Below are positions 1 through 64,000 of a DNA stretch of 64,000 nt, in pieces. The notes beneath the pieces were generated by a model. The model was not told the DNA's origin. It worked only from the letters and a program-made list of their open reading frames with translations, and made no database searches. The stretch is from the NCBI RefSeq assembly GCF_052425735.1, contig NC_135766.1, forward strand, positions 12,896,001 through 12,960,000. Direction: 5' to 3'. Numbering within the stretch: the stretch's first letter is position 1; each line of letters opens with the position of its first letter. The position numbers were made by a program, and so were the translations under genes. This stretch comes from Oculina patagonica. Its lineage: Eukaryota.

Positions 1-697
1 ATACCGTTGTAGCATTTCGGGTAGACTGGTCTTGTCAGGTAGAAACTGTAGTGTAGAAACTTTGTTTTGTTTGATTTGTAAATATGGTATCTTGAGTGTA
101 TTAAATTATTACGGAATTAGAAAATCTGTTTTGTTTTTGTGACTGCATGTAAATTTCTAACTTTAGGAAAAGATAAATATTTTAGAGTGAAATCTACTTA
201 ATTAAACTTTTTAAATCAACTTTTCAATTGTTGAACTTAAACTAGAGTCAGGCTTCTCCAGTTTAAGGATTGTAATAATTTTGCTGTCAATTGCTATGTT
301 TTGTCTCATTTCATTTGGCAAGAACTTTTAATTTTGTTTAGGACTATAAAGATTCATTCTCATTAAAGGTCATTAACTAGCCAAAACAAATCTATAGTAA
401 CTGATTGGAGTTAAGGGGCTGTTAAATTTAAGTATAAAATAAATATCACTTCAATTTTAATACAAAGGTTGACTATAATAATTTAAATTTTGCCTATCAG
501 GGTTTGTTTTGTTTGTTTCTATTTCTAGGATTAGATTTTCAGGCGTGTTAATTAAGACCCTAACACAAAACAATATATTTTGTTCTTAAATGGATAACAC
601 CTTGTTAATGATTTCAGAATGTGTAGTTCTGTAAGTTGATAGTGGCTACTAAAAGAGTTTAGAAACCCTTATGTGAAGATCTGTTAACAGTGCTTGA

Positions 698-2016
698 TTC
701 TGAGATTTAATGTGCAATATTTTCGTGGTTTTCTTAGTTACTAGATTATGCTGAGCACTTTAGGGCTGCTTCATCAGAAACAGGTGCAGTATTTTGGAGC
801 TGTAACTGATTAGCACAGCTGTTAAAACATTGTTGATCACTGAATTTTATCTTAGTTGAAAAAGCACAGACCCTGGTCCCTTAATAGTTAAGTACACCAT
901 AAATTTCAATTATTTTTTAAACGGTATTAATATTTTGTGTCAAGGTGTTCTGATACCTTAGTGAAACAGCCACTGTTGTTTATTCTCTTACCTATACCTT
1001 AGGGCCAGTTTTCTCCACAAACTTTGTTCCCCAGTGACCTCTTAAAACTGGATTCAACTGGTTTTGACTGATACTGACAGAGGCTGCCTAATCGTAGTAG
1101 GTGACTTTATAATTATAGCACACCAGTTAAAAGTTGTAAACTTTTCAGTTGAAGTAAATTTTATTATCCAAAAAAGTATTTATTTTCACTTCATTTTTTC
1201 TTCAGTTGTCCTGCTTGCTATAGAGTTATTGTAACTGCTTTTTCACGCCGAATTTGCACATCGTTTAAAGTCGTTTATTTCTAGTTCGATATCTTCAGGG
1301 ATGGAAATTTTCGTGATTTCTAGCGGACGAGCAGCGGCTGAAAGCCTGGCAATTTTTTCTGAGATTTAATGTGCAATATTTTCGTGGTTTTCTTAGTTAC
1401 TAGATTATGCTGAGCACTTTAGGGCTGCTTCATCAGAAACAGGTGCAGTATTTTGGAGCTGTAACTGATTAGCACAGCTGTTAAAACATTGTTGATCACT
1501 GAATTTTATCTTAGTTGAAAAAGCACAGACCCTGGTCCCTTAATAGTTAAGTACACCATAAATTTCAGTTATTTTTTAAACGGTATTAATATTTTGTGTC
1601 AAGGTGTTCTGATACCTTAGTGAAACAGCCACTGTTGTTTATTCTCTTACCTATACCTTAGGGCCAGTTTTCTCCACAAACCTTTTTCCCAGTGACCTCT
1701 CAAAACTGGATTCAACTGGTTTTGACTGATACTGACAGAGGCTGCCTAATCGTAGTAGGTGACTTTATAATTATAGCACACCAGTTAAAAGTTGTAAACT
1801 TTTCAGTTGAAGTAAATTTTATTATCCAAAAAAGTATTTATTTTCACTTCATTTTTTCTTCAGTTGTCCTGCTTGCTATAGAGTTATTGTAACTGCTTTT
1901 TCACGCCGAATTTGCACATCGTTTAAAGTCGTTTATTTCTAGTTCGATATCTTCAGGGATGGAAATTTTCGTGATTTCTAGCGGACGAGCAGCGGCTGAA
2001 AGCCTGGCAATTTTTT
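698..2016. repeat. Tandem duplication, 2 x ~659 bp
   Basis: TTCTGAGATTTAATGTGCAAT... starts at 698 and again at 1357. The copies differ at only a few positions. Confidence 0.95.
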
Positions 2017-3708
2017 AGTCGAGGCACTAGCCAACCTATTTTGTCCACTTCTGTCGTCCTCAAATCGGAGGAATCCCCTTCAGGTGTACACATACCTTAC
2101 AGATCGGATGGCGAATTTTACATAATTTGTTAAAAGCCCAAACCACCAAAAAAAAAAACAGTGCCGCCAAAATTCAGCTGACCGGCAATCGACGACGCGT
2201 TTACTTACCAGCTTTTTCGCTGTGAGTGTTTCAACGTTTTAGAATGCCATTCGTTAAATGAAGTTCAATATCAGTGAGTTTAGTTCCAGAAAGGCAGGGA
2301 AAAGGTTTGTGTTGGGCTTTAATTTTATTGACGTCGGAGAAATAGACGGCTTTCGAGTCCTCTAGAGTCGAGAAAAACAATGATAGTTCGACATATATAC
2401 TTCATTTAGTCGAAAGTGAAGTGTCACTTCATGTTTGAAGCGATGACGTAGGAAAAATCAGTTTTGCCCGCCGCTCGTATTGCGGGCTCAATCTCCGTAT
2501 GGCAGGAAAAAAATTAAAAAAGTTCTGGTGATCATGACTTTCCGGTGGCAAAAATAAACAAAATTATTAGCAAGAAATAAATTGAATTTTTAATTAACGC
2601 CCCCTCCCCACCCCCTCGTATAAACGCCGCCCTCGAATAAACTACGCACTCGAATCGCGAAAAAAAATTTATAAACGCCACGGCGTTTAATCGAATAAAT
2701 ACGGCAACCCTAAAAAATTATAAACCTTCTACTTAGATATGGGGTTGACTTTTATTTTATCTTTGTCCATGACAGATTACAGAAAGAACTGTAGGAGAAT
2801 TTCAATTTCGCGTCTTTCACTTTCACAATGTTGGAGAGTGTTAGAGCTGGAAATCGAGCAACCTCGTTCCCCAGCCTCACTTTCATGCGGTTGGACCACT
2901 TTTGAAATTTCGAGAAGTGGTTGTCTTGTTTCCATTTGCTTTTCCAGCCATGGGGACGAGTGAACTGGCTTGGAAATCGAGAATAAGGAAACTTCGGATT
3001 GATCAGGCCTGCGTTTTAGTACAGGCTGGTGTCCTCTCACAGTGCTTCTCTACACTTATTTATATTCGACCTAAAACTTTGGGTCAAATTTACCCCAATA
3101 ACTTTAATTTAGGTTCTTACAACTCGTCATGGTTGCCCATTGATTAGAACAACAAATATATCACGTATTTGACAGCCATGCATTTTGCACTCTTATCATA
3201 AGAACGTATGGTCGTGTTAGAGTCTGACGAGATATCTTCAATTTACACTGTACTGTATACTGAAGTGCTGAATAATCAGTAAACTATCAATTATTAACTT
3301 GGCAAATTAAAACCCCGCTAACTCGAACTGTTTCCCTTCAGAAATTGAGTTACCGGGGTTCTACTTTATTTCAAAAGCTCATATCGCAATCCGTTTCAAT
3401 CCTAATTCGTCACTTTTGGCCATCCGTACCTTCTTTTTTATTTGGCGTGTTATTAAAATGTTCCTTCACTGTTTTAAGAGGTTATATTTATATTTCACTA
3501 AATTTGATGGTCATTTTCCCATGCCTAAACTTAGTGTCCTTATGCTGTGACCTGCTCCAAAATGTGCCCGTTTCACTAATATTGTTTTGTCCAGTTTATA
3601 TTATCCAAATTTTTTTAATGCACTAGTTTAACTTACATGTATAGTAACCGATGTCAGTATTTTAAGTGCATGAGACAGTCCACTTCTGAACCACCTTCTT
3701 TTGACCTA

Positions 3709-6700
3709 CAATCATTGACAAAAGTGTTGACACATTGTCAATTTACGCCCTTTTGGACCAATTTCATCCTTTTGCCCCACCTTTCCAGCCCCCTCCCCCC
3801 AATCAACATTGATTGGGGGGAGGGGGGCTGGAAAGGTGGGGCAAAAGGATGAAATTGGTCCATATAACAATAAAAAAGGGCGTAAATTGACAATGTGTCA
3901 ACACTTTTGTCAATGATTGTCTGAGGTGCAAAACGGAATATATCTTAAGAACAGCGCGTAATGATTAATCGGTTATGACATAAATTTATTTCTACCATCT
4001 GTTGTTTTCAATTGTCCAATCGGCATTGATGCTGTATTAATTGGTTTCTAATTAGAGGCCATTAACGAATATGACGATAACGCAATCAAAGGGTCAAAAA
4101 TGGAATAAATTGAGGCAAAATGTTTACCGCTGCTGTAATTGATGAAGAAACTCCTGCATTTATCTGCTTATTTCTGACGTGAAAATGGTTGGAAAAGAAG
4201 GAAATTATGTTGAACTAATGACACGTTTCCTAGCCTTTGGCATATAGCATAGAGGTGTCTGAAGACATTTAACTGCGAGGAGGTCACGCACGCAAATCAT
4301 CGTTCGAGACGACCAAAGAAATATACAGCCCGTGTTTACTGCCCATTTCATTTCCAAATGCCAGTTTATGGAATAATGAAAGAAATTTCACCGTTAGGCG
4401 AATAACTGTTATGTCAAAGTAACAATGCGCTTATGCAATGTGATATACCTTGTGACATATCCAACGCAGTTGGATGAAGCGTGACAAGTGCGCGTGACAG
4501 CTCCAATTGTTGTTACGTCATGTTTTATTGACGCTTGTTTTAAGCATTTCTTTAAACATGAAAAGCTAACTTAAGATACGAAAGTCTTCATTGTCTCTTT
4601 TTTTACTATAAACAGCCTTCAGCAAGCCCAAAAGGTGTCTACCTTTACGGTTAACCACGGTTAACCACGGTTAACCACGGTTAACCACGGTTAACCATCA
4701 GTAAACAAAGAACATTCCTAATCCTTTCTAGACTGATGGTTAACCGTGGTTAACCGTGGTTAATCGTTCAAATTTACACATTTTCGCGAATTGTGTGGCC
4801 AAGAAACATTCTAGCGAGATAATTTTGACAAAAAGTCATTTACCTCTGGTTTTCTTAAGGAATTTCAGCGACAAATGGGAGTATTTCCTAGCCTCATGAT
4901 ATCGTAGATCTTGTTAAACATTAATCTCAACCGCCCGGGAATTTGGTTTCACGCTAGAGAGAACGTGTATTGCTGCTTTTTCTTAAAATGAGCCGACTGC
5001 TTTGTAACAATGAAACGAACATAGTTAACTGGAATATCACTGCGGAGGCCCCGCTTAACACTTTTAAACAAGAAAATAAATAATACGATCCTAGATAGTC
5101 ACGCGCTAAGAACCATGCACGGGATCTGAACCCGTTTTGTCTTTATTTTCTCAACTGAAGACATTATTTTTAACTTCAAATAATCAAACCTACTCTAACG
5201 CCACACATTTAGCGTGCTTTCTAGAAATAATCCTGTTAGAGCTAAGATAGGTAACGGGTATGCTTTCTTTTCACTCAAATAGACCTCAGACAATCTTTGA
5301 CAAAAGTAGTTGACACATTGACTTCGCTCTGCGGTTTTTATGACAAATTTACCACTAGTTTATAAATTTCATGACTTTCTGCTAAAATACCCCCCTACCC
5401 CCATCCAATGTTGTAAAATGGTAGCAAAGGACTCTTAGAAAGAAACTACAACATTGATTGGGGGAAAAGCTAACTTAAGATACGAAAGTCTTCATTGTCT
5501 CTTTTTTTACTATAAACAGCCTTCAGCAAGCCCAAAAGGTGTCTACCTTTACGGTTAACCACGGTTAACCACGGTTAACCACGGTTAACCACGGTTAACC
5601 ATCAGTAAACAAAGAACATTCCTAATCCTTTCTAGACTGATGGTTAACCGTGGTTAACCGTGGTTAATCGTTCAAATTTACACATTTTCGCGAATTGTGT
5701 GGCCAAGAAACATTCTAGCGAGATAATTTTGACAAAAAGTCATTTACCTCTGGTTTTCTTAAGGAATTTCAGCGACAAATGGGAGTATTTCCTAGCCTCA
5801 TGATATCGTAGATCTTGTTAAACATTAATCTCAACCGCCCGGGAATTTGGTTTCGCGCTAGAGAGAACGTGTATTGCTGCTTTTTCTTAAAATGAGCCGA
5901 CTGCTTTGTAACAATGAAACGAACATAGTTAACTGGAATATCACTGCGGAGGCCCCGCTTAACACTTTTAAACAAGAAAATAAATAATACGATCCTAGAT
6001 AGTCACGCGCTAAGAACCATGCACGGGATCTGAACCCGTTTTGTCTTTATTTCTTTCTAAGAGTCCTTTGCTACCATTTAGCAAAGGACTCTTAGAAAGA
6101 AACTACAACATTGATTGGGGGAAAAGCTAACTTAAGATACGAAAGTCTTCATTGTCTCTTTTTTTACTATAAACAGCCTTCAGCAAGCCCAAAAGGTGTC
6201 TACCTTTACGGTTAACCACGGTTAACCACGGTTAACCACGGTTAACCACGGTTAACCATCAGTAAACAAAGAACATTCCTAATCCTTTCTAGACTGATGG
6301 TTAACCGTGGTTAACCGTGGTTAATCGTTCAAATTTACACATTTTCGCGAATTGTGTGGCCAAGAAACATTCTAGCGAGATAATTTTGACAAAAAGTCAT
6401 TTACCTCTGGTTTTCTTAAGGAATTTCAGCGACAAATGGGAGTATTTCCTAGCCTCATGATATCGTAGATCTTGTTAAACATTAATCTCAACCGCCCGGG
6501 AATTTGGTTTCGCGCTAGAGAGAACGTGTATTGCTGCTTTTTCTTAAAATGAGCCGACTGCTTTGTAACAATGAAACGAACATAGTTAACTGGAATATCA
6601 CTGCGGAGGCCCCGCTTAACACTTTTAAACAAGAAAATAAATAATACGATCCTAGATAGTCACGCGCTAAGAACCATGCACGGGATCTGAACCCGTTTTG

Positions 6701-8506
6701 TCTTTATTTCTTTCTAAGAGTCCTTTGCTACCATTTTACAACATTGGATGGGGGTAGGGGGGTATTTTAGCAGAAAGTCATGAAATTTATAAACTAGTGG
6801 TAAATTTGTCATAAAAACCGCAGAGCGAAGTCAATGTGTCAACTACTTTTGTCAAAGATTGTCTGAGGTCTATTTGAGTGAAAAAAAAGCATACCCGTTA
6901 CCTATCTTACCTCTAACAGGATTATTTCTAGAAAGCACGCTAAATGTGTGGCGTTAGAGTAGGTTTGATTATTTGAAGTTAAAAATAATGTCTTCAGTTG
7001 AGAAAATAAAGACAAAACGGGTTCAGATCCCGTGCATGGTTCTTAGCGCGTGACTATCTAGGATCGTATTATTTATTTTCTTGTTTAAAAGTGTTAAGCG
7101 GGGCCTCCGCAGTGATATTCCAGTTAACTATGTTCGTTTCATTGTTACAAAGCAGTCGGCTCATTTTAAGAAAAAGCAGCAATACACGTTCTCTCTAGCG
7201 CGAAACCAAATTCCCGGGCGGTTGAGATTAATGTTTAACAAGATCTACGATATCATGAGGCTAGGAAATACTCCCATTTGTCGCTGAAATTCCTTAAGAA
7301 AACCAGAGGTAAATGACTTTTTGTCAAAATTATCTCGCTAGAATGTTTCTTGGCCACACAATTCGCGAAAATGTGTAAATTTGAACGATTAACCACGGTT
7401 AACCACGGTTAACCATCAGTCTAGAAAGGATTAGGAATGTTCTTTGTTTACTGATGGTTAACCGTGGTTAACCGTGGTTAACCGTGGTTAACCGTGGTTA
7501 ACCGTAAAGGTAGACACCTTTTGGGCTTGCTGAAGGCTGTTTATAGTAAAAAAAGAGACAATGAAGACTTTCGTATCTTAAGTTAGCTTTTCATGTTTAA
7601 AGAAATGCTTAAAACAAGCGTCAATAAAACATGACGTAACAACAATTGGAGCTGTCACGCGCACTTGTCACGCTTCATCCAACTGCGTTGGATATGTCAC
7701 AAGGTATATCACATTGCATAAGCGCATTGTTACTTTGACATAACAGTTATTCGCCTAACGGTGAAATTTCTTTCATTATTCCATAAACTGGCATTTGGAA
7801 ATGAAATGGGCAGTAAACACGGGCTGTATATTTCTTTGGTCGTCTCGAACGATGATTTGCGTGCGTGACCTCCTCGCAGTTAAATGTCTTCAGACACCTC
7901 TATGCTATATGCCAAAGGCTAGGAAACGTGTCATTAGTTCAACATAATTTCCTTCTTTTCCAACCATTTTCACGTCAGAAATAAGCAGATAAATGCAGGA
8001 GTTTCTTCATCAATTACAGCAGCGGTAAACATTTTGCCTCAATTTATTCCATTTTTGACCCTTTGATTGCGTTATCGTCATATTCGTTAATGGCCTCTAA
8101 TTAGAAACCAATTAATACAGCATCAATGCCGATTGGACAATTGAAAACAACAGATGGTAGAAATAAATTTATGTCATAACCGATTAATCATTACGCGCTG
8201 TTCTTAAGATATATTCCGTTTTGCACCTCAGACAATCATTGACAAAAGTGTTGACACATTGTCAATTTACGCCCTTTTTTATTGTTATATGGACCAATTT
8301 CATCCTTTTGCCCCACCTTTCCAGCCCCCCTCCCCCCAATCAATGTTGTAGTTTCTTTCTAAGAGTCCTTTGCTACCATTTTACAACATTGGATGGGGGT
8401 AGGGGGGTATTTTAGCAGAAAGTCATGAAATTTATAAACTAGTGGTAAATTTGTCATAAAAACCGCAGAGCGAAGTCAATGTGTCAACTACTTTTGTCAA
8501 AGATTG
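3709..8506. mobile_element. Rearranged non-coding foldback element bounded by a 274-bp TIR-bearing module, flanked by TA
   Basis: Ends are TA|CAATCATTGACAAAAGTGTTGACAC and GTGTCAACTACTTTTGTCAAAGATTG|TA. The complete module is at 8233-8506 and partial copies are at 3709-3920, 5291-5465 and 6708-6861. 3808-5444 is a near-perfect inverted copy of 6708-8344. The spacer holds two 657-bp direct repeats. Confidence 0.75.
4647..4766. repeat. Palindromic 10-bp minisatellite hairpin, (ACGGTTAACC)5 - spacer - inverted units; repeated at ~5551, ~6208 and inverted at ~7385-7505
   Basis: Read directly from the sequence. Four copies lie inside the foldback element. Confidence 0.9.
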
Positions 8507-10781
8507 TAGTTTTCAATTTTAGTCACATCTTGGCCATATTAATCAATGGTTCATGCCAAATGTTTCCAGTTATTTTAGCTTTATGGCTAATCAGACTACT
8601 TTTTGCTTTTCAGGATTTATGTAAAAAGGTCACGGAGGCAAGATGCAGGTGTTTCTTTACACTACAAGCAGCCTTTAGCATAATCCAGCACAGCATGAAC
8701 GGGTGAACCTTAAGTGGAGTCGAGTAAAATCAGAAGAACTGTATGTTGTACCTTTGAAATCCATAGCTCACAGAAGGGGTGTAGTAAGTGAGTAAATAAG
8801 AATCCTTGCGTGAAGTCGAGCAACTTAGCACCAGAGTTCTCTATAGCCCTTCGCTGCCATTTTCAAATTTGTAAAAGGTTCGTGTTAACCTTAATTTGCC
8901 TCGAATTTGATGAAATTAACATAGCTGAGAAATATTTATTAATTTGATTGTTCATCAACTTTTTCAAATAAGTGATGTAAACATTTATATTGTATCTTAA
9001 GTGGTCAATAAAAATATGAAAATAAGTATATCTTATTTGTACTAACCATGTTGTATGTTCTGGGTATTATGATTTGGTCGCACACTGCTGGCTGAGAAAC
9101 AGCAATGATTTTAAGGCCACTATTACCCAAGAAATTTGACTGGTTTTCAATCAATGTTCAACTAGTTCTGAAGAACCGTTTGTAAATTATAATAAGTATT
9201 AGCAGTATTTATTATTAAAATTAATTAATAAATTAATTATTATTAATTTTTTATTTTTTTACATTCCTGGCTGGGAAACATAATTTCTATCCAGCTGGCT
9301 GGGAACTTCCTTATGTGCCTCACGCTGGGAAAAAGGAACAGATAAATTTTTTTCCAGCAACAATGAAAAACACCTGGAAATGCTTTTATATCATTTATTT
9401 TCCTTCATTTGGGTGATTTTACCATAAATTGTTCGTTGGGTGCCCCTGCGCAGTCCCTTTAAACGACAAGTTATTTTCCATCAGATTCCCATATAAATAC
9501 TTCACTAATTAAGTTGCGACATCATTATTTTGTATGCCTTTTCGAAATCAAGGAGGATAAAATGTGTTTGGATTTAACCTTTTATTTATTTTTCGCCTCA
9601 ATCCAGGAACTCTATTCCTCGACGTTTATTTAACATGTCATATGTGTGTTTCCCAGAAATGCTACTGACATGCATTCAATTATTGATTAAATTATTAATA
9701 ACTTTCGATGTTAAGGACGATTCCCTGCTAAGAGCCTGTCTAAGTTTTATTCAGGATGCCTAAAGGTGTCACGCATCAGTTTGTTTCATTCTTTGTCCTC
9801 CGTTTCTTAGAATGTACGCCGACGCATTATCTCCCCTCCCAGATATTTCGTTCAAGTTTGTCATCCAGTTTTATCGTCCATCGTAAGCACTGTTTTCACC
9901 TGGAGCGCAGATTAAGGTACTATATTAAGCTTAATTTATGTTTTGTAAAGATAAATTAGCAAAAAACGTTGACTTTCTTGTGGCATGTTTAAGAATTTCG
10001 ACTGAGTTAATCGACTGATCATAAAAATATATTTTGTTTACACGAGTCTGTTTTCGCAACTGGCGTTCTGATTGATCAGTGTTCCTACATTCTTGCTGTA
10101 TGTTAGTAATTATTTCTCAGTAGATAACGTTTTAGGACTACTTTGATCATGTTTGGCGAAAATAACTTGACTAACTTGAAAAAGACTATAATTATAAAGC
10201 TTACAATTAACAAACGCTGAGTGATATGCGAGTTCAGGAATGTTTTTCAATGTCCATATTTAATAACATTCCCGCATTCGTTAGCCGACTTTTGGTAGCT
10301 GAGTTGTAGGAAAGCTGAATACAGACTCATAAAGTTGGCAGACGGGAATTAGAACAAAGTTGATTTGAACAAGATAAAAGGAAAGCTATTTATCTCTTTT
10401 ATCGAACGGACAGCAAGTTTTCGCTTACCGAAGCACTTAACAAGCTAGAAGTGACTGTCAAGTATTCAAAGTGTTGATTTGAGTCCAGATTGCATAGATT
10501 AAACTAAAGAACATTATCTTCGCCACAAGTTGGTAGTAACTCATCCATGTTTTATTTTTGTGGCATTTCTGGATAATGCACATCAATTTGTGGACTAGTT
10601 TATAAGCGAAAATTACATGTAATAAAAGATGCGTACCGTTATTCAAGCGTGGAAAGGAAAATATTCCGCTAATGAGTAATAACTGTCTATACATTCTTTG
10701 GAAAATTTTTATTTTTTTTTATTTTTCGAATACTCCAGGACTAAGTAACAAAGGAAAAATCAGAGACTTCAACTGAAATTA

Positions 10782-11122
10782 CCGTATTTGTTCGACTTAT
10801 AAACACCTCTCTCGAATAAACGCCGGCACATTAGAGCAAAAATATTAATAAACGCCTGATGCGGCGTTTATTTCAATAATAAAGTCAAAAAGCAAATGCA
10901 GTAATTATCAAGTTTGAGCAAGCCTTTAAGTTATTTTCCTTAAGATATTGACAATGCTGTTTTTAAAATTCAAATGTTCAGTTACCATACTATTGTCAGC
11001 AAGAAATAAATTAAATTTTAATAAACGTCGCCCTCGTATAAACGCCGCCCTCGAATAAACGCAGCCCTCGAATAAAAGCGGCACTCGAATAAACGCCATG
11101 GCGTTTAATCGAATAAATACGG
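10782..11122. mobile_element. Tc1/mariner (pogo-like) MITE
   Basis: TA|CCGTATTTGTTCGA...TCGAATAAATACGG|TA with internal AATAAACGCCGCCCTCG repeats. A related right end lies at ~2570-2704. Confidence 0.75.
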
Positions 11123-12317
11123 TACCCGTATAAGTATTGTATTGTATTGGAGTAACCCCCGGGGGGGTATTCTACGACTAACGGTAAAGGGGATTAACCG
11201 TTATTGGGGTGCAAAAATATCAGTTTTCAGTGCTTGTTATGTATTAAAGAAATCCAAGAGTGCCCATCTCCCTTACCTGCAAGCAAACCCCTAGATATTT
11301 GACTTTTTTGAATCAATGATATGATTGGTCAAATTTTCCACCGTGTAGATGCACTATAAAAGGGATAGCTCCTCCTCCTCTTTGTCACAAATTCCCTGTT
11401 TCAATGAAAACTGAGGTGAACACTTCAACAGAGAACTGAAAAGGTAGAACTAATAATGATTTATTATATTTTTCCAGTTATTTTGCCCATGAATAATTTT
11501 TATGGATATCAATTAAACTTTGCAGACAATCCTTTAGCTTGAGTCCACGGCGACTAATCTTTCTTTAATAGTCATATGGTTGGTCAAATGTCAGGTGAAG
11601 TTTTGCATCAAATTCCCCACTATATGGAGATAGTTATAGACATAACTTCAAGTCAAATGCCTGTTGTTGCTGTTGTTGTTTTTTGTTGGGGATGGAGGGG
11701 GGTGCTCTTGGATTTGACATATATATATTATTTTAAATAATCAGTATTTATAGAATTTTAAATTTATATTCTTTAATCACACAGATCCCTGAGACTGGGA
11801 ATTTCAAGTCAGAATGTGATATTTTGGACATTTCTTCTAATTGCTGGTAAGTTTGTAAACAGTGCAACAATTTCAACCAGGACCATTAATATTGCTTGAA
11901 ATACAAAATAAAACAATCTGAGTTTAATTTGATGATGAGACGGTCAATCAATAGAACTATTACTGACCAAAGTGAAGTTGCTCAAGCTCTGAATTTTATT
12001 GGCATTAAACTAATGTAAAAATATTTTAGAGCCAGCAAAGAGTCAAGAGCATTATCTGAGCCTCAACAAAAGGTCATTTTTGCCAGCTGTAATAACTATG
12101 CAGCCATGAATGGATTGAACACACCGATTTGTTCGACACGAACTCACATTACGTGATCAATGTCACGCAACAGATCTAAATCACAACATTCCTCCCCTCT
12201 AGGATTACAAACTATTTGTCCTAAAACTTGCAATCACTGGAACAACAAAAAACAGAAACTTATGTGTTCTCTAATAACAAACAGTCCCTGTGATAATGTC
12301 ACGATTAACACAGGTAG

Positions 12318-13859
12318 TAGACTGCAAAACAGTCGTTTTTTCTCTTAAGTCTCTTCGAAAAAGCGCGAATTTAAGGCGCGAAGCGCCGAATGTTGAGGCG
12401 CGAAGCGCCGATCGTTTTGCGAGGCGAGAAAAAATTTAGTCAGTAATTTTCAACTGTAACCTTGTGTAAGCACAATAATGTTCAAACAATACATGTACGT
12501 TTTGCACACATAACTGTTTGCATTTAATTTCTACGAATGCTGGAAAACCAGCAACACAGGTGAATTAAAAGAAGGCATATAATTTATTAACAATAGAAAG
12601 CAAAACTTACCACTGCAGAAAGATCTCAAGACTGAAAGGTTTCCGTACTGCTCTCTAAATGGCTTTTGTGATTTCTTCTTCCTTTTTGAATCAGTTCCCC
12701 TAGAAAAACATTCAATCAAATATTCTTTTGGTTAAAAATTATGTGTATGTATGTATTATAATTTGTTACATTTCAAGTCGTATCAAAGTTACAATAATCT
12801 TCAAGTTGAACCTTGCAACAAATTTGACCTGATTCAACACTAGACGATAAAACAGCAGCATACAACAAGTCCACAAACTGACAAAGATTTGTCAATATAG
12901 CATGATTGAACTTCGATTGAACATGATTAAACTTCGATTTTAAAATGCCTTCAAGAAAATATAAAGATAAGCTTTCACAAAGCTTAAAAGTTATATAAGC
13001 TCAAGGTTAATTACGGCGCAACTTTGCCACAATTTGGCAAGCACATAAGCTATTAAAACATTTCGATCAAATAAAAAACCTACCACGTTAAAACAGTGTG
13101 TGATTCATCAACAACAATAAGGGACAAGGAGCGACGAAAAGGACAGTCTTCCTTCAACAATGATGTGAACTTCTCGTTCAAGACTTGTTCGGCGGCTGCA
13201 TAAACGACCTGAGTTTCGCCATTCTTTACGGCATTTAACGTCTCCACATCGAAACGCAGTTCAGCAGCAGTAAGATTGAACTCGTTTGATTTTATCTGCT
13301 CTTCCACAATACTCTTCAAAGGAGAAATTACTATGATAGTCGGCCGTTCGATCGAAGGAAGTGCTCCATTCAGCGAACTTGAAGCTCTGCTCTTGGCCAA
13401 AACAAACAGTTGGAATATTAAACTTTTCCCGAAACCCGTCGGTAGCACTGCAAAAACATCCTTTCCCACCAGAAGTGATTCAACAGCTGCCTTTTGCTCT
13501 GCTTTCAAAACGAAACCCAAATCTTTCGCAATCGCATCCAAATCAACATCTTCCATCTCGTTCCCGCGAAGAGCATGTCTTACTGTTAAATTGATGCGGT
13601 ATCGAATATCTTTGATGAGGTGCGAAGAAAATTTTGTTGACAGGTAATGTCATAATTGACCAATGGGAATTTTCCGTTTCTGGGAGAACGGGAAATTCGA
13701 AACGAAATCAACGTATGTAAAGCCGACAGTCGTAACTTTTAGCGTCTCTCCCCAGTCTCACTCAGAGTTTTGACATCGGCTCCAGACCTCTCGCTGCCGT
13801 TCGAACAACCGAGCGCGTTGACCGAGCGTTCGCAAAAGATACGACTGTTTTGCAGTCTA
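12318..13859 (-). mobile_element. AcademH-like non-autonomous DNA transposon nested in the retroelement
   Basis: TIR TAGACTGCAAAACAGTCGT...ACGACTGTTTTGCAGTCTA with a flanking duplication CAGGTAG (12311-12317, 13860-13866). It carries a RecQ-type helicase fragment. Confidence 0.75.
13083..13556 (-). pseudogene. RecQ-like SF2 helicase, N-terminal part (transposon-borne, truncated)
   Basis: LKAEQKAAV, VLPTGFGKSLIFQ (motif I), ISPLKSI (Ia) and LIVVDESH (II). The ORF ends at a probable GTAGG splice donor, and motifs III-VI were not found. Confidence 0.85.
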
Positions 13860-16800
13860 CAGGTAGTCCCTCAGATATCCTGGTCTGACCCTTTTCCGCA
13901 CAGGGCGTGTCCTTAGAGGACTTGACTCGAAGGGTGTCTGGGTAGGTGTTGCTGGTGTTGCCGGTGGAGCCTTAGGAACATAAGTCGGATGGCTTACAAC
14001 AGGGTCAGGTGATGTTACATGAACATCTGGCAAGGCTATCGGCGTCACGCTGGGTGTGTCGCCTGCAACTGGCTCTTCCACAACCTCATTCTCACGGCGT
14101 CGAACATGGTCCTGATGCCGCCGAATGACAGTTTCGTCGTCTAGCTGGACACGAGTTGACACCGGACCGGTTTTTATCCACTATGGTTCCTGACATCCAA
14201 GTGTTCTTGTGCCGGAAATCTTTAGCATACACAGCTTGACCTTCTACTACATCCCGTTCCTTGGCATGGTAATCGTGTGCGGTCTTCTGTTGAGACTGTT
14301 TATCTCGCCCTTTGTTTGCTACGCTTGGAGTCAGGCGATTAAGCTGTGGGTAGCTTCCGTCGCATGAGTAACTCAGCAGGTGGAACTCCTGTCGTGCTAT
14401 GCTGTGTGTTCCTGTAGCTGAGGAGAAAGCGTGATAGTTTGTCTGGACGCTGCCCTCCTCCATCTTCTCATAGCCTTCCTTAAAGATTCGCACAGCCCGC
14501 TCCGCCAAGCCATTTGAGGCAGGGTGAAACGGTGACACCTTGATGTGCTTAATTCTATTATTCTTCATAAACTCCTGGAATTCTGAGCTGGCAACATTGC
14601 TGCCATTGTCGCTAACCAGTGTTGCTGGTAGGCAAAAATCTCTCTGAGTTTCTCGATGGTGGCGCTGGACGTGGTGGACCTAACCTGAAATCATACCCTC
14701 CCTCCCTACTACTGCTGCGGGGGAAGGAGGGCATGATACATTTGCTTGTCGAAAGTCATGTAAAAAAAAAGATTCTGGTTTTTTGTCTGATTGGTCGAGA
14801 AACAATACTCAATGGAGCGGTGTGGACTGATTGATTGTCGTATTTCAACGAGACTTCCGGTCAGAAGCTGGTAATGGCAAAGACGAGTCACGTTTACTGC
14901 GAGGACGAGTTCTTTTCTACGTTACTGTGAAGCCCTAACAGATTTCAAGTGTAACTCTCTGAAGGCAGAACAAATAGAGTGAGCGACAATGCGTAATAAT
15001 TTTGGTTCCGTGAAGATGTTTTTGTTGTTCTTCGAAAACAATATTCAAGAGATGTTGGAATGTTACAAAAGCGACCGATCCTATCTGCCGTAAAACAGCT
15101 CTTGTCGGTGAATTCCTTTGTGTGTGTGTGTAAGCTGAAATAAAGGGACGGCATCCAGTACAACTGATAAATATATGTTCGCAAGCGCCATCTCACCTTG
15201 CTACTAAAAGCATTTTTATCTTAACACGGCGAAGTTTAAATACAGGCTGTACATATGTACAATTTTTCTCCAGACGTTTTCACGCCTTGTGGAAATCCGA
15301 GTCTCGAATTTGCCGCTTACTACAAAGAGTGGTTTGACAGTTCGACGACACATCAGTTTATTTAAATTAGGGGGCGGCTCGCGGCCGGTTAAATAAATGT
15401 ATCAGGCGTTCTTTTTTCCTCTCGCTTTCGTAAAAAGAAAAAAGAACGCCTGATCGCAGGTTATGTTGGACCTCATACGATGCACTTCCAACCACTTTGA
15501 GTATGCATCTACAACCACATTTCTCCTTTGTAAGGCCCTGCATAGTCAATGTGAATCCTTGACCATGGAAGTCCCGGCCACTCTCAGGGGTGCAACGGCA
15601 CTCTGCTGGTGCACTCCGATTTAATTGACATTTGTCGCAGATTTTCACTTTCTTGACGTAGCTTTTGCTAGGGCTTTCATGCGAGATTCACCAGGGTGGG
15701 CCTCGTGCAGTTCAGTGAGCACCTTTGATCTTTCCTGCGGTGGTACAATCATTCTGGCTCCCCAAAGTACACAACCATCTTCTACGCTCAATTCGGTCCG
15801 CTTGGTGAAGTAAGGGTTTAGCTCTTCAGAACTGTTCTTAGTCGGCCATCCTTCCAAAATGAAATTAAGCACTTGTGAGAGGATTGGATCCCTCTTGGTC
15901 CACTCTTTGATGTGACCACTGTGTACAGGTGTGCCTTCCAAATTTTCCATTAACAAGATGGTTTCACCTGGTACTGGAACTGAATCAGGCATCTCAGGCA
16001 AGGGTAGCCTACTTAGGCCATCTGCATTGCCATTGGTCTGGCCGGCCTTGTATGATATGTTATACTCGTAAGCAGACAAGGTAAGTGCCCATCGCTGGAT
16101 TCGCGGTGATGCAAGGGCAGAAATCCCTTTCTTCTCATTCAAGGGTTTATGATCGGTCTTGATGGTGAATGGGTGTCCATAAAGGAACTGATTGAACTTC
16201 TTGACGCCAAACAAGGGTTGAGTAGTTCCTTCCAGCTGCATTTAGGGATCTGGACATGTATCCGATTTGTCGTCCAGCTCCACCTTCCACCTTGTGGAAT
16301 AGGACTGCTCCCACTCCTTAATCGGACGCATCGGTGGCAAGGATAAATTCCTTTGAGGGGTCAAAATGGACTAGCAACTTGGCTGATTGCAACAGTTCCT
16401 TAGCTTTCTTAAATGCCTCTTGCAGTTCTTTTAGCCACTGCCATTTTGATCCTTTCTTAAGAGCTGGTGTAGAGGCTCCAGGACGGTTGCTACATCAGGC
16501 AAGAATCGATGGTAATAGTTGAGCATGCCCAGAAAAGCTCGCAACTGACTGACGTCCTTTGGCTCTGGTGCATTCTTTATTGCATCAACCTTCGCTGCCA
16601 CAGGTTGGATGCCATCACCATTGATTACATACCCACAGTATGTGACTTGTGGCTGCATTAACAGACATTTTGCCAGGCGTAGCCTTAATCCTGCATCGGA
16701 GAGCCTGCTAAGCACTGCTTCTAGGTTGGCTAGATGATCTGTGTCATTCTTTCCACTGAGTAAGATATCATCAACTCGCACTACAACATGGGGAATGCCT

Positions 16801-18547
16801 TGTAGTAAGTTCTCCATTGTATCCTGGAAAATTCCGGGCGCTGAAGAAACCCCAAAGGGAAGTCTATTGTATTGATAGAGTCCCTTATGAGTATTGATTG
16901 TAGTAAATTTCCTTAACTGTTGGTATGCCTGTGACATATCCAATTTGGTGAATTAGTTTCCTCCGCCAAGTGTGGCAAGCAGATCCTCAGTCTTGGGGAT
17001 CGGGTAATTCTCTACCTTGGAGACTTGGTTGACGGTCCACTTATAGTCACCACAAATACGCAATGATCCGTTTGTTTCACCACTGGAACAATGGGTGCTG
17101 CCCATTCCGTGAATTCTACTGGAGATATTATGCCCTCACTTTCTAATCGATCCAGTTCCTGTTCAACTTTTGCTTTCAGGGCATAAAGTACTGGACGAGC
17201 TTTCATGAACTTGGGTGTGGCCCCTGGGTCAACATAGATTTTGGCTTCGGTGCCCTTCAGTGTACCAAGTCCTTCGCCAAAAACATTCTTGTGTGCTTCT
17301 AGGATCCTCTGTAGCTGAGGGTTAATCTCCTGTATGTTAAAGATACTGTTCCAATTAAACTTAATCACTTGAAGTCAGTCCCTTCCAAGAAGGTTTGTAC
17401 CAGGACACTTCACTACCATGGCTGGCAAATCATGCTGTTGATTTTGGTACTTAACAGGAATCAGCACCTCTCCTAACACTGGTATTTTCTCTCCTCTATA
17501 CGTGCTCAATATGGCCTTGGAACTCTTTAACTCTACTTTGTCACCTAACTTGCTGTATGTTTGTTCATTTAGCACAGTTCTGGTAGAACCAGTGTCAATT
17601 TCGAAATTGTGCGGTTCACCACAAAGTTCGACACTTACTGCAAACGCCTTTGCTCTCCTTCCGTCCCGAATGTGATACATGGTTGCTGCATAAACATCTT
17701 CTTCCCCGGAAAATTCGTCCACTAAATGCGTAGACTGCTTCTGGTTCCCTTTTGTTTGCCCACTGTCTCGTGAGGGTGGTTTAGTTTTCCGTGTTCTGGA
17801 ATCGGTTCCTTTACTCGGCGTTTTCTTGTAATTTTTCTTGCCATAACAAACTTTGGACAGGTGCCCTTTTCTCCAACATTTAAAACACTGAGCATCTTTG
17901 AATCGACAGGCTGAAGCTTCGTGTTTCTCTCCACAACGGTAACACTCAGGATCTGCACGACGATCTTTGTTATTCTTGTCACAAGCGCCAACTTGATGTA
18001 CCTCGCTGGGGGTCGTTTCGGACTGGATGTCAACCACGTGCTTCGCTGCCAACCCTTCTCCGAGAGTGATTTCCTCGGCCTTTTTCAGAGTTAACTCCCG
18101 TTCTGCCAGTAATTTCCGCTTTATTTTCTTGTCATTAATCCCACAGGCTAATCGGTCTCTCAGCATTTCCGGCAAAGTCTCCCCGAAATTGCAATGTTCG
18201 GTAAGCTTACGTAACTCCGCCACATTCGCTGCAACTCCTTCGCCTTCGTTTCGATTTCGGCTGTAAAATTTGAAACGCTCCACTTTTTTACTCGGCTTGG
18301 GCGAAAATTGCTTTTCCAATGTATCGACAATCTTCTTAAAAGTTGTCTCCGCTGGTTTTGCTGCTTGGAGTAAATCCCGCAGAAGTGCGTATGTTTTGCT
18401 CCCGCAAACGCTGAGTAAGATCGCTCGTTGTTTCCCCGCGTCACGTTCTACATCGTTTGCCAAAAAATACTGTTCGAATCGTTCAATATACTGGGTCCAT
18501 GACTGATCCGATTCTCTGAATTCGCCTATCTAACCGTAGGTCGCCAT
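13860..18547 (-). pseudogene. Fragmented gag-pol: zinc knuckles, protease, RT, RNase H, integrase
   Basis: ORF pieces include CYRCGEKHEASAC, IDTGS, LPFGVSSAPGIFQ...VDDIL, TDHKPL, LHEAHPG and PFHPASNGLAERAV. There are many frameshifts and stops, including a TAG four codons after the ATG at 18547. Confidence 0.93.
14681..15463. mobile_element. AcademH-like non-autonomous element inside the integrase region
   Basis: Termini TAACCTG...CAGGTTA. 9-bp TSD TGGTGGACC/TGTTGGACC with 1 mismatch. Each end carries its own subterminal hairpin. Confidence 0.7.
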
Positions 18548-19419
18548 TCCTACTCGAATCTAGATGGAGTTTTCCCCGTCGCCAAAATGTAATAACCATG
18601 CAGCCATGAATGGATTGAACACACTGATTTTAATATTCGACACGAACTCGCATTACAAATCACGTGATCAATGTCACGCAACAGATCTAAATCACAACAC
18701 CAGCACAGGGGTAGAGGTAGCGAGCGACACAACCTTAAAATTATACTGGCAACACAACACATTGGAATTCTTTGTTAACGCCTTGCCTTAATTATTACAG
18801 TCAAAATACTCAACGGATTGCATTATTCATTTCAAAAATTCAAATTTAATTTGAATATTGTAAATCATCCAACCGTAAACACGTGAACAGGTGAACATGT
18901 CAAAAATTACCCAATTTGATTGGTTAATTTTTGACAGGTTTACGTGCTAAAAGGATGTTGGCTTCCTTTAATAACTAAGGAGTTAACAATTCTAGGAAGC
19001 CAAATAACATAGAATAAATTACAATAATTATTAGGGTCAGAAAAACAAAACAAAAAATACAACCCAAACATGCACTCATCTCTAACTGAAAAGGGAAAAA
19101 AATACAAATCAAGGGGGAAAGAACTAAAATTATACTAGGAATGAAGTCTTAAATAAGATGAATGAATAAAGCTAAAAAGCAGCAAATAAATCATTGAAAA
19201 AGCAAAAGCAAACAAATATTTGTACAAAAATTCTTGTTTTTTAATTTTCTTAGAGGTTGACTTTCTATCTTTCTCAAGGGAGTTTCATTCCTTTTTTCCT
19301 TGAATGAAAATATTAAAAATTCCATAATAATTATTAGTTCTAGCACGGGGCAAATATTAATAATATTGATTTGCTGCACTTTGTGTATTGTAGTTATCGT
19401 AATGTTAAGGACTGAATAA

Positions 19420-19830
19420 AAAAAGGATGAAAATAGGAAGACAGTGACTTGTTATGGAATTTAAATAAAAAAAAGTGCAATATGTAATGTAACAAGATCA
19501 GAGAGCTTAACGATTGCTACTAATCTAAACAGAGGAGTTGAATGTTCATCAAATGAAGAAAAAGTCATGATTCGAACTGGGTTTTTTCTGTAAAATATTG
19601 TAGTTGGGTATGTATTACCACAGATAGTAAGTTAGAAATGGGTAGATTAAATAATAGTTTGAGATTAGTATTAAGAATATCAATATTAGCATAATGGCGA
19701 AGCTTAGACAATATTCCTATATTTCTTTTAGTTTTCTTTGCAATACATGCGATTTGAGGTTTCCAGGATTAAAATTTGTCATCTTTATCAATTAAAATTC
19801 CTAGGTATTTGATATAGGAGTCCCGGGTGT
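19420..19830 (-). pseudogene. Decayed CR1/L2-group LINE ORF2 3' fragment
   Basis: The minus strand gives frameshifted pieces KYLGILID, WKPQI, RNIGILSKLRHY, GNTYPT and VRIMTFSSFDEHSTPLF. Confidence 0.7.
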
Positions 19831-20329
19831 TGCAACTGTTTCCCATTTTAATGTTAGGTGGCCATAAAAGAATGACTGTTTTAACCAAAACCAAAACCAT
19901 ATTATTAAAAAAATATAATAATAGTGATTCAATTTATGGCATGTGATAATCCTGAGTCAGAGTGTTGTAATCATCTGTACAGGTGCCAATTTGTTGAACC
20001 TGAGGATCAGGATGTGAGTTATCATGTGTAAAGTTAACAGGTACATTGTGAACATTGTTAAAACCCAATGAAATTAATATATTATTTTATATTTTTGTCA
20101 TTTTGGTGTTCTGGGGAATTTGGAATGTTCTAGGTTGCACTGCCCCCCTATTATTATTCTATCAGATGATTAATTACCCTGCAAGCAGCAAACTCAGACT
20201 ACGGTCAATATAATACCTTAAATTGTTGTTATAGGTGGGAGGCTGGGATGAAGGTCATTGTGAGGTTTAGTGTGCCTGTAGTTCTGTTCTTCACAACTAT
20301 TACAAAATTATTCAGGTGTCTGGAAAACC

Positions 20330-20550
20330 CGAATAGCGAATAGCGAATAGTCGCGAATAGCAAATAGTACGAATAGTGCGAATAGTAGTGAATAGTGACG
20401 AATAGTCGCGAATAGTCACGAATATAGTCGCGAATAGTGACGAATAGTCGCGAATAGTCACGAATAGTCGCGAATAGTCACGAATAGTGCCGAATAGTCG
20501 CAAATAGGGACGAATATCCGCGGTTAGTGACGAATAGTCATAAATAGTCG
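20330..20550. repeat. Degenerate 10-bp minisatellite (GAATAGTCGC)n
   Basis: About 20 imperfect tandem units are visible. Confidence 0.9.
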
Positions 20551-20967
20551 CCGTCGATAAGCCTAGGAGGGTTTCCACAAAAGTTACCGCCACATGCACA
20601 GAGCAATCTAGAAGATCAAGCAAATTGTTTATCACATGCTTGTCCGCTTACTCTAAAACTGAGAGAGTGCAAGTCAAGGTGTAACTATACGAATCACTTT
20701 CACTGAATGAAGCCTATATCTCAATGTTTTCTCGATGTTTTCAGTGCTGAATAAATGGCCCAGGTGTCTCTTTAGGTGTTCCCCAACCACAGTAATGGAC
20801 ATTTCTCCTGTACATCTGTTGAGCCTGACGTTGAAAGGCCTCTATCAGTTTTGACAATTAAGTCTCTGGCCATTCCTTTGACACATTAATAATACTGGCC
20901 ACTTATTGAACACTGAAAACACAGCCACAAAGTTATAATTACAAGAAGGAACTGACAACAATCTTAC

Positions 20968-23900
20968 TGTTGTGTCTCGCGGAATTGAATAAGTCAAACT
21001 GGTACAACACAACAAGGTTTAATCAAACATGGCGGCTCAATTCAACAACAGGCGCACATGGCATGCGTGCGCATAATAGTAACAAAACCGCAGACCATCA
21101 TGTGCGGCATAGCATTCCTCCCCCCTTAAATCACAATCCATTAATAACGGACAAGTTCAGTTCAGTTACAAGTTCAGTCTCTCTGGTGGCTTCCGTAGCC
21201 GAAGGGGATAACGTCTACATGGTGGTGTTGCCGGACTGCTAACCATGGTTTCGCTTTGACTGCTGAGAGGGCTGTCAGGGGTGTTGTCCACATGTGTATC
21301 TTTGGTCAATGGTTCGTCGATGCCAGTCATAGTGGGAGCCTGTAATTCTTCATTCTCCACACTGCTTGCTGATTGTGGTGTTGCTGTCAACACTGCTGGG
21401 TTTAGTTGCGGTGTGTACTGTTCCTTGTTAAAGGTTGGAGTCACTGCAGACTCTCTGAGCTGATCAACATGTCGTCGCCATACTGTATTGGGTGCGACCC
21501 TGACTTCATAGGACAAGGGTCCCGAGTGAGCTGTGATGATACCCGGAACCCACTTGCTTCCAGCTCGGTAGTTTCGGGCAACGACAGCTTGGCCTACCTC
21601 TAGCTTTCTGGTAGGGCTGTGACTTGACCGTAACTCTTGATCTTGCTGTTTGTCTTCCACTCGCTTCCGTAAGTTAGGCTTCAGTATATCAAGCCTTGTC
21701 CTGATGTTTCTCCCCATGAGGAGCACAGCTGGCGTCTCTCCAGTCAAGGAATGTGGGGTTGATCTGTAGGCCAGCAAAAAGTTTGCCAGCTTCCAAGAGA
21801 TAGATTTCTTTTCCGTCAGCGCTGCGCGGAGAGCTTGCTTGAATGTCTGTACAAAACGTTCAGCCATTCCATTTGTGGCTGGGTGGTACGGAGCTGACTT
21901 AATGTGCTTAATACCATTACTTCTCATGAATGCTTCGAATTCATCTGCTATGAATTGAGGTCCATTATCACTTACAAGCTGCTCTGGCAAGCCGTGTGTG
22001 GCGAAGAGCTTTCTTAGTTCCTCAATTGTTCTGCTGGCAGTTGTAGTAGTCATCGGTATCACTTCGGGCCATTTAGAATGTGCATCTACAGCAATCAGAA
22101 ACATAGTTCCTAAAAATGGGCCAGCAAAGTCAACGTGGATGCGTTGCCATGGGCGTGCTGGCCACTCCCATGAGTGCAGCGGAGCGGTCTTAGGGTTGTT
22201 CTGGGTAAGTTGACAGCCAGTGCACCCTTTTGCTACTTCTTCAATTGCTTTGTCCATCCCTGGCCACCACATGTAGCTCCTGGCCAAGGCCTTCATCTTA
22301 ACAATTCCAAGGTGGCCTTCATGGAGTTCAGCTAACAGTTGTGCCTGGTACTTGGGTGGGATTATTACTCGTGAACCCCACATAAGGCAGCCATCCTGTA
22401 TGGTGAGTTCATCTTTCCTCCTCTGAAATGGCTCCAGATCCTTCTCACTAACGGTTGGCCACCCTTGCTTTGTGTTTTCCACCACACGTGACAAAACCGG
22501 ATCTCTCTGAGTTGCTTGACGGATCATATCTGCATTGACTGGCAGCACTTCTATCTGTGATACTTGAAAAATCTCCACTGGGTCATCTACTTCCTTGTCG
22601 CAGACTTTCTTTAAAGGTAGGCGTGACAATCCATCCGCGTTTCCATGTTGGGTTGTGTTCTTGTACTCAATACTGTACTCAAACCCTGCTAGAAACAACG
22701 CATAACGTTGCAAGCGAGCAACTGTCATTGCTGGTATTCCTTTCTTGGGATTAAAAATTGAGGTCAGGGGCTCATGATCTGTCACGAGTGTGAAATGACG
22801 ACCAAACAGGTAAAGGTGGAATTTCTTCACTCCCCAAACCAAGGCTAAGGCTTCTTTATCAATTTGGGAGTAATTTCTTTCTGCTTTGGTTAGGGTACGT
22901 GATGCGAAGGCTATGGGTCGCTCTGAGCCATCCTCCATGATGTGCGATAAAACTGCCCCGATTCCGACTGGTGAGGCGTCACAGGCTAGTCTCAAAGGCC
23001 TTCCTGGATCATAATGGGTGAGTACCATATCTGATGTGATTAGCTTCTTTACTGAGTGGAAGGCCTCCTCGCACTCTGTAGTCCACTTCCATCGTTTTGC
23101 TTGCTCCAAGAGCCCGTTAAGGGGATTGAGTGTGGTGGCAAGGTTTGGCAAGAACTTGTGGTAATAGTTTACTAGGCCTAAGAATGAACGGAGTTGCTGG
23201 ACATTCTCTGGTCTTGGGGCGTTAACAACTGCATTAATTTTATCTTGGGTCTTGTGTAATCCATGCCGGTCTACTTCATGCCCACAGTAAGTGATCTTCG
23301 TCTGGAAAAACTCGCACTTCTCGCGGTTTGCTCGTAGGCCATTTGCTTGTAGCCTCTTCAGTACTTCCTCCAGATTGTCGAGGTGCTCTTTGTCATCTTT
23401 TCCTGTGATAATCATGTCGTCTAGGATGCAACTAGTTCCTTCGACCCCTTCTAAGATTTGATCCATGGATCTCTGCCAAATTGCTGGGGCTGAGGTGATC
23501 CCGAATACTAGGCGGTTGTATCGGTACAACCCCTGATGGGTGTTAATCGTCAAGTACTCTCGTGACGCTTCCTCCACTTCCATCTGATGGTAGGCCTGTC
23601 TGAGGTCAATCTTGGTGAACTTCTGTCCTCCTGCCAGCTTAGCGAATATGTCATCGATGCGTGGAAGTGGGTACTCCTCTGTCTGAAGCTGGGGGTTAAC
23701 TGTGGTCTTATAGTCGCCACAAATTCGAACTGTGCCGTTTGACTTGGCAACTGGCACAATAGGCGTCGCCCAGTCGCTGAATTTCACCTTGTGCAGTATG
23801 CCTTCTCTTTCTAGACGTTTCAGCTCCACCTCGACCTTAGGTTTCATGGCGTATGGGACAGGCCTTGCTTTACAAAACTTTGGTTGACTGCCTTCCTTCA

Positions 23901-25396
23901 ATGTGAGTTTCGCCTTGGCTGACTTGAGTGTGCCGATCTCATCCTTAAACACTTCACTGTAGTCGTCTAGGAGTCTCTCTAACTTCTTTTGGGTGTCTTG
24001 TGTCGGCTGTTCTTTTGAAATAGCACAGATCCTTTTCCAATCGAGTTGTATCTGGTGTAGCCAATCTCTTCCAAACAACGCCGGCCCTTGTGTCTTCACT
24101 ACATACAATGTTAAGTCCTTGACTTGGTTGTTGTGTTCCACACGAACAAGTAGTTTGCCTTCTGGTGTTATCTTCTCTCCTGAGTAGGTCTTCAAAATAG
24201 CGGTAGTGTCAACCAGCGGTGTGTCTGGGAAGGATTCCTTGTACGTCTCCAAGGGGAGTGTAGATATCGCTGAACCTGTGTCTAGTTCCATCTTCAGTGT
24301 GTGGCCATTAACTTTTGGCGTCACCCAAATGACGTCACCAAATACCCCATGGTTAACATTGTTGACTTCTAGGGATGCCACCAAGCTATCATCACGCTCA
24401 TCATCTACCTCGAACGAGTGAAGATTGGGGTTCTCGTCCTTTCGTCTTCGGGTAGGGTTCTGACTCTTTCCCGAGCGGCATACTCTTTGGATATGACCCA
24501 GCTTCCCACACTTTCGGCACGTTTCATTCCTGAAGTAACACTCGGCTGATTCGTGTGTACTACCCCCACATCGATAACAATGAGATTTTGATTTGACATC
24601 ATCTTTCCCTTTTGGAACTCTTTCGGTATCCTTGTTTATTTTGTTGACTTCAGACACTTTGTTAATGTTACCCTGCAATTCTTGTGTGTCTTTCGCTGCC
24701 GCTTCCATTGCTAAGGCAATTTCTGACGCTTTGGCCAATGACAAATCTGGCTCGGAGAGCAGCCTTTTCTGGATAAGTTCATTGTGTAGTCCACACACTA
24801 GTCTATCTCTTAACGCGTCATTTAAGTTAGTTCCGAACTCACAATACAGCGACAATTTCTTTAATTCAGCAAGGTAAGTACTTACGGTTTCACCTTCGAG
24901 TTGGTTCCTTTTGTGAAAGCGGAATCGCTCTGCTATAAGCAGTGGTTTCGGTGACAGATGCTTCTGTAGTGTTTCTACGATAGTCTTGAAAGACAGGCTG
25001 GATGGCTTGGCTGGGGCGGCCAAATTGCGTAGTAATCCATACGTTTTGTTTCCCATTAAGCTTAGCATTACGGCCACTTGCTTTTCTTCCTTGATTTCGT
25101 TGGCGATGAAGTATTGCTCTATACGTTCCACATAGGCGTTCCAATCGTCGTTCGTTTCGTCAAACGCTTCAATTTTTCCAATCGGCATAGTGGCGAAAGC
25201 TCGAACTTTCTCTGGTTGCTGCGTTGGGTCTAAATCCTCGTCGCCAATCTGTTGTGTCTCGCGGAATTGAATAAGTCAAACTGGTACAACACAACAAGGT
25301 TTAATCAAACATGGCGGCTCAATTCAACAACAGGCGCACATGGCATGCGTGCGCATAATAGTAACAAAACCGCAGACCATCATGTGCGGCATAGCA
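20968..25396 (-). mobile_element. Intact Ty3/gypsy (Mag-like) LTR retrotransposon
   Basis: Identical 147-bp LTRs (25250-25396 and 20968-21114) with TG...CA ends. TSD CTTAC. PBS TGGCGACGAGGAT is complementary to a tRNA-Ser(GCU) 3' end. PPT AAGGGGGAGGAA. Confidence 0.98.
21166..25188 (-). CDS. Single-ORF Gag-Pol polyprotein, 1340 aa
   Basis: Two CCHC knuckles, LDTGS protease, RT (LVFGITSAP, ILDD), RNase H (CDAS...EALA...TDH) and an HHCC plus DDE integrase, in gypsy domain order. Confidence 0.97.
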   Translation of the reverse strand: MPIGKIEAFDETNDDWNAYVERIEQYFIANEIKEEKQVAVMLSLMGNKTYGLLRNLAAPAKPSSLSFKTIVETLQKHLSPKPLLIAERFRFHKRNQLEGETVSTYLAELKKLSLYCEFGTNLNDALRDRLVCGLHNELIQKRLLSEPDLSLAKASEIALAMEAAAKDTQELQGNINKVSEVNKINKDTERVPKGKDDVKSKSHCYRCGGSTHESAECYFRNETCRKCGKLGHIQRVCRSGKSQNPTRRRKDENPNLHSFEVDDERDDSLVASLEVNNVNHGVFGDVIWVTPKVNGHTLKMELDTGSAISTLPLETYKESFPDTPLVDTTAILKTYSGEKITPEGKLLVRVEHNNQVKDLTLYVVKTQGPALFGRDWLHQIQLDWKRICAISKEQPTQDTQKKLERLLDDYSEVFKDEIGTLKSAKAKLTLKEGSQPKFCKARPVPYAMKPKVEVELKRLEREGILHKVKFSDWATPIVPVAKSNGTVRICGDYKTTVNPQLQTEEYPLPRIDDIFAKLAGGQKFTKIDLRQAYHQMEVEEASREYLTINTHQGLYRYNRLVFGITSAPAIWQRSMDQILEGVEGTSCILDDMIITGKDDKEHLDNLEEVLKRLQANGLRANREKCEFFQTKITYCGHEVDRHGLHKTQDKINAVVNAPRPENVQQLRSFLGLVNYYHKFLPNLATTLNPLNGLLEQAKRWKWTTECEEAFHSVKKLITSDMVLTHYDPGRPLRLACDASPVGIGAVLSHIMEDGSERPIAFASRTLTKAERNYSQIDKEALALVWGVKKFHLYLFGRHFTLVTDHEPLTSIFNPKKGIPAMTVARLQRYALFLAGFEYSIEYKNTTQHGNADGLSRLPLKKVCDKEVDDPVEIFQVSQIEVLPVNADMIRQATQRDPVLSRVVENTKQGWPTVSEKDLEPFQRRKDELTIQDGCLMWGSRVIIPPKYQAQLLAELHEGHLGIVKMKALARSYMWWPGMDKAIEEVAKGCTGCQLTQNNPKTAPLHSWEWPARPWQRIHVDFAGPFLGTMFLIAVDAHSKWPEVIPMTTTTASRTIEELRKLFATHGLPEQLVSDNGPQFIADEFEAFMRSNGIKHIKSAPYHPATNGMAERFVQTFKQALRAALTEKKSISWKLANFLLAYRSTPHSLTGETPAVLLMGRNIRTRLDILKPNLRKRVEDKQQDQELRSSHSPTRKLEVGQAVVARNYRAGSKWVPGIITAHSGPLSYEVRVAPNTVWRRHVDQLRESAVTPTFNKEQYTPQLNPAVLTATPQSASSVENEELQAPTMTGIDEPLTKDTHVDNTPDSPLSSQSETMVSSPATPPCRRYPLRLRKPPERLNL

Positions 25397-27201
25397 CTTA
25401 CAAGAAGAATAAGATCTGCAAGGCTATTATATGCAGTGCCAGGGCCAAACTCTCATTCGACACCTTTGAGCGGTGTACAAAGTCTGTCATGTGACTGTCT
25501 GGTCATCCAAGTTCACTTTCCATTAATCTAACTATCATCTTTGATTAAGAGACACCCTGGTGTTGGATATTAACGAATAGGAGTCATGGTATTCCTGTGG
25601 TTTAATAATTATGTTCGTGTCCTAGAAAATGGTATAATATGTACTGTGTGGTGTAATAAACTCACCCAGAAGAAATTTGTACCCTGGGCTGTGTTATACT
25701 TGTGGGGAAAATGTTCCATGTATTTTGTTGTAGGTATGATGTGATAATGTAACTGGGATGGTACCTGTATAGTATGCTGAATGCCCCATGTAATATATTT
25801 AGACTACTGTTACATAACCGAAAGTTGTGTTAAGTTATTGCACCATATGTACCCAGGATGCTTAGCGAATAAAGTGTTGTGTTGTTCAGCCATATTGAAG
25901 CTGTGTTGTTTAGAAGCTATCTTTAGTATTCTTTACTGATATGCCACACCCCATATACAGTGAATATCCCTGGCAGGGTATACCTTCAGCTTGGGGTGTG
26001 GTATACCTACAATGTACCATTGGATTAGGTATTTGTTCTGGGGTATGTTGTTTACATTTTTAAACCTGTGGGAGTTGCCATAGTATGTTTAGGGTCTATG
26101 TTGAGTTATCCTGAAAGAGAATAGACCAGTTGCAGTTTGTATGTGGCTATGACCATGACAAAGTGTCCGCTAACCAGAGGTGTCCACACACGGGAGGTGT
26201 CCATTAGTGCAGTTTTTACTGTATAACAAACACCTTTAAGTTGATCAGTCTGTAACCTTATATGACGTACATTTTGTATTTTTAGAATCTCAAAATGAGT
26301 CAAACTGCTTTAACAAATATTAAAAATCCAAGTCACCAAGATCTCAGGTAAGTTCTGGTCACAAGAGTTATGCACACTCAAAAATAGCAATTCTATCTAC
26401 CATGGCAGTGATTTCCCATAAACAGTTTAGAAAAAAATTCTAAAGATCAAAAATTTCTTCTAGATATTGTGTAAACATAGATCTCAGCCAGTTAAAACAT
26501 CCAGTACAAACATTACAACACATACAGCTGTACTAGGGAAATTAGAACAGTAAATGAAGTAATAAGCAATATTACAAACAAGCCAAGCTAATCGGCAGGC
26601 CGAGCACAACTTTACAGCATTTGCTATAATTGCTGACCACAATTGAAAGGCATTGAAATAATCTTTTAAACTTGATTAAATCTAAAACTACTCCACTGTA
26701 ATTACTTTTTAGGTGCGGGAATGAATTTGTTCTCCTTTGGTACATGCTTTTCACCTTAACTCATGTGAAATTTATAAAAAGGGGTAAAGGGCTGATAATT
26801 TTGCTTCCGTTGGGGAACAGTGTTAAGGTATGAACTTTTTATTTAGAGTAAGATGAAAATAAACATTCATGTAGTTCTGTTTGTTACCTTGTAATTAATA
26901 TGAAACTAACGTACGTCCCTGTGGTCAGTAGCATGCTAAAATATATAGAAAAAAAAACTTACTGCGTTCTCAAGCTTACGGGACTACCTTGAATGTGCAA
27001 TTTTTTCTTATGTCTGTCTTAAAAAGAAAAAGGCACTTCACCTTACATGTCTTTTAGTGGTTTAAGGTGGATCGATTATCAGAAGTAGAACTATCTTAAT
27101 TCCATCATGTTCAACAATAAATGTAAAAAGAAAACGAAATATGATTTTCTTCCTTCACTTAGGTACAGTTGGAGGTCTAAACCTTTCCACATTGGATAAA
27201 G

Positions 27202-30200
27202 ATGGCAGCTGCTGCACCTTCACCCCTGGCCAGCTCTGTAGAGAAAACAAATGGAGCCAAGCTCAGCAGACTTCTTATTGATGGTGGAACAACGGTTCTG
27301 AGGAATGTTTTTGATAGTTATCATCCTCCTGCAAACCTGGCTGCTGATCTCAATGCAAACTATCTTTCTCTAAACAATCTCTTAAGGAGAAGAGCCTTGC
27401 GTACAGCTCAGTGGGACCAACTGTTCCCACCTGGTGGAGCTGCACCAGACTCCAACACATTCGATATAACTCTTTTATTCGTCCTTTTGACCAACATTTG
27501 TGGTCTTTACCCTCATCCATTAGGATGGCACAATTTCCCACTCCCAAGTGACACATCTCTTGAGGCAAACCTTTGTCGCATTAAGTTTTTCCGAAATGAG
27601 TTGTATGGTCATTTATCGACCACTGGTGTTGATACACCAACTTTCTCTTCTTTGTGGCAGGACGTTAGTGCCGTTCTTGTTGCTCTTGGTTTGAATCAGG
27701 CAGAAATTGATAGATTGAAGGCAGAACATGGTGGGGAGGAAGATTATCTTGACGCGTTACTTGACTGGGCTGATAGTGAAGAGGATATCAAATCACAGCT
27801 GAAGGATATACGTCAATGTCAGACTGAAACACAACAAAGGATTGCAGAGGTACGTCAGACTCAACTTCAAGAACTTAAAACACTTGAGGATAGCCAGTCA
27901 AAACTGCAAGAATTACATCAAATCCAGATCACGACACAACAAACTGTAGAGGAAGTACGTCAGACCCAGCTAGAAGTTCATAAAGCGCTTCAGGATAACA
28001 AGTCAAAACTGGATGAAGTACATCAAACCGATAGTAACATAGAAGGAACTGTTGAGAGAGTACATCAGACGCAACTAGAAGACCGTGAAACAATCCAGGA
28101 AAACAAGTCAAAGCTGGAAGAAGTACATCAGACCCAGACCAAAACACAAGAAACTGTCCAAGCTGTAGCAAAAACCCAAGAGGAACATTTTGAAGCTGTT
28201 GAAACAGGTCTCCAGGAAATAAAGCAAGCAGTTGGTAGCTTGAAAGGAAGAAAAGGCACTGAAAGCCAAGCAGATAAAGTTCTACGGAAACTTGCCAAGT
28301 CTGAGTTCAAAGGAGACATTGAGTATCACGTGGGACGATTTCAAGAAGGCACACGTGAGTGGGTGTTTAACAAAGTTCAAAACTGGTTAGATGACAGAAA
28401 CTCTCAAAACCGCGTGATGGTGATCAGCGCCAATGCCGGAATGGGAAAGTCAGTAATTTCTGCCGTCACATGCAAAATAATGCAAGAAGCTGGAAGACTG
28501 TCAGGAAGCCACTTTTGTCAGCATAATAACGCACGTTACCGAAATCCTCAGCTGATGCTTCAGTCCTTGGCCTATCGCTTGTGTCATGCCCTGCCAGAGT
28601 ACAAGGAAGTCCTTCTGGAACAGCTTTCAGGAAATCTGGGTGAAGATCTTAACAACATGGGTGTGGAGGAGCTGTTTGCTTTGCTGTTTAAAGAACCTCT
28701 AAACACTGTAGCTGATCCTGGAAGAAACCTGCTCATGGTGATAGATGGTCTTGACGAAAGTGAATACCAAGAACGGAATGAGCTGCTTGATGTAATTGCT
28801 AACCACTTTTGTAAGCTTCCATGTTGGATTCGATTTCTATGTACGACCCGACCAGAGAGAAACATCGCCGAGGCATTAAAACAGTTGAAGCCGTTTCAGC
28901 TGGAATCAAGCGATGAAAAGAATGTGGAAGACATCAAACGCTTCTTCCAGAAGAGGACGGAACATCTAATCCAAACAGAAAATAAAGGTGCCATTGTGGA
29001 AAAGCTTATAGAGAAGTCTGAAGGACTCATGCTGTACGCATACTTTCTTGTGTCATTTCTCGACGAGAATGTAGCAATTTTGGAAAAAGGAGATCTTGAT
29101 CGCAACTTACCATTGGCAATTTCGTCAGTCTACCATTCCTATTTCAAACGTCTAGAAAATGAACTAAGGAAGGAACTAGGCGTCAAGGAAGAGAATTTTC
29201 TGAATCTGTTAAGTGCTGTTACCGCATCAAGAGAGCCCTTGCCGATTGGCTTAGTTTCTAAAGTTTTGTTACCTTGTGCAAACTCACCAGTTACAAGGCG
29301 TAAAGTACTAAAAGCTATTAGTAGTGTGTCATCCCTTCTTCCCATTCGCGATGGCAGTGTACATGTCATTCACAAGTCAGTTAAAGACTGGTTGACAGAC
29401 ACATCATGTTATGGAGAGCATGTTTTTACCTTGGACGAGAAGGAAGGCCACCGCATTCTTGCAAACCTCTGTGCTGATGAACTTGATGACCTGAAACTCA
29501 AAGGTGAACGTGAACCAGTGCTTAGCTCTACTGAGAAGTATGCGCTACATCATGGTGCACCACACATGTTGCAGTTAGAGGAAGATATGAGACCAGGTGG
29601 ATGTAGCCTGGAGGAGTGTGTACAAAGATATGTGATGGACTTAGAGCTTGTGTATGCAAAGCTCTTTGTAAGCACCTCGTTACCAGCTGAAGACATCTTA
29701 TGGCTTCAAAGGCAGGAAATCTCTCAGGGGCTGTCTGAAGATAGTAAAGGTTTGTTGAACACCTTAATGTTCCTGTTACGAGAGTACCACAACACTTTTG
29801 CAAAACATCCTCATGTGTTTTTCGAAACCGTGCTGAATGAGGGAGGAACAGTGCTATCTTCTATGGCATCGAGCCTGTTGCAAAACAAATATCCAGAAAT
29901 ACCGTATATGGAATTTGTGCACAAGGAGATGCAGCGGGGTGCTGTTCTATCTCGATTTCAATGTTCGTCTAAAGTGGCTTGTTTTGATGTTTCACCGCAG
30001 ATGGACTACATGGTGTGTGAATGTGACGAGGGAATGATTCAGATGTGGTCACTCCATACCGGCAAGCTTGTATGGGAACGTCCAGTGTTGGAAAAGAAAC
30101 TTCACTACGGGAATGGAGCTTACAGAATATCACCTTCTGCTTCACATGCCTTATTATTTTACCGCTCAGTCGTTTTCCACCCCACTGATGAAGTGGTGTT

Positions 30201-31766
30201 ACCAGGAGTCCTTAGCCATGCCTATAGTTTTGATGGAGACTTGAAACCACTGTTTCCCCAAAGTAGCTGCAAATTCACAGTTTGCTCGGTTTCAGGAGAC
30301 AAGACCACAATGCTAACTGATTGCCCCAACAATGCAAAATGCATTGTTATGTGGAGTCTGAAGAATGGTTCCGAGATTACTCGTACCACAAGAAGTGAAG
30401 ATGTTTTATCTTTTGCTTGGTCACGAGATGGGAAGCTGCTGGCAATTTCTCATTCCACAGGTTCCATTTCTATCGTCGATGTGTTGGATGGTTTTAGAAC
30501 ACTGACAGAAAATAACATCCAAGAAAGTTGTGGAATGATAAAGTTCTCACCTGACTGTCGATCTCTTTGGTGCTTTGGTGGAGTACATTTGCTAAATCAT
30601 TTTTTTTGTTTGAATATCAATATGGCGGAACATCCGAATTGTGCATTAGATGTTAGTAATTCCTATGGTAAATCCTATGTGCCCTGGGAATTTGAATCAC
30701 GTAGTGAGGCTGGATTTTTGTTAGGAGATCCTATTTCATCTGTGAATGTGAAATCTTGTTTTGTGTTAAATGAGGAAACAGTATTGAGAGGTTCTCCTGG
30801 TGATACTTTCGTAGACATGTTGCATATTCATAAACTACGAAAAAGTGGAGGAAAACTTACATTTGATAGCATCAAAGAAATTGCATTGTCTTTGAGTGGT
30901 GAGACCGTTTATGCTTTTGGCGATGCCCTGAAACCAAACGTCAGGGCTTGGGATGTTTCAAGTGGAGAGCTCGTTGGGCAGCTTACTCTAAACACAACTT
31001 GCCTTGTTAAGAATTGCCTTGTAGCTGTGAAAGAAGGTGTTTTATTAACAACAGGAACTGGTACTCTTGAGATGTGGGACTTTATATTGTCTGAGTGTGT
31101 CCAAAAATGGACCATAGAATACGCAGTCAGAAAGATCATCCCCATATCAGATGAACGAGTGGCGTGTGAGGCAAAATGGGGAAATGAGAACAAAGTGATC
31201 ATATTGGATACAACAAGCGGAGAAATCATGTCGACAATCCCATCTGGTCACAGGATGCTGGTTGCATGTAACAGTAAGTGTCAGCTGTTAACCGGCAGAA
31301 GTTTCTCTTCACTTGTGTTGTCGGATGGCAAAACCACTCTATGGAAAACCAATCTAAGCGATGTAAATACATATGATTTAATTATAGTTCTATTTGGGGT
31401 GTTTTCTCTTGCAGAACAGTTTGTTGTAGTTTCCATAAGAGGCAAAATAACGCCCCCAACATTGCTTGTCCTCAGTGCAGTTTCCGGCGAAACACTACAC
31501 ATGTTATATAGAGGCGAGCAGTTTCGGGATTGTAAATTTGTTAGTGAAGAGGATTGTGTTATCAGCTCGGGAGAATATTGTCTTCGACTGTTTAACGTCA
31601 AATCTGGAGACCTGCTGAGTGTAATGTATCTGGAAAATAAGGTTACTTGTTTAGCAGCCTGTCCTCGTAAGCATGGCCTTGCCGTTGGCCAAAGTGACCG
31701 AAAACACGGATTCAAATTTATCCAGGTGCAGCTACCGCAAGATAAAGACAGCAGGAAGAACAAATG
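27202..31766 (+). CDS. NLR-like STAND protein, paralog 1, main coding exon (HEPN - coiled coil - NACHT - WD40)
   Basis: DZIP3/hRUL138-type HEPN (FDITLL...RNELYGH), 35-aa repeats, Walker A ANAGMGKS, Walker B VIDGLDE, TTRPE, HKSVKDWL and WD-like blades. An acceptor AG is at 27161-27162. The ORF's TGA lies within a GTGAGT donor at 31767. Confidence 0.93.
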
Positions 31767-32923
31767 GTGAGTCATTACGAAAATTTTCAAAAAAATCACA
31801 AGTCAATGTTTATAAGAGATGAACATCTTATTCTTAAAATGATATTCGGAATAGCGGTGTATTGCAATGGAGAAATGCGCATCAATGCTCGCTACAACAT
31901 TGAAAACAGACAGAATTAGTATGGTTTACTTCAAGCTTGTGTGAAAACCACAAGTTGCCATTTGAAGGCAATGATACAGCCTTTAGGTAGATACCAATAG
32001 AACCTATAAGAATCCTGTGGTGTTTTATTACTCCAATTGATCAAAGTAGAATATATACATATCTTGTTAGACATTTTTTCGACTTTTTTTGCTTGTTTAC
32101 AAGCAAAAAGAAGTAGAATAGCAGTTATGTGGGGTAAAATCTGGAACCGGAAGGAATCGCATTCTTGTTAACTCTCAAGGGACTGTTTTAATTTCTCAAG
32201 GGAATACTTTCCGCTGTGGGTGATCAAAGCGCGTGACTTGTAAAGTGTCACTCTATAGTTGTGCTTCAGCACTTCCGTTCTTGTAGAAAAAACGTGACTT
32301 GTCAAATTTACAAACGTTATATAACAATCAAAAACGTGAGTAGCCCAAATCTTACGTCACATAACCAATTAAGAATGTAAGGGGTTCAGCGCTCGAAGAC
32401 AGCGAAGTAAGAACGCAATTTGTACTGGTAAAAGTCTTTAGGCGCCAATATTAATTTAACCTAAAACGATTAACAACGCAAATTTGCACTGGTTCAAGTC
32501 CTTCACACACTGAAACGTTGCTAATAGTTAACCAAAGGGAACTCATTTCGTGACAATTGATTATTTCTGCTGAATTGCACAATTTAGAATTGCAACATCA
32601 TTAAATGTGTTAAGTGATATTTACAAGTGTTTTGTAGCCTGTTGTGAAATTACTTCCGGTGGAAGCAGTCAGTAAAGACCAGTAAACGCTAAACGTTTTT
32701 GCTTCTGTTCAGAAGTTAATGCATCGCCATTAGAAAAATAAACAGCAACTGTTTTACTAGAAATGTAGTCGTTAGAAATGGCATGTGTAGCCGTAAGGTA
32801 AAGAATAACGCGAGGAAGCGGCTTTTGGTAATATCCAACTGAAAATTTACTGTGTGGGGTTAAGATTGCGTGACGAGACAAAAGGTAACTCTGTCGTGCG
32901 TAACCTTTATCGGGAACCCTGCA

Positions 32924-34083
32924 TTAATAATGATGATAACAATAATGATAATGCATTTATATAGCGCATTTTCATATGTGTATGTTCAAATGCGCTTTAC
33001 ACATATTGGTTGAGGTCACACTTAGACTTTTCCTGTGGTTCTTTTACTATAGTAAAAAAAAAGGAAACAAAAGTTAACTATGGTAAACTGTGCTTGTTGA
33101 CTTTTACATTTCCCAGATGGCTTCTTGTCCAAATGTTGTCAATCAAACTGCAATTTGATGACTAAAACAAATATGTTCAGACATTCCACTTTCACTCGCG
33201 TGACTGTACTTTCATCTGGAAAAAAATCTTTTTTGCATGTCGCCTGCGTGCAGTGAGCCATGGATTCAGAACGCGTGGTCCTTACGATTATTGCTCTTCT
33301 TCTATTAATCGCTGTTATCCGGAAAGCTCAGAGATTCAGATTTAGTGTCCTGAACATGTATTTTCTTCTGAACAGACGACGACACGACTAACCGTCCTAA
33401 CCCACTGCTCTCCTCGCAAGGCGAATGCTGAGAAGACAAGCTTCTCAAGGGGAAGAAGAGCGGCGTGCATTTTTCAGCGACTTTCCTAGGACAACTGAAA
33501 TAAAAGGTCTAGCGTTGCTTCTGTGTTGATCCGAACACAAGAATATAAAAGCACAAGAATGAAAATGGCGCAACCATTTCACGGTTCCGGAGCTTTGAGA
33601 CCTTTCATGTCAAAACTTAGACAGCTGCAGTCCATTACTTAAATAAACAAAGTTTAGATAAACGCGCGATAAACCATGCCTTTTCAGGTCGTTTTACTAT
33701 AGTTAACTTCGCTTTCATCCTGCCGCCGTTGCTATCGCGACAGACTACGATTACATTTACCATAGTAAACTGAAAAAAGTCGGTCACATTCAAATTGGCT
33801 TAACTATAGTAAACTTAACTTTACTATAGTAAAAAGAGCACTAGTGTGACCTCAACCATTGTAATTTAAGATTCAATTGTAAAGGCCAGACCACAACACC
33901 GTACCGGGAGCTTCGTGCCGTACTCTTCGTGCCCTACTCTACCGCTACTCTTCGTGCCCTACTCTTTAACGTCCCCTGTAATAAGACTGAAGATACAGGA
34001 GACGGGACCTACGGTTTATCGTCCTTTTTCCGAGAAGACTAGAATGTCTTACCTTTTGCAAATGTAATTACAAAGGCAGCACA

Positions 34084-34124
<41 letters not shown>

Positions 34125-34193
34125 TGGGGTTCGAACCCACGACCTCCCGCACAGCAGTCCTGCGCTCTACCAACTGAGCTAACCAGGCGGCGG
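32924..34193 (-). mobile_element. tRNA-derived SINE interrupted by a MITE
   Basis: Head with A box TAGCTCAGTTGG and B box GGTTCGAACCC (34193-34125). LINE-like tail GTAAAGCGC...GCGCTATATAAAT plus ATT-rich repeats at ~33000-32924. Confidence 0.8.
33008..33857. mobile_element. PIF/Harbinger-like non-autonomous element
   Basis: 15-bp TIR GGTTGAGGTCACACT/AGTGTGACCTCAACC, 3-bp TSD ATT and subterminal TTACTATAGTAA repeats. Confidence 0.75.
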
Positions 34194-35149
34194 TTTTAAA
34201 GCCGAGTAGAAATCTTTCTAACTCGGAAGGAAACAACTATTTCGATTAAAGGCAAACGTCAAAGTTTACCATTTTTAACCAAGCCAAAGTATATGAGTCG
34301 CAAAGCACCCAGCCGCCGCGACTGACAAATACAGCATTTCCTCCGCGAAAATAAAAAAAATGCTTGAACTGAAAGACGTGTGAATTCTTCCATGATATGT
34401 TCGAACAACAATGCCCAGGATAAACCTTCTACTCATACATACTTTTTAGCAACTTTTTTTATTAGTCGTAAGATTGTAAGCATTTTTGTAACTTTTTTAC
34501 TATTTTTATATTTATTTTTTTTTTAAATAGTGTTTTTAAAATTTTTAACGTTTAACCTCTGTAAAGCGCTTTTGAACTTTTAGGATATTGGTGCTATATA
34601 AATATTTTATTATTATTTATTATTATTATTAAAAAAAGTCGATATCTCGAAGAGATCTTTGATTAGTGTGTAGTATCGCTGCACATTGTTACGAGTCATG
34701 CAGTACTTTGGCGAGCCCGAAGGGCGAGTCAAAATACAAATAACGACTAAAAATGTACAGCAATACTACACACTAAAATGTCTAATAAGAGATTTATTAT
34801 CCAACGTTTTCTTTCCCCCAAAATGCTGACTTGCCAAGTTTTCAATCATTCGCGCGGTCAGGGAAAATGAGACGAGTACAAATATCGTGAGATATTTGTA
34901 CTCGTTTCGCGCGTTGTTTGTACTCTACGAAGCAGAGTTGGTTTCGCGGCAAAATGTACAGCCGCCTTCCTTTTCCTTACGGTGGATTAAGATTACTCCT
35001 TATTTGGGTTTGATAAACAAATTAATAAATTCTTTACTTCGTTATCTGGTAAGAACGCTTGACATGTTTTGATTGTAAGTGGCATCCTATTTTCCTGAAG
35101 TATTTTCTCTGATTCCACCAAATGTTGGTTGTTGTTACTGGATATTAGG

Positions 35150-35449
35150 TAAAGGTAAAGTCTGCTTCGAGCCTAGTGGCCCATACAGGCCGGAGCTTAT
35201 CCCGGTTTCCGTAGCATTAAGCGACTAGGAGTATTGCTACTCCCCCCTGGATGGGATGCTAGTCCATCGCAGGGTTACCCCCCAGCAGTAAATTCGCCGG
35301 TACCCACTTATACACCTGGGTGGAGAGAGGCACTGTGAGAGTAAAGTGTCTTGCCCAAGAACACAACGCAGCGCCCCGTCCAGGCCTTGAACCCGGGCCG
35401 TTCGACTCGGAGGCGAGCGCGCTAACCATTAGGCCACCGCGCCTCCCAC
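35150..35449 (-). mobile_element. Full-length tRNA-derived SINE
   Basis: A box TGGCCTAATGG, B box GGTTCAAGGCC, central TTGGGCAAGACACTTTACTCTCAC block and (TTTACC)n tail. The 13-bp TSD ACTGGATATTAGG is at 35137 and 35450. Confidence 0.92.
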
Positions 35450-35764
35450 ACTGGATATTAGGACTAAAGGTTTTCTGTGTTACGATATCTTGTATACTGT
35501 AAATTAATTGAAAACAATGGGATGAAAAGCAGCATACCTCCAGTAGTAAAGAAGGGTCACATCAAATTGTTCAAATCCTTTGCTTACAGTATTTGTTCCT
35601 GGTAGTTCCTAGTTAGCCCGCTTTGTAAAACAGGGCCAACCTGTCAAATTACACATGTACCACTTGTTGAGATTCTTAACAAGTTCATGTTTTATTTGCT
35701 GTATACTTGTTTATTTTATAGTGTCCTGCATACATTAGACACTAAATAAAGTTATTTATTTCAG

Positions 35765-35858
35765 GGTGACTAGCACACCAGAGATAGAAGACAGAAGAGA
35801 AAACAAGAGGTCAGACATAAGCAGCAACGTTTCTAGACCTGAAGTGGGAAATTTTTAG
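35765..35858 (+). CDS. Predicted terminal coding exon A of paralog 1
   Basis: TTTATTTCAG acceptor. A phase-2 join to 31766 gives W-VTSTPEIEDRRENKRSDISSNVSRPEVGNF-stop. Confidence 0.6.
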
Positions 35859-37135
35859 CTGTATATCTGAGTATTTCTTTTTTTTCTTTTTGGTAACGCG
35901 TTTGGTTCAAACTTATCCAGCTACTACATTCGACTCTGCCATTGACAGTAGATAGAGTTGGTCGCTTAATTTGGGGAGGTTGGATTACAGGCCAGAGGTG
36001 GATAAAAATTATTGCTGGAGACAATTTGTTTTTGGAAATAACAAGGGTGTCATTAACCACATTCAGAAAGGAATCTGCGCTGTATACTGAAAACGTCAAC
36101 AGCCTTTTTTTTGTTATTAAAGGGACTGTGCCACGGCTAAGTTAATTTAGTGTTAAATTTTGTCAAATAATCGCTATGAAAGTAAATCTTTGCAAAGAAC
36201 TTTATTCTATGATTCTAAATGACAAAACCATAGCCTCATTGCAGCCAAATGTGTTTCCCGGGCGTTATAATTTCGAGTTACCTGCAGACAAGATTAACTT
36301 TAAAAACTGTTCAGCCGGACCCCCCGTCATGTATACTTCGAGTACCCCCCTGGGCATTATCCTAGGGTAAAAACTAAAATCTAAAAATACCGAGGCTATT
36401 CGTATTCAGAAAAAAATTAAAATTTGAAAGCCTAAGCAGGAATTTGTCCAAGCACGGACAAACCATCCACAGACTTGCGTGTTACTCAATTAAATGGTAT
36501 TTAAAAGTTTTTGCTGTACTTGCGCAATCAAGTAGTTAAACATTAACCGCCCGGTTTTAAGCTTTATGCTTTAGGCGTCTTGTTTGCGCTTTAAAATCTT
36601 GACGATGAGATTATATGAACGGCAAGTTAAATAGACGTAAAAAATCTCCACTAGGTTACATGCAATCATAAAGGCTTACTTTTTTAAAAATAAATTCTTT
36701 ATATAACAAATGTAAAAAACTTACCAACGAAAAGATTAGAGCCATGCGCTGAACAGCCCTTGCATATGTTGTCGTTTTATTATGTTGATGGGAATATTTT
36801 TTATACGGGAATGGTAAGAACACTTGACATACAATGTTTTGATTGTAAGCGGCATCCTATTTTCCTGAAGTGTTTATGAAAAACAATGGGATGAAAAGCA
36901 GCATAACTCCTGTAGTAAAGAAGGGTCACATCAAATTGTTCAAATCCTTCGCTTACAGTATTTGTTCTTGGTAGTTCCTAGTTAGCCCGCTTTGTAAAAC
37001 AGGGCCAACCTGTCAAATTACACATGTACCACTTGTTGAGATTCTTAACAAGTTTATGTTTTATTTGCCGTATATAATTGTTTATTTTATAGTGTCCTGC
37101 ATACATTAGACACTAAATAAAGTTATTTATTTCAG

Positions 37136-37208
37136 GGTGACTAGCACACCAGAGATGGAAGACAGAAGAGAAAACAAGAGGTTAGACATTAGCAGTAACG
37201 TTTGTTAG
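37136..37208 (+). CDS. Duplicated predicted terminal exon B
   Basis: Same acceptor and phase, giving W-VTSTPEMEDRRENKRLDISSNVC-stop. Confidence 0.45.
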
Positions 37209-38289
37209 ACCTGAAGTAGGAAGAGTTTAGCTGTATATTTGAGTATTTTTTTTCTTTTTTTGCTCGCAATGGTAACGCTTTCGGTTCAAACTAACGCAGA
37301 TACTACATTCAACTCTGCCATTATTGACAGTCGATAGAGTTGGTCGTTTTAAAAAAATTAGGGGGGGTTCGACTACAGGCCAGAGGTGGATACTGAATGA
37401 CCGCTGGACACATTTTTTTGGAAAAAAAACAAGGGTGTCATCGCGTGATAACCTTCAGAAAATAAAAATATGTCATCATTTAAATAACAATTGATTGCTT
37501 TTGTTCTTTTTCTATTCTTTTACCAAACTTTTTTTCGTAACGATATTCATATTGATTTTTTTTAAATATCGGTTTCTGCGTGTTTTGTATTTTTCAGCTG
37601 TTGCAGGTGTTTGCTTGTGTAGTAGCCAAATGATGCTGCTTTGCAAAGCAATTTGTAAGACGACTCTAATCAAGCAATGCTTCCTCTACATGAGTCTACA
37701 GAAAGAAGCTTGATCCACGAACGACGTGAAAACTCGAAACATGTATTTCCTTGTACAAATCGTGTTTATTTTTAGTGGCATTTTAGCGGTGTATATTGTA
37801 AACATTACTGTAGAGGGTATTGTGCAGCTGTATGAAGAACATACCTACGCAATGTCAAAGCAAGATTTAATCAAATGCATTTTTTTAGTGCGTGTACAAA
37901 GACGATATTTTATTATTCAAAATAATACATTCAATGAATCAATTAAGTTAGAGAACAATGTCGACTTTATTGTACAGAATGAACCATTAAATTTACCGTA
38001 ATTAGTTGTAAAGATATCGAGTTTAGAAAGCTGTCAAGATTTTCTTATACAGAATCAGATACAGTGAGAGAGCCGCTCAGTCGTGTAAGCTGTGGTTATT
38101 GCGTTACACAGAATATATTGGAATACTTTGGTTGCAGTTTCACTTTTTTTTTCCAGGAAAAATAATCGATAAGGTTATTGGTGCTTGCAAATCGTTTTTA
38201 TGATTTTAAATCAGTATTTTGTGTGTCGGTTTGTTTAATAGCCTTGATGTCGCCACAATTATTTAGTTTAGTTTGAGTAAACTGTTTAA

Positions 38290-39138
38290 GGAGGCTCCAT
38301 GTAGTTTTTTTAACCAAAGGGTGGTTGTTTTGAAAATTAAAATTACCTAGGAAACCAATGTTCAATTTTTACCACAATACACCATACTGATCAAATATGA
38401 CCAAATTTTAATTTTTTACCCGTCACTTAGTCACAAAGGTTGCCATAGCAACCATTGACGTTTTCTTTTGTTCTCAAACAAGCTTAATTTTCTCAAAATC
38501 TAGATTGACTTTTGGTATTCATTTTTTGATATGCTCGAGTTTAGTAGATTGACTACCTGTACACAAAATTTTAGGAAAATCTGTAAGAGCGTTTAAGAGT
38601 AAATCAAGAATGAAGTTTTTGGTATTTTCTTTTTATTTCCTGCAATCGGCAGTCGAAATATTTTTACAAATTAAAGCAAAAACTCTTTCGCTTTCAGTTT
38701 ATGGTCTTTGATGGTGTAAGTATTTATATTTCAGTGAGAGTAACTGCGCCCAAATAATACGAAGCAATTTAAAAGTGCCTATTTTATATCAAAACGGGGT
38801 TTTTCTGAAAATTTCATTCTTGATTTACTTGAAAACGCTCTTGCAGATTTTTCTAAAATTTCGTCAACAGTTAGTCAATCTACTAAACTTTAATATATCA
38901 AAAAATAAACACCAAGAGTCAATCTAGATTTCAAGAAAATCAAGCTTGTTTGAGAACAAAAGAAAAAGTCAATCGTTGCTATGGTAACCTTTTGTGACTA
39001 AGTGACGGGTAAAAAATTACAATTTGGTCATATTTGATCATTATGGTGTATTTTGGCAAAAATCAAACATTGGCTTCCTAGATAATTTTAATTTTCAAAA
39101 CAACCACCCTTCGGCTAAAAAAACTACATCGAGCCTCC
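38290..39138. mobile_element. Kolobok-like foldback MITE
   Basis: TTAA|GGAGGCTC...GAGCCTCC|TTAA with ~310-bp imperfect TIRs. Confidence 0.8.
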
Positions 39139-41618
39139 TTAACTCTCTCTAAATCACCTTACTCAATAATTTTCAGTTTATTGGAAAATTTGGTTTAAAA
39201 CAGAATTTTCCCAGTTTTTTTAAGGTACCTCACTCGATTTGCTGAGATAGCGAATTTGACGTGTGACTGTAGCTGTGTGGAGTTATTTTTGTTTGGATTT
39301 GCTGAACATTGATAAAATCCGGTTATTTTGCAATTCTCTTGACCAAGGTAATTAGAAGTTAGCAATCAGTGAGTATTAAGACTTGATAACCTTAATTCAG
39401 TATTTATCATAATAATTGTAATATAATGTTTGGTAGCTAGGGCTAGTGTTTAGTTGTAATAATTCAGCTTTAAATTGTTCGAGTTCTAGTCAAGGATTAT
39501 TTCAAATATTAGTGCTGGAAAAGAAAAATTCGAAGTGCAGAACTTGAGTTTCTGGAAATCGAGAATACTTTTTAAACTGTCTCCGCTGAAACAAGCTTTT
39601 TTGTGACTCGGTATAAGTCCACACAGTTTATAGCTTTGATTAAGTGAAAACAAAAAAAAAACTAGAAAGGCATTTTGTAGTGCCCAAATTTGTAAAAAAA
39701 AAAAAAAAAATGGCAGATTCTTATTCGCAAAATTTCTGAAAGGTGGAATTTGATAAGTCTGCTACAAGCATGTCAGAGTTTTTATATTTTTACAATTAGA
39801 TTTTTACATTTTGTATTTTCTGTACAACGGAGTAATGTACATACTATAACACGGCCTTCGATTACCAACCATGCAAGTGCTGGTTGGTAGCACATGAGTA
39901 GTACAAGTATATAATTAATATTGCAGCATAAAAAAGCCTATTAATGAAATTTGGATATTTGTTTTATAGAGAAATCACAAAATAAGTGATCTGTTATCCA
40001 TGCTGCTAGATTTTTGGGGTTATTATAACTTTTCTCGGATATACATATATATATACCATTGCAAGTGCTTTATTTTTAGTTAGAAAGTTGTTGATTTTCT
40101 TAAGAGTCGTGTCCTTGGCTGTATTTTAAGATTTTTCTGTAGAGGAAAAGTTTGGGAATAAGCTGAATTGATCAACATTTGTAATAAGCCAAGAAAATAA
40201 ACCAGTGTTTCATAACCGTCATTAAAGTTGCCCATCTTCATCTTGTGAGATTGGTCACAAAACCACCTTTAAAGAGTAAGGATCATGTTCCCTAGCCTGT
40301 ATACAGCCGTCCTGCTCCGGTCCGCGATTTTTTTTTAGCGTAGCGGGACGGCTGTACACAGGCTAGGGAACAGGATCCTTACTCTTTAAAGGTGAGACGG
40401 CTGTACACAGGCTACCTGATCCCGGGGTAAAAATTCCAATGATGAACATCCTTAGGGCCAGGCCAAAAGTTGAACTTCACATGAGTCGAACCTAATGCAA
40501 ATGACCAAAAACGATAGCTTTTGCTCATTTGCATTAGGTTCGACTCATATGAGGCCCGGGCCTTTGCTACCGTAGTTATGACTTGGCCTGCTTGCACAAA
40601 AGATTAATGATCACAACATTGTTTCTTGACATACATCAAACTTAAAATCCCAGGAGTTTGATGTCTTTTTAAGGAAGTTTTAAAACCCTCTTACGTCCTC
40701 TCTAATGTAAGATAGCACTATGGAATCGAATGAACGATCTTCTCCATCAGAGGCGGCGGAGCGTTTTTAAACGTGTGTGTGTGTGTGGGGGGGGGGGGGT
40801 CATCGTACTTCAAGTGAAGCACATACCCCCGGAGGGGGCGGATCCCCCTCCTTAAATTGCCTAAAGTGTCTTAAACAGTTTCCCTTGTGTCCGTAATCGA
40901 TTTGTGACAATGCATAACTAGGCAGTTCAGACGATCCTGCTTCATGGTGCTTTCTGAGTTGTTCTTTAGACGTCGGAGGGCACAAAATGTACGTCCTGAA
41001 ATCGCCGAAGCTACAGGTAATGCCAAACAGAATTATAACAGGTTGCAGACCATATAATTCCGCCAAGCACGATGCTGATAAAACGATTTGTGTCTTGACA
41101 AACCATTGTATGCTGCACTAGCAATACTTTCGGCACTGAAATGTGGGTGGGGTGGGGGATGGGGCTGAGCCCCCAAATTTTTGTTTGGGGACTTCATGAT
41201 CAAATGCAAAGACAGAAAGCAAAGCTGATACTACTTGTAGGAAAAACGCTCAAAGCGTCAATGACATGATACGGCACAAACTGAAAGCCAAAATGCAACC
41301 GTGGTCAGTTGTTTAGCTCTTGCTCTTGGGACTGGTGGAGGGCTGGTACAAAGGTCCCGCAACCCGCCGGCTAAAAAGATGGAAACTGGAGACGACAATG
41401 AGGGTCTGAATGGGGGTACTTCGATAACACTGAACACTTTTTTGCCTCTGTAATATGAAACAGTAACATTTTAGGCATTTAAACACTAGCAGTAAAAAAT
41501 TCACTGTAACAGTAAATTTTATCCAGAAAGAAACAAAAACGGCTCCAACGTGGCCAATATTATTTTATTTAAAAAAAAATTCGAGAAAAAACTCTTTTAA
41601 GTGTCAAAAAATTAATAT

Positions 41619-41655
41619 TTACAGACGTTTCGGGCAGAGCCCTTCTTCAGTGTAA
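41619..41655 (-). ncRNA. Minimal type I hammerhead ribozyme
   Basis: Minus strand TTACA-CTGAAGA-A-GGGC-TCT-GCCC-GAAA-C-GTC-TGTAA: CUGANGA and GAAA cores, stem I TTACA/TGTAA, stem II GGGC/GCCC, GUC site. Confidence 0.8.
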
Positions 41656-41813
41656 TGTAAAAATGCCGATGTTAAAAAGCGAGTTGCGCCATACGAAAAA
41701 CAAACGGCTGGCGCGCGCAATACGAGCGCGCGCGAATTTCACACAGTCGATTAATTATGGATTGACGTACAAATAAAATGTACGGCGCATGTTGTTGATA
41801 TGCGCAGGATCAG

Positions 41814-43049
41814 TCAAATAAAACTGAAATTAATGTTCAGTCCGCTCGGTCTGAGAGAACCGAGCTCGAAAATCAGTCGCATTTCCTGCTGTTTCCGGCG
41901 CGTGTTGCCGCCACTGCACTGTTTCAGGCCACAAACCGCTATGTCGTCGAGTGAGTGGGAGGCTGAGTTGAAATGTTCAGCCACCGGGAAGCCAGGAGAG
42001 TGGTTACGGATACTTCGCAAGTGCTCACTGAAACGTTCCCGGAGGCGCCTCCCAGTCTCACCGATGTATAGGACCGAACAACGGCGACAAACGATGCAAT
42101 AGACAACATTTTCAGACTGACAGGTGAAGCGATCACGGATGGTATAGACGCTCTTGGGGCCCTGTATGTTAGTTTGGGGTGTGGTGTACTTGCACGTCAG
42201 GCAACGAGGACGTCGGCAGGGATAAGTTCCGGCGACTGAGTGCGTGTATCCAGAGGAGTGCACGAGAGCATCCCTGAGGTTTTTGTCCCTTCGATACGAC
42301 ACTAGGGGGAACTCGGTGAAAATCCTGCGTGTCTCAGGATCAGTGGACAATATGTCGAACTTGTCCAGCAGGATGCGTTTTGTGCCGGTGTTGAAGGGGT
42401 TGTACGTTAATACGAGCGGCACTCTATTCTCTGCGTTGTCGTCCCGGTGTGATGGTGGTGTTAGTGCGTCGTCTCGGCGGACAGTTGATACCCTGCGTAG
42501 GTCGTTGTCGAGTGAGGCCTCGGGGTAACCACGCGCCAGGAAGAAGGTCTTCATTTCCGAGGTTCTGGCTACAAAATCATCATTATCAGAACAGATTCGG
42601 CGAAGTCGAAGAAACTGGCTGTATGGGATTGCCTTTTTACAATGATCCGGATGGAGTGACGTATGATGGAGGTAATTGTGTGTATCTGTCTCCTTGTAGT
42701 GCACGGACGTCTGTAGGGTGTTGTTTTTAATTGCCAGCTTGATGTCGAGAAAAGGTAGTTCCAGTTCACTGATGTTGGATGTGAACTGCAGGGCTGGGTG
42801 ATAGTTGGAGACGTAATTGATAAATTCCTCCAGATCAAGGCGACTGCACTGTGCAGCTCCGACTACATCGTCAATGTAGCGTTTGTGAAGTTGGGGTACA
42901 AAGCCGGTGTAGTTGGAGCGGATCTGTTCTTCAATGTAACCGACAAACAGGCACGCATAGTTGGGACCCATTTTGCTTCCCATTGCCACGCCTCCTATCT
43001 GGCGATAGTGTTGATCGTTAAATGAAAATGCATTGAGATTCAGTACCAT
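41814..43049 (-). CDS. Penelope-like RT (partial) and GIY-YIG endonuclease
   Basis: GVAMGS, RYIDD, LPFLD, S.HP, then VVYCIVCRRC...YIGETGRRLRERFSEH...GLN. The frame is open, but the RT N-terminus is missing. Confidence 0.92.
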   Translation of the reverse strand: MVLNLNAFSFNDQHYRQIGGVAMGSKMGPNYACLFVGYIEEQIRSNYTGFVPQLHKRYIDDVVGAAQCSRLDLEEFINYVSNYHPALQFTSNISELELPFLDIKLAIKNNTLQTSVHYKETDTHNYLHHTSLHPDHCKKAIPYSQFLRLRRICSDNDDFVARTSEMKTFFLARGYPEASLDNDLRRVSTVRRDDALTPPSHRDDNAENRVPLVLTYNPFNTGTKRILLDKFDILSTDPETRRIFTEFPLVSYRRDKNLRDALVHSSGYTHSVAGTYPCRRPRCLTCKYTTPQTNIQGPKSVYTIRDRFTCQSENVVYCIVCRRCSVLYIGETGRRLRERFSEHLRSIRNHSPGFPVAEHFNSASHSLDDIAVCGLKQCSGGNTRRKQQEMRLIFELGSLRPSGLNINFSFI

Positions 43050-44197
43050 ATTTAGTATATCAAGAAGTTTTCGGCCATTTTCCGACGATTCCCGATAATT
43101 TTGGAATATTTCCGAAGACTACTGAATTGATCTCTGGAGACTACCGAAGATTTCCGAAGATTGCCTATGATGTCCGAAGACTACCAAAGATTTCCGAGGA
43201 GAAATTTGAAAATTTTCAAAGCTCATGAGTGATTTTATTACCGATTTTCAAAGAGCAGATAAGAATTTACAATGCTAAAAGACTATGGCTTTTTTTACGA
43301 AAAACCCTCCAAACACTTAACAGTATTTTCTCCAGAAACAGTAAACATTAAAAAATTGGCCAATTTACACACACTAAAAAATATTGGCGAATAACACTAA
43401 ACATTAAACTCCATTCAGACCCTCCACAATGGCACCGGAGTTTGTGGGATTTAATGTGTTGTGTTCTTTCACGTTGTGTTCTGGTGTTGAGGCGAGAGAG
43501 GGGCATGAGGGGGATATGTGCGCACAAGCTGAGAATTCTAAAACAAAATCAAGTTTTTATGAGGCAAGGTTCGCTCACAAACAATGATTTGTTTTCTTTT
43601 CAACAGCAGGTCGACATTTCTTTAGCGTTTGACGACTCACATTGTACAAAAGGATTATCAGTGTCACTTTTTGGAAGTTCAAAAATAAGGCTTACATGAA
43701 ATTGAGGCTAACCTCACAAGCAAAAATTGATGCCTACTGTGTTGACCACGTCCGCTAAAGCTTTGATTGACAGTTTATATACTCTATTTTCTCAGATAGC
43801 TGAACCCGCAAAAAAAAGCAACGTAAGAGAAATAAAACTACCTGCTGGACTGTGAAACAGCCCCAATTTTAACGCCATGGGTTCTCTGTAAATAGCGCAA
43901 ATCCTTTAATCGTCTCAAGCTTTGTCTGCCACTGTAAATTATGATACTTATACTGAAAAGGAATTCTTTGTTTGATCTCAGAATACGTATTGTTTAATAA
44001 GCCCGGCACCGTAGAAAAAAATAAGAATTTGCTCAGTAGCTCGCCTATTGCCCAAATAATCACCGCTTGGTATCGCTGCGTAAATTAAGTCTTAAATCAA
44101 CAGCGTTGCATGGTTGATCAAAGAACGAAGGAAACTTGGCACAGTTCTCTGTCACGAAATGTTAGAGTAGTGAGGGAAGGACCGAATTAACCCCTTC

Positions 44198-44492
44198 TTT
44201 GTGGAATAAATTATTTTTTGTGGAATTAATTAAGTAGGTGACGTCATAGGGGCGTAAGTGACGTCATCAAAAATGGGGCGTAATCTAAAAATAGAAAAAA
44301 TTACCTTTTATTTGTGGAATTAATTATTTTTTGTGGAATTAATTAAGTGGGTGACGTCATAGGGGCGTAAGTGACGTCATCAAAAATGGGGCGTAATCTA
44401 AAAATAGAAAAAATTACATCATCGGGCATAATCTAAAAATAGAAAAATTACATCATCGGGGCGTAATCTAAAAATAGAATAGTGACGTCACA
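44198..44492. promoter_or_regulatory. Subterminal repeats with five CRE/ATF palindromes (TGACGTCA), mirrored at ~49600-49896
   Basis: Two 113-bp direct repeats each contain two TGACGTCA, and a fifth lies at ~44483. Function is inferred only. Confidence 0.55.
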
Positions 44493-45394
44493 ATACCCCA
44501 GGGGTAAACGTCATAAAAATGATGAGATCATAATTTAAAAATAGAATAGGGACAGTATTGCCTTCATCTTGTTTATTGTCGCAAAATAAAATAATATTTT
44601 GATATAGGTCAAAGAATCTGCATTCAGAAGTCTTTTTAAAGGCAAAATTATCGGTATATTTAAGCTTTGTGGAGCAGCCGACCGAAAAGTCATGGGAGCG
44701 ATTATTTCTCGTTTCCATTCTAACTCGGGCAATAGTTCGAATATAATGTATGCAGGTTGGCGCAATGTTTTGCTGTGAAAGACCATTGTCGCATTTTCAT
44801 ATTCCCGGCATATTCTGTTCATCTCTGGTAAGTTTTTGCTTCTAGTCCAAACTAGAATTAAATAACTTCGTGATCCTTAATCAACTAACGCCAAGATTTA
44901 TCGCACGCGAATTCGCATCAACTTGAACTAATTAGTTTACGAAATCAACATTTCACTGGCACTTTTTTGTTTAACGAAATTACGTTTGTGAAGATCCATG
45001 ATGTCATAATTGAACTTTCTACTCTATGGCGGGAGCGGTTTTCAGCATAACACAGAACAGGCATGAGTATTTATTTCGGTCAAAGTTTTTAGCTTTGTAA
45101 TTATGCAAGTTGTCTTGTCGCATACATTTAGTACTGCTAACATACCGGTAATTGTTTTTAAAACAATGGTAAAGACTCGATGTGCTCTAGTGAACAAAGC
45201 ATGACCAATCGAAAAGTTAAAACAATAGAGTGAACGCGCTTCAGTGACCTCGGATATAAACAAGGATTTCGAACCGCTTATGATAGAAAACATATCGGTA
45301 CAGAGTTTAAAAAAAATCATACACTAAACACACAGATTGTAAGTAAGATAAACTTTTATTTCGATCGTTCAACATGGCATTACAATGATTTAAT

Positions 45395-46603
45395 TTAATA
45401 ATCCTCTTCTTGTCCTTTGGAAGATTTGTAAGGCGAGTTTTTATGTATTCGCCGGGAGCGTCTTGAAGGCCTTTTCGGTTCATCATCCCAGTAATTTACG
45501 AATCGGATTTGAGGTCGTTTCCGCTTTTTAGGCGGAGATAATGATTCCACCGTGGGAGGAGGGGTCAAGTTGCCTGCGGAAGATATTTGTTTCTGCCCTT
45601 CGGTTGCTTCTGGTATAGAATTGAGCTGGTGTTTGTATGTCAAAAACCTGTTTTGCAGCTGTATGTATTGCCTTGCTTTTTCGTCTTCTGCAAGGTCTCC
45701 ACGAGAGAGAAAGCCATCCATATTGTTCTGCAAGCGTTGCGTTTCCGAAAGTACCGGGGGAATCATCAAGTTTTGCTGCTTAAGATATTGCACTAGTTCC
45801 TTAGAAACGTTGCCTTCTACTTGGCCTTTATCGAATCGTTCTTCACCAGGTAATACGTTCGTTCGCAATCTGCAACTGTCCTGAGTGGTTGGTTTAAGAT
45901 AAACAAACAGATAACCAAATGGTCTCTGTACCGCGTCTTCATACTGTTTCATAAACCAAGCAGTTTGTCCAGGATACATTTGTTTTGCTAGTGTCAAAAT
46001 CTGCAGTTTGTCGCGGGAGTTTTTGAAAAGTACCAAGTAATGGCTGTTTAAGCTGATGCTTCGATTGCCTTTGCCTTGATGGAAGAGGTTTTGCACAATG
46101 TAAATGACACTCAAGTTGCGATGATGCGATCCTTTAGTAAACAGGTTCACGACTCGGTTATCACTTCCGGCTTCGATCATTTGGTCGTCGATGACAATCA
46201 AGTTTCGTTTATTAACATCAAAGTAAGAATCTTGTTCTAAGGTCTCAGGGATACCCTTGCTAAATTCAATTCCAGGTATCGCCATCAACAACTCGCTGTA
46301 GGCCGGTTGCCACTGAGAATAGCACCAAACAATCCTCTCAGGGGGTAGGTGAATTGTCTTGTGAGCCTGTTGCAACAAAGATTTAACCCAGAGCGTCTTG
46401 CTCGAACCTGTCATTCCCGCCACCATAGACACCACCATACAGGTAAACGGATGCCCAAGTGAAACCGCTGACACTTTTCTCGAGAACTCCGACATAGTTT
46501 GAAATGGAGGAAAACCGGAAGTACTATGTTTACTGCTCATGTGTCTTTGCATGCTATCTTTCCTTGAAAAATTTTTTTGACAAATAGGACAGGACCAACT
46601 CAT
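45395..46603 (-). CDS. C2H2 zinc finger plus Polinton A32/FtsK-like packaging ATPase plus C-terminal extension (~402 aa, possibly inactive)
   Basis: MSWSCPICQKNFSRKDSMQRHMSSKH; HPFT...AGMTGSSKT (altered Walker A); LIVIDD; LFTKGSHHRN; IVQNLF; RPFGYL. The likely start is the ATG at 46603, not 47182. Confidence 0.85.
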   Translation of the reverse strand: MSWSCPICQKNFSRKDSMQRHMSSKHSTSGFPPFQTMSEFSRKVSAVSLGHPFTCMVVSMVAGMTGSSKTLWVKSLLQQAHKTIHLPPERIVWCYSQWQPAYSELLMAIPGIEFSKGIPETLEQDSYFDVNKRNLIVIDDQMIEAGSDNRVVNLFTKGSHHRNLSVIYIVQNLFHQGKGNRSISLNSHYLVLFKNSRDKLQILTLAKQMYPGQTAWFMKQYEDAVQRPFGYLFVYLKPTTQDSCRLRTNVLPGEERFDKGQVEGNVSKELVQYLKQQNLMIPPVLSETQRLQNNMDGFLSRGDLAEDEKARQYIQLQNRFLTYKHQLNSIPEATEGQKQISSAGNLTPPPTVESLSPPKKRKRPQIRFVNYWDDEPKRPSRRSRRIHKNSPYKSSKGQEEDY

Positions 46604-46651
46604 GTCAACTCTCTCACAACTCAACGAGAACTGAATTTCTGTGCAATGTTT

Positions 46652-47183
46652 CACAATTATATTGTTTATCTCCACCACCACCACCACAATTCTATTGTTT
46701 AACTTCACCACCACCACCAAAATTCTATTGTATAAGTCAACCACCACCACCACCACAATTCTATTGTTTATCTCCACCACCACCACCACCACCACCACCA
46801 CCACCACAATTCTATTGTTTAACTCCACCACCACCACCACAATTCTATTGTTTAACTCCACCACCACCACCACAATTCTATTGTTTAACTCCACCACCAC
46901 CACCACAATTCTATTGTTTATCTCCACCACCACCACAATTCTATTGTTTAACTCCACCACCACCACCACAATTCTATTGTTTAACTCCACCACCACCACC
47001 ACCACCACCACCACCACCACAATTCTATTGTTTATCTCCACCACCACCACCACCACAATTCTATTGTTTAATTCCACCACCACCACCACCACCACCACCA
47101 CCACCACCACCACAATTCTATTGTTTATCTCCACCACCACCACCACCACCACAATTCCATTGTTTAACTCCACCACCACCACC
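46652..47183. repeat. Compound minisatellite ACAATTCTATTGTTTAACTCC + (ACC)n, about 14 units
   Basis: Read directly. It lies between the divergent ORFs of the element. Confidence 0.95.
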
Positions 47184-47233
47184 AGTATTAATTATAAAGA
47201 AAAACCTTACTACCGTTAGTTCATTCTTTAATC

Positions 47234-47560
47234 ATGACTCGTGTAGTAAAGAACAATCGAGGTTTCCTTCAACTTTTAGCTGACTGTCCTTCTCATCAAC
47301 GCCAGTTTCTTCTTAAGACAGCCACTCCACAACAGATGCACGCATTAGTGCAACTTATTCATAACGTTCTCAAGGAAAACATACCAATCTCTGAAGAAGA
47401 TAAGCGTAAAGTGATACCCTACAAGGATGCTCTAGTCAACCTCGTTGAACCAAATGTTCCCTTCAAGACAAAGAAACGAATTCTTGTACAAGAGGGTGGA
47501 GGCTTTATTCAAGAATTATTGACCCCTGTTATAAGTAGTTTGGGACTTCTTATGTTATAA
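47234..47560 (+). CDS. Small Polinton-type protein with a C-terminal GG-F motif and amphipathic helix
   Basis: KKRILVQEGGGFIQELLTPVISSLG resembles small Polinton/adintovirus proteins and adenoviral protease-cleaved pX-type precursors (recognised from memory). Confidence 0.65.
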   Translation: MTRVVKNNRGFLQLLADCPSHQRQFLLKTATPQQMHALVQLIHNVLKENIPISEEDKRKVIPYKDALVNLVEPNVPFKTKKRILVQEGGGFIQELLTPVISSLGLLML

Positions 47561-47622
47561 GAGCATAGCTGCATCCTTAAAATTGATCATTTATATCTTG
47601 CTTTTAACGAGTGCTGGTCAAT

Positions 47623-48453
47623 ATGAAGAGAAAGATAGACTGGGACGATGAAGAGGAGGAAAGCGGACAAGAAGATAGCACAACCTCTGATGACGAGAGC
47701 GATGACGAGGAACCCCGGATAAACGATGTTTTAAATAATCTTTCCCAAGCTGTGTCTAGAAAGTATGCTTCTGAACTGCTGCATAGCATGGCCACCTCCA
47801 AAGATATCTTGTTTTGGACACCACGCGGACAATTACTCCGAAATCAACGCATAATACCAGTAACAAACATTTCAGAACTGGTCGAGTATGTGCTACTTCC
47901 ACATAACGATGATGTAGCCAAACCCCGCGCACTCAATACCTTTTCAGAGGGACTGGCGGAGCTGGGAGTTAATAAGCGTTTGATAAAGAATAAGAAAGTT
48001 CTAAGCGATATATTACAAAAAGAACAAGCCTATCGTGATAAAGAGGAAGAGGAGGATGACAATAACTCAACTGGCAGTAGTGAAGAGGAGGGAACAGCTT
48101 CTGAGGAGGGTAGTGGAGATGAGGAATCTCAAGGGAGCGAGAGCGACAGCGATGAAGAAGCCGAGAATAGCGATTTCGAAAATGTAATTCAGACAAAAGC
48201 TAGTTCTCGATGTGAACACTGGGAGGGTTCCAATGTATATGATACTGCGATCATGAAATGCCCGAAGTGCTTTTGGGAAGATAACTGTAAAATTTGTCCT
48301 ATATGCGAGCACGAAATCCCTCTTGACCGAAAGCACGGAAAGGATACTTTGCGTCGATGTTACGATTGCGGAGCTATAACACACAAGAACGTGGAGACCT
48401 TGCAGAAGACGAAAAAGCAAGGCAATACATACAGCTGCAAAACAGGTTTTTGA
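47623..48453 (+). CDS. Polinton-associated protein with acidic tracts and a Cys-rich C-terminus, truncated or fused at 48390
   Basis: W-x3-G-QL...IPVTNISELV...P...F...L...GV...LIKN block, D/E-rich tracts and CxxC pairs. The last ~20 codons derive from the inverted arm. Confidence 0.6.
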   Translation: MKRKIDWDDEEEESGQEDSTTSDDESDDEEPRINDVLNNLSQAVSRKYASELLHSMATSKDILFWTPRGQLLRNQRIIPVTNISELVEYVLLPHNDDVAKPRALNTFSEGLAELGVNKRLIKNKKVLSDILQKEQAYRDKEEEEDDNNSTGSSEEEGTASEEGSGDEESQGSESDSDEEAENSDFENVIQTKASSRCEHWEGSNVYDTAIMKCPKCFWEDNCKICPICEHEIPLDRKHGKDTLRRCYDCGAITHKNVETLQKTKKQGNTYSCKTGF

Positions 48454-51264
48454 CATACAAACACCAGCTCAATTCTATACCAGAAGCAACCGAAGGGCAG
48501 AAACAAATATCTTCCGCAGGCAACTTGACCCCTCCTCCCACGGTGGAATCATTATCTCCGCCTAAAAAGCGGAAACGACCTCAAATCCGATTCGTAAATT
48601 ACTGGGATGATGAACCGAAAAGGCCTTCAAGACGCTCCCGGCGAATACATAAAAACTCGCCTTACAAATCTTCCAAAGGACAAGAAGAGGATTATTAAAT
48701 TAAATCATTGTAATGCCATGTTGAACGATCGAAATAAAAGTTTATCTTACTTACAATCTGTGTGTTTAGTGTATGACTTTTTTTAAACTCTGTACCGATA
48801 TGTTTTCTATCATAAGCGGTTCGAAATCCTTGTTTATATCCGAGGTCACTGAAGCGCGTTCACTCTATTGTTTTAACTTTTCGATTGGTCATGCTTTGTT
48901 CACTAGAGCACATCGAGTCTTTACCATTGTTTTATAAACAATTACCGGTATGTTAGCAGTACTAAATGTATGCGACAAGACAACTTGCATAATTACAAAG
49001 CTAAAAACTTTGACCGAAATAAATACTCATGCCTGTTCTGTGTTATGCTGAAAACCGCTCCCGCCATAGAGTAGAAAGTTCAATTATGACATCATGGATC
49101 TTCACAAACGTAATTTCGTTAAACAAAAAAGTGCCAGTGAAATGTTGATTTCGTAAACTAATTAGTTCAAGTTGATGCGAATTCGCGTGCGATAAATCTT
49201 GGCGTTAGTTGATTAAGGATCACGAAGTTATTTAATTCTAGTTTGGACTAGAAGCAAAAACTTACCAGAGATGAACAGAATATGCCGGGAATATGAAAAT
49301 GCGACAATGGTCTTTCACAGCAAAACATTGCGCCAACCTGCATACATTATATTCGAACTATTGCCCGAGTTAGAATGGAAACGAGAAATAATCGCTCCCA
49401 TGACTTTTCGGTCGGCTGCTCCACAAAGCTTAAATATACCGATAATTTTGCCTTTAAAAAGACTTCTGAATGCAGATTCTTTGACCTATATCAAAATATT
49501 ATTTTATTTTGCGACAATAAACACTGATGAAGGCAATACTGTCCCTATTCTATTTTTAAATTATGATCTCATCATTTTTATGACGTTTACCCCTGGGGTA
49601 TTGTGACGTCACTATTCTATTTTTAGATTACGCCCCGATGATGTAATTTTTCTATTTTTAGATTATGCCCGATGATGTAATTTTTTCTATTTTTAGATTA
49701 CGCCCCATTTTTGATGACGTCACTTACGCCCCTATGACGTCACCCACTTAATTAATTCCACAAAAAATAATTAATTCCACAAATAAAAGGTAATTTTTTC
49801 TATTTTTAGATTACGCCCCATTTTTGATGACGTCACTTACGCCCCTATGACGTCACCTACTTAATTAATTCCACAAAAAATAATTTATTCCACAAAGAAG
49901 GGGTTAATTCGGTCCTTCCCTCACTACTTGTTAGAAATTACTTGCTGCCGAAATATTCATAAAATCTCCAGGAAGTGAACGCGAAAGCAAACTTGAAGGT
50001 GTTTATTTTAAAAACTCCGCCAAGGGAGTCTATCCTCATAATTGCTTTCCCCCACCCCTGAAAACCATCCCTCACGTACCGGTTGGCCAGGCCTACAACT
50101 CTGCACAAAACTAGCTACCCCCTGGACTAGGCTCAATTTCCAGGGGGGACACCCCTATGATTTTTACGGGGTGCTCATTATACCTTTTAGGGGTACAATT
50201 TGTGGATTGGTACCGCTTAGTTAGGGTGCTTAATCCTAAAATAACCGCCGCTAGAGTTGTTGGTGGTAGATGAACCAGGAACGGTCATTGTTTTCGTAAC
50301 GCAAATAACTTTGATTTCTGAATTTTTCACTTGTAAACAGTCATTCAGTCATCAAATTGCCAGTGCCAGTTTATTTGTTGTCTAGAATTAGAACCTCTTA
50401 GGGGCTCCTCTAGGAAAAGCGGAAAACCGCTTACCAAAGCTGGTTTAAACCAAAGTAGTCAACGCTCGTCAACGCTGTAAATATTTACTTGTCTTTCTCC
50501 AGACATCTAACTATAACTGACTCTGTTCAATCCGTTTTAAGAGGTGACAATATATCACGGAACCGTGTTGGTTTATATCGAGCCGCACTATATGTACATT
50601 ACTCCACAGTTCCCAAGTCCCAACTCAGTGCCATTCCAGCTAATTGTATGCGCTGAGGCCTCTGGGACTGATTTTTGGCACTCGATTGCTCAGATTGCAA
50701 ATTTGAGGTGTGACTGTAGCTGTGTTGAGTTATTTTCGTTTGGATTCACTGAACATTGATGAAATCCAGTTATTTTGCAGCAAGGTTAGTTCAGAAGCAA
50801 CAAGTCGTGTTCTTTCTTATAGCAGCCCGACATTTCTTCAGTGTTTGTCGACTCGCTGATCTGCTAACTGCAGTAAAATCACTTCCGCTTTCGAATTCAT
50901 CAGTTGTGCATTTCATATTTTGAACGAAACTTTTGTCATTTCTGAGCATTGTTGTCATCTATACAGGTCCCAAGCCGTGGAAAACAAATTCAAGATGTGA
51001 TTTTTCTCCGATTAATTCTCTGAGGTAAGCAATTGCTGTGGAAAACCTTCGAATGAAGCTTGAGTTAAACTTTTTCCGAACCACACGCCCCCCACTTACT
51101 CCCCGAATAGTCCGTTTCTTTTGTCCAATTGATTTATCAATCAAGGGAATGCATTCCCTTAATAGTCAAAAAATATTCTGTCATTTGTTTTACTCGTTTT
51201 TACCTCTCCTTGAGGGGTTCCGTCAATTGTGCTTGGCTTAGGGTTTGGGAATCATAGTTCCCCT

Positions 51265-52245
51265 TAACCTGAGTATCAGGCCTTCCTAAGGGGAGGGGGG
51301 AGGGTAGGGAAGGAAAGAGAAGAGGAAGGCCTGACACAAACGCTTTGATTGGGTCATGTCGAACATCCAGATTCTGGATGTGGTGCTGATTGGGTAATTC
51401 ACAATGGGCCTGACGTCACACCACCGGAAATAAAAATTTCATAACGGCGTCTTCTATGAACTGATGTCCACGCGAACGAACAGTGAACGAAAACTTCGCT
51501 CGACGTTATTTCAGTGTATTTATGAAAGGCGACGACTTCAAAACGGCTCTTGAAGGCGCTCTACAGTTTTTCCTGGAATTAGACGTAATAGAGGACAGCA
51601 ATTATGCCTCGAAAGCTTGCTTGTGAAACGGAAAGACGTCCTCGGAGTTTTAACAAAATAAAGGTGACGGGCCTCTCCTACGTTTGTGACATTTGTACCC
51701 TTGCCGTTCTGTGTTAAATTCGGTTTTTCGACGTAATTTGCTTCTCACTTCTTTCTAAAGGGGAACTGTTTTATTTAGAGGCATTTTGTATTAAATAGAG
51801 CCGTAAGATTGTGGCCAAGGAAATGTCTAGAGGTCATTGCATTTGTCTGCGCTGCGTGGTTTCCTGTTTGTTTCACACTTCTTTGCCACATGTTTTGCTA
51901 GTTTAGTTTGTTTTTGCTCAATTCTATTTGCAAAATATGCTTTAAACTCTCGAAATTTTCGCCGTGGAAGGACAAGATATATGTTCCGTGAAAACGTTGA
52001 TTACTTTCATTTTATTGATGCCGGGATCGGCATTAATACTGTTGCAAGATATTGTATTGTGTCTTATCACTTATATCTTGGTCCGGCTTCGCAAGTGACA
52101 ACCGGAAATGAATTTGATTGGTTGACGCTTATCACGCCGTGAGGGGTGGAAAACTAGAATAAAAGCATCTGTGTCAGGCTTTTCTTTCCTTTCGCGCTTC
52201 TACCCTTTCTCCCTTCCCCTTTAGAAAAGCCTGATACTCAGGCTA
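51265..52245 (+). mobile_element. AcademH-like non-autonomous element
   Basis: TAACCTGAGTATCAGGC...GCCTGATACTCAGGCTA. 9-bp TSD AGTTCCCCT/ACTTCCCCT. Terminal hairpins, and an eroded RecQ N-terminus (LESLLVKRKDVLGVLT) at ~51608-51655. Confidence 0.75.
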
Positions 52246-52286
52246 ACTTCCCCTCTGCATCCTGGGGGGGGGGGGGGGTTGTGATA

Positions 52287-52448
52287 CAGTCAACTCTCGC
52301 CTTGCGGACACCCCGCTATGGTGGACACTCGCTGTTGCGGACCCTGGGGAAAGAGGTTTGACTGGAAATGACTCCCACTATTACGGACTCTCGCTATAAC
52401 GGGCACTAAGTGATGCCCAAGCGTGTCCGCTATAACAAGAGTTGACTG
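52287..52448. mobile_element. Tc1/mariner (Tigger-like) MITE
   Basis: TA|CAGTCAACTCT...AGAGTTGACTG|TA with internal GCGGACAC/GTGTCCGC repeats. Confidence 0.8.
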
Positions 52449-55400
52449 TACTCCAAATAATGGATTTTTAAAGGGAGGCCCCGCCGGAGCAGGGGTATAT
52501 TTTCATAGTGAAGGTATTTTATGAAGTTAATATATATTTGAAGTACGTGCAAAGGAAATCAAGGGTATGTATTTCCTTTATTAATAACAGTCGTGAAATA
52601 TTGTGTCATTTTGTTTTACTCGTCTTTCCCTCTCCTTGTGGGATTCTCATTGTCTGCATATTGCTCAGTGGGGCTCAAAATAATTTTTGGATGATTGCCT
52701 GTCATGTTGACTGGCAAAACAAATTTTTCCTCTGTCAATGACATTTCTGCATGACTGGCCAAAATATCAGAAAGCATTTATTTTAATTTAATAGCCTATT
52801 TTAAAGCAGTTTACTGACAAGAAGACTTCCTTTAATACTTAAGGTGATTCCACTGAAATAGAAGGAGTATTAAAAATTTTCTGAAACTTGGTCTAGGTTA
52901 CAATTATGTTATGAGCATTAAAAAAAATGAAATAAAAAATTGGAGTCACCGCGCTAGTTTTTGTGTAAAATGGATGGGCATTATAGTACTGTAAATATAC
53001 GGCCCGCAAGGTATATATTAGGAACACCAGTAATTGTTGTTAGACCATTGCATGCCATTTAAATTAATGCATTAAAAAATGGGGGTCACTGTGCTTCCCT
53101 TGTAAAAATTTTACCGCGATCACGCCGCGAACGTGCCACGAACGCGGCGCGAATGCGCCGCGATTTGCGCCGCATTTTTGGCCGCCGCGATTGGCGCGAT
53201 CGCGGCGCATTCGCGGCGCGATGGGGCTTGGATCGCGCCGCGACTTGTTGCCTTGCAGCGACTTGTTGCCTGGTGTGTCCCAACCTTAGTATATTTGTAT
53301 TTTTAGGGGAGTTTTATCAATAGGCCTAGGGTTGACCTGTTAGCCCCCTTTTTAAATTCGTGTATAAATTATTTGTTTGTTTATTTTGTTTATTTTGTAA
53401 TACAAACAAGCATTTACTGTACTGGTCAGTAACTTGCTTAAAGAGTAACCCAACTTCTAGGTGGTCAGCTGCTAGCCTTCACTAGCAAAACAGGGGGAAT
53501 GTGAACTGGTTTTCCAATTCAATACAATTGACGCAACTTTCTCATTGGTTATAATTTATATTTTGTTGCAGCAACTTGTCGCAGTAGAGTACACACGCTG
53601 CCACAATGCTGCTTTCGCTCATTTTGTCGCTTCGATGTGTCTCACCAATTCAAACTGGTTTGAATTTGTGCGACACATCGCAGCGACAAAATTCTGTCGC
53701 AGAAACATTTAGATTGTCACAAGAATGCATCATGTCACACGAGGCAACACGTTGCGGTGACATGTTGCAGCGACTTGTTGCCTGGTGTGTCCCAACCTAT
53801 AGAACAGGCTACAAACATGGAGTTTGCTGCATCTGGCAAACCAAAAGTTTGACTGGACAAATTGCCATCTTGACCAGACATTGTCCATTGACCAGCCATT
53901 ATTATGAGCCCTGCTCAGGGTTCGTGAATCATGGTCCTACCCAGGAGGGAAAGGGGGGTATTCCCCACAGTGAACTTCCTTAAGGTTACTATTTTTAGTG
54001 GCTACTAATTTTAGCAATTTTTTCAGAGCAAGATTTAGCGACTATTTAATTTATAGCGATTTTCCGAAAAATTAAAAAGTTAGTGATATTATTGTGTAAA
54101 CCAGTTTTTAATGAACATATACCTGGTAGCTAAGATGGAAAATAAATGTTCAGTAAAAGAACAAACTCACTTAAAATTGAACAAACATTGCCATTTTAAG
54201 TTGACAATGCTTATTTTGTTTTTGTTTTGGGGGGGAGGGGAGGTACTTAAATCTAACAAGTGTTAAATTTCACAGAGACAAATTTTAGCGAGCACTAAAT
54301 TTAGCAATTTTAGCCACACTCGCTAAAATTGCTAAAATTAGTAGCTGCTGATAATACTGGGAGGCTCCACTTAAAAGGGGGTAAATTTTTAGGCTGAATT
54401 TTAGTATAAATAAGGGTAGGATTTTACTAGTTGAAGTATAGAAAAGGGGATTGGAAATGGGATTTTGTTATTTAAAATTCAAATACTTGAAAAAGATACA
54501 CATGCATACATGCTTGATTTATGTAAATATTTGAAAGGGTCAATAAAGTGCAAAGTTCAGAAAAAGGATGTTGTATCCTTCTGTATAGACATGTGAAAGA
54601 GGTACCACTTTCCATAAATTAGATGATATCTAAAATTTAGGTTACCTTTTCTGTCAAAAATGCCTTAAGATGTATGCATTTACATGCAATGTTAAGGGCT
54701 ATATAGGTTTGGGCCTTAGGGGGACACTCCCCATATCAAACAGTGTTGAGTACCTTCCCCCCCCCCCAAGATCACTACCGACCAGGTTTAAGGACAAAGT
54801 TGACGGGAACTCATAGAAAGCAAATGGCACGCAATCCATGCAGAAGCAATGACGTTTCATGGGGAGTTCCTTTACCTTCAATGTAAATTACAGTAGCTGA
54901 CAACTTCTGTGTTGAATGATTGTTCGAAAAAAAAATTGGATTATCTTGTGCATGACATCAGATATACGACATTTCTCATGAGCAAGGTCAAACGTTGTCT
55001 TGTAACTGTTTCCCAGGAATTGTTTACACACAGGCCCAGTTTGTTTTAAAAGAATGTAAAGATTTTTGTTAACTTTCAATCTAAATTAGAACTCATCAAA
55101 TATAATTTGTCTAGACCTTGTGTTTATACTTTGTATATACCCCTTAACTTCCCAGGAGTATTTTTATTGTGAGTTCTACATGGCAATTTTTTGTTGAGTT
55201 AAGCTTGATAATTTTTTTCTCTGTATTGAAACCAATCTTAATTTTTATGGCACTCTTTAAATCTGAAGACGTAGATCATTTATAAAATTGTAACTTTTTA
55301 AATAGATTTTTTAACCTTTTAATAATTTTTAATGTAATTTTAATTGTAGTCTTTGCCCTTTTTAATACATTTGTATTTTTTAAAGGAGTTTTATCAATGG

Positions 55401-56206
55401 GGTTAGCTTCTTACCTCTTAACTTCCTTTTTTGAATTCATGTAAATAATTAATTGAATTTGAATAATTCTTGGTTTTCACATGAGGTCATCAAAATTCTA
55501 AAACCCAGAATCGCAATACCCGTTAGTAGTGAGTTTTTTTTTCTTCACTGCATGGCTATTAGACGTCGTTAATATACATGTATATCTTGTTGAAGGTTTT
55601 TAGCTCCATAGCATTCACTGTCTTTGAGATAGAGCATTTTGAATTCGGAGTTTCATGCTTCACAAGATCAAAGATGGCTGCCAGAAGGCTGTAACATTTT
55701 CTTAAAAACATTAATGCCTCATCCTGCGATTTTTAACAATCTGATTAAGTTGAGGTTTTGTGAGAAGCGTTTATGTGAATGTTTACTAGTTCACGAGGGT
55801 GATCTGACTGCTTTGTAGCAGAATTTAATGCCAAATGTTTTCATTGATTTCTATATAACTGCTGGGCCCCATGTTGGAGCCCAAACAGTTGGGATCCAAC
55901 CTGGTGTCTTTGACGGATAACTAGAGTACGGATAATGTACAGACGTGAGACTTGGACAAGTAGTTTATATAAATGTATGTAGTAGTTTTCTACAACCTGT
56001 AATATTATTATACTTGATTTTTTTGACTCAATAGTTTTGGATTTATTTATAATGTTTTCATGGCGTGACAGTGGCGTGACAGCGAAAACCACCTACTGTA
56101 TATAACATGTACTGTGTGTTGAATGAATGTCCATTGCATTATCTTGTGCGTGATATACAATCACGAGCAAGCAAGGTCAAATGCAGTCTTGGAACTGCTT
56201 CACTGC

Positions 56207-56451
56207 AATAGCCCTTATGCATGTTTACGTTATATATATATATAGACTGGCTAGCTAGTTTCACCACCACGCCTCACTTTCGAAGTGCCAAATTGTGAAT
56301 TTTATCATAAACGAATTCCCAAAGCAGCAAAGATGAAAAGAATACCCACGTGAAAACTGCATGAAAGCAGCAGAGATTTGACAATAATTCGCGTAAACGA
56401 GGCTTGGTGGTGAATTTTGAGCATATGACGTTATCATGCATAAGGCCTATT
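56207..56451. mobile_element. Small MITE inserted into one copy of an old duplication (~54940-55220 and ~56140-56600)
   Basis: TIR AATAGCCCTTATGCATG/CATGCATAAGGCCTATT. The other copy has the empty site. Confidence 0.65.
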
Positions 56452-58879
56452 GTTCACACTGGCCCTTTGCTAAGATTTATGTTCACTTAATCCTAATAGA
56501 ACTCATCAAATATAATTTGTCTCTCTTGTTTATACTTTGTATTACACCTTTCTTACTTCCCAGGAGTATTTTGCTTTGATTTCTATGCAGTGATTTCTTG
56601 TTGAGTTAAACTTGATATTTTTTTCCTTCATATGTAACATTTATTCCTGTACAGACTGTAGTTAGTTCCCAGTCCTGTTTGGATCTACTGATAGGTTAAT
56701 TGCAACAGATCCCATCCACTTGCCTGATGGCATTATGCAATGACGTCATTACTTTAAATAAGTTAGAGCAGTCTAAGTGTTTTATATTAGTGACACCCTA
56801 AAAGTTGTTAATTTTTATTTCAAAACCTACAGTTTTTTGTTCATGCATTTTTAAGCCAGATGTCAAGTATAATTTTCCCATTTAGGTTCAAAAAAATGAC
56901 ACTTAGGTCCTACTTGAAATCAAAGAATCTGTTTAAATGCTAATAAGGAGCTCGAAGTTGAACAGGATTAAATAAGTTGATCAGTGTTTTGAACAAAATG
57001 TCTGCATCTCTTCTGATTGTCAATTGTTATCACTTACAGGTGCAGGTCCCAAGCTGTGGAATGCAATGTCAGGATGTGATTTTTCATACATATTTTCTTC
57101 TAATTTCAGGTAAGATCTGACTTATGGATCGAGGTTAATAAAATTAATTATTTGATGATATGCTCAATCAAAAATTATGGATCAATTTAACTCTCCAGGC
57201 TCAGCATGAGTTAACTCATGTGTCAATCGAATTTTTTTTAGTGTTTGATTAGTTAAGAAAATTCCGCTAAACACATGGGCAATAAAGGCATTAAAATAAA
57301 GTTACCAAAGAGAACTCATAGCAGTTGGTGATAGTTTAAATAACAGTTAGGAAAATGTTAGCCAAACTTGAGCTCTTGAGCTAACCCTGCAAGAGAAAAA
57401 TAAAATTGAAATTGTCCATATTTTTGTCAAAATGAACGTTTTATGTTCAAAACAAAATAGCAAACGTTTTAACCAATTTTAGGAGGTTTAACATTAACTC
57501 TTTCAAGAATCCGGCTTTAGAATTAAATCACCGGATGTAAGACTTAGAGAAATGAATTACAATGAGCTGTTTCAAATGGTGTAAAAAATGTTATAAGAAT
57601 ATTTTTGGTAATTAATTTTTTGTTGAGGCATCAAATTTATTATAATCTGTTTTTCATACTGCTGTTATCATCATATGCAGCTCTCAAGTTGTTGAACCTG
57701 GGAATCAGGATGTGAGTTATCATTGCGTAAAATTCTTTAAATAACAGGTAGGCAATTTTGTTTATGTTACAATTTATTATAAAGCAGGCCTATCTTTCTT
57801 CCAAGATACATTAATTTTAACAAGACAGACTGGGGCAAGCCTGGTTCATAAGGTTCATAAGTCACTAGCTATGATTTTTTTTAACCAGCCAGCTTGCTGC
57901 AAGGGAAGTTCAAAATTCCTCGCAGGTTTTTTTGTTATGTGAGAAACTTAGGTACCTTGTGCTCTCAGCCAATCTCAAGTTTCGATGCTTTTATTTTTCA
58001 CAAAATCCCATTTAAATGTTTTTTTTTGTTGAAATTTGACGCATTTTTGATGGTGTCCTTTAAATGCACAATTTAATTTAAGGAAATTCCCCATTGCGCA
58101 TCCCTACTACGCATAATTTCACGTGGAATTAGTGCGCGCGTATTAAAAAATGGCAGCTTTAACTTTACGGCTAGACCACTTCAGACAGGTAAATCGTCAT
58201 TTTCTCAAAAACGAGTATGGCGACCTACATGTATCATTTTTTCTGTTGTTTTGAATTGAGTAGCAACTTTCTTTCTGTAGAATAAATATGGACCAATTCT
58301 CAGTGTTGAATAAGAAATAATCGTCGAACACGTGAATTTAGCAAGCAATCGTGACTACCGGTACATGTATAATCATGGTAATTTTATAAAGATTTATTAG
58401 GTATAAACAAGGTGCTGTTGCTCCTAAATGAGCATTGGCACGCCCCACTGTTATTTCAAAATTTAAGTTCCTATAACATAAACAGTCAATAGGCAAAGTC
58501 TCACAAAAATCTCTCTACAGGTTCTATTTCAGTGGAAAACCTTGAGACAATTGTTAGCCTATTGGAAATCTCGAAATAAAGACAGAATCTTAATACATGC
58601 CAAGCTGTTTTGGCAGTATGTATTATTTACTCATGGGATATTTGTTTTTGATAGGCTTTTCACAGCATTTTAGTATCTAATAATAGGGTTTTGTGAGCAA
58701 AAAACAATTTGCAATAAAATTAATGCAGCTGTGTAAAGTCACGTCACCAGTCTCACCCTGGTGTAGGATATTAACCATATGGGAATTGCATAGTAATGAT
58801 CCTGTATAATATGCCAAGGCAAAGAGTATACACTTAGGATATGCTTTACCGAGAAAGAGGATATAGCTTGCAATATGGT

Positions 58880-59085
58880 ATACATACTACCTTCGGGTAT
58901 GGTATTCTTACCTAGGAGAAAGTCATACCCTGGGTTATTGAGTACTTTGGGCTATGATTTACCTAGGAGAGTAGCATCACCCTGGGGTATGGTATACTTT
59001 GGCATACGAACAACCTAGTAATGGGGAAACCCTGGGGTATGGTAAACTTTGGGTATGATGTATGATGTATCTAGGAGAATGTTAT
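58880..59085. repeat. Degenerate ~50-bp tandem repeat (ACCTAGGAGA...CCCTGGGGTATGGTATACTTTGGG)
   Basis: Three to four imperfect units upstream of the paralog 2 main exon. Confidence 0.7.
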
Positions 59086-59319
59086 CCCCTTGTACGACTT
59101 CCGGAAACAAACAACAACAACAACAACAACAACAAAACAAGCCGTTTAATCAAGGTACTCTGCATGAGCATAGAGTGAAATGCTATTTACACCTAGCAAT
59201 TGATTTAATAGTGTGCCGATTACGTTAAGCTATGATACAAAAACAATAACGAAATCAATTTTACTGCACACAGGAACTGTTAAAGAGCTTCATGTAAACC
59301 TCTGTATGGTGTACTTTGA

Positions 59320-62300
59320 ATGAAGATGGCAGCTGCTGCACCTTCACCCCTGGCCAGCTCTGTAGAGAAAACAAATGGAGCCAAACTCAGCAGACTTCTT
59401 ATTGATGGTGGAACAACGGTTCTGAGGAATGCTTTCGATAGTTATCATCCTCCTGCAAACCTGGCTGCTGATCTCAATGCAAACTATGCAACTCTTGACA
59501 ATCTCTTAAGGAGAAGAGTCTTGCGTGCAGCTCAGTGGGACCAACTGTTCCCACCTGGTGGAGCTGCACCAGACTCCAATACATTCGATATAACTCTTTT
59601 ATTCGTCCTTTTGACCAACATTTGTGGACTTTATCCTCCTCCCTTAGGATGGCACAATTTCCCACTCCCAAGTGACACATCTCTTGAGGCAAACCTTTGT
59701 CGCATTAAGTTTTTCCGCAATGAGTTGTATGGTCATATATCGACCACTGGTGTTGATACACCAACTTTTACTTCTCTGTGGCAGGAAATTAGTGCTGTTC
59801 TTGTTGCTCTTGGTTTGAATCAGGCGGAAATTGATAGATTGAAGGCAGAGCATTGTGGAGAGGAAGATTATCTTGACGCGTTACTTGACTGGGCTGATAG
59901 TGAAGAGGATATCAAATCACAGTTGAAGGGCATACGTCAGGGTCAGACCGAAACACAACAAAGTATTGCAGAGGTACGTCAAACTCAACTTCAAGAACTT
60001 AAAACCCTTGAGGAAAGCCAGTCAAAACTGCAAGAATTACATCAAATCCAGACGACGACACAACAAACTGTCGAGGAAGTACGTCAGACCCAGCTAGAAG
60101 TCCATAAAGCGCTTCAGGATACCAAGTCAAAACTGGATGAAGTACATCAAACCGACAGTAACATGGAAGGAACTGTTGAGAGAGTACATCAGACGCAACT
60201 AGAAGACCGTGAAACACTCCAGGATAACAAGTCAAAGCTGGAAGAAGTACATCAGACCCTGACCAAAACACAAGAAACTGTCGAAGCTGTAGCAAAAACC
60301 CAAGATGAACGTTTTGAAGCTGTTGAAGCAGGTCTCCAGGAAATAAAGCAAACATTTGGTATGTTCAGAAAAAAGGACACTAAAAGCCGAGCTGATGAAG
60401 TCTTAAGCAACCTTGCCAAGTCGGAGTTCAAAGGAGACATTGAGTATCACGTGGGACGATTTCAAGAAGGCACACGTGAGTGGGTGTTTAACAAAGTTCA
60501 AAACTGGTTAGATGACAGAAACTCTCCAAACCGCGTGATGGTGATCAGCGCCAACGCCGGAATGGGAAAATCAGTTATTTCTGCCGTCACATGCAAAATA
60601 ATGCAAGAAGATGGAAGACTGTCAGGAAGCCATTTTTGTCAGCATAATAACGCACATTACCGAAATCCTCAGCTCATGCTTCAGTCCTTGGCCTGTCACT
60701 TGTGCCATGCTTTGCCAGAGTACAAACAAGCTCTTGTGAATCGGCTCTCAAGAAATCTGGGTAAAGATCTCAACAACATGGGTGTGGAGGAGTTGTTTGC
60801 ACTGCTGTTTAAAGAACCTCTAAGCACTGTAGCTGACCCTGGAAGAAACATGCTAACGGTGATAGATGGCCTGGATGAATGTGAATACCAAGAACGGAAT
60901 GAACTGCTAGATGTGATTTGCAACCACTTTTACAAGCTTCCATGTTGGATTCGATTTCTATGTACGACCCGTCCAGAGAGGAACATAGCAGAGGCATTAA
61001 AACATTTGAAGCCGTTTCAGCTGGAATCAAATGATGAAAAGAATGCGGTAGACATCAAACGGTTCTTTCAGAAGAGGACGGAACATCTAATCCAAACAGA
61101 AAATAAAGGCGCTATTGTGGAAAAGCTTGTAGAGAAGTCTGAAGGACTCATGCTTTACGCGTACTTTCTTGTGTCATTTCTTGACGAGAATGTAGCAACT
61201 TTGGAACAAGGAGATCTTGGTGGCAGCTTACCATTGGCAATTTCTTCAGTCTACCATTCCTATTTCAAACGACTAGAGAATGAACTAAGGAAGGAACTAG
61301 GCGTCAAGGAAGATGATTTTCTGAATTTGTTAAGTGCTGTTACCGCATCAAGAGAGCCCTTGCCCATTGGCTTTGTTTCTAAAGTTTTGTTACCTTGTGC
61401 TAACTCACCAGTTACAAGGCGTAAAGTACTTAAAGCTATTGGCAGCGTGTCATCGCTTCTCCCCATTCGCGATGGTTGTGTACATGTTATTCACAAGTCA
61501 GTTAAAGACTGGTTGACAGACACATCATGTTACGGAGAGCATGTTTTTACCGTGGACGAGAAGGAAGGCCATCGCATTCTTGCAAGCCTCTGTGCTGATG
61601 AACTTGATGAACTGAAACTCAAAGGTGTACGTGACCCAGTGCTTAGCTCCACTGAGAAGTATGCGCTACATCATGGTGCACCACACATGTTGCAGTTAGA
61701 GGAGAATATGAGACCAGGTGGATGTAGCCTGGAGCAGTGTGTACAAAGATATGTGATTGACTTAGAGCTTGTGTATGCAAAGCTCTTTGTAAGCACCTCG
61801 TTACCAGCTGAAGACATCTTATGGCTTCAACGGCAGGAAATCTCTCGGGCGCTGTCTGAAGATTGTGAAGGTTTGTTGAACACCTTAATTTACCTGTTAC
61901 GAAAGTACCACAACACTTTCGCAAATCATCCTCATGTGTTTTTCGAAACCGTGCTGAATATGGGAGGAACAGTACTATCTTCTATGGCATCGAGCCTGTT
62001 GCAAAACAAATATCCAGAAATACCATATATGGAATTTGTGCACAAGCAGATGCAGCAGGGAGCTGTTCAAGCTCGATTTCAATGTTCGTCTAAAGTGGCT
62101 TGTTTTGATGTTTCTCCGCAGTTAGACTACATGGTGTGTGAATGTGACGAGGGAATGATTCAGCTGTGGTCACTCCATACTGGCAAGCTAATATGGGAGC
62201 GTCCGGTGTTGGAAAAGAAACTTCACTTCGGGAATGGAGCTTACAGAATATCACCTTCAGCTTCACATGTCTTGTCATTTTACCGCTCAGTCGTTTTCCA

Positions 62301-63899
62301 CCCCACTGATGAAGTGGTCTTACCAGGATTCCTTAGCCATGCCTATAATTTTGACGGAGACCTGAAACCACTGTTTCCCCAAAGTAGCTGCAAATTCACA
62401 GTTTGCTCAATTTCAGGAGACAAGACCACGATGCTAACTGATTGCCCTGACGATGCAAAATGCATTAGTATGTGGAGTCTAAAGAATGGTTCAGAGATTA
62501 CTCGTACCACAAGAGATGAATATGTTTTATCTTTTGCTTGGTCACGAGATGGGAGGCTGCTGGCAATTTCTCATTCCACGGGTACCATTTCTATTGTTGA
62601 TGTGATGGATGGTTTTAGAACACTGACAGAAAAGAACATCCAAGAAAGTTGTGGAATGATAAAGTTCTCACCTGGCTGTCGATCTCTTTGGTGTTTTGGT
62701 GGAGTACATTTGCTAAATCACTGTTTTTGTTTGAATATCAATATGGCGGAACATCCGAATTGTGCGTTAGATGTCAGGAAATCTTATGGCAAATCCTTTG
62801 TGTCCTGGGAATTTGAGTCACGTAGTGAGGTTGGATTTTTGTTAGGAGATCCTATTTCAACTTTGAATGTGAAATTCGATTTTGTGTTAAATAAGGAAAC
62901 TGTATTGAGGGGTTCTCCTGGTGATACTTTCATAGACATGTTGCATATTAATGAACTACTGGAAACTGACGGAGAAGCTACATTCAGCAGGATTAAAGAA
63001 ATTGTATTTTCTTTGAGTGGCGAGACCGTTTATGTTGTCGGCGATGCCAAAGAACCAAAAGTCAGAGCTTGGGATGTTTCAAGTGGAGAGCTCGTTGGGC
63101 AGCTTACTCTAAACGCAACTCATCTCGTAACTGAGAATTGCCTTGTAGCTGTGAAAGAAGGTGTTTTATTAATAACAGGAACTGGTACTCTTGAGATGTG
63201 GAACTTTGAATTGTCTAAGTGTGTCCGTAATTGGACCGATGTATACAAAGTCAGAAAGATCATCCCCATATCAGAAGAACGAGTGGCGTGTTTGGCAAAA
63301 TGGGGAAATGAGAACAAAGTAATCATACTGGATACAACAAATGGAAAAATTATGTCGACAATCCCACGGGATGCTGGTCACTGGATGCTGGTTGCATGTA
63401 ACAGTAAGTGTCAGGTGTTAACCTACAAACGACGTCCCACCGTCTTTGAGCTGTTGGATGGCAGAACCACGGTCTGGAAAACCAATCTTCGTTCCCTCGA
63501 TTATCTTCGATTTGGTATGTTTTCTCCTGCTGAACGGTTTGTTGTAGTTTGCGTAATAGGCAAAGGAAAGCCATGCACAGTGTATGTCCTCGATGCCGTT
63601 TCCGGAGAAAAACTACACACATTATGGAGAAGCGAGGAGTTCTGGCTTCGTCCGGATTGCAAATTCGTCAGTGACGAGGAATGTGTTATCAGCTTAGCTG
63701 CAGTAGGTTATTGTCTTCATCTGTTTAACGTCAAGTCTGGTGACCTGCTGAGTGTAATCGATCTGGAAAATGAAGTGAATTGTTTAGCAGCCTGTCCTCG
63801 TAAGCGTCTTCTCGCCATTGATCAAAGGCTCCCTCAACTCGGATTCAAACTTATCCAGGTGTCGTTACCGCAAGATAAAGACAGCAAGAAGAACAAAAG
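59320..63899 (+). CDS. NLR-like STAND protein, paralog 2, main coding exon (HEPN - coiled coil - NACHT - WD40)
   Basis: Collinear with paralog 1, with RNELYGH, ANAGMGKS and VIDGLDE intact. Acceptor CAG at 59271-59273. GTGAGT donor at 63900, so the last exon is probably outside the window. Confidence 0.93.
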
Positions 63900-64000
63900 G
63901 TGAGTGATTACGAACAATGTTAAAAAGTTAAGAGGTAAATATGTAATTCTTAAAATGTTATTCGGAATAGCGATTTATTGTAATGGACAAATGCACATCA

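Follow-up and report, generated by a model that had tools for sequence, protein, structure and literature searches.

What are the short AG/GT-bounded segments that lie upstream of two large genes of Oculina patagonica, and does the ATG-stop hexamer carried by most of them act on translation? The genes are immune-type, NLR-like HEPN_DZIP3-NACHT-WD40 paralogs, arranged in tandem within the window (the 64-kb stretch of DNA analysed here; unit positions are counted from its first letter). In corals, genes of the HEPN-NACHT type number in the hundreds, and to our knowledge their control is undescribed. The large exons of the two genes comprise:

27163..27201, plus strand: 5' UTR part of the paralog 1 large exon, with an in-frame TAA at 27178-27180 and no uATG
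27202..31770, plus strand: main ORF of paralog 1 (HEPN_DZIP3 - NPHP3_N/NACHT - WD40; RefSeq LOC144666207)
59274..59325, plus strand: 5' UTR part of the paralog 2 large exon, with a start-stop ATGTAA at 59292-59297 and an in-frame TGA at 59317-59319
59320..63903, plus strand: main ORF of paralog 2 (RefSeq LOC144666208)

The ORF of paralog 1 is extended by small downstream exons. In paralog 2 the in-frame TGA abuts the first ATG, and the family-conserved start (MAAAAP) is found at 59326. Both window proteins show an N-terminal DZIP3-type HEPN domain (PF18738, E-values of 8e-43 and 4.5e-46), a central NACHT/NPHP3_N P-loop NTPase (PF24883, 6.6e-28 and 1.8e-28) and a C-terminal WD40 region matched by several WD40 propeller families. 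The residues of the HEPN R-N-x4-H motif (R131, N132, and H137) are invariant across 27 homologs, and RNase activity is predicted. More than 1700 protein homologs were found, predominantly in coral assemblies; the abundance of the HEPN-STAND (NACHT)-WD40 architecture in corals has been noted before (PMC10236652).

The initial annotation had named six upstream segments, each flanked by AG on the 5' side and GT on the 3' side, and all six were found as described. Such bounding has no weight alone; the evidence for the units is their homology. The segments are:

11785..11846, plus strand: unit U1, A-like leader exon, start-stop ATGTGA at 11814-11819
19983..20040, plus strand: unit U2, B-type leader exon, start-stop ATGTGA at 20012-20017 and a second uATG at 20024
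26286..26347, plus strand: predicted candidate penultimate leader exon of paralog 1, outside the unit family
50967..51024, plus strand: unit U4, A-type, start-stop ATGTGA at 50995-51000, syntenic with 1128-1492 of the coral locus L083
57046..57109, plus strand: unit U5, A-like duplicate, start-stop ATGTGA at 57074-57079 and two other uATGs
57681..57747, plus strand: unit U6, B-type, start-stop ATGTGA at 57710-57715, syntenic with L083 8036-8129

A profile built on the five window units of the family, together with a homologue from a further coral (L002), was run against both strands of the window. It matched only U1, U2, U4, U5, and U6, all of them plus-strand and 5' of the two genes, with E-values from 2e-16 to 7e-23. 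The window contains the extended core TCARRATGTGAKWT 5 times versus 0.03 expected, but shows no enrichment of the hexamer ATGTGA by itself (48 seen, 42.6 expected). The proposal that five of the six segments share a core is thus borne out by both profile and core for 11785, 19983, 50967, 57046, and 57681. The homology between 19983 and 57681 (type B) is also seen in the self-blastn of the window (19957-20035 against 57654-57734, 80% identity, E 1e-11), and that between 50967 and 57046 (type A) in the comparison of the units. Every unit has AG|…|GT(A/G) borders. Judged from sequence, the five units are real conserved leader exons.

The sixth segment does not belong to the family: it lacks ATGTGA and no unit profile matched it. 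Its AG/GT borders are kept in the syntenic coral locus L084, but the whole region of ~400 nt is conserved there, and its ATG reads ATA. In O. patagonica the uATG at 26295 would start a 29-codon uORF whose end lies 2 nt short of the main ATG. Aligned with the transcript-verified penultimate exon of L006, the segment agrees at the acceptor only; a role as leader exon is plausible. The idea of a modular 5' UTR built from duplicated micro-exons holds in respect to the non-coding, duplicated leader modules, with 26286-26347 left outside.

Several other identities of the units were considered and rejected. An origin from a transposon or dispersed repeat does not fit the window, which holds zero extra copies on either strand; in the related loci (~0.5 Mb) a single antisense copy was found, and in other loci 14 of the 15 profile matches lie 5' of the ATG in sense orientation. 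The units do not form a structured RNA (fold z-scores from -0.5 to +1.25), and the Rfam scan of the window assigned them to no family, its sole match being tRNA-like and located elsewhere. Coding micro-exons or an N-terminal extension were likewise dismissed. The in-frame TAA reported ahead of the paralog 1 ATG is indeed present, a stop also directly precedes the start of paralog 2, and the family-wide N-terminus MAAAAPSPL begins within the large exon; with an in-frame stop just 5' of each start codon, the units cannot encode the main protein.

The manner in which the units are joined was examined in homologs from other corals. In the spliced contig L035, the first exon is followed by an A unit (with ATGTAA) and the last exon, with borders equal to genomic L066 7605-7668. 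In L071, also spliced, an A unit leads to a B unit (ATGTGA), further exons and the last exon. Comparison of L005 with genomic L006 shows a canonical GT-AG intron absent from L005 and CAGGATGTGAG kept; in the same way, a canonical GT-AG intron is absent from L034 relative to L033, with CATGTGAG kept. The apparent spliced leader of L055 contains an intact, perfect GTGAGT (its upstream exon could be placed on no genomic contig). The ATG-stop is present in the spliced leaders of L005, L009, L034, L035, L055, and L071. Homologous units in those contigs are joined exactly where predicted and still carry the ATG-stop, so splicing there does not use the internal GTGA as donor. The family units are, on this evidence from relatives, spliced, non-coding 5'-leader exons, and we infer from the other species that they enter O. 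patagonica mRNAs as well. Exact-protein look-ups with both window ORFs and the RefSeq variants returned the genome record only, or nothing, and among short transcript-derived fragments nothing matched the N-terminal 220 aa above 87% identity. Two further contigs, one from Logan and one from Tara (L086 and L087), are genomic, belong to other subfamilies and are without units.

The two unit subtypes, A then B, occur in the same order in L053, L058, L066, and L083. The A units of these loci are preceded (twice in L083) by blocks homologous to the following feature of the window:

50771..50966, plus strand: promoter-like (or exon 1) conserved block directly 5' of U4, with an ETS-type CACTTCCGC at 50880-50888

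U4, the A unit at 50967, lies ~85 nt 3' of this ETS-type site and, instead of being a micro-exon, may belong to exon 1. The L002 leader contig looks partly unspliced, and L034 runs upstream through the 'acceptor' of its unit; accordingly, units can also sit inside a first exon or unspliced RNA. The iterated profile search drifted to one subclade and dropped the diverged L005 and L034 units, which were placed by the comparison of transcript and genome.

A much less favorable reading is that the window units are relics, i.e., decayed pseudo-exons of partial duplications or pieces of repeats, lying outside the present O. patagonica transcripts. Decay does occur in the family: L053_A and L058_B have neither donor site nor start-stop, the syntenic L083 locus lacks an equivalent of U5, and U1 is located 15.4 kb 5' of paralog 1 (~11 kb of the gap are opposite-strand retroelement insertions), where no promoter block was detected nearby. 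In the window, however, the consensus acceptor, donor, and core are intact in all five units, no further copies are present and none is antisense, and U2, U4, and U6 stand out as islands of conservation when compared with syntenic or paralogous loci. Moreover, for LOC144666207 and LOC144666208 RefSeq lists several mRNA products with one protein in common, which fits alternative non-coding exons. We regard the relic reading as very improbable.

The conservation of the units can be described at several levels. Compared with L084, U2 stands out as an island of conservation (83.6% over 128 nt). Unit B of the distant O. patagonica paralog L085 shows 81% identity over the exon and near flanks and ~95% over the 5' two-thirds, versus ~48% in introns 300 nt away and 65% (nucleotide) in the body of the CDS; the conserved intron flanks include the branch-point/3' splice site and the post-donor sequence. 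Over 20 unit copies from several genomes, the best-conserved block is TCAgGaTG-TgA, in which the A of the ATG is 75% conserved and the following TG 100%. The start-stop (ATG and stop) is present in 12 of the 20 copies, and the variants include GTGTAA, GTGTGA, GTGTCA, GTGTGG, ATGCGA, and ATGCAA. Thus, the suggestion that each unit adds a start-stop is true for the five window units and for only part of the wider set. The expected conservation across paralogs holds for the block as such, but only in part for the ATG, which was lost from two syntenic copies: in L083 the counterparts of U4 and U6 read GTGTGG and GTGTGA.

Start-stops constitute 8 of 35 uATGs in transcript leaders, versus a background of 6-8%, and 19 of 39 uATGs in last-exon UTRs, in both cases among homologous, not independent, sequences. 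At the last-exon site the ATG is followed by all three stops (TAA in many loci, TAG in L024, TGA in L035), and the ATGTAA is lost in several lineages (ATGTCA, ATATAA, and others). As the whole 52-nt last-exon UTR is conserved, the alignment yields no site-specific signal for the ATGTAA.

The core could alternatively be a splicing signal (a U1-snRNP-binding, 5'-splice-site-like (A/G)TG|GTGAG or an exonic enhancer, controlling whether a regulated cassette exon is included, or an alternative donor), with the ATG-stop as its by-product. GTGAGT is perfect in U2 and U6, and GTGAGTTA is present in all four close B units, even in L083_B, the one without ATG. Unit B is bordered on either side by strongly conserved intron sequence, a pattern typical of regulated cassette exons, and the leaders seem to be alternatively assembled: the exon combinations differ among L035, L071, and L005, from a direct A to last exon junction to the longer A-B chain, and three contigs (L057, L061, and L063) begin exactly at the last exon. 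The donor-like sequences of A-type units are, on the other hand, weak (GTGATT, GTGATA), and ATGTGA is kept regardless; the ATGCGA and ATGCAA variants lose the GT and keep the ATG; and ATGTGA persists in diverged leaders below the detection of the unit profile (L009, L034, and L055). The caveat of the initial annotation, that the motif may simply be a donor, is not borne out in the relatives: every spliced contig of theirs that bears the motif, including L055 with its GTGAGT, retains it. Such a splicing signal is considered unlikely as the main explanation.

The exons might also be kept for another reason (splicing, transcript stability, an ETS-like CAGGATGT DNA site or a UGUR-type RNA-binding-protein site), the start-stop being tolerated. 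A uATG closed at once is the least harmful kind and so survives purifying selection; this agrees with the high share of start-stops among the surviving uATGs and with their free loss in some lineages. TGTRA (15/20 copies) is slightly better kept than ATG and stop (12/20), and the proximity of the A unit to the conserved ETS-type site points in the same direction. The units are, however, strictly sense-strand, are found up to 8-15 kb from each other and from the promoter block, and are present in mature leaders. A purine (A or G) occupies position -3 of the start-stop ATG in all five family units, so that the ATG would be recognised once in mRNA (the ATGTAA at 59292 has a T there), and up to four repeats per leader are hard to reconcile with neutrality. 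We consider this reading likewise unlikely.

The explanation that we favor, with a confidence slightly above even, is that of an old, selectively maintained leader exon, whose start-stops would lower the output of the main ORF. The large exon contains the HEPN-NACHT-WD40 ORF in full, and the units would be joined to it by splicing that is probably alternative. As the AUG (with a purine at -3) abuts a stop, a scanning ribosome would initiate and immediately terminate. With up to four start-stops in the paralog 2 leader (50995, 57074, 57710, and 59292), few ribosomes would arrive at the main AUG, and terminations >50 nt 5' of a leader exon junction could expose the mRNA to NMD. In hypothetical full leaders, the distance from stop to last junction is 147 and 85 nt for paralog 1 and 155 and 97 nt for the first two start-stops of paralog 2, to be compared with the NMD criterion of a termination codon >50-55 nt upstream of a downstream junction; for 57710 it is 32 nt and for 59292 negative. 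All these distances would shift with the set of exons actually present in the leader. The outcome would be a low basal level of a potentially self-damaging effector, tuned by leader-exon inclusion. Very short uORFs often permit efficient reinitiation. A start-stop/uORF brake on the main ORF is likely but unproven; the behaviour of the ribosomes, the NMD, and the biological purpose of the units, including the proposed throttling of a toxic RNase, are inferred.

A non-coding exon conserved above the CDS between distant paralogs indicates a shared regulatory handle on the family. If the start-stops act as a brake, they offer a simple, testable account of how many potentially self-destructive RNase-bearing receptors are tolerated, and could also serve to identify members of the family under common regulation. 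As to annotation, genes taken as 'single-exon' would have long leaders of several exons, reaching 8-15 kb upstream and spanning transposon insertions.

Start-stops, also called AUG-stops or 'minimum uORFs', are established repressive elements in human genes, ATF4 and hundreds of others, where they retain ribosomes and repress the main ORF (PMC13338717); they occur in only ~5% of human 5' UTRs (PMC11057154), and PMC11057154 also cites the AUGUAA of Arabidopsis NIP5;1. Unlike these, the coral element rides a duplicated exon of ~60 nt with 2-4 per leader, is common to many paralogs of an expanded family, has six bases that are incompletely conserved and is a putative repressor. As in yeast GCN4 and mammalian ATF4, serial short uORFs would gate the main start and could permit stress-dependent release, but those of the corals are elongation-free and placed on separate, possibly optional exons, and a delayed-reinitiation logic would be hypothetical for them. 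The units resemble conserved alternative cassette exons in their shortness, in the conserved branch-point/3' splice site and post-donor intron, and in combinations that vary among contigs; they differ as non-coding leader exons, with a putative alternative use in O. patagonica.

A broader scenario, possible but doubtful, is a scleractinian-wide, exon-borne 'start-stop cassette' that restrains fast-diversifying HEPN-NACHT-WD40 death/immune effectors. The number of cassettes per mRNA would be set via alternative splicing and promoter choice, and infection or stress (less NMD, altered initiation) would free many paralogs together, as an independent animal counterpart of the NMD/uORF control of plant NLRs (PMC7663611). 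The coral case, in another kingdom and with HEPN instead of TIR/CC as effector domain, would be a functional analogy only. Common to both would be STAND-type receptors held low by leader features that trigger mRNA surveillance; in the hypothetical coral leaders, four start-stops would end 85-155 nt before the last junction. Leader control by start-stops is a known kind of regulation, and what is new is its probable presence in a HEPN-NACHT gene family.

The window belongs to the stony coral Oculina patagonica (chromosome CM126643.1) and contains two HEPN-NACHT-WD40 genes in tandem, paralog 1 (LOC144666207) and paralog 2 (LOC144666208). Their main features are the following (start-stop, an ATG directly before a stop codon; U4, one of the upstream units):

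27202-31770, + strand: single very large coding exon of paralog 1
50771-50966: promoter-like conserved block that carries an ETS-type CACTTCCGC, directly 5' of U4
59292-59297: ATGTAA, an additional start-stop within the 5' UTR portion of the paralog 2 large exon, 28 nt upstream of the conserved start
59320-63903, + strand: single very large coding exon of paralog 2

The paralogs share 89.7% nucleotide identity, beginning 13 nt upstream of the ATG. Both match HEPN_DZIP3 (E 8e-43 and 4.5e-46) and encode NPHP3_N/NACHT and WD40 propellers according to the domain search, and the HEPN R-N-x4-H residues show no variation in 27 homologs (for HEPN biology, see PMC3710099). The homologs number >1700, almost all in coral assemblies; how common DZIP3-type HEPN is on coral NACHT proteins was reported before (PMC10236652). 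The RefSeq models of both genes start translation inside the large exon, lengthen the C-terminus via small downstream exons and have one protein common to several mRNA products. Between their HEPN and NACHT regions, both ORFs carry about 3 tandem copies of a 105-nt repeat that stays in frame (73-74% matches; 27850-28157 and 59974-60284). Beyond the large exon, RefSeq continues both ORFs into tiny exons with repeated ~15-aa units (31770-37622), of which …VTSTPEIEDRRENK… is present twice. These exons are probably held by duplicated downstream blocks (35047-36053 versus 36812-37441), which would mean micro-exon duplication at the 3' end too. A tRNA-like Rfam match downstream of paralog 1 (34116-34188, - strand, 31.9 bits, barely over the gathering score) may be a tRNA-derived repeat.

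The initial annotation had described six exon-like segments upstream of the two genes as one family. All six are found with AG before and GT after each, and the homology holds for five of them: U1 (11785-11846), U2 (19983-20040), U4 (50967-51024), U5 (57046-57109) and U6 (57681-57747), while the segment at 26286-26347 gives no profile match and does not belong to the family. Searching the 64-kb window with a profile built from the five units recovers these and nothing else, always on the + strand (E 2e-16 to 7e-23). The extended motif TCARRATGTGAKWT has 5 matches in the window versus 0.03 expected, and the bare hexamer ATGTGA shows no enrichment there (48 observed versus 42.6 expected). About 20 nt of the upstream flank are also conserved, and all five units have a purine at -3 of the start-stop ATG. 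The five units are genuine homologues. As proposed, they are non-coding for the main ORF, which is preceded by an in-frame TAA (27178-27180) in paralog 1 and a TGA (59317-59319) in paralog 2. N-terminal extension of either ORF by upstream exons is ruled out by these stops and by the family-wide N-terminus MAAAAPSPLASS, which begins within the large exon.

Splicing is seen directly in contigs (L-numbers) that are spliced relative to genomic contigs, all from corals other than O. patagonica. A ~570-nt GT-AG intron of L006 is absent from L005, the 195-nt leader of which runs from a unit (…CAGGATGTGAG…) through a 77-nt exon to the last exon (the large coding exon with its short 5' UTR part). Likewise, L034 lacks a ~1.57-kb GT-AG intron of L033, and its exon joined to the last exon retains …GCATGTGAGAG…. 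In L035, an upstream exon meets a unit of subtype A (U4-like), here with ATGTAA, at precisely the AG| border that genomic L066 shows, and the unit is joined to the last exon exactly at the |GT border. In L071 an A unit is followed directly by a B-like unit (B, the subtype of U2 and U6) with ATGTGA and then by more exons. The predicted borders are thus borne out, and the units, spliced at them in these other corals, are well supported as non-coding leader exons, an alternative being that they are relic exons. The earlier caveat that the motif may simply be a splice donor fails for these other-coral RNAs, where splicing does not use the internal GTGA as donor; in the L055 leader even a perfect GTGAGT within ATGTGAGT is retained (its upstream exon is not placeable on any genomic contig). 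L002 appears partly unspliced, and L034 continues through the "acceptor" flank of its unit, so first exons and unspliced RNA are further places where a unit can lie. L035 carries two tandem HEPN-coding copies ahead of a third start (118-1365); the alternatives are a family member with a duplicated HEPN and a chimeric assembly.

For comparison, coral-holobiont collections supplied 80 homologous loci and two genome assemblies another four; the metatranscriptome-type contig L002, obtained via protein look-up, was also used and is identical to L011 of the 80. In the other loci, 14 of 15 unit-profile matches lie 5' of the ATG on the sense strand, and the two subtypes always occur in the order A then B (L053, L058, L066, L083). 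A units are preceded by the ~190-nt block with the ETS-type motif, recognisable in L066 (E 3.5e-22), L083 (two copies), L054, L053, L058 and L002. In the window, partial copies lie at 43558-43640 and 39231-39332; this degenerate second copy of the block appears interrupted by a GIY-YIG-bearing insertion and adjoins a large inverted-repeat element. The unit layout is backed by synteny with another coral assembly: L084 is conserved with paralog 1 around U2, 26286 and the last exon, and L083 with paralog 2 at the block plus U4 and at U6, with no counterpart of U5 found in L083.

A third O. patagonica paralog, L085, lies 2.8 Mb away; its CDS body is 65% identical, and the first 600 nt reach 77%. 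Its B unit is 81% identical to U2 over the exon plus 30-nt flanks (about 95% over the 5' two-thirds), and the 16 nt following the donor are identical, whereas intron sequence 300 nt on either side aligns at about 48%. This marks the B unit as a sharp conserved island that is under selection.

For the start-stop itself the evidence of selection is mixed. The best-conserved block among 20 aligned unit copies is TCAgGaTG-TgA, and ATGTGA is still present in leaders diverged beyond profile recognition (L009, L034, L055). Start-stops make up 8/35 uATGs in transcript leaders and 19/39 in last-exon UTRs; the background is 6-8%, and the sequences counted are related, non-independent ones. At the last-exon site the stop codon varies by gene (TAA, TAG or TGA), and the -3 purine of all five window units is likewise in favour. 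On the other side, ATG plus stop is kept in only 12/20 unit copies (again related and non-independent); the A of the ATG persists in 75% of copies, and the following TG is invariant. In L083 the syntenic counterparts of U4 and U6 have GTGTGG and GTGTGA, and GTGAGTTA is kept in 4/4 close B units. The last-exon UTR is conserved over its entire length, with its ATGTAA lost several times. The site homologous to 59292-59297 reads ATGTAA, ATGTAG, ATGTGA, ATGTCA or ATATAA in other corals, and the paralog 1 subfamily is without it. Rival readings are that the start-stops are tolerated rather than selected, with the exons conserved for other reasons, or that the core is a splicing or U1-type signal.

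Most of the distance between U1 and paralog 1 is taken up by opposite-strand retroelement insertions, both inside the putative leader introns of paralog 1. The one at 20967-25396 carries an RT/RNase H/integrase ORF that runs uninterrupted for 1340 aa, with flanking 148-bp direct repeats that are 100% identical; the other (12088-18699) is an older remnant with a gag/aspartyl-protease ORF. A 5.8-kb element at 44166-49928, with 1.54-kb terminal inverted repeats (99.7% identical), contains a C2H2 zinc-finger ORF (45395-47182, - strand) and a CCA-rich 33/63-nt tandem array (46652-47184). The region 3804-8348 contains nested tandem and inverted repeats (99.8-100% identity) with palindromic ACGGTTAACC x5 arrays, which may reflect recent rearrangement or an assembly artefact.

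With all candidate exons included, the hypothetical leader would be ~240 nt with four start-stops in paralog 2, and ~220 nt with two start-stops in paralog 1, the latter also with a 29-codon uORF ending 2 nt upstream of the main ATG. Four of the start-stops in these hypothetical leaders end upstream of the last leader junction, at distances of 85-155 nt. The leader start-stops could act as a translational brake on a potentially self-harmful HEPN effector, its strength set by the choice of leader exons, and NMD would possibly add to it. We favour the translational brake because of this predicted layout and two known systems: start-stop elements hold ribosomes and repress downstream translation more than ordinary short uORFs (PMC13338717), and NMD keeps plant NLR mRNAs low (PMC7663611). 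Among human 5' UTRs, only about 5% carry a start-stop (PMC11057154). A putative start-stop brake in HEPN-NACHT-WD40 leaders is plausible and mechanistically ordinary, and it would be a new instance of an established element type, within a family without known regulation.

Follow-up and report, generated by a model that had tools for sequence, protein, structure and literature searches.

Two long open reading frames lie in tandem within a 64,000-nucleotide stretch of contig NC_135766.1 of the coral Oculina patagonica, hereafter the window. The question raised by this locus is whether the two genes encode intact intracellular STAND receptors that carry their own RNase, and whether such receptors represent a new kind of system.

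Gene models and selection

Both coding sequences are complete and uninterrupted, encoding proteins of 1,522 and 1,527 amino acids on the forward strand (Table 1), which bears out the first-pass annotation of two intact paralogs of about 1,520 aa. Its end coordinate, 63899, needed correction, lying 4 nt before the stop of paralog 2 (CDS end at 63903). The proteins are 85% identical, and the nucleotide identity between regions 27189-31884 and 59313-64000 is 89.7%. Other fragments of the family were not found within the 64-kb window. Both genes are surrounded by transposable elements of active appearance.

Table 1. Features of the two paralogous genes (positions counted from the first nucleotide of the window)
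Feature	Position	Strand	Comment
Predicted 3' splice site, paralog 1	27145..27162	+	polypyrimidine tract and AG, 39 nt upstream of ATG; sequence inference
CDS, paralog 1	27202..31770	+	complete, uninterrupted, 1522 aa plus stop
HEPN_DZIP3 domain, paralog 1	27238..27771	+	aa 13-190, by conservation and AF2 model
HEPN_DZIP3 Pfam match, paralog 1	27328-27729	+	aa 43-176
RNELYGH, paralog 1	27592..27612	+	R131-N132-x4-H137; predicted HEPN active-site motif
Coiled-coil linker, paralog 1	27772..28311	+	aa 191-370
NACHT-type P-loop NTPase (NPHP3_N), paralog 1	28348..28851	+	aa 383-550
Walker A (ANAGMGKS), paralog 1	28429-28452	+	aa 410-417
Walker B (VIDGLDE), paralog 1	28738-28758	+	aa 513-519
Sensor-1 TTRPE, paralog 1	28843-28857	+	
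Winged-helix domain (HTH_TANC1), paralog 1	29197..29472	+	aa 666-757
IHKSVKDWL (H724), paralog 1	29368-29394	+	invariant
Tandem WD40 beta-propellers, paralog 1	29944..31725	+	aa ~915-1508, about 13 blades in AF2 model
Stop TGA of paralog 1 within consensus 5' splice site TG|GTGAGT	31767..31772	+	
Predicted 3' splice site, paralog 2	59259..59273	+	46 nt upstream of ATG; sequence inference
CDS, paralog 2	59320..63903	+	complete, uninterrupted, 1527 aa plus stop
HEPN_DZIP3 Pfam match, paralog 2	59452..59856	+	aa 45-179
RNELYGH, paralog 2	59716-59736	+	R133..H139
NACHT-type NTPase (NPHP3_N), paralog 2	60469..60972	+	aa 384-551
Tandem WD40 propellers, paralog 2	62065..63858	+	
Stop TGA of paralog 2 within AG|GTGAGT	63900..63905	+	donor used by RefSeq isoform X1

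Both genes were already deposited in GenBank/RefSeq. Paralog 1 corresponds to the GenBank model ACROYT_G030965 (P0003), which spans the first 1,064 aa only, and paralog 2 to RefSeq LOC144640946. RefSeq assigned spliced isoforms to paralog 2, of which X1 (P0001) gains 25 aa via two exons located past the window end. Exact-protein look-ups with both ORFs found no transcript contigs; P0001 and P0009 (the protein of a gene sharing the paralog 2 leader, see below) map to genomic contigs rather than to transcripts.

The predicted 3' splice site upstream of the ATG of paralog 1 would imply an intron in the 5'-UTR. The leader of this paralog is conserved also upstream of the P0005 gene, and the leader of paralog 2 upstream of the P0009 gene. 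Gene conversion was confined to the CDS. A retroposed (processed) origin of these intron-less duplicates was rejected, because both copies retain the predicted 5'-UTR intron acceptor and the 3' splice donor and have neither a poly(A) nor a target-site-duplication signature.

Comparison of the two paralogs yielded an overall dN/dS of 0.40, with lower values for NACHT (0.17) and the HEPN domain (0.25) and the highest for the last propeller (0.67). The C-terminal ~320 aa, with an identity of 67%, were the most divergent stretch, and column entropy was likewise highest in the last propeller. These values indicate that both copies are under purifying selection and that the C-terminal propeller evolves faster. 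The pair thus comprises two complete, intron-free, closely related ORFs in which the last propeller is the main difference, making them handy for cloning and sensor-swap experiments.

One or both copies could be untranscribed or lack a function, as recent pseudogenes still free of stop codons. The truncated GenBank model of paralog 1 would fit this explanation, as would the absence of retrieved transcripts for either copy in exact-protein look-ups. However, neither 4.6-kb ORF contains a stop or frameshift despite a dS of 0.19 between the copies, dN/dS in the enzymatic domains is as low as 0.17-0.25, all catalytic motifs are intact in both copies, and spliced isoforms of paralog 2 are present in RefSeq. 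We consider a loss of function highly improbable.

The HEPN domain and its conserved motif

The N-terminal regions matched the Pfam family HEPN_DZIP3 (PF18738) with E-values of 8e-43 for paralog 1 and 4.5e-46 for paralog 2 (146-157 bits at a cut-off of 27), and the same family was matched by 101/101 members of alignment A1. The first-pass annotation described an N-terminal domain ending at RNELYGH. Residues R131 and H137 were found as described, while the domain does not end there: conservation and the AF2 model extend it to about residue 190.

The spacing of RNELYGH in both paralogs is Rx5H. Taken alone, the pattern R.{4,6}H does not exceed chance expectation, since it was present in 49% of shuffles of residues 1-200; paralog 1 has three occurrences of it. 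What goes beyond chance, judging from the alignments, is the family-wide conservation of RNELYGH rather than the pattern itself. In the 113 coral homologues, R131 was found in 111, N132 in all 113, and H137 in 112. Among 146 diverse representatives of 50% identity clusters, the arginine and asparagine were each conserved in 137 and the histidine in 134.

In the AF2 model of the HEPN domain (pLDDT 90.5, pTM 0.81), RNELYGH spans the junction between the C-terminus of helix 120-136 and the loop that leads to helix 145-161. This position agrees with the published description of the HEPN motif at the end of the long helix-3 running into a loop (Anantharaman 2013, PMC3710099). A few family members showed weak cross-matches to HEPN_AbiU2, HEPN_MAE_28990, and DUF3644, the last of which is tied to the EC042_2821 HEPN family in Table 1 of that paper. 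Foldseek searches with the confident N-terminal model revealed no match in PDB (best E 2.1) or BFVD (best E 2.5), phmmer and profile hmmsearch of PDB sequences with HEPN yielded no meaningful match, and aligning the family profile to E. coli RnlA with hhalign yielded a probability of 0.1. The helical bundles of HEPN families diverge extremely, so these structure and profile comparisons neither support nor contradict the assignment. The HEPN fold is predicted on the basis of the Pfam family, the motif, and the arrangement of helices.

HEPN RNases are dimeric, require a composite active site, and cleave RNA in a metal-independent manner; in RNase L, Ire1, and Csm6, two R-N-x4-H motifs are placed opposite one another. 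In the literature searches, neither DZIP3-type HEPN domains nor HEPN-NLRs turned out to be the subject of any experiment. The coral domain might not be a nuclease, serving instead for RNA binding or sensing, or as a homotypic adaptor-like module that recruits HEPN_DZIP3 proteins, so that the output would be signalling. A cytoplasmic RNA-sensing role of HEPN-NLRs was suggested in the MBE 2021 survey, the 2023 coral genome paper (PMC10236652) called the domain "RNA-binding", and some HEPN families, for example, Swt1, are catalytically inactive (PMC3710099). That the Foldseek search against PDB matched no active HEPN RNase is consistent with such a role, as is the abundance of short HEPN_DZIP3 representatives (61/149 are below 350 aa). 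On the contrary, pseudo-enzymes usually lose the residues needed for catalysis, yet in this domain R-N-x4-H is conserved better than anything else, among near and remote relatives alike. Those short proteins that were inspected break off within the coiled-coil linker and resemble truncated models; for them, a role as HEPN-only adaptor partners was rejected. A non-catalytic HEPN domain thus appears unlikely, and an RNase is the preferred reading.

Coiled-coil linker and NACHT module

The domain order is the same in both paralogs: HEPN_DZIP3, coiled-coil linker, NPHP3_N-type NACHT, winged helix, and tandem WD40. In paralog 1, the linker consists of about four 35-residue repeats with a 105-nt period, which are rich in Q/E/T/K and proline-free; across the family, its length ranges from 50 to 317 aa. 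PADLOC and NCBIfam scans matched the coiled coil alone, the PADLOC matches being weak hits to JetC coiled coils at aa 185-359 and nothing else. The HEPN domains might be dimerised constitutively by the coiled coil, in which case activation by induced proximity would be wrong in detail.

The profile check for HEPN_DZIP3, NACHT/NPHP3, and WD40 proposed earlier gave Pfam matches to PF18738, PF24883, HTH_TANC1, and several WD40 propeller families. All NTPase motifs were present, in line with the earlier report of intact Walker A and B motifs and WD40 repeats. NPHP3_N (PF24883) was matched with E-values of 6.6e-28 (paralog 1) and 1.8e-28 (paralog 2), while the classic NACHT model PF05729 scored 20.6 bits, under its cut-off of 26.7. 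Residues K416, D515, D518, E519, R550, and H724, as well as the motifs ANAGMGKS, VIDGLDE, TTRPE, and IHKSVKDWL, were invariant or nearly invariant in the 113 coral homologues. The nucleotide-binding domain was poorly modelled (pLDDT <50 for model residues 61-201 in the AF2 model of aa 371-1522), and the NACHT nucleotide-binding fold is therefore assigned from sequence motifs; this model is usable for the helical and WD40 parts only.

WD40 propellers and overall architecture

Pfam scans of both proteins found no Death, CARD, DED, or Pyrin domains and no LRR family, the C-terminal repeats being WD40 propellers only. The proteins are NLR-like (NACHT-WD40) and are not NLRs sensu stricto, as defined by an LRR sensor. 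In the Foldseek search with the model of aa 371-1522, full-length Apaf-1, the apoptosome, and Dark ranked first with E-values of 1e-20 to 1e-16, the best match being full-length Apaf-1 (E 1.3e-20). The alignments covered about 1050-1370 columns at TM-scores of 0.17-0.35, so the likeness to Apaf-1 is one of architecture and not of superposable conformation.

The two proteins might be sensor-activated RNases or cell-death switches that answer an endogenous cue rather than pathogens, for instance, stress, allorecognition, regulation of symbionts, quality control of transposons or RNA, or an apoptosis signal of the Apaf-1 kind. Apaf-1/Dark, the closest solved architecture, senses an endogenous signal, and the genes are located among active-looking transposable elements. 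Antitransposon, apoptotic, and unfolded-protein roles were named as options for HEPN proteins by Anantharaman 2013 (PMC3710099) and in the 2023 coral paper (PMC10236652). However, receptors that track variable non-self ligands typically show what is seen here, namely, paralogues in the hundreds to thousands, tandem arrays, gene conversion, and a fast-diverging sensor end. Such a pattern is not typical of receptors for a single conserved endogenous cue, which makes an endogenous trigger quite improbable.

Proposed mechanism and significance

The first-pass annotation viewed the genes as STAND receptors with an enzymatic HEPN effector and no death-fold. The sequence-testable parts of this view held up; the fold found no solved HEPN match, and the idea is not new. 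In our judgement, the pair are real, selected, ordinary members of a known family, and the mechanism is plausible. We are inclined, with some caution, to regard them as functional tandem members of the anthozoan HEPN-NLR expansion, acting as Apaf-1-like STAND switches with a HEPN RNase output. The analysis establishes that the genes are intact, in which order the domains stand, that the motifs are conserved, that selection is purifying with a fast-evolving sensor end, and that the architecture is Apaf-1-like. From this we infer that the proteins cleave RNA, that oligomerisation activates them, and that they serve in immunity, the last suggested by family expansion and the divergence pattern.

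The tandem WD40 propellers would be the ligand-sensing and autoinhibitory part, NACHT together with the winged helix the ADP/ATP-controlled oligomerisation part, and the DZIP3-type HEPN domain on its coiled-coil stalk of variable length the output. Binding of a cytosolic ligand to the propellers would release autoinhibition, and nucleotide exchange would lead to NACHT oligomerisation. The NACHT oligomer could then pair the HEPN domains into a dimeric, composite R-N-x4-H active site capable of metal-independent cleavage of cellular or foreign RNA. Such cleavage would result in translational arrest or cell death without an intervening death-fold adaptor.

A broader generalization is offered tentatively, and we have more doubt than confidence in it. 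HEPN-NLRs could be receptors with their own enzymatic output, in which a NACHT wheel pairs HEPN domains via the stalks and makes coral cells stop translation or die without a death-fold, caspase, or NF-kB relay. They would then correspond, in animals, to the STAND and CARF-HEPN systems of bacterial abortive infection, and their repertoire would be tuned and diversified through the copy number of stalk repeats and through gene conversion limited to the CDS. If HEPN-NLRs truly cleave RNA upon activation, animals would have an immune route leading straight from receptor to nuclease, one that is common in corals, bivalves, and amphioxus but has been lost from vertebrates. This would bear on coral disease, symbiosis, and the evolutionary link of bacterial and animal STAND immunity.

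Comparison with known systems

The family is large, with >1600 full-length matches and 1832 HEPN representatives. The fusion of a DZIP3-type (DZIP3/hRUL138-like) HEPN domain to NACHT was listed by Anantharaman et al. 2013 (PMC3710099), and invertebrate HEPN-NLRs were reported in silico by Emery et al. 2021 (PMC8260672), TIAMMAt 2021 (PMC8662601), Takeuchi et al. 2022 (PMC9646362), Noel et al. 2023 (PMC10236652), and the amphioxus genome paper of 2026 (PMC13012124). These reports cover cnidarians/corals, bivalves/oysters, and amphioxus and describe how the family has expanded in gene clusters of immune type; among coral NACHT proteins, WD40 repeats at the C-terminus are already on record (PMC10236652). 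The domain combination is known from cnidarians, as the first-pass annotation stated, and was published as computational work in 2013 and again in 2021-2026. Published HEPN-NLRs share with the Oculina pair the Pfam domains and their order, Rx4-6H with Asn after Arg, lineage-specific expansion, and tandem clustering. Nothing essential is different, and the pair are two further members. The architecture and the idea of an "NLR with built-in RNase" are already known, and the pair adds no new kind of system. Details not seen in those papers are the variable stalk of 35-residue repeats, the stop codon in a splice donor, and the CDS-confined gene conversion.

With Apaf-1/Dark/CED-4, the coral proteins share a predicted layout in which helical domains and two WD40 propellers come after a NOD module, and ligand-triggered oligomerisation is the expected logic. 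Where Apaf-1 has a CARD as output, they are predicted to have an RNase mounted on a coiled coil, and their NTPase belongs to the NACHT/NPHP3_N rather than the NB-ARC type. Apaf-1 has 15 WD40 blades, compared to about 13 in the coral model. Having neither CARD nor NB-ARC, the pair does not qualify as an Apaf-1-like apoptosome.

RNase L and Ire1 are animal HEPN RNases that become active when a ligand makes their sensor module dimerise or oligomerise. Their sensors are ankyrin repeats with a pseudokinase or a lumenal domain, in contrast to STAND and WD40 in the coral pair. They belong to a different HEPN family (KEN, counted as HEPN in PMC3710099), with no sequence or structure match to the coral HEPN domain in PDB searches.

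Bacterial Avs/bNACHT proteins have the same tripartite layout of effector, NTPase, and sensor. Bacterial STAND defence proteins are activated by target-induced oligomerisation, and HEPN is listed among the predicted enzymatic effectors of bacterial NACHT proteins. Sequence relationship of Avs/bNACHT to the coral pair was not found, PADLOC/NCBIfam matches being limited to the coiled coil. Their sensors are TPR or other repeats, and these systems were experimentally tested against phages.

Human SAMD9/SAMD9L, which have another tRNase module (not HEPN), lack WD40 propellers, and show no detectable homology to the coral pair, are large cytoplasmic antiviral proteins with a STAND-like NTPase and an N-terminal RNase depleting tRNA-Phe (PMC10246899). 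They demonstrate that the combination of STAND with a built-in RNase does work in animal immunity.

Gene pair and genomic setting

The window consists of transposon-rich eukaryotic DNA with a GC content of 33-48%. The two intact paralogs of ~1520 aa recognized in the first-pass annotation proved to be uninterrupted ORFs encoding proteins of 1522 aa (paralog 1) and 1527 aa (paralog 2) with 85% identity; at the DNA level, 27189-31884 and 59313-64000 are 89.7% identical. Both genes have been annotated publicly before, one of them incompletely, since the hypothetical protein ACROYT_G030965 (P0003, GenBank) matches residues 1-1064 of paralog 1 at 100% identity and LOC144640946 isoform X1 (P0001, RefSeq) represents paralog 2 with a 25-residue tail. 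P0003 departs from the paralog 1 ORF at aa 1064 (window position 30391) and terminates two residues further on, probably at a mis-predicted intron, since the 458 WD40 codons it omits are conserved in paralog 2. The paralog 2 locus is also present on a small unplaced contig of GCA_052425735.1 (L001, 25 kb), which is 100% identical to window positions 57010-64000 over its positions 1-6991 and runs past the window end.

Coordinates of the genes, protein domains (paralog 1 numbering), and neighboring elements

Feature	Position	Strand	Details
Paralog 1	27202-31770	+	Complete ORF
Paralog 2	59320-63903	+	Complete ORF
HEPN_DZIP3 (PF18738)	aa 43-176		Pfam E 8e-43 (paralog 1), 4.5e-46 (paralog 2)
NPHP3_N, NACHT-type P-loop domain	aa 383-550		Pfam E about 1e-28
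TANC1-type winged helix	aa 666-757		Pfam
WD40 propeller families, several	about aa 920-1400		Pfam
Coiled-coil linker, paralog 1	27772-28311		35-residue repeats
Coiled-coil linker, paralog 2	59896-60432 (approx.)		35-residue repeats
GTGAGT donors	31767-31772; 63900-63905		Paralog 1; paralog 2
Isoform X1 extra exons	L001 7950-8003; 9800-9820		Outside the window
Paralog similarity block	27189-32054 vs 59313-64000 and beyond		Coding exon and short flanks
659-nt tandem repeat	698-2016		Two copies, 99% identical
Repeat array (direct and inverted, 589-658 nt)	3804-8507		99.8-100% identity
158-aa ORF	13083-13556	-	DEAD/DEAH helicase match, E 2.3e-15
Degenerate retroelement remains	15645-18463	-	Protease, RT, and RNase H matches
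LTR retrotransposon	20967-25396	-	LTRs 147 nt, 100% identical; TG..CA ends; 5-bp target-site duplication CTTAC
411-aa ORF	41814-43049	-	Weak GIY-YIG nuclease match, E 2.8e-4
Inverted repeats, 1.5 kb	44166-45703; 48390-49928		99.7% identical

The 27.5-kb spacer contains repeats and transposon-like ORFs, and no further fragments of the family were found in it. The inverted-repeat pair, which may be a large DNA transposon or a palindromic duplication, encloses a 595-aa ORF on the minus strand with a C2H2 zinc finger and a 280-aa ORF without a Pfam match, and the GIY-YIG ORF possibly derives from a mobile element. The LTR retrotransposon is apparently young and carries a single 1340-aa ORF (21166-25188) with zinc knuckle, aspartic protease, RT, RNase H, and integrase. 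In the degenerate retroelement the matches fall on separate ORF pieces, and the pol region is therefore split over several frames. The helicase ORF probably represents one exon of a helicase gene, either of the host or of a transposon; the array of repeats is complex.

Domain architecture and conserved motifs

Profiles of HEPN_DZIP3, NPHP3_N, and WD40 matched both proteins in an identical order, with the winged helix between the latter two, confirming the HEPN-NACHT-WD40 arrangement read earlier from the sequence. Death, CARD, DED, Pyrin, and LRR families had no Pfam match in either protein. The linker between HEPN and NACHT comprises about 180 residues, is rich in Q, E, T, and K, lacks proline, and consists of about four 35-residue (105-nt) repeats; among database entries it resembles only SMC and JetC coiled coils, and its length varies from 50 to 317 residues among 113 family members. 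A 780-aa database protein (P0121) carries three HEPN_DZIP3 stretches in tandem (E 1e-234); it represents either a genuine multi-HEPN protein or gene models that were merged.

The motif RNELYGH spans R131 to H137 in paralog 1 and R133 to H139 in paralog 2. The pattern R.{4,6}H alone has little meaning, since it occurs three times in the first 200 residues and is present in 49% of shuffled sequences; what counts is conservation of the RNELYGH copy. Among 113 coral homologues, R131 is retained in 111, N132 in all, and H137 in 112, while among the best 146 of the 50%-cluster representatives from a library of 1.84 billion proteins the numbers are 137, 137, and 134. They are accompanied by the nearly invariant R126, K128, D27, D88, and D117. 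The NTPase switch motifs are complete: Walker A ANAGMGKS (K416, 113/113), Walker B VIDGLDE (D515, D518, and E519, 113/113 each), sensor-1 TTRPE (R550, 112/113), and the winged-helix motif IHKSVKDWL (H724, 113/113). The RNELYGH and Walker A/B motifs named in the first-pass annotation were located and are conserved in nearly all of the coral set.

Structure models

The AlphaFold2 model of the first 200 residues, built from a 101-sequence alignment, was all-helical and confident (pLDDT 90.5, pTM 0.81), and placed RNELYGH at the C terminus of helix 120-136, entering the loop ahead of helix 145-161. For HEPN domains, Anantharaman et al. (2013) describe a comparable motif position, at the end of helix-3. 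Weak Pfam cross-matches to HEPN_AbiU2, HEPN_MAE_28990, and DUF3644 occurred in a few family members only. Family membership and the motif support the HEPN assignment well; the fold is unconfirmed, since neither Foldseek comparison of the model with PDB and BFVD, nor sequence and profile searches of PDB, nor hhalign against E. coli RnlA linked the domain to a solved HEPN protein. Beside this stands the near-invariance of R131 and H137, and a non-catalytic HEPN domain, acting as an RNA-binding or adaptor module, is considered unlikely.

For aa 371-1522 the model was of middling quality (pLDDT 68.8): the nucleotide-binding domain came out poorly, the helical and propeller parts reasonably, with about 13 blades. 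Its best PDB matches by Foldseek were full-length Apaf-1 (E 1.3e-20), the human apoptosome, and Drosophila Dark, with alignments spanning about 1050-1370 columns.

Probable gene conversion and selection

The coding region was intron-free in both paralogs and in three relatives examined at the DNA level. A putative polypyrimidine-AG acceptor lies 39-46 nt upstream of the ATG in each paralog, and the TGA stop is embedded in a consensus splice donor, at which isoform X1 of paralog 2 is spliced to two small exons past the window end. Similarity between the two genes starts abruptly 13 nt ahead of the ATG and ends just as abruptly 284 nt past the stop codon. Their upstream regions are unrelated: that of paralog 1 resembles the upstream region of the gene for P0005, and that of paralog 2, over about 1.7 kb, the one of the gene for P0009 (78-87% identity), P0005 and P0009 being more distant family members from another assembly. 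In their coding sequences, by contrast, the paralogs share 91% identity, against 81-82% with these relatives, and they are sisters in the family tree (support 1.0). These opposite relationships are most simply explained if neighboring family members underwent gene conversion or had just the coding exon replaced; the uneven synonymous divergence along the gene (chi-square p = 0.008) and the longest identical run of 103 nt (permutation P = 0.02) also point in this direction.

For the paralog pair, dS was 0.187 and dN/dS 0.40. The ratio was lowest in NACHT (0.17), followed by HEPN (0.25) and the helical domains together with the first propeller (about 0.33), and rose to 0.67 over the final ~320 residues, whose protein identity is 67%. 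Family-wide column entropy runs parallel, at 0.67 bits for NACHT, 0.82 for HEPN, and 1.82 for the last propeller. This is how a conserved enzyme and switch fused to a diversifying sensor would be expected to evolve. The pattern also argues against pseudogenes; that the copies are silent duplicates is highly improbable. An endogenous rather than pathogen-derived trigger for the putative sensor is quite unlikely.

Relation to known families and proposed mechanism

The DZIP3/hRUL138 HEPN family, in which the motif is "mostly conserved" and NACHT is among the fusion partners, has lineage-specific expansions in Nematostella and oyster (Anantharaman et al. 2013, including Table 1, PMC3710099). DZIP3-like HEPN is the commonest non-LRR partner of anthozoan NACHT, with 17-83 genes per species (Emery et al. 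2021, PMC8260672), and among coral NACHT proteins arising from tandem duplication, N-terminal DZIP3-like HEPN domains are numerous, as are WD40 repeats (Noel et al. 2023, PMC10236652), in line with the first-pass statement that the combination is known from cnidarian annotations. For about 200 oyster proteins, Rx4-6H logos were presented and RNA degradation was proposed (Takeuchi et al. 2022, PMC9646362). HEPN-NLRs were named explicitly, with their function noted as untested, in TIAMMAt 2021 (PMC8662601) and an amphioxus paper of 2026 (PMC13012124). Given these surveys, both the observation and, as a hypothesis, its interpretation have been published before and are known as a kind; the two genes are unexceptional representatives of a family already catalogued. 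As the first-pass annotation had stated for ligand and activity, no ligand, RNase assay, or structure was found reported in the literature for HEPN-NLRs. The main use of the pair is that its complete, closely related ORFs are convenient for a first biochemical test.

The evidence is best read as an Apaf-1-like STAND switch with a predicted RNase output in place of CARD. Once a ligand is bound at the propellers and nucleotide is exchanged, the NACHT domains would oligomerize; the HEPN domains, carried on coiled-coil stalks, would thereby be paired in the dimeric form required by HEPN RNases, and RNA would be cleaved. The sensor-activated RNase receptor proposed in the first-pass annotation is a reasonable, plausible, and partly supported hypothesis. 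Anatomy, conservation, and selection of both genes are established; RNase activity, activation mode, and immune context are inferred from parallels with RNase L and Ire1, with bacterial CARF-HEPN and STAND systems, and with human SAMD9, a STAND-like antiviral protein that carries its own tRNase (PMC10246899).
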